DNA of 30,049 bases. It comes from a virus. Lineage: Duplodnaviria; Caudoviricetes. Of this stretch, positions 1 to 30,049 are shown in pieces (the first letter of the stretch is position 1; each line of letters opens with the position of its first letter). The DNA lies in IMG/VR virus record IMGVR_UViG_3300002966_000377, positions 1-30,049 of that record, one strand, 5' to 3'. A program made the translations under genes and the position numbers. The notes beneath the pieces were generated by a model. The model saw nothing but the letters and a program-made list of their open reading frames with translations. It did no database searches and was not told the origin of the DNA.

Positions 1-11
1 ATATAACTTCA

Positions 12-98
12 GGAGAGGTGGCTGAGTGGCCGAAAGCGGGTGATTTGAAATCATCAGTGGGTTCACGCCCACCGGGGGTTCGAATCCCTCCCTCTCCG
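12..98 (+). tRNA. tRNA-Ser, anticodon TGA
   Basis: Acceptor stem GGAGAGG (12-18) pairs with CCTCTCC (91-97), discriminator G98. Anticodon arm GGTGA-TTTGAAA-TCATC, long variable arm GTGGG/CCCAC, T-loop GGTTCGAATCC. No encoded CCA. Confidence 0.95.
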
Positions 99-113
99 TT
101 TATATATAAATAA

Positions 114-299
114 TTTCTCAAAAAAATGCAACGGAAATTATATTAACATCTGGGATTAAGCAGGACTATTTTGGATATATCGGGATTGCATTCTAAGTTA
201 TTGTCTTTTCTATATCTTTTAAAAATACATAAAAAAATTTTCAAACTGCAATTTTGCAATTTTATATTTTTTTTATAATCGTTGCATTTTTTTGAGAAA
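114..299. repeat. Perfect 20-bp inverted repeat TTTCTCAAAAAAATGCAACG (114-133 and 280-299), partial third copy at 352-366
   Basis: Read directly from the sequence. Confidence 0.9.
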
Positions 300-399
300 C
301 CCCACAGTTGGAATTTTTATAAAGAAGTTGTGAAAAATTTGTGAAGTTGTATCAAAAAAATGCAACACTTTTCCTGATGGCTGTCATATGTTTTATTCC

Positions 400-457
400 A
401 ATCTGCAATTTTTGCAGGTTGGAATATTTTGTGAAAATCTGCAATTTTTGCAGGTTG
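400..457. repeat. 22-bp direct repeat AATCTGCAATTTTTGCAGGTTG (400-421 and 436-457)
   Basis: Two identical copies 36 bp apart. The first lies within an imperfect hairpin at 394-426. A related CTGCAATTTTGCAG follows at 464-477. Confidence 0.9.
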
Positions 458-478
458 TTTACACTGCAATTTTGCAGA

Positions 479-1003
479 TTATCTTAAACTATCCACAACA
501 AGTTTAGCGTATTCTTTGGCTCCTAACGTTGTCAAATGCACGCCATCCCTTATAACAAACTGGGGATGGTTTTTGCTAAAATCATACCAATCAATTACTT
601 TTACGTTAGGATACTCTTTGATTGTCTTAAAATAGAGATTATTTACTTCATGCTTCCAAATATATTTGTTTGGAAGTTTAATCGTGCATAAATAAATCTT
701 TTTACCGTGTAAAATATTTATTAAACGGTTTAAATCGCTTGGTTTTACATATCCATTAGTTCCAAGTTCAATGACAAACACATTGTAATCTTTTATGTTT
801 ATACGTTTTAAGACATTAAACACACTGTAAAACTGTCTACCAACTCTGCCATTTACGTAGGTATCAGGTATCTCACGTTTTAAGTAAGGTTTTAATTCTA
901 AAGATATGCTGTCGCCAATGAAAGCCACATGGACAGGCTGAGACAAAGCTAAGCCTTGAAGCAGTGCAATCGTAGTAAAGAATAATTTAATATATTTAAA
1001 CAT
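479..1003 (-). CDS. Secreted SGNH/GDSL hydrolase resembling the OatA/YrhL C-terminal domain
   Basis: Signal peptide; blocks FIGDS, VGRQ, ELGTNG, DGVH. Confidence 0.85.
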   Translation of the reverse strand: MFKYIKLFFTTIALLQGLALSQPVHVAFIGDSISLELKPYLKREIPDTYVNGRVGRQFYSVFNVLKRINIKDYNVFVIELGTNGYVKPSDLNRLINILHGKKIYLCTIKLPNKYIWKHEVNNLYFKTIKEYPNVKVIDWYDFSKNHPQFVIRDGVHLTTLGAKEYAKLVVDSLR

Positions 1004-1009
1004 ATTCTA

Positions 1010-1639
1010 TCACCAAAAGTTTATATAGTCAACCGCACACATCGGCTTGTATTTTTGCCCCCACTCAAAGATATGGAGGGAATAAAGATAATTGATATCA
1101 CAAGCGCTTCTATACTCTACACATCTTCCCCATCTTCTCCAAACACAGACATAACCTCTGTGGTGCGGCTGTCCGAGATGCGCTTTGCAGTAATCATAAC
1201 AAGCCTTCCACTGATATGAGCCTGCACCCTTGCATTCCCAGATAACCCAATTCCCACCATTGTATCTTTGGTATGCCATCCAGAGCTTATGATGTGGAGT
1301 AGAATGTATAAGTGTTTTCAATACATAAGCGAAGCCATAGAAAGCGTCCATAGAGTATGGATCTTCCCAGTGTGGAAATAATGGTCTAATAAGCCAGTTT
1401 TCATCGACTGGCGTCAGTTGGAAATATCCCACACTACCCCATCCATCCCTTGAAGTAATCCACATGCAATTGCTTTCTTGTTCTGCAAGTGCTACGTTAT
1501 ACCACCACGGGAACTTTGGCGATATAATCTGCTTTGCTGCTTTTTCTATCGGCTTTTCAAGCCTTACACACCTCGGATTAACCCAAGCTAAAGACAATTG
1601 CGATATAAATAAGAAGCACAATACTATATATTTTGTCAT
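1010..1639 (-). CDS. Endolysin, SLT-type lytic transglycosylase with N-terminal signal sequence
   Basis: QES catalytic motif, GYFQL, YNGG; located in the lysis cassette. Confidence 0.85.
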   Translation of the reverse strand: MTKYIVLCFLFISQLSLAWVNPRCVRLEKPIEKAAKQIISPKFPWWYNVALAEQESNCMWITSRDGWGSVGYFQLTPVDENWLIRPLFPHWEDPYSMDAFYGFAYVLKTLIHSTPHHKLWMAYQRYNGGNWVIWECKGAGSYQWKACYDYCKAHLGQPHHRGYVCVWRRWGRCVEYRSACDINYLYSLHIFEWGQKYKPMCAVDYINFW

Positions 1640-1853
1640 ACGGATCCCTCCATTCTATATGTCCTACCTTCAATAAGCGAGTTGCGTAGTAGTAAACCAA
1701 ACCAGCGCTTGCCAGTGCTACCTTTCTTGCCAATGCAAACAGGAAAGCTCCATGTGAAATCGTAGTACTAAATGCTATAGCAAAAAACACTACAGCCAAG
1801 ACGATATCCAGCCAGTGCTTTTGCACGATGACTTTTAAGTGATTCATATTCAA
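1578..1853 (-). CDS. Putative holin
   Basis: 91 aa with about 3 hydrophobic segments, directly upstream of the endolysin. Confidence 0.7.
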   Translation of the reverse strand: MNMNHLKVIVQKHWLDIVLAVVFFAIAFSTTISHGAFLFALARKVALASAGLVYYYATRLLKVGHIEWRDPYDKIYSIVLLIYIAIVFSLG

Positions 1854-2110
1854 CCTCCTTTACACGTTTTTAAAACATCTCTTAAAAGCTTGTTTTCTCT
1901 TTGCAATCTAAACATGTAGTTCAACATTTTCTGCAATTTTTCAGTAATTGGCTCTTGTTTTTTTATGATGGGCTTTTTTGTATGTGGAATATTAGGCACA
2001 GGGCATCTCACAATCACTTCTTTAGTGATAGGCGGAAGCGTGATTGTTCTTGGTTGCATAGCACAGCTAAACAAAAGAAGGCTACTTGCTAAAATAATTA
2101 GACGCTTCAT
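1850..2110 (-). CDS. o-spanin (Rz1-like lipoprotein)
   Basis: Lipobox LLFSC, Pro-rich segment, overlaps the i-spanin candidate. Confidence 0.75.
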   Translation of the reverse strand: MKRLIILASSLLLFSCAMQPRTITLPPITKEVIVRCPVPNIPHTKKPIIKKQEPITEKLQKMLNYMFRLQRENKLLRDVLKTCKGG

Positions 2111-2438
2111 TTACCATCTCCTTTAAAGCTTTACACTGGTTATGCTCTTTTGGTATTTGGATTTGTGGTATTGGCGTAGTGGCTTCTTTAGCTATTACTG
2201 AGTATCGTTTAATAATCTGTTTTTTGTTTAACTGGCAATCATGTTTTATTTTGTCATATAAGTTTGCATAATAGGATATATAAGATTGCTCTTGTGTGAT
2301 TTGTTGTTTTTGAAGTAATATCACTTCGTTTAAATGTTTTATGTGATGAAAAGCATAAACATCAAACCCTAAAGCACATAATAGAGCAAATGCAATCCCT
2401 AATCTAATAAAAGTCCCTAAGCCTAACAATCCCATCAT
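2082..2438 (-). CDS. i-spanin (Rz-like)
   Basis: N-terminal TM segment followed by a coiled coil; adjacent to the lipoprotein. Confidence 0.7.
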   Translation of the reverse strand: MMGLLGLGTFIRLGIAFALLCALGFDVYAFHHIKHLNEVILLQKQQITQEQSYISYYANLYDKIKHDCQLNKKQIIKRYSVIAKEATTPIPQIQIPKEHNQCKALKEMVNEASNYFSK

Positions 2439-2800
2439 TTTCTATTCCAATGTGTCCAACCAAACAACCGCACTACATAATAAAAAGTGTAAGCCTTCCA
2501 TTTCTCTACACCTAACGCAATTTGAAGCTCAAGAAAGACTTTATCTGCTATATGTCTTGGATATTTCTTTGTGTAATAAAGGTAATCATGCACTACTGCC
2601 GCTTTGTTGAATTTGTCTTTCCATGTTAGGAACGGCATAAAGACTATTGGGATAGAAGCAAAATCAGTCTCAAAGCCTTCTGGAACATGTATCCATTCCC
2701 TTTCTTCTGGTATATCAGTGTAAGCCGAGAAAGGTTCAGCTAATCTCCATTTCGCACCGTTTGGTTCAAGTCTTACTATAAGCGGTGTAGTCAGCTTCAT
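2435..2800 (-). CDS. DUF1353 family protein
   Basis: VPxGFxTDFASIP, AAVVHDYLY, AD..F motifs. Confidence 0.85.
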   Translation of the reverse strand: MKLTTPLIVRLEPNGAKWRLAEPFSAYTDIPEEREWIHVPEGFETDFASIPIVFMPFLTWKDKFNKAAVVHDYLYYTKKYPRHIADKVFLELQIALGVEKWKAYTFYYVVRLFGWTHWNRK

Positions 2801-3375
2801 GGCACATTAGGGGGTGGAACGTTTATTGTGTAGGATGGCGTTGGCAAAGATGTTGCCGAGCTTATTTGCTGACTAATTGAATAGTATTGTTGTTTTACTT
2901 TGAATACAAAGTCTTGTCTATAACCTATCTTGAGTAGTTGCTCCAACCAATATCCGATTGTGGGATTGGTGTTGCTGTTAAATGACTGGCTCAGCGTTGA
3001 TAAAGCTTGAGTGTAAGAAACTCCCGATAAGACCTGTTGAGCAGTAGTTTGTCTTACCTGTGTTGTATTAATCCCAGCGTAAGTCAAATACGCTTCTCCG
3101 TTTGTTAAATCTGACATGTCAGAACGTTGCTTCCAGTCTGGGTAGTATTGGTAAATGTAATTCATTGTAGATTGTGAAAGCTGTTGTAAAGCTTGTTGTT
3201 GAGCTTCTGCTAATAACTCAGATTGTGTTTTAGTTCTAATAGTGCCAGACGCATAAACCACATCATCAGGAGAATTCACCGTAAAAGAAGTGTAAGACAC
3301 TCCTGGCGGAACTGCTTCAGGAGTTAATGCACAACATACAACACCATTACTGTTTAAATAAGCCCATACTTTCAT
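2797..3375 (-). CDS. Tail fibre-associated protein (assembly/chaperone-like)
   Basis: Translationally coupled downstream of the tail fibre; function inferred from position only. Confidence 0.5.
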   Translation of the reverse strand: MKVWAYLNSNGVVCCALTPEAVPPGVSYTSFTVNSPDDVVYASGTIRTKTQSELLAEAQQQALQQLSQSTMNYIYQYYPDWKQRSDMSDLTNGEAYLTYAGINTTQVRQTTAQQVLSGVSYTQALSTLSQSFNSNTNPTIGYWLEQLLKIGYRQDFVFKVKQQYYSISQQISSATSLPTPSYTINVPPPNVP

Positions 3376-4829
3376 GATATCCTCCTAACGATTATTGTCC
3401 CTGTAACAGGTCCTACAGGTGTATAACCACTCCCTACCAAACAGCCAAAAGACCCGAGCGAAGACCAGTGAGTTGATGTATCATTCCAAATACTGTTACC
3501 AATAGCCAGTCCTCCATTGTCACCGCCCATTCCTACAAGCTGTTTAGGGTATGAATAACCCCAATAGCAAGCGGTTGCTTTAAGCGTTATAGGCGGTGTA
3601 TCTGAGATTCCCATTTGTATATCAAGTACAAAAGATCCTGTTGATGTTGACCAAAAAGCAACAGTGTTTGTAGAAGACATCTCTACCATAGCAACGGAAA
3701 TACTGCTTCCATAGCTTGTATTGTTAGGGTATAACCAAAAAGCTCCATTAGCCCCGCTCCCCGTTGCAACTGAAAGAGTAAACTCGTATATAACTGGGGT
3801 AGTTGGTGAAGAAGGCTCAGGAACCGCTATATGAAGAGGTATTAATGTTTGACTACTAAAGCTAATTACGGCAACTTGCCCTGGCTGTAGAAGGTAATCA
3901 GCCGTTGCTGAAGTTAAATTTATAGGGTTTGCGTATCCATTGCCTACTCCTGGCGGGAAGACACTTGCTGGAAACTGTGCGTTTGAATTTAAAGGTAATA
4001 AAACATTAGGAGCAGGAGTTGCCGAAACCGTATACCCTCCAACGGAAGAAGCATTGACGGGCGGTATTACACTGGCTGGGAATTGTGTGTTTGAATTCAG
4101 CGGTAGCAACATATTCGGAGTAGGAGTAGCTGACGCATGAAAACCATCCACCATGTCAGCATTCAACGTGATGTTGAGCGTTCCGTTATTGAGCGGTATC
4201 TGTCCTGTAGCACTTCCTACAGAGTATCCGTCAAGCAATCCAGCATTAAACGGCTGCCACTGAGTCCCATCGTAAAACTCCGCAGGCTGTGTATCGCTTA
4301 CCCATATTTTGCCCGGATATAAATCCGTTGGCGTTGAACTTGAAAACTCAGGTCTTGCAGTGTTGACATCCTGAATTGTTGCAAGCAATACGCTATTGTC
4401 TATCACCGCCGTCACGCTTTGAGCGTTTGATACGACAGTGTAGATATCAATCACATCTTCTATCGTTGTCACGCCAGCGGCTGGGATAAAATCGGGATTT
4501 TGAGCATATGTAACTGCGTACAAAGTGTTTGGTGAGCTTGTAGTTTGTGCATATATACCTATCTCAGAAAGTAAGTATCCCAACGATAGCGAGCTGTTTG
4601 ATATGAGAAATCTTAGCCTTGCAGTTCCATCACCAACCACGCTCACACTCTGGATTGGCACCGTCTGGCTTGGATAAACCAGCGATGTCATGCTGGATGG
4701 GTTCATGGTGCTTGACCACGTGCCAGAGCCAAGCACTACTTGTGTAAACTGCAAAGTTTCACCAGATTGAGCTTGTGAAAGAAGGTTCAAGCCAGCTGTT
4801 GTTAGTATCGTACCATTAAAATCAGCCAT
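3372..4829 (-). CDS. Tail fibre protein (tail-collar type N-terminus)
   Basis: ILTTAGL...EIGIYA...LYAV N-terminal domain, NADMVDGFHA repeat motif, position after the gpI-like gene. Confidence 0.85.
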   Translation of the reverse strand: MADFNGTILTTAGLNLLSQAQSGETLQFTQVVLGSGTWSSTMNPSSMTSLVYPSQTVPIQSVSVVGDGTARLRFLISNSSLSLGYLLSEIGIYAQTTSSPNTLYAVTYAQNPDFIPAAGVTTIEDVIDIYTVVSNAQSVTAVIDNSVLLATIQDVNTARPEFSSSTPTDLYPGKIWVSDTQPAEFYDGTQWQPFNAGLLDGYSVGSATGQIPLNNGTLNITLNADMVDGFHASATPTPNMLLPLNSNTQFPASVIPPVNASSVGGYTVSATPAPNVLLPLNSNAQFPASVFPPGVGNGYANPINLTSATADYLLQPGQVAVISFSSQTLIPLHIAVPEPSSPTTPVIYEFTLSVATGSGANGAFWLYPNNTSYGSSISVAMVEMSSTNTVAFWSTSTGSFVLDIQMGISDTPPITLKATACYWGYSYPKQLVGMGGDNGGLAIGNSIWNDTSTHWSSLGSFGCLVGSGYTPVGPVTGTIIVRRIS

Positions 4830-5539
4830 TATGTACTACCCCCTTGAGTAGCTATTTGTATGTAGCTTGATGTCATCACAGCACCTGCGATGTAGAGATT
4901 TGCATTTTCAACGGTTTTTGGAAGATGCGTTCTGATTCTGTATTGTGAGCTTATCATGTTTGCCGAGCCTATATATGTGTTTGCATTGGCTATGTTTACA
5001 TCTGGCAGATGCGTTTGTATTCCGTAGTGTTTCCCATCATTAAACGCAGAGCCTATATATACATCATTTGTATATTCTCTATGAACTCCTATACTATCTA
5101 GCCACGAGCGAACATTTTTATATTCGTTTATTAAATTTGCGAGTTTTATATATGTTTCTTCATCAGATATAACAGTGTCAAGTAAGATTTTAAACATGTA
5201 AGGATTGCCACCATACTCAAACCATTCCTGCAATTCTGCAGTGATACCTAAGCTTTCAAACACTTGTTTAATTGCGTAGGGTGTGCCTTTGTATTTATGG
5301 AGCAGAAAGGCATTTTTAATCATGCTTATTTTTTGCTCTATCGGGGTAGCAAGCTCGTATCCCTCAATATGCAACTGCCAAGCTAACAAATCTAACAAGT
5401 TTTCATCTGTAATCTGGTCTATTCTTGGCAAAATTAAAGCGTTTATTATTTGATTTTGAATTTCTTCAAAGCTTGTATCAAACGTGTCAACGAGATATTG
5501 AAGCTCTTGAATACTGGAGGGTGTTAATTCCTTAATCAT
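4829..5539 (-). CDS. Tail protein, P2 gpI-like
   Basis: LLDLLAWQLH, HKYKGT, EWFEY.G.PY, YKNVRSWL. Confidence 0.9.
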   Translation of the reverse strand: MIKELTPSSIQELQYLVDTFDTSFEEIQNQIINALILPRIDQITDENLLDLLAWQLHIEGYELATPIEQKISMIKNAFLLHKYKGTPYAIKQVFESLGITAELQEWFEYGGNPYMFKILLDTVISDEETYIKLANLINEYKNVRSWLDSIGVHREYTNDVYIGSAFNDGKHYGIQTHLPDVNIANANTYIGSANMISSQYRIRTHLPKTVENANLYIAGAVMTSSYIQIATQGGST

Positions 5540-6635
5540 TTACCAAGCCTCCATAAACAACGTTGACGCTGTTTGCATATGCTATTTGCTGGATTGTCAG
5601 GGTTTGTTGCGTTGGTGCTGTTAGGTCTATCATGTAAGCCCCAGCGTCTCTTATTCTTGCTATCAATTGCTCTGGGAGTATATACCTTCCTATCTTGCTT
5701 TGAGTCCAGTTTATGAAATCTTGCACTGCTTGATTTACTGCATTTTGAATAATTGATACCTTAGCTGAATCTTTTTGATTTATGTAGTAAGTGACATTTA
5801 TGTTGTAATAAACAGGCGTTGGAGCTATTACAGAAACCTGATCTGTGAGGGGTCTAATGTGGTCTTGTGATAGAAAAGTAGCAACTGTGTTGATCATGTC
5901 TTGGTCTGGTATATTCCCGCCTGTAGTTGTGAATACGACAGTAACCTGTCCTGGGCTCGGCGAAAAAACTTCTACGTCCTCTATGTCTTGATGAGCTGTC
6001 AGGGTCCAGTATTTGTAAGCTTTGCCTGGTCCCGCTGTGCTAAACCTTTCCATACTGAGCCTGATTCTTTGTCTGAATCTGTCATCTGTTTCTGGATCTG
6101 TGCCATACATGCTTGTGGTAGTGTTTACTACGCTTGTTACGTATGGCACTGTATCCACGAGCTGGTTTATTTGTCCAGCTACATATCCATTCCCGATAGA
6201 GCCTGCTACTTCACAAACAGCAGGAATACTTACAGATGTGCTTCCAGCTGTTATTGTCCCATCCTGCAAAGTTGCAAAAAAGAGCTGTCCATCAGGCGTC
6301 GCTCTTGTTCCAGTGGGTATTACGACATTAAAAGCCAACGGTTGGTTGATAGAAAATTGAAGTGTCGTTTGTGCTGGCTGGGCTGGTAGTCTTGTGATGC
6401 CATAGAATTCTGCTAATGCATCAAGATTGCTTCCGCTGGCATATGCCAGTAGGTTTTGTTTCCCTGTCTCATTGATTGCAACAGCCAACAAAGCCGTTGC
6501 GTAGGTTTGTAAGTCTACAAGTAAACGATCGGGGTCTGCTGGATATAGTGTTCTATTTGTAATGTTTTGATAAGCATCTATAAGAAGCTCTTGGTAGTAT
6601 GTTGGGTCTGTATTGATAAAGCTTACATCAGCCAT
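5532..6635 (-). CDS. Baseplate J-like protein
   Basis: A.GSNLD.LA, G.D.ETDD.FR.RI, STAGP..AY, RPLTD.V.V. Confidence 0.92.
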   Translation of the reverse strand: MADVSFINTDPTYYQELLIDAYQNITNRTLYPADPDRLLVDLQTYATALLAVAINETGKQNLLAYASGSNLDALAEFYGITRLPAQPAQTTLQFSINQPLAFNVVIPTGTRATPDGQLFFATLQDGTITAGSTSVSIPAVCEVAGSIGNGYVAGQINQLVDTVPYVTSVVNTTTSMYGTDPETDDRFRQRIRLSMERFSTAGPGKAYKYWTLTAHQDIEDVEVFSPSPGQVTVVFTTTGGNIPDQDMINTVATFLSQDHIRPLTDQVSVIAPTPVYYNINVTYYINQKDSAKVSIIQNAVNQAVQDFINWTQSKIGRYILPEQLIARIRDAGAYMIDLTAPTQQTLTIQQIAYANSVNVVYGGLVND

Positions 6636-6937
6636 AAGGGCACCGTGATGATGTCTCCAGTATCAAGCAATTGCACTTCTATTGAGACCTTTATTCCTGC
6701 ATATGCTTTCTGAATCAATACACTCTTCACTTTTACTCTGGGCTCAAATCTTTCTATAGCATCTGTTATTTCAGCCTTGATTTTGCCAATTGTGATTGCT
6801 GTCAATGGTTGATCTATGAACTGCCATACATCAGAGTCAAAGTCGGGTCTATGTATATCAGTCCCTTTCTGAGTTGTGAGTATGACTCTGATATTTTGCA
6901 TGACACTTTTGACAGTGTCTTTTTCTACAACTTGCAT
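6623..6937 (-). CDS. Baseplate wedge GpW/gp25-like
   Basis: ILTT.KG...RPDF, AIERFEPRV. Confidence 0.9.
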   Translation of the reverse strand: MQVVEKDTVKSVMQNIRVILTTQKGTDIHRPDFDSDVWQFIDQPLTAITIGKIKAEITDAIERFEPRVKVKSVLIQKAYAGIKVSIEVQLLDTGDIITVPLWLM

Positions 6938-6969
6938 GTATTTATTTTGTTTATAAAAAGCTCATAAAA

Positions 6970-6985
6970 CCAGCAAAGATTTCAA
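6970..6985 (-). promoter_or_regulatory. Late-module motif copy 1 (TTGAAATCTTTGCTGG)
   Basis: 32 bp before ATG 6937; hexamer CAAAAT 20 bp downstream; its TGA is the MuF stop codon. Confidence 0.75.
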
Positions 6986-8292
6986 AGGACACGTATTAAT
7001 GCTTTATTTTGGCTTTTATCATCCTCTATATCATCTTTTAGCTTATGAAAAGCTTTTATGCCCAGGTGATCATCTGAAGAGATCACTGCTTTGTCTCCTT
7101 TGATAAAGATGTAATGAGTTTCAAATCCAGTGGCTCCTTGTATTCGCTGGATGTAAACCTTGTCTGGATTCCTAATAACTTCATGAGAAAGTCTTTCGTA
7201 TTGATCTATGTTTTCAGCACCCACTTCTTTACCGTGCTTCTCAAACTGTTTTGCCAGCCTTTTTACTTCTACATCATAGTGATTCGCTTCTCTTCTCCAA
7301 TCGCTCCCCAGATGCGCTCTTATCCTGTTTGCAATCTCTTCAGGTTTGAGGGCTCTGTATTCATTTTCAAGTTGAGTTTGCATTGCTTCTTGCTGCAAAT
7401 TTGCAGGTCTTATTGCTCTTTCAACTGTGACAGGTATTCTTTCTATTTCTGTTAGTGCTTCAACAGTGCATCGGCAACTTGGATGAGCTGGTGGAAACTT
7501 CGTTGGCATACTGGATGACGACATAGATCGCAACATAGGTAATGGTGTGCTCGTTGCAAATGGTCTGAAAGATGGCAAGCTTTGGGGGTCTGCATCAATG
7601 AGATCTATTGTACGTATTGCATCATCTGTTTGAAAGATCCTCCCGTCCATCGCATTGCAGTAGGGACACGTAAGTCTATCTCCTACAGCACTCCACTGGT
7701 AGTATGTTATCTCTGCCTTTTCAAACGCTCTTATACGTGCTGAGTTTTTAAGCTGGTTGTAGGTTGTGTCTAGTATTTGTCTTACTTTATATTGTGTTTT
7801 TTGTTTGAGAAATTGCCCAAATCTATTTACAAACTCTCTAATGCCTTTTTGCCCTCTTCCGATGGGATGTCCTTCCGTCAAATAGTATTGGTTCATCCAC
7901 TTAATAACCTCAAGCCGTAGATGTGTATCTCCTTGAAAGAAACCCCCCATGTAGAAATCAGCCAGTTTTTCTGCACATTGTATCGTCCATATATCCGCTG
8001 AGCCAAGCTCAACATCATGCAAATGTGGAACTGCTTCTTTTTGCACCTCTTTATAGATTTTTTCAAACTCTTTTGACAAGAAGGCTTTTGCTTCGGTCGG
8101 TAGGTTCATTTTTTCCTGCAATTTTGCAAAAATAAAACTTTGGAACTGCTGAAAAGAAACAAAATATTTTGCATACCTAAAAGCGTCTTCTAAGACGTGA
8201 TGTAGTCTTTCAAGCATTTGAGGCAATACTACGCTTACAAGCCTGTTTATTTCTTCATTGCCTCTGATGTCCCAGTCGTTTTCATGCCCCAT
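6982..8292 (-). CDS. MuF-family minor head protein with C-terminal extension
   Basis: W.AVGD.LTCPYC..MDG and PPAHPSCRC MuF motifs, followed by about 155 extra residues. Confidence 0.85.
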   Translation of the reverse strand: MGHENDWDIRGNEEINRLVSVVLPQMLERLHHVLEDAFRYAKYFVSFQQFQSFIFAKLQEKMNLPTEAKAFLSKEFEKIYKEVQKEAVPHLHDVELGSADIWTIQCAEKLADFYMGGFFQGDTHLRLEVIKWMNQYYLTEGHPIGRGQKGIREFVNRFGQFLKQKTQYKVRQILDTTYNQLKNSARIRAFEKAEITYYQWSAVGDRLTCPYCNAMDGRIFQTDDAIRTIDLIDADPQSLPSFRPFATSTPLPMLRSMSSSSMPTKFPPAHPSCRCTVEALTEIERIPVTVERAIRPANLQQEAMQTQLENEYRALKPEEIANRIRAHLGSDWRREANHYDVEVKRLAKQFEKHGKEVGAENIDQYERLSHEVIRNPDKVYIQRIQGATGFETHYIFIKGDKAVISSDDHLGIKAFHKLKDDIEDDKSQNKALIRVL

Positions 8293-9547
8293 TTGCTTCT
8301 AACCCCAATTGCTTTCTTGCTTCGTCTATGTTGATTACTCCCGCTTGCAACAATTGCACAACAGCTTGAGCATCAAATAGCCGTGCTTGTGCTGCTGTCT
8401 GTGGCTGGAAGTTTGGTAGAGGCTTGAACGTGATATCTACATCAGTGATATTGTAGCCTCGTAAGAGCAGATGCAGTTTGTATGTGTATTCTAAGAAGCG
8501 TTGCACGATATTTTGTGTTGCTTGTATTTGATTCACAAAAATGTGGAGTGCTACAGTGCTCCATGTTTCTGTATATCCCGTTGCAAACCCCAACACCGCT
8601 GGCTGTGCCTTTGCTCCCTCTATTGTCCAACGCTCTACAATAGAGAGTATTTCCGTGAGCCCAGTACCAGCTCCAGCACCACCAGACGTTAACTCTTTGA
8701 ACTCTGCCTCTGTTCCTTCAAAGTGTAAAAATATACCTTGTGTCATATTGTTTGCGATATCTTGTGCAACATTCTGTAAGAATTGCTTTTGTCTGTTGTT
8801 ATATTCCACTTCGGTCTCGTTTGGAGCTTTTGGTAGATTTGGAAACTTTACATCAAGAAAGCCAAGTAGTCCCATTTTCTTTGCAAGACCTCTTAGTTCC
8901 GTCAACAGCTCTTCTGTGATATCAAGAGTAGAGAGAGCTCCTAAGAATGGCGGTATACCATATGGAGAACTATCAAACGTGAGAAGCGGTATATATTTAT
9001 ATGTGAATGTGTTTAATTTTACAGGATCTAATATCCCAAGCCATTGATATGGCTCATATTCATCAGTTTTGAAGTTGTAATCAAACCAGATAGACCAAGC
9101 AGGAACGAGTGCGATTTTTTCAACGCCTTTTAGGTTTGGGTCTACAACAATTTCAGCTGATATTGCACCTGCGATATTGATTTGTGCGATCAGCTCATTT
9201 ACTAGGTGATCTGTGTTGAGAAAAAACGCAAGCTCTTTGAGATCCTCTTGAGCTTTTTCTGCGTCTGGACCTTGAACCGTCACAGTATGTCCTGAATTGC
9301 CAAGAGCAATCAGTAAGTTATGCGTTTGCGATAGGATTGGGTTTACCACCACTCCTTTTTCAATGATTTGGAGCCACTCACGTGGATAGCGTGGATTGAG
9401 AAATCTCCACTTCGCATCTAAAGTGTCAGGAACAAGAACTTTCGCAGGCTCAGAAGATATACGATGGCGTGGGATTTCCGTTGGTATTTTGTTTGGTGGT
9501 ATATCATTACCGCCAAAGAACTTTTTAATGAATTGCTTTATATCCAT
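8282..9547 (-). CDS. Portal protein (probable start ATG 9547)
   Basis: Lies between terminase and MuF; PYG.PP motif and G.INIDEARKQLGL C-terminus. Confidence 0.8.
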   Translation of the reverse strand: MDIKQFIKKFFGGNDIPPNKIPTEIPRHRISSEPAKVLVPDTLDAKWRFLNPRYPREWLQIIEKGVVVNPILSQTHNLLIALGNSGHTVTVQGPDAEKAQEDLKELAFFLNTDHLVNELIAQINIAGAISAEIVVDPNLKGVEKIALVPAWSIWFDYNFKTDEYEPYQWLGILDPVKLNTFTYKYIPLLTFDSSPYGIPPFLGALSTLDITEELLTELRGLAKKMGLLGFLDVKFPNLPKAPNETEVEYNNRQKQFLQNVAQDIANNMTQGIFLHFEGTEAEFKELTSGGAGAGTGLTEILSIVERWTIEGAKAQPAVLGFATGYTETWSTVALHIFVNQIQATQNIVQRFLEYTYKLHLLLRGYNITDVDITFKPLPNFQPQTAAQARLFDAQAVVQLLQAGVINIDEARKQLGLEANGA

Positions 9548-10838
9548 ACTTAAATGCCTCCTTAGGTTGGCTTGCAAAGTAAATAGGCGTTATTTCTTTT
9601 ACATCTTCTTGGCTTGCTGCATGTAAAGCCAAAGCCAAGCTCCAAAATCTGTCTGCGTGTGAATCTTCTGTCTCTCCTTCGTATCTCACATTCCCCGCTT
9701 TTGTCAGTGCCTTTTTAACAGAATGAAGGTCTTCTATGAGGTCTTTGTCAGCTGGGATGCTTATCATCTTGTCTTGAAAAACTGCCTTTATTCTGCTTGC
9801 CAGTTCATCTTTTGCTTTGTTTGTAAAATAAACAGGTAGTACTTTTATGTCTCCCCATTTTTTGACCAGCTCTTCTGCTATCTGCATACCTATACCTGTC
9901 TCATCTATTGCAATTTTGCGTGTAAAATGGCAAAGATAATCAATGATTTTAAACTGCTCTGAGAATGGCAGCTTTCTAAGTATCTCTTGCTTTCTGAGAT
10001 AATACCTTCCTGCTATCTTCTCAAGGATAGATATAACAGTAAGGTCATGTCTTCTTGCAATATCAACGCCAAGATAAACATCTCCAGTGAGTTCTTTTAC
10101 ATCTGCTTCTATACCTTCTAAGGTGCAAGAGTGCAAGATTTCATAAGGAAGCAACACGCTTTCCTCATCCATAAACTCACACATATATTCTTGTTGCCAA
10201 ATGTCTTGATTTGGAACGCCTTTCTGCAATTCTTCAATATCTATATTCAAGCCCTGCTCCACTGCATCGTAAATAGTGAGCTTCTGCCTAAACCACAGCT
10301 CATTGTTTTCTGACATCTGCCAAAGATGTCCGAAAATATCACTACGGCTTCTTGGAGTAGATATCACGACGAGCTTTAAGTCTTTGTTCCTTGTAATAGA
10401 TGGAAAGATAGCTTGATAGACCTTATAGCCATACTTAAAAAATGAAGCTTCTTCCAATATCACATCCCCCGTAAGACCACGCACACCATCGGGGTTCGCT
10501 GGAAGCCCTATTATTCTGCTTTTGTTTGGAAATCTTACTTCAAGAACGTTTGTGGTTGTATCTTCAAAAAAGCTTATTTCTCCTTGAAACTTTCCAATCT
10601 CTTTTAAAAACTCTACATGCTTTTTTACTTTCTCCATCAGCTCTTTTGACTGACGCTCGGTTGGAGACAGAATAGCTACTAAATGATTCCTTTTTTCAAT
10701 TGCTCTTAGAACTGCAAAAAGAGAAACTACAAAAGATTTACCTGTTTGTCTTGACCACATAATGATTGAATACTTCTTTTCAAACGTTTGCTGCAGTGCG
10801 TATTGTTGATATGGCATAAGGAGTTTATCAAACTCCAT
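9525..10838 (-). CDS. Terminase large subunit (Mu gp28-like)
   Basis: SRQTGKS Walker A, ILEEA Walker B, ISTP, QEYMCEF, GVDIAR..D, HADRFWSLALA. Confidence 0.93.
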   Translation of the reverse strand: MEFDKLLMPYQQYALQQTFEKKYSIIMWSRQTGKSFVVSLFAVLRAIEKRNHLVAILSPTERQSKELMEKVKKHVEFLKEIGKFQGEISFFEDTTTNVLEVRFPNKSRIIGLPANPDGVRGLTGDVILEEASFFKYGYKVYQAIFPSITRNKDLKLVVISTPRSRSDIFGHLWQMSENNELWFRQKLTIYDAVEQGLNIDIEELQKGVPNQDIWQQEYMCEFMDEESVLLPYEILHSCTLEGIEADVKELTGDVYLGVDIARRHDLTVISILEKIAGRYYLRKQEILRKLPFSEQFKIIDYLCHFTRKIAIDETGIGMQIAEELVKKWGDIKVLPVYFTNKAKDELASRIKAVFQDKMISIPADKDLIEDLHSVKKALTKAGNVRYEGETEDSHADRFWSLALALHAASQEDVKEITPIYFASQPKEAFKYGYKAIH

Positions 10839-11328
10839 AGATTTCTTCCTTTATAAGCTTTAAAAACTCAGGATCAATATTTCTTCTCTTTCCTTCTTCT
10901 TCTATCTTCTCAGCTGCTTTTTGCAATTTTTCAGTAATGTGTTTTTCAAGAGATTGGCTCATCTGTGAAAGCTTATGGACTGCTGCTATAAGCTGTTCTG
11001 GTTCTTCAAAATCAAAGCTGTCTATATCTTTTGTAAACTCAAGCACTTTTTGAGTCAACATTGCAACAAGAGAAGACAACATAAAGCTCGTTGGCTTGCT
11101 TTGTGTTTGCTGAACTAAGATCTCTATCTTATCCCACCATTCGTTATATTGTTTAGCAGCTTCTGAATAGTCCTTATATGCTCTATGAATAGAAGACCTT
11201 GAGATGTCATATCCTTCTGTCCTTAGAAGGCTTTCAATTGTTTTAAAATCTCTTTTTTCTTTTTCATATAGATAAACAATCTTTTGTATGATGTCATAAA
11301 GCTGTGCTTTTTTTCTTCTTCCCATCAC
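10828..11328 (-). CDS. Terminase small subunit-like (Mu gp27/DUF3486-like)
   Basis: GYDISRSSIHR HTH motif; directly upstream of the large terminase. Confidence 0.75.
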   Translation of the reverse strand: MMGRRKKAQLYDIIQKIVYLYEKEKRDFKTIESLLRTEGYDISRSSIHRAYKDYSEAAKQYNEWWDKIEILVQQTQSKPTSFMLSSLVAMLTQKVLEFTKDIDSFDFEEPEQLIAAVHKLSQMSQSLEKHITEKLQKAAEKIEEEGKRRNIDPEFLKLIKEEIYGV

Positions 11329-11615
11329 TCCCTCTCTGGCACGATGATGCCATCGTCTTGTTTAGTCATTTCTAAAACATCAATGCCATCCGCTGTGATT
11401 TGATATAGATGTATTTTGCCTCTGGCTTTGTAAGGGTGTGGTTCCTCTATCACCTTTATATATCCTCTATCAACCAAGTACAACAATGCATTTCTGATTT
11501 CGTTATCTTTGTGGTATTGATAGAACACACCTATGATTTCTAACTCATCAATGACTCGTGGCGATATTCTGTGTAGAAAATCTAAAATCTCCCCTCTCAA
11601 AGCTTTCGTACTCAT
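11325..11615 (-). CDS. Winged-helix protein (Mu gp26-like)
   Basis: L.YL.DRGYI...ITADGIDV pattern; Mu-like synteny. Confidence 0.6.
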   Translation of the reverse strand: MSTKALRGEILDFLHRISPRVIDELEIIGVFYQYHKDNEIRNALLYLVDRGYIKVIEEPHPYKARGKIHLYQITADGIDVLEMTKQDDGIIVPERE

Positions 11616-11920
11616 GCATTTCTCCTCGTTTCAATGAACTTTTCAATAAACCTATCCAGTTTTGCATCAAGCTTTTGTAATTCCCCTCTCCAGCCTGAGA
11701 CGTCTCTATAGTGCTCTTCTTTCGTAATGAAGTCTTTTAGCTGTTGCTGGATTTCTTCTATTTTCTGTTCAATATTTGCGTTTCTATCTTCAATGAATTC
11801 GGTAAGTCTATTGATTTTGTCTTGCTGATGTCTTGCAAAAATCAACAATACAATGACAACAATGAGCATAGATGCCTGTGGAGTAATTGCCTGCTGCAAA
11901 GCCAAGAGTGCTACTTCCAT
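11612..11920 (-). CDS. Membrane-anchored coiled-coil protein (Mu gp25-like)
   Basis: N-terminal TM segment, coiled coil, FITKEE...KLDAKLD; synteny. Confidence 0.55.
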   Translation of the reverse strand: MEVALLALQQAITPQASMLIVVIVLLIFARHQQDKINRLTEFIEDRNANIEQKIEEIQQQLKDFITKEEHYRDVSGWRGELQKLDAKLDRFIEKFIETRRNA

Positions 11921-12174
11921 GATAGGAACCTCTCAAGCGGAATTACAATCAGTGGTTCTTGTCTATCTGCTTTTATTACGACTGCATCGTTACCTTCAAG
12001 CCAGTTATAGATTGCCATCTCTTTTCTCGCTTTTACTTGTATATATCCAATCCCCTCAACATGCAAATCTGCAGAACCTAAAGACCCAGCAGATCTCACA
12101 ACCTTAAAGCCTTTTCTTTCAAATATCTTTCTTATTTCTCGTTCTACACGACTTCCTTTTGCCTTTGCGTTCAT
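11911..12174 (-). CDS. Hjc-type Holliday junction resolvase (PD-(D/E)xK)
   Basis: KGS..ERE.....E..GF.VVRSAGS....DL....IQVK. Confidence 0.8.
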   Translation of the reverse strand: MNAKAKGSRVEREIRKIFERKGFKVVRSAGSLGSADLHVEGIGYIQVKARKEMAIYNWLEGNDAVVIKADRQEPLIVIPLERFLSWK

Positions 12175-12206
12175 ACGGTTATGATATGAAGACCTGTGTT
12201 ATATTA

Positions 12207-12222
12207 CCAGCAAAGGTTTCAA
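12207..12222 (-). promoter_or_regulatory. Late-module motif copy 2 (TTGAAACCTTTGCTGG)
   Basis: 32 bp before ATG 12174; hexamer TATCAT; its TGA is the PAAR stop codon. Confidence 0.8.
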
Positions 12223-12512
12223 CCACTCATCACATTGCTACTTCCTTGCATTGCTGTTGAGCCACAAGAGATGGGGTCTCCTACCCTGACCACTGGCTGA
12301 CCGTTTACAAACACAGAAGAAGAAGCTCCTGAAGAAACCCCATCGTGGCACTGGCTCGGATCACTAGTACAGCAATGAGTAGCCCACAAATCGCCCAATC
12401 TCACAACACCTTTTCCGTTCACAAGCACGTTTGTAGATCCTTGCACTGATGGCTGTTCAGGAAAGCACCCATGACCAGTGCTAAGATCTCCTACTCTTAC
12501 AATCCCAGGCAT
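12219..12512 (-). CDS. PAAR-domain spike tip protein
   Basis: Repeated RVGD/RLGD and GS.NV.VNG motifs. Confidence 0.92.
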   Translation of the reverse strand: MPGIVRVGDLSTGHGCFPEQPSVQGSTNVLVNGKGVVRLGDLWATHCCTSDPSQCHDGVSSGASSSVFVNGQPVVRVGDPISCGSTAMQGSSNVMSG

Positions 12513-12528
12513 AATACCCTCCTAATTA

Positions 12529-12975
12529 TTAGTTGAGATTTATCGTTGCACCTTGTATAGTTACATTCCCGGTTGCTGATATATCTATATTTGCTCCTGT
12601 TATCGTAATGTTGTTGCTCGTGTTTATTGTTATACTCCCAATACAATTAACGGTCAGCGCATGTGCTTGCCTATCGTAAGCAATCGTAGTGCCATCTTGA
12701 AACTTGATATAGAACTGATTTACATTTGCAACAGGTACCGTGTCTTGATCGCTGTAAATAGCACCTAAGACATAAGCATCACTGTAATTTCCCTCTTGAT
12801 CAAAGCCAACGACAACATACTCGCCGACGTCAGGTAGCCAATACGCTTTGTCCTGATGTGTCTTGTGATGCACCACTGGAAGCCAATTTGATACTACACC
12901 GTCCAGATCTTGCATCTGAACTCTTACCCTTGCGGTTTGCTCATCTACAGCTACTACAATACCTCGTCTAATCAT
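12529..12975 (-). CDS. Baseplate spike GpV
   Basis: OB-fold RVRV...S.WL, LP.VGE.V; C-terminal beta-helix repeats. Confidence 0.9.
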   Translation of the reverse strand: MIRRGIVVAVDEQTARVRVQMQDLDGVVSNWLPVVHHKTHQDKAYWLPDVGEYVVVGFDQEGNYSDAYVLGAIYSDQDTVPVANVNQFYIKFQDGTTIAYDRQAHALTVNCIGSITINTSNNITITGANIDISATGNVTIQGATINLN

Positions 12976-13988
12976 TTCTTTTTCCCTCCTTGTTTTGGAT
13001 TTTTTGTAAACTCTATCTCTGTTGTATATCCAGACCTGCTAACTTCATGTGTAATAGAAGAACAGTAATACAGCCCATCAAAATTTGCACCAAAGCCTTT
13101 TAGTTCTATCTGGCACGATGCATACACTTGTGGAAGTCCTATAGTAGTGATCCTTCCTTTTGCTTGATCCATATCGTTCAGTGTTTTTTGTGCTTGTGCT
13201 ACCTTGTCCGCTTGCTGTTTTGTTTCTATCCTTGTTCGTAGCTCTTGAGTATCACCGCTTGCTTTGACTTCTGTCTTCTTTTTATCTCCTATCACAGCTT
13301 TTTTGCTTGGTGCTAAATACTGAATACTTACTTCTGCATCATACAAGCTCGATACATCTATTTCAAAATCTATGGTGATATCTGGTGTGATCGTGAAAAC
13401 TTTGGCATCGTTTAGGGTCTTGTGTAGCTCTCTAATGATGATTTTCTTGTCTGCAATTTTGCAGATATATCCATATAACTTGCAAAGCTTTTGTAAGAAC
13501 TCTAAATCTCTTTGTTTGTACTGATCTACTCTTTGAAAATGCACATCATCACCGTCGAAAAATAGCTGATAGTGATTTCTATTAGCGATCTCTTGAGCTA
13601 TTGACTTTAATGTCATATTTTCAAAGCCCGTTGTCTTTAGCGTTCTAAAAGCTGCCTTCACATCTTTTGCAAGGGCTTTGATATTGAATGTTGCACCAGA
13701 TCTTGAATAGTGATAGCTGTAGCTGTCTATGTAAAACAGCCCTTGCTTTACTATCTCTTCATAACCAAATATAATTTTCAAACTTGAGCCTCTGGCTGGT
13801 GGATTGTCTCTGAAAAAATGCTCACTGTCTTCTACTTCAATCTGTACATCATCGCTTTCTGATTTTTTCAGTCCATCATTGTCCGTGACGTGAAAGCGTG
13901 TGAGATAGGGTGTTATATAGGCAGATACATCTATGTTGTCTATCTCCACATAAAGATAAGGCTTATAAAGCTCTAATCTGTTTGCCAT
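12972..13988 (-). CDS. Baseplate hub, late control GpD-like
   Basis: Q....DLEFL.KL, GFG..FDG.Y....TH....GYTT. Confidence 0.88.
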   Translation of the reverse strand: MANRLELYKPYLYVEIDNIDVSAYITPYLTRFHVTDNDGLKKSESDDVQIEVEDSEHFFRDNPPARGSSLKIIFGYEEIVKQGLFYIDSYSYHYSRSGATFNIKALAKDVKAAFRTLKTTGFENMTLKSIAQEIANRNHYQLFFDGDDVHFQRVDQYKQRDLEFLQKLCKLYGYICKIADKKIIIRELHKTLNDAKVFTITPDITIDFEIDVSSLYDAEVSIQYLAPSKKAVIGDKKKTEVKASGDTQELRTRIETKQQADKVAQAQKTLNDMDQAKGRITTIGLPQVYASCQIELKGFGANFDGLYYCSSITHEVSRSGYTTEIEFTKNPKQGGKKK

Positions 13989-14194
13989 GGTGCTTTAATA
14001 AGCTGTTGATTTGGTAATGTAGAGACTACCAAGACTGGAATCTGCAAAATTGCACCCGTTGGTGGATATGGAAGTCCTAAATACTGCTGATTGGCATTTA
14101 GGATTGGCTCATACAGATACGGATCACCATACATATCATACGCTATCGTGTCCCATCTATCCCCTTGTTTGACAATGTATTGTATGTATTCCAT
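13973..14194 (-). CDS. Tail protein X (LysM-like)
   Basis: QGDRWDTIAY..YGD......ILNAN...IP...PW. Confidence 0.9.
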   Translation of the reverse strand: MEYIQYIVKQGDRWDTIAYDMYGDPYLYEPILNANQQYLGLPYPPTGAILQIPVLVVSTLPNQQLIKAPWQTD

Positions 14195-14197
14195 CCT

Positions 14198-14635
14198 TTA
14201 TCCCTTCTTCTTCTTTACTGCTACAGGTTTTTTCGTAGTTTTTATATTTCTTTTTTGCAGTGTTTTTGGTATGTATTGTGTGAATTTTACATGCAAAGTA
14301 ATATCAACGGGCTTTCCATACGCATCTATTTTCTGATACTGTGCCTCTATACTTTCTATCACATAATCACCAAAGACTTTCTCAGCGATGATAAGCTTTT
14401 GTGGTGTTCCTTGTTTAGCAATATCTTTTAAGTTTTGATATTCTTCCAAAGGATCACAATAAGCATTATGAAAGCCAATAGTAAGCTCAAGTGATTGGAG
14501 TTCATTTCCAAGATATTGAAGACTGCTTGGGGCTATAACTGTCTGCAGTTTTGCAACTGCATATTGATTTGTTTCTGTGTGTTCTTTGTATGAATAGACT
14601 TGAAAAACAATCTTCCCAAAGCTGGCATAGTTCAT
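14198..14635 (-). CDS. P2 GpU-like tail protein (probable start ATG 14635)
   Basis: FG.I.F, LQY.G, G.YVIESI motifs. Confidence 0.85.
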   Translation of the reverse strand: MNYASFGKIVFQVYSYKEHTETNQYAVAKLQTVIAPSSLQYLGNELQSLELTIGFHNAYCDPLEEYQNLKDIAKQGTPQKLIIAEKVFGDYVIESIEAQYQKIDAYGKPVDITLHVKFTQYIPKTLQKRNIKTTKKPVAVKKKKG

Positions 14636-14668
14636 GCTCAAAAGTATGAGCTAATTTATCAAACATTG

Positions 14669-14684
14669 CCAGCAAAGGTTTCAA
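14669..14684 (-). promoter_or_regulatory. Late-module motif copy 3 (TTGAAACCTTTGCTGG)
   Basis: 33 bp before ATG 14635; hexamer CATACT; its TGA is the DUF2513 stop codon. Confidence 0.8.
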
Positions 14685-15043
14685 TGAAGAAGACTATGGA
14701 TAACAGCTTTGGAAATTTCTTTTGCAATATCAAGCGTTAGGTTTATTCCAACTTCCCTTGCTCTTTCTTTCACTTTATTCCAAACAGAAGGATTACGTAT
14801 GCTGTTCAAAAACTCATGCCCGTTCCAAGTTAGAGATTTAGCGTAGTAGATAGTTGGCATACCAAGAGCTTTTATAGTACCTGCCTCTATTAAGCCAGCT
14901 TGCGAAAGAAGTTTGATATGATATGAAACTTTTTCCCAATCATATAAAGGCTGAAAGGTTTGTGGCATTAGCTGTCCTTCTTGTTCTGGGAGCTCCTCAA
15001 GTTTGAGAAGGATTTCTCTTATAAGTTCCCAATCAAGCTTCAT
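14681..15043 (-). CDS. DUF2513-family winged-helix protein (probable start ATG 15043)
   Basis: MKLDWELIREILL.LE, YH..LL..AGLI, LTW.GHEFL..IR...VW..VK. Confidence 0.85.
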   Translation of the reverse strand: MKLDWELIREILLKLEELPEQEGQLMPQTFQPLYDWEKVSYHIKLLSQAGLIEAGTIKALGMPTIYYAKSLTWNGHEFLNSIRNPSVWNKVKERAREVGINLTLDIAKEISKAVIHSLLH

Positions 15044-15075
15044 ATTAAAAGCGTAAAACAATTATAGAAAGAATA

Positions 15076-15091
15076 CAAGCAAAGGTTTCAA
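15076..15091 (-). promoter_or_regulatory. Late-module motif copy 4 (TTGAAACCTTTGCTTG)
   Basis: 32 bp before ATG 15043; hexamer TACGCT; part of a 19-bp direct repeat with copy 3. Confidence 0.7.
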
Positions 15092-15120
15092 TGAAGTTTC
15101 AATTCTATATCTCTATATGA

Positions 15121-15639
15121 TCAAAAATTAAATTTAAAATTTAAGTTTTTGAGCATCTCATACAAATCGCAGTATTTTATATCAAATTCTTCACAAACGT
15201 TGGGTATCGGAATTTTTCTCTTTATATTATCAACCTTTCTCTCAAATGTTACTATGACAATTCTTTGTTTATTTTTCATAGCATAAGCAATTAGCCAAGG
15301 ATCAGCGTTGTTTTCTTTGATAAAAGTATTTATTGCATTTCGACTATATTTCTCTTCTTGTTCTTCTGCCCATTTCATAAGCTCTGAATGGTTATTCAAA
15401 ACTTCAGCTTCTGTAGTATCTAAAAAGTGTTCAAAGAAATCTGTTTTAGCCCATTCTTTCAGTCTATCATCGCCTCCTATTATTTCATCATATACTTTAT
15501 CTATGCTCTTTATTCTATTATCTTCAGCTTTTCGTACTAAGAAATCCCAAAAATTATTTCCAAAATCAAAGCTATAAAAATTTCTTGCAGCTGTAATTAA
15601 AATATTTGCGTCTAATAAATACAGAGTTTGCGAACTCAC
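15121..15639 (-). CDS. DUF4411 PIN-like domain protein
   Basis: YLLDAN.LI, V.DEI, ADPWLIAYA, VT.E, IP.VC. Confidence 0.88.
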   Translation of the reverse strand: MSSQTLYLLDANILITAARNFYSFDFGNNFWDFLVRKAEDNRIKSIDKVYDEIIGGDDRLKEWAKTDFFEHFLDTTEAEVLNNHSELMKWAEEQEEKYSRNAINTFIKENNADPWLIAYAMKNKQRIVIVTFERKVDNIKRKIPIPNVCEEFDIKYCDLYEMLKNLNFKFNF

Positions 15640-16781
15640 GCATCTTCTCCTATAAGTTTAAAAAAGCTTTTAGCTTTTAATTCTGTGATTAATAAAGCGT
15701 CTCTATAAGTAACAACATTCTCATAAATAGCAGACTTTAACAAGCTTAAAAATCTTTGACTTAAACGAAGTTTTACAGTTTCGTAAAAATTGCCTCCTTT
15801 ACTTACAGGCTTATCATATTCTTTTCCTTGGATTTTTTGTAAGGATTCAATGAACTCATTTTTGTTAATTAAATTTAAATCATATAATCTACGAGCAATG
15901 ACTATTTGGCTAACTTTAAAATGTTTTGCAAGTTCTTCATAATCTTTTGTCTGTTTGGAAACTTCTAATAACTCTTTTGTAGGAACTAAAAACTCTGCAG
16001 CACATTTATCACAAAACTTTTCAATTTCATTATCCGCAGGCTGTAAATCTTTATAATCAAAAGATGCACTTTCCCCAATTAGGATATGAACGACTTCGTG
16101 TATTAATGTAAATATTTTCCCAGATAACGCATCTTCATTATTTATAAAAACAACAGGAGCTATTTCATCGTATAAGACAAACCCTCTAAATTCATTTACA
16201 TTCAACTTCCTATGCGTATTATTACCTACAACCCCATTTATTAAAACTATAATCCCCTTTTCTTCTGCTTTATCTACTAAATACCTAAACGCATCTTTCC
16301 ATGTTCTTTTAGATTTTGCCCAACCTTCTTTTACATCAAATATGGCTTTAAGCTCATCAACTATAGAATCGTGGCATACTTGTGCGTATAGATCAAGATT
16401 GTTTTTATATTTTCCGCAAAAATCAATTTTATCATTACCAAATTCTAATAAAATGTCTCTTGCCCATTCTTGAACCTTTTGTGCAAATTTTATAGTATCC
16501 AGTAATTCTTCAGATGGTGTAAAATTATTGTCTTTTTTTGTCCTATAATGTGGTATTGGCATTTCATATTTTGGTAATTGTTTAAAGAAGAAATATCCAT
16601 ATGGAATATTAAATATTTTAGAAAGCTCTACCAACTGATTATATGTAGGATAATCTTCTCCAGACAGCCATTTTTCGCTTTTTGGATATTTCCCCCTCAT
16701 ACGATTATATGCATCTGGTTTTAGGCTTGCAAGTTCTTTCAATATCTCAGGATTTACGTACTTTACTTTCACACCTTTCAT
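15636..16781 (-). CDS. HTH plus ImmA/IrrE Zn-metallopeptidase
   Basis: N-terminal HTH (W.SG...PT..QL), FTL.HE..H, E.FCD..AAEFLVP. Confidence 0.9.
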   Translation of the reverse strand: MKGVKVKYVNPEILKELASLKPDAYNRMRGKYPKSEKWLSGEDYPTYNQLVELSKIFNIPYGYFFFKQLPKYEMPIPHYRTKKDNNFTPSEELLDTIKFAQKVQEWARDILLEFGNDKIDFCGKYKNNLDLYAQVCHDSIVDELKAIFDVKEGWAKSKRTWKDAFRYLVDKAEEKGIIVLINGVVGNNTHRKLNVNEFRGFVLYDEIAPVVFINNEDALSGKIFTLIHEVVHILIGESASFDYKDLQPADNEIEKFCDKCAAEFLVPTKELLEVSKQTKDYEELAKHFKVSQIVIARRLYDLNLINKNEFIESLQKIQGKEYDKPVSKGGNFYETVKLRLSQRFLSLLKSAIYENVVTYRDALLITELKAKSFFKLIGEDA

Positions 16782-16929
16782 ACGTAACCACCTAACTTTT
16801 TAAGCATACATATTATTCTAATATCTCTTAGGGGAACTATCCATAAAATACATCATCATCTAGAATCTGTAAATCTTATTAGAGCTTCCAAAGTTTTTAG
16901 GAGAATGTCATTCCTGCAATTTTGCAGTG

Positions 16930-17688
16930 TTAGTAAACGCCTATATCAATGTATGCTATATGGTTACTGTTTGGTGCATACTTAGAAATAAACATAAGCA
17001 TATAGTTTTTATTATCAGATGCTCTTACAGTTGTAATGGTCTTACATTCACTGTCTAAGCATTTATGCCTGATAACGTCAATTAATGCGTCCTTGTTCGG
17101 CTTCTTGATGTGATAGACATGATACAAAGCGCTGATAATAGAACGCCCTGCTGTATCCTCAGGAGCTAAACATTCTTTACTTCCCAAAGTTCTACTATAC
17201 TTACGTCCTAAGTCGCAGTTAATCACCCAGATAACGCCTGAGTGCCAGTTATTGATACCTCCTACAAAAGAAGTAGAAAAGGGATTTGCTTCAGAAGGAA
17301 AAGTTATAACAATTTGATTGTGCACGCGGACTACCATACCGTCAGGATAGTTTTGCTTGTAAAAGGATACTAGAGCATTTTTCAACTCTGTGCTTGAAAA
17401 ATGGGGTGCGTGAGAGTACTTAACCGCTCGGTGATGAGATGCTGTTTGTTTATGAGATACTGCTTGTTGCTTAGATGTCTGCACCGTTGATTGTGTAGTA
17501 TTTGTTGATTGTGAAGTAGTTGTAGGCATCAACGCCGAACCAACACCCATAACAATAAACCCACCAATCCTAAATATCCATTTGTGGTCTCTGAACATTT
17601 GCAACTTCTTTGATTCACCTTCATTTTTTGGCTTTACAAACGTTAATAAAAAAATGATAAGCCCTGCAATGAAAAGAACCGCCCCCAT
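16930..17688 (-). CDS. Accessory membrane-anchored protein
   Basis: Two TM segments, Thr/Ser/Gln linker, Cys-containing distal domain; RBS AGGAGG. Confidence 0.7.
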   Translation of the reverse strand: MGAVLFIAGLIIFLLTFVKPKNEGESKKLQMFRDHKWIFRIGGFIVMGVGSALMPTTTSQSTNTTQSTVQTSKQQAVSHKQTASHHRAVKYSHAPHFSSTELKNALVSFYKQNYPDGMVVRVHNQIVITFPSEANPFSTSFVGGINNWHSGVIWVINCDLGRKYSRTLGSKECLAPEDTAGRSIISALYHVYHIKKPNKDALIDVIRHKCLDSECKTITTVRASDNKNYMLMFISKYAPNSNHIAYIDIGVY

Positions 17689-17757
17689 AACTTACCTCCT
17701 TACAAAAAATTCATACAAATATTATACTACTTTTTATACACTTCTGCAATTTTGCAC

Positions 17758-18399
17758 TCACAACTTCCGCCTTGCTATCACTTCTTGACCAGTCCCAATG
17801 ATCCTAAAACCCTCGTTTGGATGGATAGGTTCATAATCTGGATTGTCTGATATGAAAGCGATGCTGTTTTTGCCTTTATAGATTCTCTTCACATACAACT
17901 CTCCCTTGTCATCTCTGACGATGACAATTTTCTTGTTCGGCAAGTCTTTAGCATCGTTGTAAAAATACTTTGCTATGATGTAATCCCCATCGTGCAAAGT
18001 AGGTTCCATGCTCTCGCCTCGCACCTTGACGATGAAATGTTTACTCTTGTCTAAATTCATAGACACAGGAAGAGGTATATGCTCTAACACTTCTATTTGT
18101 GAGTTATCCTCAGGAAATCCAGCACCTACTTTGGCAACAACTGGATACCATACAATCGGTTCTATGTTGGGATTGTTATATATATCTTCTTCTTTTAAAA
18201 ACATCTCTCCTTGACCTGTTCGCAACCACTCGGGATTGACGTTGAAGGTTTTGGAGATCAAAATAAGAACCGTATCTGATGGATTCCCTCTTCCATGTAG
18301 ATAGTCTGAAATCGTTGATGGTTTCAAACCAAGCCTTTGGGCAAACTCTTTATTCTTCAATCCAAGCACTTCTATTAACAGCTTAAGCCTGTCTTCCAT
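17758..18399 (-). CDS. CI/LexA-type repressor (XRE HTH plus S24 peptidase)
   Basis: HTH, NPEWL.TG.G, cleavage site VGAG, GESMEP serine, VKR lysine. Confidence 0.92.
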   Translation of the reverse strand: MEDRLKLLIEVLGLKNKEFAQRLGLKPSTISDYLHGRGNPSDTVLILISKTFNVNPEWLRTGQGEMFLKEEDIYNNPNIEPIVWYPVVAKVGAGFPEDNSQIEVLEHIPLPVSMNLDKSKHFIVKVRGESMEPTLHDGDYIIAKYFYNDAKDLPNKKIVIVRDDKGELYVKRIYKGKNSIAFISDNPDYEPIHPNEGFRIIGTGQEVIARRKL

Positions 18400-18436
18400 A
18401 CTATTCCTCCTATTACCTTCGCCGACAATCTAAAAT

Positions 18437-18512
18437 TATACGATTATCGCAAATAAATAAAAAAATACTTGACAAAATACGATAATCGTATTATAATAAC
18501 TATATCGTAAAG
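18437..18512 (+). promoter_or_regulatory. Early rightward sigma70 promoter with operators
   Basis: TTGACA (18469-18474), 17 bp spacer, TATAAT (18492-18497). Palindrome AATACGAT-A-ATCGTATT at 18476-18492 and a second copy TACGATTATCGCA at 18439-18451. Confidence 0.9.
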
Positions 18513-18550
18513 TTAAGCCATTTATTTATGGTATACGAAGGAGGTTAAAC

Positions 18551-18802
18551 ATGCAAGAGTTTAGAGAGTACATCAAGGAGAAGCTAAAGAAGAAAGGCAT
18601 CTCCATCAATAAGCTATCAGAAGAGCTCGGCGTACGAGAGCTGTATCTTAGAGATGTCATAGCTGGCAGGCGTGTATCGTTGCCAGTGATCCACAAAATC
18701 TCTAAGTACCTTAAGGATCCTCACGTAATCTACAAATACGTAGAGGAGTATTTTGCAAGAAAAGAAAATGAAGAAAATCTTAAAAGGAGGTATAGAGTAT
18801 GA
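18551..18802 (+). CDS. Cro/Ner-like HTH regulator
   Basis: XRE-like HTH, divergent from the repressor. Confidence 0.8.
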   Translation: MQEFREYIKEKLKKKGISINKLSEELGVRELYLRDVIAGRRVSLPVIHKISKYLKDPHVIYKYVEEYFARKENEENLKRRYRV

Positions 18803-19083
18803 ACAAACCAGAGCTTATAGAAGCAGTAGCCGAAAGGGCTGGTGTGCCAAAGAAGATGGCTGAGCACATACTGGACGCAACAGTATCGGTAATTAGAGAG
18901 ACTCTCTTATCGGGTGAGAGAGTTAAGATTAGTGGGATTGGTATCTTCTACGTCAAACAGTACGAAGCTCGTGCTGCTATCAATCCGAATACAGGAATGA
19001 GAGTAATGTTGCGTCCTCGTAAAGTTGTCAGGTGCAAAATTGCACGAGACCTCAATAGAGAAGTAAACGGAGGCAAAAAATGA
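18799..19083 (+). CDS. HU-family DNA-binding protein
   Basis: MNK.ELI.AVA, GERV.I.G.G.F, NP.TG. Confidence 0.92.
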   Translation: MNKPELIEAVAERAGVPKKMAEHILDATVSVIRETLLSGERVKISGIGIFYVKQYEARAAINPNTGMRVMLRPRKVVRCKIARDLNREVNGGKK

Positions 19084-19244
19084 AGGTAGGTCTACTACAA
19101 CAAGAACTCTGGAGATTGCATGCTGTCATTTTCAGATCTCCAAGGGGTTATAGGGTAGTGGTATATGAAAAAGAATACAGAGTTAAGACTCTTAAAGATG
19201 TTTTATATCTTTTGAGCGTGTTAGAAAAACACGCAAACAATTAA
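19080..19244 (+). CDS. 54-aa hypothetical protein (not in ORF track)
   Basis: ATGA overlap with the HU stop, GGAGG RBS, reads MKVGLLQQELWRLH...HANN*. Confidence 0.7.
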   Translation: MKVGLLQQELWRLHAVIFRSPRGYRVVVYEKEYRVKTLKDVLYLLSVLEKHANN

Positions 19245-19258
19245 AAAGGAGGTAAACA

Positions 19259-19993
19259 ATGACAGCAATAGTAAAGCAAGATAACGTTGTAGAGTTAGTA
19301 AAAGTGCTATTCCCACATCTACAAGGGGTGAGCGATATTGAAATCAGGAAAGCTGTCGCTTTGGCAAAACACTTGGGATTAGACCCCACGAAAAAAGAGG
19401 TTCACTTTATACCATTTAAAGGGAGCCTTCAATTAGTTGTAAGTTATACGGAATATATCAAACGTGCTGAACGCTCTGGGAAACTGAACGGCTGGGATGT
19501 AGCCGTTGGCAAGGATGAGGTTGGGACATATGCAGAGACTACGATCTATAGAAAAGACTGGGAACACCCTTTAAAGTGGAAAGTCTACCTATCAGAAGTC
19601 AGGAAAGATACACCCTCATGGAAAAGCATGCCAATATTCATGCTTAAAAAGGTATGCATCGCACAGGCTTTCAGGCTTGCGTTTCCAGAAGAGACAAACG
19701 AGCTTCCATATGAAGAATCAGAGCTTGTGCCAGAAATTCCAGAAGAAAAAGACCCAGAGCCAGAGCATCAGAATACCATATCCGAAGCTCAGGTCAAACG
19801 ACTCTGGGCAATAATACGCACTACTGCAAAATATCATAACATAGGTGAAGAAGAAACGGAACTCATCGTAAGAACAGTATTAGCTGACTTTGGTATAGAA
19901 AGCACAAAAGATATACCTAAAAACTTATACGATGAGATAACAGAGACTATCAAGCAAAGAATTGAAGCAGGGGGGAAGAGTGCTTCTAATTAA
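19259..19993 (+). CDS. Bet/RecT-family single-strand annealing protein
   Basis: GLDP..KEVHF, Y...A.RSG, YRKD, W..MP..ML.K....QA.R.AFP. Confidence 0.9.
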   Translation: MTAIVKQDNVVELVKVLFPHLQGVSDIEIRKAVALAKHLGLDPTKKEVHFIPFKGSLQLVVSYTEYIKRAERSGKLNGWDVAVGKDEVGTYAETTIYRKDWEHPLKWKVYLSEVRKDTPSWKSMPIFMLKKVCIAQAFRLAFPEETNELPYEESELVPEIPEEKDPEPEHQNTISEAQVKRLWAIIRTTAKYHNIGEEETELIVRTVLADFGIESTKDIPKNLYDEITETIKQRIEAGGKSASN

Positions 19994-20053
19994 CCGTGTG
20001 GAGTTGAAAATGGCACGCACTGACCGCAACCTTTCCTCCTCTGCCCCACAATT

Positions 20054-20077
20054 GCAGGCTTCGTGCCTGCCCTTTTT
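20054..20077 (+). terminator. Possible weak intrinsic terminator or attenuator
   Basis: Hairpin GCAGGC-TTCGT-GCCTGC followed by CCTTTTT. Confidence 0.4.
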
Positions 20078-20098
20078 AAAACCTTTAGGAGGTGTATC

Positions 20099-20368
20099 AT
20101 GATAGAGCAAATATTTCATAGCAAACATGGTGCTTTGCAAAGCATAGCTAAGCACTCTAAAAGCCCATATGAAAGAGCTTTTAGAATGGCAAAAGAAATC
20201 ATGAAAGAGCTTGAAACAGTAGAGATGTTTCACTATGACATAAGCTTCCAAGATAATGTGGTGATCATCAAAGAGATCATAGTACACGAAAACGGACAAA
20301 TGTATGAGATAGTAGAGCTAAACTTAGACACGGGTAAATACATCATTTCACATAGGAGGCAAGCATGA
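20099..20368 (+). CDS. Hypothetical protein (probable start ATG 20099)
   Basis: AGGAGG RBS; coupled to the next gene. Confidence 0.65.
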   Translation: MIEQIFHSKHGALQSIAKHSKSPYERAFRMAKEIMKELETVEMFHYDISFQDNVVIIKEIIVHENGQMYEIVELNLDTGKYIISHRRQA

Positions 20369-21324
20369 AGGTATTAGGCATTAAAGATGTACAGGTCAGC
20401 AAAATTGAAGTCATCCAAGGACTTCTGCCACGTGTGGAAACCCACACGGTGGAAGACAAGGTAGAAGAGTACAAAGAAGCCATGAGCCTTGGCTCTGAGT
20501 TTCCACCAATTACCGTGTGGTTGAAAAACAACGAATATTGGCTCATAGACGGAATGCATAGGCTCATGGCTACGAAGAGACTTGGTAGAGAAACAATCAA
20601 GGCTGAAGTAGTAGAACTCAAGGATATGTTAGAAGCAAAGGTTTTGGCGATCACGAAAAACAAACATGGATTGCCACTGACTAAAGAGGAAAAAAGACTC
20701 TTGTGCCAGTCGCTTTACATGGATGGGATAGAAGTATCAGAGCTTATAAAAATATTTAACGTATCTGAAAGGACTATCTATAATTGGACTTCTGGATTGA
20801 AAAGAAGAGAAAAGCCTGAGGAAGTAAAAGAAAAGGCATTGGAAATGAGAAAGCAAGGGTATACACAGGAGCAAGTGGCAAGAGAGCTGGGGGTAGGACG
20901 AAAAACAATTTCTGATTGGGAAAGAGAAATGGCGGAACCTGAAAAAATTGCAGATTCCGCCAAAGGTACAGACTCAACCCCCACCCCCAAACAAACAGGC
21001 GACTGGACAACAAAAGACTGGAGAGACTGGACAGAGGAAGACAAAAACCAGATGGCTAAAGAACTGGAAGAGTTTCTGACGGATGAAGTCTTAGAGGAGA
21101 TATATGGAAAACAAGAAGAAAAAAAGAAATCCAACGCTGGAAGACCAAAGAATGAGCCACCACCACGTACAGACGAGGAGATATACGAGGATGCAAAACA
21201 AGCTGTACTTGAAGTAGCATATCAAGCAGCGATTAAAATAGGTTGGGAAAAAGTGTTTCAGCTACTGGACGAAGCAAGAGAAAGAGCAATAGAACTTTCA
21301 AAATCATCAAAGCGAGGGTGGTAA
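20365..21324 (+). CDS. ParB/Srx N-terminal domain protein with two HTH motifs
   Basis: FPPITV...LIDGMHRL.A; HTHs FNVSERTIYNW and TQEQVARELGVGRKTISDW. Confidence 0.85.
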   Translation: MKVLGIKDVQVSKIEVIQGLLPRVETHTVEDKVEEYKEAMSLGSEFPPITVWLKNNEYWLIDGMHRLMATKRLGRETIKAEVVELKDMLEAKVLAITKNKHGLPLTKEEKRLLCQSLYMDGIEVSELIKIFNVSERTIYNWTSGLKRREKPEEVKEKALEMRKQGYTQEQVARELGVGRKTISDWEREMAEPEKIADSAKGTDSTPTPKQTGDWTTKDWRDWTEEDKNQMAKELEEFLTDEVLEEIYGKQEEKKKSNAGRPKNEPPPRTDEEIYEDAKQAVLEVAYQAAIKIGWEKVFQLLDEARERAIELSKSSKRGW

Positions 21325-21325
21325 G

Positions 21326-21505
21326 ATGAGGAAAGAGCAAATCAGAACAACAGCAATAAAACTATACATGCAAGGCTATTCTTTTAGACAAATTCAAAAG
21401 ATTTTAAACAAAATGGGCTTCACAGTCCACTTTACCACTATAAAATATTGGATTGATAAGCCAGTCCAGCTACCAACTAACAAAAGCAATAAAAATTTGC
21501 AGTAA
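21326..21505 (+). CDS. 59-aa HTH protein paralogous to the transposase N-terminus (not in ORF track)
   Basis: MRKEQIRTTAIKLYMQGYSFRQIQKILNKMGFTVHFTTIKYWIDKP...; 26 of 44 residues identical to transposase residues 1-44. Confidence 0.85.
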   Translation: MRKEQIRTTAIKLYMQGYSFRQIQKILNKMGFTVHFTTIKYWIDKPVQLPTNKSNKNLQ

Positions 21506-21517
21506 GGAGATAATAAA

Positions 21518-22954
21518 ATGAAAAGGAGAGAAGTACGAATAAAAGCTTATGAACTGTTCTTACAAGGATATTCCCTCAGACAAATACAAACCATACTCAA
21601 CAAAGTGGGCATCAAAGCCCACTTTTCTACTATCAAATACTGGATTGATCAAGAAATCCAGATACAAAAAGAGAAAAGTATACAAATACCGCAAGAATTA
21701 AAACAGCGAATTAGAGATTTATTACTTCTAAAAAATAAAGAAAAAGGAAAATCAAGGTTTTTGTCTTTTAGGCAAATTTACAAACTAATAGAAATGGATT
21801 TGCAAATGATAGGGATAACTTCCTATCAGAGCTTCAACAGAATTATCAAAGACTTTATAAATCAAGAATGGGGGAGCTATGAAAAATTACAACAGAGAAG
21901 ATTAGATAAGAGGGAAGCATCTAAGCATATAGTAAGCAAGGGCAAGCTATCAAGAAATAAAGCAGAATGGGAAATAGATGCGACTGGATATTCTTACAAT
22001 GGGAAGCACTATCACATATTCATAGCGAGAGAAAGATATTCAGGCTGTTTTCTCGATGCTTTTTATAAAGAAGTAAAAGAAGATACAAACACACAATATT
22101 ACAACAGAGCTTTTAGCACGTTAGACATTGCTTTATATCTTATGAGCTTGTTTGAAAAATACGGCTTGCCTGAAAAAATCATAACTGACAATGAAGCAAT
22201 ACTCAAAACAGAACTTATTACCAAAGGATTAGAAAAATTAAATATTAGACATAGAAATACAATCCCAGGAAGACCTAACCAAAAGCTAATAGAAAGAGCC
22301 TTCCGAGACCTAAAAGACAAGCTGAGATACTACACCCAAACACATAGCGAGTTTGCAGATGCTTTGAAGGTATCTCTTGAGATGTACAACAGAGAAGAAC
22401 ACAAATTTGAGCATCTCAACGAGCCAGTGATACCTGAAATTTTGCACCAAACAATACAATACAGGCAAGCCAACATAGATGAAATTAGGCTTGCTTTTAG
22501 AGAAAGGTTTATTCGTGTTGTAAGAAACAATAGCATAACAATAGACAATCTTGTTTATGAGTTCTACTATCCCGTTGAAAGATATGGAGAATATGGAAGA
22601 AAAGCCAAAGCTCCAGTAGTGGTGTGTTATAGGGATATACAAGATGCAACAAAATTAGAAGTTTGGGATGAGAAAGAACAAGAAAGGCTTGGATATGCTC
22701 AGCTCATTTCTAAAGATGTTCCAAGCCTTGAAACAATCGATATAAAAGAGCAAAAGAATAAAGAGAAAAGAATATCTAAAAGAAAGGCAAAGCTAACAGA
22801 AGAGATGGAAAAGATGAGACAAGAAGAGATAAAAGAAAATAGAGAGATATTAGACATTACAAGCATCTTTGGAACTGAGGGGGAGGAAATAAAACAAGAA
22901 GAATCAAAGCAAGAAGAAGAAATTGACATTTTAAAACTTTTTGGAGGTACATAA
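21518..22954 (+). CDS. DDE transposase (MuA-like, rve core)
   Basis: WEIDAT, GLP..I.TDN, K.IER.F catalytic triad; N-terminal HTH. Confidence 0.9.
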   Translation: MKRREVRIKAYELFLQGYSLRQIQTILNKVGIKAHFSTIKYWIDQEIQIQKEKSIQIPQELKQRIRDLLLLKNKEKGKSRFLSFRQIYKLIEMDLQMIGITSYQSFNRIIKDFINQEWGSYEKLQQRRLDKREASKHIVSKGKLSRNKAEWEIDATGYSYNGKHYHIFIARERYSGCFLDAFYKEVKEDTNTQYYNRAFSTLDIALYLMSLFEKYGLPEKIITDNEAILKTELITKGLEKLNIRHRNTIPGRPNQKLIERAFRDLKDKLRYYTQTHSEFADALKVSLEMYNREEHKFEHLNEPVIPEILHQTIQYRQANIDEIRLAFRERFIRVVRNNSITIDNLVYEFYYPVERYGEYGRKAKAPVVVCYRDIQDATKLEVWDEKEQERLGYAQLISKDVPSLETIDIKEQKNKEKRISKRKAKLTEEMEKMRQEEIKENREILDITSIFGTEGEEIKQEESKQEEEIDILKLFGGT

Positions 22955-22955
22955 G

Positions 22956-23645
22956 ATGATACACACAGAAGAAACAATCATCAGCACAATCTCTGCCCTA
23001 AAGAGGATTAGGGAAGAGCAGAAAAGCCCAGTCCACGCCATACTCTACGGCTCATGGGGAACTGGTAAGACATTCTCATCACAAAAAATTGTATCACACT
23101 ACGATGATGTCTTCTACATCAAGATCCCAGATGGGGACATCTCAAAGGGAAGACTGTATAGACTGATTGGCTTGGCTCTACGTTCTGGTGTAAGGCATAC
23201 ATGGGAAGGCACTTTAAACATGATAAAGTACCACTTAGACTACCTCAAGCTAAAGCCAATCTTTATACTGGATGAGAGCCAAAGAATACTTTCAAAATAT
23301 CATATTCTGAATGAGCTTAAAGACTTATCAGAAGACCTGGAGTTAAATTTTTCCTATATCTTTTTAGGAGATCATACAATACCAAGAATATTGGCAACGC
23401 ATCCGCACTCAATACATAAAAGAATAGTTATCACAAGGGAGCTCCAACCAATTACAGAGAACACAATAGACACATTAGCAAAAGAACTAAAAGTAGAAGC
23501 AGATGTAAAAGAAATTTTTGAAATATCAAAAAAGAAAGGCTGGACTACCATTGATGTGGCTTTTATACTGCAAACTTGCAGACAAGCAAAACAGCCAGCG
23601 AAGAAAGACATCATAGAAAAAGTAGCAGTAGCGTTAGGGAGGTAA
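22956..23645 (+). CDS. Transposition AAA+ ATPase (MuB-like)
   Basis: GSWGTGKT Walker A, FILDE Walker B; directly after the transposase. Confidence 0.88.
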   Translation: MIHTEETIISTISALKRIREEQKSPVHAILYGSWGTGKTFSSQKIVSHYDDVFYIKIPDGDISKGRLYRLIGLALRSGVRHTWEGTLNMIKYHLDYLKLKPIFILDESQRILSKYHILNELKDLSEDLELNFSYIFLGDHTIPRILATHPHSIHKRIVITRELQPITENTIDTLAKELKVEADVKEIFEISKKKGWTTIDVAFILQTCRQAKQPAKKDIIEKVAVALGR

Positions 23646-23647
23646 TC

Positions 23648-24166
23648 ATGACAGAAGGACAGATTTGGCAAGTGATGCTTAGGTTGAAAATATTTACGCC
23701 TTGGATGGTGTTAAACGAGTTAAAAGCACCATCCTACTTGAAAAGCATCTATAAGGAGAAAATCAGAAGCATTATAGCTGGACAGTTGAAAAATGGCATT
23801 TTGGTGGAATATAACCAAGAGCCACCAGTGTTTGGCTTGCCTAATCAGGATATAGAGACGATCAAAAGAACATGTGGAGTATGTGGGAAAAGATTTATCC
23901 CTGTGAAATCAAACGATACATACTGCAGTGAGGAATGCGAAAAGGAATATAGGAAGCAATACTTACACAAAAGACATAGACAGCAGGGAATGGCAATTCA
24001 TCGCAGATACACAAAAGAAGAAGAAAAACTCATATATGACATTCTGAGCGTATATGGTTGCAAATCTGCAGTTTTGCAGGAACTCTCCAAACGCCTCGGA
24101 AGACATCCAGAGGCGATAAAGTCAAAATACAAACAGATGACGAAAAAGGAGGCATCTCATGAATAA
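23648..24166 (+). CDS. Zn-finger plus HTH/Myb-like protein (probable start ATG 23648)
   Basis: CGVCGK.F...YCSEEC; YT.EEE...LSKRLGRH..AIKSK. Confidence 0.65.
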   Translation: MTEGQIWQVMLRLKIFTPWMVLNELKAPSYLKSIYKEKIRSIIAGQLKNGILVEYNQEPPVFGLPNQDIETIKRTCGVCGKRFIPVKSNDTYCSEECEKEYRKQYLHKRHRQQGMAIHRRYTKEEEKLIYDILSVYGCKSAVLQELSKRLGRHPEAIKSKYKQMTKKEASHE

Positions 24167-24653
24167 CAGACAGATTTTAAAGAAACTTGAAAAGTTTGAT
24201 GAGCTTTTCAAAAACAAACGCTTTAAAGATGCGATAGATGTGATACATGAACTCAGAGCAAGATTGCAAGAAGAAATAGAAAAAGAAGAGCAGCGGTCAG
24301 GCTATGTGAAAGAGTTGCAACATCTCATGGGCTGGTATTTGAACCTCTGGAATCAAAAACCCCCAGAGATGTTTAAGTACTCGGTAGAGTATAGAGCAAT
24401 CATTGGTAAACATTTCAAAGATTTGATACAAATCTACGTACGAAACAATGAAGATATAGAACAACTCAAGAAAGATTACGAGAACTTCAAAAAATCCAAA
24501 AGAGAATGGAATGGGATATTGCAATTTAGGAACCACTTACCAAACATAAAGGGCAAGTCAGACAATAAAGAATGGTGCAGTCCTGAAAACCAAAGAGGCA
24601 AGGACTACTACTTGAAAGACTGGGTGAAGGATGATGATGATGTACCGTGGTGA
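24159..24653 (+). CDS. Hypothetical protein, possible replication-initiator partner
   Basis: Coupled upstream of the DnaC-like ATPase; acidic DDDDVPW tail. Confidence 0.55.
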   Translation: MNNRQILKKLEKFDELFKNKRFKDAIDVIHELRARLQEEIEKEEQRSGYVKELQHLMGWYLNLWNQKPPEMFKYSVEYRAIIGKHFKDLIQIYVRNNEDIEQLKKDYENFKKSKREWNGILQFRNHLPNIKGKSDNKEWCSPENQRGKDYYLKDWVKDDDDVPW

Positions 24654-25309
24654 GGTGGGATATGAAAATCTACAAAAACATTGAACAGATTAGAAAAGAT
24701 TTTCCACACAGCACAATTCTTGAAGATGAAGCTGGGTTTTGGGTTTGTAAAGAATCGCAACCGGGATATATTCAGAAAGTAGACAGATATCTCAAGCCAC
24801 GCACAAAAACACAGATCAAAGATATCCTAAGTTCAGGACATTTTCCAGATAGACTAATAGATGTTGCTTTGTTTAAAATCAAAGAAACAGAAAGTATAAA
24901 GAAAATAAGAGAATCAGAGAAAAACGGGGCTGTTTTGGAAGGAAGAGCTGGTGTAGGAAAATCTGTTGCTTGCACTTGGAAAATAGCAAAGCTGGTGTAT
25001 TGGTGGAAAGTGCAGAATCCACTTTATATATCCTCTGTGCTGTTTGATACGAAGATATTTGAAACCTTCCAAGAACACGATGCATATCTTATAGATGATT
25101 TATTACCAAATTTAAAGGATATCAAAATTGATTTAATAACTCAAATTATCTATTACGCAGAATCTAAGAACATTCCTTTATACATCACCACAAACTCAAT
25201 AGAAAGTTTCAATCAGTTTCCAGAGCCTTTGATGTCAAGGCTTAAATCTTATTGTGAATATATTAAGATTAAACAAACTAAAGACTTAAGAGTTGAATCT
25301 GTATGTTGA
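24647..25309 (+). CDS. DnaC/IstB-like ATPase
   Basis: G.AGVGKS, LIDDL, ITTN, SRL. Confidence 0.75.
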   Translation: MVRWDMKIYKNIEQIRKDFPHSTILEDEAGFWVCKESQPGYIQKVDRYLKPRTKTQIKDILSSGHFPDRLIDVALFKIKETESIKKIRESEKNGAVLEGRAGVGKSVACTWKIAKLVYWWKVQNPLYISSVLFDTKIFETFQEHDAYLIDDLLPNLKDIKIDLITQIIYYAESKNIPLYITTNSIESFNQFPEPLMSRLKSYCEYIKIKQTKDLRVESVC

Positions 25310-25318
25310 AATTGTCGC

Positions 25319-25347
25319 TTGTCTTTTTTCTACAAACTGCGTATAAT
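25319..25347 (+). promoter_or_regulatory. sigma70-type promoter for the HTH gene
   Basis: TTGTCT, 17 bp spacer, TATAAT. Confidence 0.65.
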
Positions 25348-25358
25348 AAATCTCAGAT

Positions 25359-25601
25359 ATGGATAGATTCCTAACGGTTTTTGAAGTAGCAACGCTCTTT
25401 AGAGTATCCGACAGGACAATTTACACTTGGATAGATGAGGGAGTTATCCGTTGTATAAAAATAAAAGACAAATCAGCAGTAAGAATACCAGCCTCAGAAA
25501 TAGAAAGACTGGTTCAAGAAGTTCTTGAAGTACCACCAACAAAACTATCCGCACAAAGAAAAAAACGTCTTTTAGAAAATCTCATCAAATCTCTTAGATA
25601 A
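25359..25601 (+). CDS. MerR/excisionase-like HTH (HTH_17) protein, candidate late activator
   Basis: LTV.EVA..FRVS.RTIY.WI..G...RIP..E. Confidence 0.8.
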   Translation: MDRFLTVFEVATLFRVSDRTIYTWIDEGVIRCIKIKDKSAVRIPASEIERLVQEVLEVPPTKLSAQRKKRLLENLIKSLR

Positions 25602-25609
25602 TCTTCTCT

Positions 25610-25625
25610 TTGAAACCTTTGCTGG
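25610..25625 (+). promoter_or_regulatory. Late-module motif copy 5 (TTGAAACCTTTGCTGG)
   Basis: 32 bp before GTG 25658; hexamer CATAAT. Confidence 0.8.
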
Positions 25626-25657
25626 TTTTTTAAACTCAATAAAAACATAATAACAGT

Positions 25658-26383
25658 GTGATTACTGTAGAGACGCTGTTGACAACTGAGAATTTGAGCG
25701 AAGAACAAGATTTTGTAGAAGTAAGCGTTGTTGCTCTTTCTTCTACGTGCGTGCAACGAAAATATGGCAATCTTTGCTTCCCAGATGATCTTTTAGCAAA
25801 AAAAGCAAAGACTCTTATAGGAAAGCCTGTCTTATTAGATCACAAATGGGAAGTAGGTTCTGTAATAGGAGTTGTAAAAGATGCGTATTTTCAGAATGGC
25901 AGGATAATTGCAAAATTGCAGATAGTAAAACATGGGAATGAAAAGCTCATAAATCTTTTGAAAATGGAACCAAGACCCATCTCAGATGTAAGCGTTGGAA
26001 TGACATTAGAAACAGAAAAAGAAGAAGACAATAAATACGTAGTAAAAGACCTCACATTCAAAGAGCTTTCTTTTGTTTTTGAAGGAGCAGATAAGAACGC
26101 AAAAGTGTTGTTTGAAGCAGAAGAGAACAAAGACACAGACTACGCACGTTGGTGGGAATCTCAAGAGCTCAGACAAAAAGCACCACGGGACTATTTCTTA
26201 GATCCAACGAATAGAAAATACCCTTACAGGACTTGGGAAGGGCAAATATCATGTGCAAGGCTACGAGCTGCAATCAGTCTTGCAGCTCTTCATGGAGATT
26301 CTCGTGTAGAGGCACGAGCAAGGAATTTGTATGAAAAACACTGTAAAGGAGGTAATAAAGATGGCCAAGAAGAAAGAAGTTAA
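25658..26383 (+). CDS. Prohead protease with C-terminal extension
   Basis: GKPVLLDH...IG.V, VSVG, ELSFV..GAD..A. Confidence 0.8.
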   Translation: MITVETLLTTENLSEEQDFVEVSVVALSSTCVQRKYGNLCFPDDLLAKKAKTLIGKPVLLDHKWEVGSVIGVVKDAYFQNGRIIAKLQIVKHGNEKLINLLKMEPRPISDVSVGMTLETEKEEDNKYVVKDLTFKELSFVFEGADKNAKVLFEAEENKDTDYARWWESQELRQKAPRDYFLDPTNRKYPYRTWEGQISCARLRAAISLAALHGDSRVEARARNLYEKHCKGGNKDGQEERS

Positions 26384-26408
26384 AAGACCTAAACCAAAAG
26401 GCAAGTAA
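26361..26408 (+). CDS. Possible 15-aa basic peptide MAKKKEVKRPKPKGK
   Basis: AGGAGGT RBS about 7 nt upstream; fills the gap before the scaffold gene. Confidence 0.5.
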   Translation: MAKKKEVKRPKPKGK

Positions 26409-26426
26409 AACTAAGGAGGTAAAAAT

Positions 26427-26837
26427 ATGTTGCAAAATATTGAGACACTGTCAAAAGAAGAGTTGATGGACGCTGTAAGAGCGTTGGAAGTGAGGCTTTC
26501 AGCTCTTGAAAAAGAGAATCAAGAGCTTAGAGAGCTTGCAGAAACGGGGAAAAAATATATTGAGCATCTACGTGCTGAAGCTACAAAGTTTGTGAAAGTC
26601 GTAGAAGGTGAAAAATCAGCACTTCTCAAGCTCATAGAAAAAGCTGATGTAGACACACTCAAGGATATGGTCGATGACTATAGAGCAAAAGCTTCTGAAA
26701 AATTGCAATCTAAGAGCGTTCAAATACCACCAGAACAATCTCAACCAGGCACAGTAAAGAAAGAAGACATAGAGAAAATGAGCTTTGAGGAATTGAAAGA
26801 ATTGGGCGAGAAACTTAAAAGGGAGGTAATGAGATAA
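26427..26837 (+). CDS. Capsid scaffolding protein
   Basis: Coiled coil, located between protease and capsid. Confidence 0.7.
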   Translation: MLQNIETLSKEELMDAVRALEVRLSALEKENQELRELAETGKKYIEHLRAEATKFVKVVEGEKSALLKLIEKADVDTLKDMVDDYRAKASEKLQSKSVQIPPEQSQPGTVKKEDIEKMSFEELKELGEKLKREVMR

Positions 26838-27733
26838 TGGCAACAGTAACAGGATTGACAAACCCAGAACTTTTCCCGATTTATTACGAGCGAAAGCTCT
26901 TGCAATTTGTCAGACAGAATTTGCCACTACTGAATTACGGGCAAAAGTTTATGATGCCACTCAACAGCGGTAGACAAGCTGTATTTACAAGATTCCAACT
27001 ACTGCCAATCGTATCTACGCCTCTGACCTTCCAACCAACTCCAGCAGGCACACCAATCACAGACCAACAAGTGACTGTGCAAATAGATGAATATGGAAAC
27101 TATATAGCTCTTGATGAGTTTACAGACATCACATCCTTTACACCTATCATGGATGCTGCTATTGAGCTTCTTGCTTACAACGCTCAACAATCACTGCACA
27201 CAGTAGCAATGAATGTTTTGGCCGCAGGCACAAATGTAATTTATGCGGGTGGTCAAACAAGCAGAAGCGCCTTGACTGGATCATATCCGCTTACAACGCA
27301 AAACATAATACAAGCTTCAAACCTATTGATGGATGCGAATATTCCAACATTCCCAGACGGCTATTATGTGTGTTTCATCCATCCAGATAAGATCATGAAT
27401 TTGTTCACAGCCGAACAGCTGATACAATTGTCTATGACAAAGCGTGGCCCAATAGAGAAGGGATACATAGGTGAGTTTGCAGGTGTGAAATTCATTGTTT
27501 CCACTGCTATGCCAATCGTTCCAAACGGAAACTCAACAACTCCAGCCAATGTTTATCAAACGCTGGTCGTGGGATTCAATGGATATGGGCTTGTTGATCT
27601 GGATGGAAACACAGTACAAACTGTCTATACGAACGTAGATCCATTAGGAAGAGTCAAAAACGTCGGTTGGAGAGCTTATTTTGGATGCACGATACTGTAC
27701 CAACCAGCGGTAGTGAGAATAGAGTCTAACTAA
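26837..27733 (+). CDS. Major capsid protein, N4-gp56-like
   Basis: P.NSG....F.R, EYG.Y, YV..IHP, G.IG...GV.F, DPL.....GW. Confidence 0.88.
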   Translation: MATVTGLTNPELFPIYYERKLLQFVRQNLPLLNYGQKFMMPLNSGRQAVFTRFQLLPIVSTPLTFQPTPAGTPITDQQVTVQIDEYGNYIALDEFTDITSFTPIMDAAIELLAYNAQQSLHTVAMNVLAAGTNVIYAGGQTSRSALTGSYPLTTQNIIQASNLLMDANIPTFPDGYYVCFIHPDKIMNLFTAEQLIQLSMTKRGPIEKGYIGEFAGVKFIVSTAMPIVPNGNSTTPANVYQTLVVGFNGYGLVDLDGNTVQTVYTNVDPLGRVKNVGWRAYFGCTILYQPAVVRIESN

Positions 27734-27744
27734 GGGAGTGGGAT

Positions 27745-27903
27745 ATGAAATTGTTTGTTAAAGAATCAACATCGGTATGGATAAACGGTAAAGAATACAA
27801 AGTGGCGGCTGGTATACAAGAAGTAGATGACAACATAGCTCTTATCTTGCTTGAAGCAAAACTCGCTGAAGAAGTAAAAGAAGATGACAAGAAGAAGAAA
27901 TGA
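27745..27903 (+). CDS. 52-aa small virion-associated protein (not in ORF track)
   Basis: MKLFVKESTSVWINGKEYKVAAG...; ATGA overlap with the next gene. Confidence 0.75.
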   Translation: MKLFVKESTSVWINGKEYKVAAGIQEVDDNIALILLEAKLAEEVKEDDKKKK

Positions 27904-28238
27904 TACAGGTAACTGATTTGCAGGCTTTTGTAAACGATAGCTCATATCCAACTACAATTTTGCAGAATTGTATCAATCTTGCCGTAGATAGATTGATGAA
28001 TTTATTAAACATATCTGACGCCTCCGAAATACCCGATACGCCAGAAGTCAATAAAGCCCTCTTACTTCTGGCGGCTTCTGAGCTTGCTACGAATGTGAAT
28101 ATGTACTGGTCAAAAGCAGAAGGAAGGCAAATCATGAACGTCAAACAGATGATAGCAGAAGTAGAAAGAATCTTGAACCTTGCGCCTCAAGCGAGTATCG
28201 TATGGCAAACACTATCGAGCAGCTCGAGCAATTCTTAA
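27900..28238 (+). CDS. Head-tail adaptor-like protein
   Basis: Size, helical pattern and position after the capsid gene. Confidence 0.6.
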   Translation: MIQVTDLQAFVNDSSYPTTILQNCINLAVDRLMNLLNISDASEIPDTPEVNKALLLLAASELATNVNMYWSKAEGRQIMNVKQMIAEVERILNLAPQASIVWQTLSSSSSNS

Positions 28239-28642
28239 AAGAGCTTCCTGCAAAAGTGCAAGAAGCAGCGAATATCACATTGCAGAAGTCTGCTTTAAAA
28301 ATACAAAAAGATATTAGAGATATTTTTAAAACACAAGGAGCATCTCAAGGAATTGAATGGGCTCCTCTTACAAAACAATATTTGAAAGAGAAAATTAAGA
28401 AAGGATATTCAGAAAAGAAATTAATCAGGACATCTACATTAATGCAGTCTTGGACGTGGAGATTGCAACCATTGATGGCGGTGGTGGGAACAGAAGTACC
28501 ATACGCCATATATAACGAAATGGGAACATATAAAATGCCAGCGAGACCTTTTGCAAAACCCGTGAAAGAATCGTTTGAAAAACAGCAAATAGCAGAAAAG
28601 ATGTTTGTAAAAACGCTTGATGAGGTATTGAAAGGTGTTTGA
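28202..28642 (+). CDS. Virion morphogenesis protein (Mu gpG/P2 gpS-like)
   Basis: WAPL, LIRT..L..S, VGT..PYA...E.GT..MPARPF. Confidence 0.88.
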   Translation: MANTIEQLEQFLKELPAKVQEAANITLQKSALKIQKDIRDIFKTQGASQGIEWAPLTKQYLKEKIKKGYSEKKLIRTSTLMQSWTWRLQPLMAVVGTEVPYAIYNEMGTYKMPARPFAKPVKESFEKQQIAEKMFVKTLDEVLKGV

Positions 28643-29069
28643 TACATTAGAGACACAAATTATTCAAACATTGACAACAGCGGGAATAAACGCTCAGCCG
28701 TGGAGCGGTAAAGCTGATGAGCTATTCTTTAGACCCAATTACACCCCCTTCGTACGAATAATCATTGAGAGTGTAGATTTTCAGCCGTTATCTCCATACT
28801 CCTACGAAACAAAGTTTCAATTTAGTGCTCTTTTATTTTTTAAAGCCTTGAGGGAGGAGGCAGAGGGAGCATATCCCTTGATTACTAACATTATCAACGC
28901 ACTTGTCCAACAAACAGACTATAACGTAGAGCCTGTAAAGGTTGATCTTTTAGCACACGAATCAGGGAGTTTTGTTTACCGTTTAATATTCAAAGCAAAC
29001 GGCAGATATGTTGTGCCGTACACTGATGATGTAATTGTAAGTCAAATCAATGTGGAGGCAATGCCATGA
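28635..29069 (+). CDS. Tail terminator-like protein (Mu gp37-like)
   Basis: Position and size, GAY.L motif. Confidence 0.55.
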   Translation: MFDTLETQIIQTLTTAGINAQPWSGKADELFFRPNYTPFVRIIIESVDFQPLSPYSYETKFQFSALLFFKALREEAEGAYPLITNIINALVQQTDYNVEPVKVDLLAHESGSFVYRLIFKANGRYVVPYTDDVIVSQINVEAMP

Positions 29070-29251
29070 AGTATAAGGTGAAAATCACGTATCCAACAAT
29101 GGTATGGATTGCTGGGAAGAGCTATCCTCTTTATCCAGATCGTGAAGTTGAACTGCCAGATATCAACAGCGACCATTTGAGAACACTGATAGGTCTTGGA
29201 TATTTAGAACCAGAACAAGAACAAGATCACGATCACGAGAAGGAGGTGTGA
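29066..29251 (+). CDS. Small protein preceding the sheath gene
   Basis: 61 aa, L...GYLE motif, coupled translation. Confidence 0.7.
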   Translation: MKYKVKITYPTMVWIAGKSYPLYPDREVELPDINSDHLRTLIGLGYLEPEQEQDHDHEKEV

Positions 29252-29252
29252 T

Positions 29253-30049
29253 ATGCCAGCAAGCTATCTTCACGGTATTGAAACGATAGAACTAACCACG
29301 GGACCAATTCCAGTTCAACAAGTAAGCTCTGCTATTGTGTTTTTGGTTGGTACTGCACCAGTGCAGGATACAATCCCAGCTGGAATGTCATCAACAGCTT
29401 GGTATCAACAAATAGTCAACGAGCCCGTCTTAGTCTTGAGCAAAAGTGATGCTGTGACCAATTTCGGACCACCAACGCCAGGATACACGATACCTTACGC
29501 ACTTGATGCAATATTCGATCAAGGCGGGACTACTTGTGTGGTTGTGAATGTCTTCAATCCAGTATCAAACACAAACTCTGCGGGTCTACCAGACCCAACC
29601 ACGGTCACGGATGCTCAAGTGATTGGTGGCATAGATCCAACCACTGGGCTTAGAACAGGGCTTGAAATAATAGATCAATTGTATACGCAGTTTGGTTTTA
29701 CCGCAAAATTGATGCTTGCTCCGTTTTTCTGTGAGAATCAAGACGTTGCCGCTGCTATGATAGCAAAAGCTGAAAATCATAGAGCATTTGCACTTATAGA
29801 TGCTCCAGTAGGACTTACTACACAACAAGTTATCGAAGCCCGAGGCGCTGGTGGACAGCTCAATACATCTTCGTACAGGACGATAATTTGCTATCCGCAC
29901 TTGAAAGTTTACGATGAAGCCTTGAACGCACCAAGACTCGAACCGTTTTCTCAACGGCTGGCTGGTGTGATAGCAAGAGTAGACAATGATTATGGGTATT
30001 GGTGGTCTCCATCGAACCACGAGATAGAAAACATAATAGGTATAGAACG
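29253..30049 (+). CDS. Tail sheath protein (P2 FI-like), partial; not in ORF track
   Basis: AGGAGG RBS; MPASYLHGIETIE...VGTAP...YTIPYAL.AI...RTGL...GYWWSPSN; runs off the window edge. Confidence 0.92.
   Translation, partial: MPASYLHGIETIELTTGPIPVQQVSSAIVFLVGTAPVQDTIPAGMSSTAWYQQIVNEPVLVLSKSDAVTNFGPPTPGYTIPYALDAIFDQGGTTCVVVNVFNPVSNTNSAGLPDPTTVTDAQVIGGIDPTTGLRTGLEIIDQLYTQFGFTAKLMLAPFFCENQDVAAAMIAKAENHRAFALIDAPVGLTTQQVIEARGAGGQLNTSSYRTIICYPHLKVYDEALNAPRLEPFSQRLAGVIARVDNDYGYWWSPSNHEIENIIGIE

Follow-up and report, generated by a model that had tools for sequence, protein, structure and literature searches.

Dispersed palindromes in a transposable hot-spring phage and an orphan ParB-fold protein as their likely reader

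One short palindrome, TGCA-N4-TGCA, recurs 21 times in the window, by which we mean the whole 30,049-nt stretch analysed here from a tailed-phage record (IMGVR_UViG_3300002966_000377), and this raises the question of whether these copies are sites under selection and, if so, which protein reads them and to what end. An earlier, sequence-only reading had proposed that a phage-encoded ParB-HTH protein loads at them to mark the phage genome as self, for instance in target immunity, synapsis, silencing or packaging. Our comparative analysis upholds part of that account and adds what it had overlooked, namely a second tier of sites, a copy within the ParB gene itself and arrays of foreign-type sites at the phage ends.

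The N4 cores start at 247, 465, 1223, 5229, 6265, 7394, 8117, 10124, 12062, 13452, 14043, 14544, 16915, 17745, 19033, 23569, 24059, 24067, 25909, 28249 and 29354 (extent 247–29365), each of the 21 starts listed in the sequence-only reading being an exact match. Its estimate of about one such pair or fewer per 30 kb was sound, since the 194 TGCA in the window predict 1.25, and the excess is confined to one spacer, with five sites or fewer at any other spacer from 0 to 30; among spaced 4-mer dyads of the window this one ranks first (P ~7e-19). Seventeen sites fall entirely within coding sequence; in 500 synonymous-codon shuffles the count is 1.43 ± 1.09 (maximum 7). The flanks and spacer are much as had been described, with a consensus (C)TGCA-ATTT-TGCA(G) in which C is present in 16 and G in 11 of the 21. 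A single variant is both well tolerated and enriched, the N4 site with one TGAA half, of which there are 13 (starts 432, 957, 1932, 4372, 4750, 5714, 10132, 10225, 10922, 17592, 22435, 26281 and 26696; extent 432–26707) versus 1.6 at other spacers; 12 are in coding DNA versus 2.0 ± 1.3 in 60 shuffles, and the class pooled over 16 records gives 108 versus 22. Two of the four near-matches pointed out earlier, at 1931 and 22434, belong to this class, whereas those at 27952 (a TACA class without enrichment) and 9909 (three mismatches) do not. The N5 forms reported at 404 and 440 are real, and a third at 8346 has no outer arms and looks like chance.

Earlier claims about where the sites lie were less robust. 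Their apparent avoidance of the accessory block is insignificant (P 0.21 for 21 sites, 0.08 for 34). Three window sites do lie 0–2 nt past stop codons, but this is weak as a rule elsewhere: over 16 records, 203 of 220 N4 sites are in coding sequence and stop adjacency is seen for 5 of the 17 intergenic ones, three of these five coming from the window. The cluster at the left end exists, but it is made of another site class, an N5 core plus arms. Even spacing of the N4 sites is insignificant in the window (P 0.16–0.22); it is nominally significant in 5 of 13 records.

The 21 palindromes are DNA sites specific to the phage and under selection. As the host-chromosome comparison proposed earlier required, the motif is almost absent from host-like DNA: 121 genomes of the order drawn around G001 have a median of 8 and a maximum of 26 sites per Mb, versus ~700 per Mb in the window, the host-like genome G065 (1.6 Mb) holds 13 N4, 26 N5 and 12 N6 forms, and a related prophage in G083 has 20 sites in 30.9 kb versus 2 in its 69 kb flank. 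Synonymous positions are likewise conserved, with codon identity of 210/325 at site halves versus 1203/3731 elsewhere; site 6265 is retained in 11/11 homologues down to 60% protein identity and site 13452 in 13/15, while other sites come and go between relatives. Host-wide iterated motifs of the HIP1 or uptake-sequence type are dense in the host chromosome, and the chromosomal density found here is low. That the excess reflects a host-wide motif, codon bias or a restriction-related composition effect is barely credible: several 4-bp palindromes, TGCA not among them, are under-represented in the window, which fits such an effect, but the codon shuffles, the host genomes and the sharp prophage boundary in G083 refute it.

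The candidate reader is an orphan ParB-fold protein of 319 aa (20365–21324, plus strand) with an N-terminal ParB/Noc/KorB fold, two HTHs and a helical C-terminal part. Its Pfam ParB_N match (E 0.0012) falls short of the curated cut-off, and a fold search places ParB/Noc structures on top (7bnr, 7nfu and 6sdk; E ~3e-7), with the KorB structures 8qa8 and 8qa9 also among the matches. The N-terminal fold, Box I and GxxR of ParB CTPases are all present; the PR, GxxR and N residues line up with those of Noc, and P22, R23, G63, R66 and N99 are conserved in 93–95 of 96 homologues. Nucleotide specificity of ParB-fold proteins is not predictable from sequence or models, and orphan members are common in prophages and mostly uncharacterised, according to the available part of PMC12704722. 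No ParA family match was found among the 50 ORFs scanned of this record, which is without its right end, and the ParA-binding motif LG[RK]GL is absent from the ParB sequence; with no ParA gene found, we rejected a partition (ParABS) role. The codons of recognition helix 1 (residues 133–141; 20761–20787, plus strand) are near invariant and this helix is predicted to read the core half-site, whereas helix 2 (residues 178–185; 20896–20919, plus strand) is hypervariable, with 52 forms among 96 homologues, and is the predicted reader of outer arms. Contigs from four sequencing runs over the ParB region confirmed the sequence in two further runs and revealed no helix swap; the window may itself stem from one of the runs.

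Directly 3' of the second HTH codons lies a palindrome that combines the core of the dispersed sites, an N5 spacer and variable outer arms. In the window this own-type full site spans 33 bp (20930–20962), with one TGAA half and arms TGGCG..CGCCA. Since homologues carry the core in either of two reading frames and in either orientation (61, 18 and 3 of 96), it is kept as DNA and not as peptide. Arm positions 6–10 are variable (1.5–1.85 bits) and yet 80–100% complementary, versus 30–37% in shuffles (46 distinct sites), and the arms stay complementary across 41 helix-2 types and obey a residue-to-base code: Gln at helix position -6 goes with TA (24/24) and Lys with GT (14/14), Asp at position -1 with G (18/18) and Arg with C (19/20), counts in which co-variation is inflated because helix 2 and arms are physically linked. 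Helices with at most 3/7 residues in common predict arm position 6 correctly in 65/70 cases. Applied to helix 1, with L071 left out, the code yields C (4/6), T (4/6), G (7/8), x and A (10/12), and this C-T-G-x-A is the dispersed half-site; in L071 itself, helix 2 is identical to helix 1 and the arms read CTGAA. TGAA is the tolerated change in dispersed and in-gene cores alike. The code fails in places: Gln at -6 occurs without TA in the first helices of the G023/G024/G026 group and of L084, L005 has no fitting palindrome at all, and in G031 Arg at -1 predicts C where the dispersed sites mostly have A or T. The spacer differs between the two kinds of site, being 4 in dispersed sites and 5 in the in-gene site.

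The excess of N4 sites was found in 23 of 27 records with the same ParB core and in none of 14 whose core is different or not clear; these records come from few independent lineages, so that the Fisher value for the split exaggerates the strength of the association. Among the exceptions, G022 has only two sites, and G020, G021 and L066, which form one lineage, share the core and helix 1 and have one site each (0.4–0.6 expected) and no dispersed sites of any core tested. Helix-1 DNA in this lineage is 89–92% like that of L027, versus 65% for the N-terminal domain (L026/L028), and its helix blocks look imported, to judge from these identities. Prophage G031 has TGA-type cores in its ParB gene and at both ends, with 7 TGAA-N4 sites versus 1.7 ± 1.1; dispersed versions of other cores are weak in L089/L287 and insignificant in G127a, G127b, G033, G064 and G082, and G127a and distant relatives have in-gene sites with no significant dispersed excess. 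Recognition helices of CI, Ner, the transposase (both HTHs) and the excisionase-like HTH differ among phages that share the motif, while transposase and AAA identity distinguish records with and without enrichment at least as well as ParB does. The case for the ParB-HTH protein as reader is thus strong on comparative grounds, resting on the core in its gene, a helix code that leads to the half-site, an excess that follows ParB core type and the variation of the other HTHs, with one lineage that has the ParB core and no dispersed sites standing against it. Taken together, these patterns make ParB the likely reader of all sites, N4 and armed. Packaging proteins as readers were rejected in view of G003, G011, G014 and G018, which retain the excess with no match to the terminase, portal or capsid of the window in the stretch examined; packaging, one of the roles suggested earlier, is disfavoured because the motif persists in phages with a different morphogenesis module.

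The phage is a transposable one from a hot spring, and it has the marks of the Mu-like type: a DDE transposase, a MuB-like ATPase, repeated end motifs and Mu-type head genes, although no target duplication was identified. Window bases 1–98, which include a host tRNA-Ser(TGA) (12–98, plus strand), match G065 at 100%, and identity ends at the phage junction at base 98. Three end motifs TCAAAAAAATGCAAC follow (118–132, 281–295 inverted and 352–366), which are common to the ends of close relatives and are likely transposase sites. Beyond them come armed left-end sites, whose types are those of other phages and not the phage's own. A full site at 394–426 (arms TATTC..GAATA) agrees with the L018/L056 in-gene site in the core and in 13 and 11 bases of flank, and a hybrid at 430–462 has one arm of L049/L044 type and the other of L042 type. 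In the window, whose right end is missing, no own-type armed site was seen outside the ParB gene; such copies are found outside the gene in G005, G008, G010, G017, L089 and L008, and own-type arms next to N4 sites are absent from 446 flanks pooled from related records. A scan of the viral collection with the 15-base N5 core returned 122 loci, the majority of them chance or repeat-protein matches without relation; arm complementarity reached 4 or 5 in 11 of the loci, and the scan added three end arrays (L145, L173 and L237). Our literature search found no counterpart for foreign-type arrays at phage ends. The transposase and MuB-like AAA ATPase genes (21518–23645, plus strand) lie directly downstream of ParB, with a 59-aa copy of the transposase's first HTH (21326–21505) in between, and a gene for a RecT-like annealing protein, which is not found in every relative, is at 19259–19993 (plus strand). 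The RecT-like protein would be a candidate agent of block swaps and site copying.

That the palindromes are no more than recombination seeds or copying relics, short homologies for the RecT-like protein rather than targets of a DNA-binding protein, is very improbable. End copies do have flanks in common with in-gene sites outside the arms, over as many as 25 and 27 bases in L145, and the crossover in hybrid sites falls within the core, but this leaves the residue-to-base code, the complementarity of the arms and synonymous conservation in essential genes unexplained; recombination or copying probably explains the spread of armed sites. It is also doubtful that ParB reads only the armed N5 sites while some other protein of the phage reads N4, for example the transposase/AAA pair, a wHTH-zinc finger protein (23576–24166) or the excisionase-like HTH (25359–25601). 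In support of such a reader, the G020/G021/L066 lineage has the ParB core without N4 sites, transposase and AAA identity follow the excess, the excisionase-like recognition helix of the window almost equals ParB helix 1, an N4 site sits just inside the end motifs in several ends, and the two N4 sites in the wHTH-zinc finger gene are kept in 10/25 and 14/25 homologues. However, the two transposase HTHs and the end motif differ from one enriched phage to the next whereas N4 stays constant, the excisionase-like helices differ in G003, G016, G018, G019 and G023, a separate late-gene motif fits the excisionase-like protein better, and N4 and N5 cores tolerate the same single change.

Less easily set aside, though still unlikely, is that ParB reads both classes mainly as a transcriptional silencer or timer, like KorB or a stoperator-binding repressor, acting through armed sites within its own gene and in the cI leader, while core sites serve as roadblocks or loading points for long-range repression. 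An own-type armed site lies ~25–55 bases upstream of the cI start in G008 and at the same place in G010, although cI was undetected there, and L089 has a second copy 2.8 kb upstream. There are precedents too: KorB slides from distal operators to repress, as the accessible text of PMC11790492 describes, and mycobacteriophage repressors halt elongation at genome-wide sites via two DNA-binding domains, according to the part of PMC9283540 at hand. On the other side, the interval between cI and Ner in the window is free of armed sites, core sites show no intergenic preference (17/220 versus a 6% background), cI has candidate operators of its own in ACGAT-n-ATCG repeats at ~18440–18510, and the position of the ParB gene in the early lytic operon suggests that it is not made in the lysogen.

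Our preferred reading, towards which we lean by a small degree, is that the palindromes are common loading sites of an orphan ParB clamp, engaged via its first HTH, and that these clamps coat the genome in transposition. In a ParB dimer, helix 1 would sit on the inner half-sites, (C)TG(C/A)A, while helix 2 would contact the arms 6–10 bases further out. Core-only N4 sites would be common to the whole clade, and armed N5 sites, because they require a matching helix 2, would act as private addresses. Helix-2 codons and address, ~10–30 bases apart, would be exchanged between phages as a single block, and copies of the address may be seeded at ends and at times in the cI leader. Expressed early, a nucleotide-dependent sliding clamp could set the phage DNA apart as a single domain with the phage ends as its limits, which would aid end pairing and exclude the phage's own transposase from phage DNA. 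This domain function is the least certain part, and even given binding we rate it slightly below an even prospect. More tentative is the wider picture of a self-addressed two-helix ParB, with helix 1 on a clade-wide core and helix 2 on a private address beside its own codons, in which cassette-like swapping has produced at least 41 natural specificities and ends collect the addresses of other phages.

Comparison with known systems highlights similarities and differences. ParB/parS and Noc/NBS are the best fold matches, and Noc uses many dispersed sites without ParA; unlike in these systems, block swaps change the specificity of the phage ParB wholesale from one close relative to the next, and its site is one base longer when armed. 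KorB of plasmid RK2 is likewise a ParB-fold protein with palindromic sites, the OB operators, on its own element, and its single HTH is accompanied by a ParA-type partner and by KorA, which locks the clamp, as set out in the portion of PMC11790492 available. Several palindromic sites dispersed on the element are found here too, with binding predicted; by contrast, the phage protein has two HTHs in place of a single central one, no ParA and no KorA-type match, two site tiers and an in-gene address, and it belongs to a transposable phage. BisD of ICEclc is an orphan ParB-like CTP clamp of a mobile element with palindromes (bisS) within genes, and it spreads over tens of kb; by the available account in PMC12409273 its two sites are in inrR and ssb, not in bisD, and it activates transcription with BisC. 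The stoperators of cluster A mycobacteriophages are similarly numerous and genome-wide, with a two-domain reader and diverging specificities, but as presented in the accessible sections of PMC9283540 they are asymmetric and read by a monomeric immunity repressor without a ParB fold, whereas here the sites are palindromic and CI, whose helices vary among motif-sharing phages, is a separate gene. Mu, a transposable phage too, must form a domain protected from self-insertion, assisted by specific sequences; in the part of PMC2837660 consulted, its proposed model invokes a single strong gyrase site at the centre together with MuB and nucleoid proteins of the host, and gives no role to a ParB-type protein or dispersed palindrome.

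The ParB family described here offers dozens of natural pairs of helix and site, related position by position through a code, so that the evolution of specificity can be tested directly and the gene of any new member predicts its target. A clamp coat, if it exists, would be a sequence-specific way for a transposable phage to mark its genome as its own, which the available text of PMC2837660 leaves as an open question for Mu. If the self-addressed arrangement is true, the end of a phage would be bindable by the ParB of a rival or a helper, and the foreign-type arrays may be either a record of past types or a means of phage-to-phage recognition at transposition.

The palindrome TGCA-N4-TGCA constitutes a real, phage-specific signal in the window, a single virus record of 30,049 bases that opens in a host tRNA-Ser, is missing its right end and carries transposase, MuB-like ATPase, Mu-type head and contractile tail genes. 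The sequence-only reading had listed about 21 exact cores; we confirm 21 where 1.25 are expected, and N4 stands alone, as every other spacer between 0 and 30 gives five TGCA pairs or fewer. The checks named at the time point the same way, since 17 copies fall in coding sequence against 1.43 +/- 1.09 (maximum 7) in 500 codon shuffles, and host genomes are sparse: the median density is 8 per Mb in a set of 121 genomes from the order, chosen around G001 (genome of L005, labelled Aquifex sp.; G and L numbers denote the related genomes, prophages and records compared). G065, which is identical to window 1-98, holds 13 N4, 26 N5 and 12 N6 pairs in its 1.6 Mb, and a related prophage in G083 has 20 sites in 30.9 kb versus 2 in 69 kb of flank. 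Sources of relatives of the ParB protein are named Sulfurihydrogenibium, Thermocrinis and Persephonella. In related phages, codon identity at synonymous positions is 210/325 at the sites versus 1203/3731 elsewhere, counts that share ancestry; with the same dependence on ancestry, the site at 6265 is kept in 11/11 and that at 13452 in 13/15, others (e.g., 7394 and 19033) being lineage-specific. Two features raised earlier, the lack of copies in the accessory block and the nearness of some to stop codons, carry no weight as evidence. The one clearly tolerated single-base variant has TGAA as one of its halves (window, 13 versus 1.6; 16 pooled records, 108 versus 22), which brings the window total to 34 sites, and CGCA is a weaker second variant (30 versus 8.5).

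Another palindrome, of 33 bases (20930-20962), lies inside the gene of the ParB protein itself (20365-21324, plus strand), an orphan ParB-fold protein of 319 aa with two HTHs. It consists of a TGCA core with a five-base spacer (N5) and complementary flanking arms, and starts ten bases past the tryptophan codon that closes the second recognition helix. The peptides across it in 96 homologues are of three kinds (61, 18 and 3, with 14 other), and because these are one DNA sequence read in two frames and two orientations, what is conserved is the DNA. Both helices could be parsed in 61 of 76 distinct ParB gene segments: 53 have a core of the TGCA type and make up 46 distinct combinations of helices and site, and the other 8 have another core or are cut short. 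Positions 6-10 of the arms vary strongly, but the two arms remain 80-100% complementary there (30-37% in shuffles), and arm similarity tracks similarity in helix 2 (rho 0.49), not in the N-terminal domain (0.10). In-gene sites are tandem or duplicated in the ParB genes of L030, L033, L045 and L071, with two different arm types in L030 and L033.

The arms can be read from helix 2 by a residue-to-base code. Counting back from the tryptophan in 41 distinct helices, residue -6 corresponds to arm positions 9-10, -5 to position 8 and -1 to position 6 (z about 10-11). In the classical numbering of HTH recognition helices, as in 434 repressor, these residues are numbers 1, 2 and 6. At -6, Gln goes with TA (24/24) and Lys with GT (14/14); at -5, Lys with G and Gln with C (10/10 each), Ser being divided 10 to 10; and at -1, Asp with G (18/18) and Arg with C (19/20). 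When training helices shared at most 3/7 residues, correct base predictions numbered 65/70, 52/74, 48/74 and 39/60. Applied to the near-invariant helix 1, the code built without L071 returns C-T-G-x-A, which is the dispersed half-site; in L071, helix 2 is now identical to helix 1 and the arms are CTGAA. At -5 and -1, distant first helices are mostly consistent with their own cores (L006, L008 and L086; L095, L096 and L098; L010 and L089; L077 and L078; L076), that of L005 being an exception, and Gln at -6 breaks the code in the G023 group and L084. We infer that the ParB protein very probably reads the armed sites.

That it also reads the N4 sites, which lack own-type arms (arms matching those of the phage's own in-gene site), is likely, if less assured. 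Among records of at least 10 kb with a visible ParB gene, an N4 excess (Poisson P below 0.001) is found in 23/27 with a TGCA-core ParB and 0/14 with another or no clear core, both sets comprising a handful of lineages. Prophage G031, with TGA-type cores in its ParB gene and at both ends, has seven TGAA-N4 sites versus 1.7 +/- 1.1 (maximum 6 in 60 shuffles) and no TGCA excess; in its relative G127a the test was not significant. The N4 sites might instead be read by other phage proteins, as transposase and ATPase identity separate enriched from non-enriched records equally well, and G020, G021 and L066 have the TGCA core without N4 excess; no dispersed sites of any tested core were found in this lineage. 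These three and L086 share about 95% identity overall but have differing helix blocks; in L026/L028, helix 1 is 89-92% identical to that of an enriched phage and the N-terminal domain 65%, so that the blocks look imported. Other readers nevertheless fit worse than the ParB protein, since CI, Ner, both transposase HTHs and the excisionase-like HTH differ among enriched phages, and the end motif changes from group to group while N4 is constant.

At the phage ends, repeated end motifs are followed just inside by an N4 site and then by armed N5 sites. Those of the window are foreign-type: the site at 394-426 corresponds to the one inside the ParB gene of L018/L056, and that at 430-462 combines arms of two further types. 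Armed sites of foreign type, or of more than one type, also occur in G005, G007, G008, G015, G083, L145, L173 and L237, with own-type sites among the arrays of G005, G008 and G010 and an own-type copy by the early promoter region in G008 and G010. The similarity of copies to in-gene sites extends past the arms, by 25 and 27 bases in L145, pointing to ParB genes as the source of the copies. Six end motifs of transposable prophages lie about 10-20 bases past the 3' end of tRNA-Ser (G015 shows only the last tRNA bases) and two further ones about 40 bases ahead of tRNA-Leu (window 98-120; G083:C1 about 818490; G015 start; G127:C17 171; G064:C1 about 1755020; G023 12270; G031:C1 about 40070; G127:C4 86), an adjacency unusual for a Mu-like DDE element that points either to targets chosen through the tRNA or to a strong bias in survival.

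Several other features were observed. The motif TGAAAYCTTTGCTKG (minus strand at 6970, 12207, 14669 and 15076, plus strand at 25611) lies shortly ahead of the first late-operon genes, with variants similarly placed in 15 or more related records, and is a candidate late-activator site, perhaps of the excisionase-like HTH (25359-25601), which has a recognition helix similar to helix 1 of ParB. The divergent cI/Ner promoters are surrounded by three or four ACGAT-n-ATCG-like repeats (18440-18510), which are candidate CI operators. A 59-aa protein (21326-21505), found only in the closest relative group, copies the first transposase HTH (54% identical over 54 residues) and is a possible transposase regulator. 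The low-GC accessory block (14681-16781) holds genes for DUF2513, DUF4411 (PIN-like) and M78 peptidase-HTH proteins and is reminiscent of a toxin-antitoxin or defence pair. Head, packaging and tail blocks are shuffled and inverted in G007, G008 and G009 relative to the otherwise close window. L088, a non-Mu element whose ParB is distant, has about six copies of another dispersed palindrome, TTAACCTTG-N12-CAAGGTTAA (about 500-780 and 12889-13380), and the octamer GGAGCTCC (24 versus 1.5 expected in G203:C1 25785-45085) may be a host-wide iterated palindrome. Short contigs of sequencing run X5 matching window 19900-21700 join phage-like pieces to repeated flanks resembling CRISPR repeats, which suggests that hosts target this phage group.

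The ParB protein model (mean pLDDT 73.6) matches ParB, Noc and KorB in fold, with conserved nucleotide-pocket residues; the nucleotide used by such proteins is not predictable, according to PMC12704722. No ParA was found in the window, whose right end is missing. The system would work like KorB/OB and BisD/bisS, but on the features tested falls outside ParABS, KorB-type and stoperator systems, and the literature covered, with few subscription papers, describes neither this ParB family nor a two-helix code for core and arms nor end arrays of foreign type. In a ParB dimer, helix 1 would contact the inner half-sites and helix 2 the arms, so that N4 sites would serve general loading and armed N5 sites type-specific binding. 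Silencing is the less favoured function, and a coat the preferred one, because the gene directly precedes the transposase, the sites span the phage to its ends irrespective of promoters, and Mu requires such an own-genome domain (PMC2837660). Given binding, we tentatively propose that ParB might coat the phage genome, which would promote end pairing and immunity from self-insertion.
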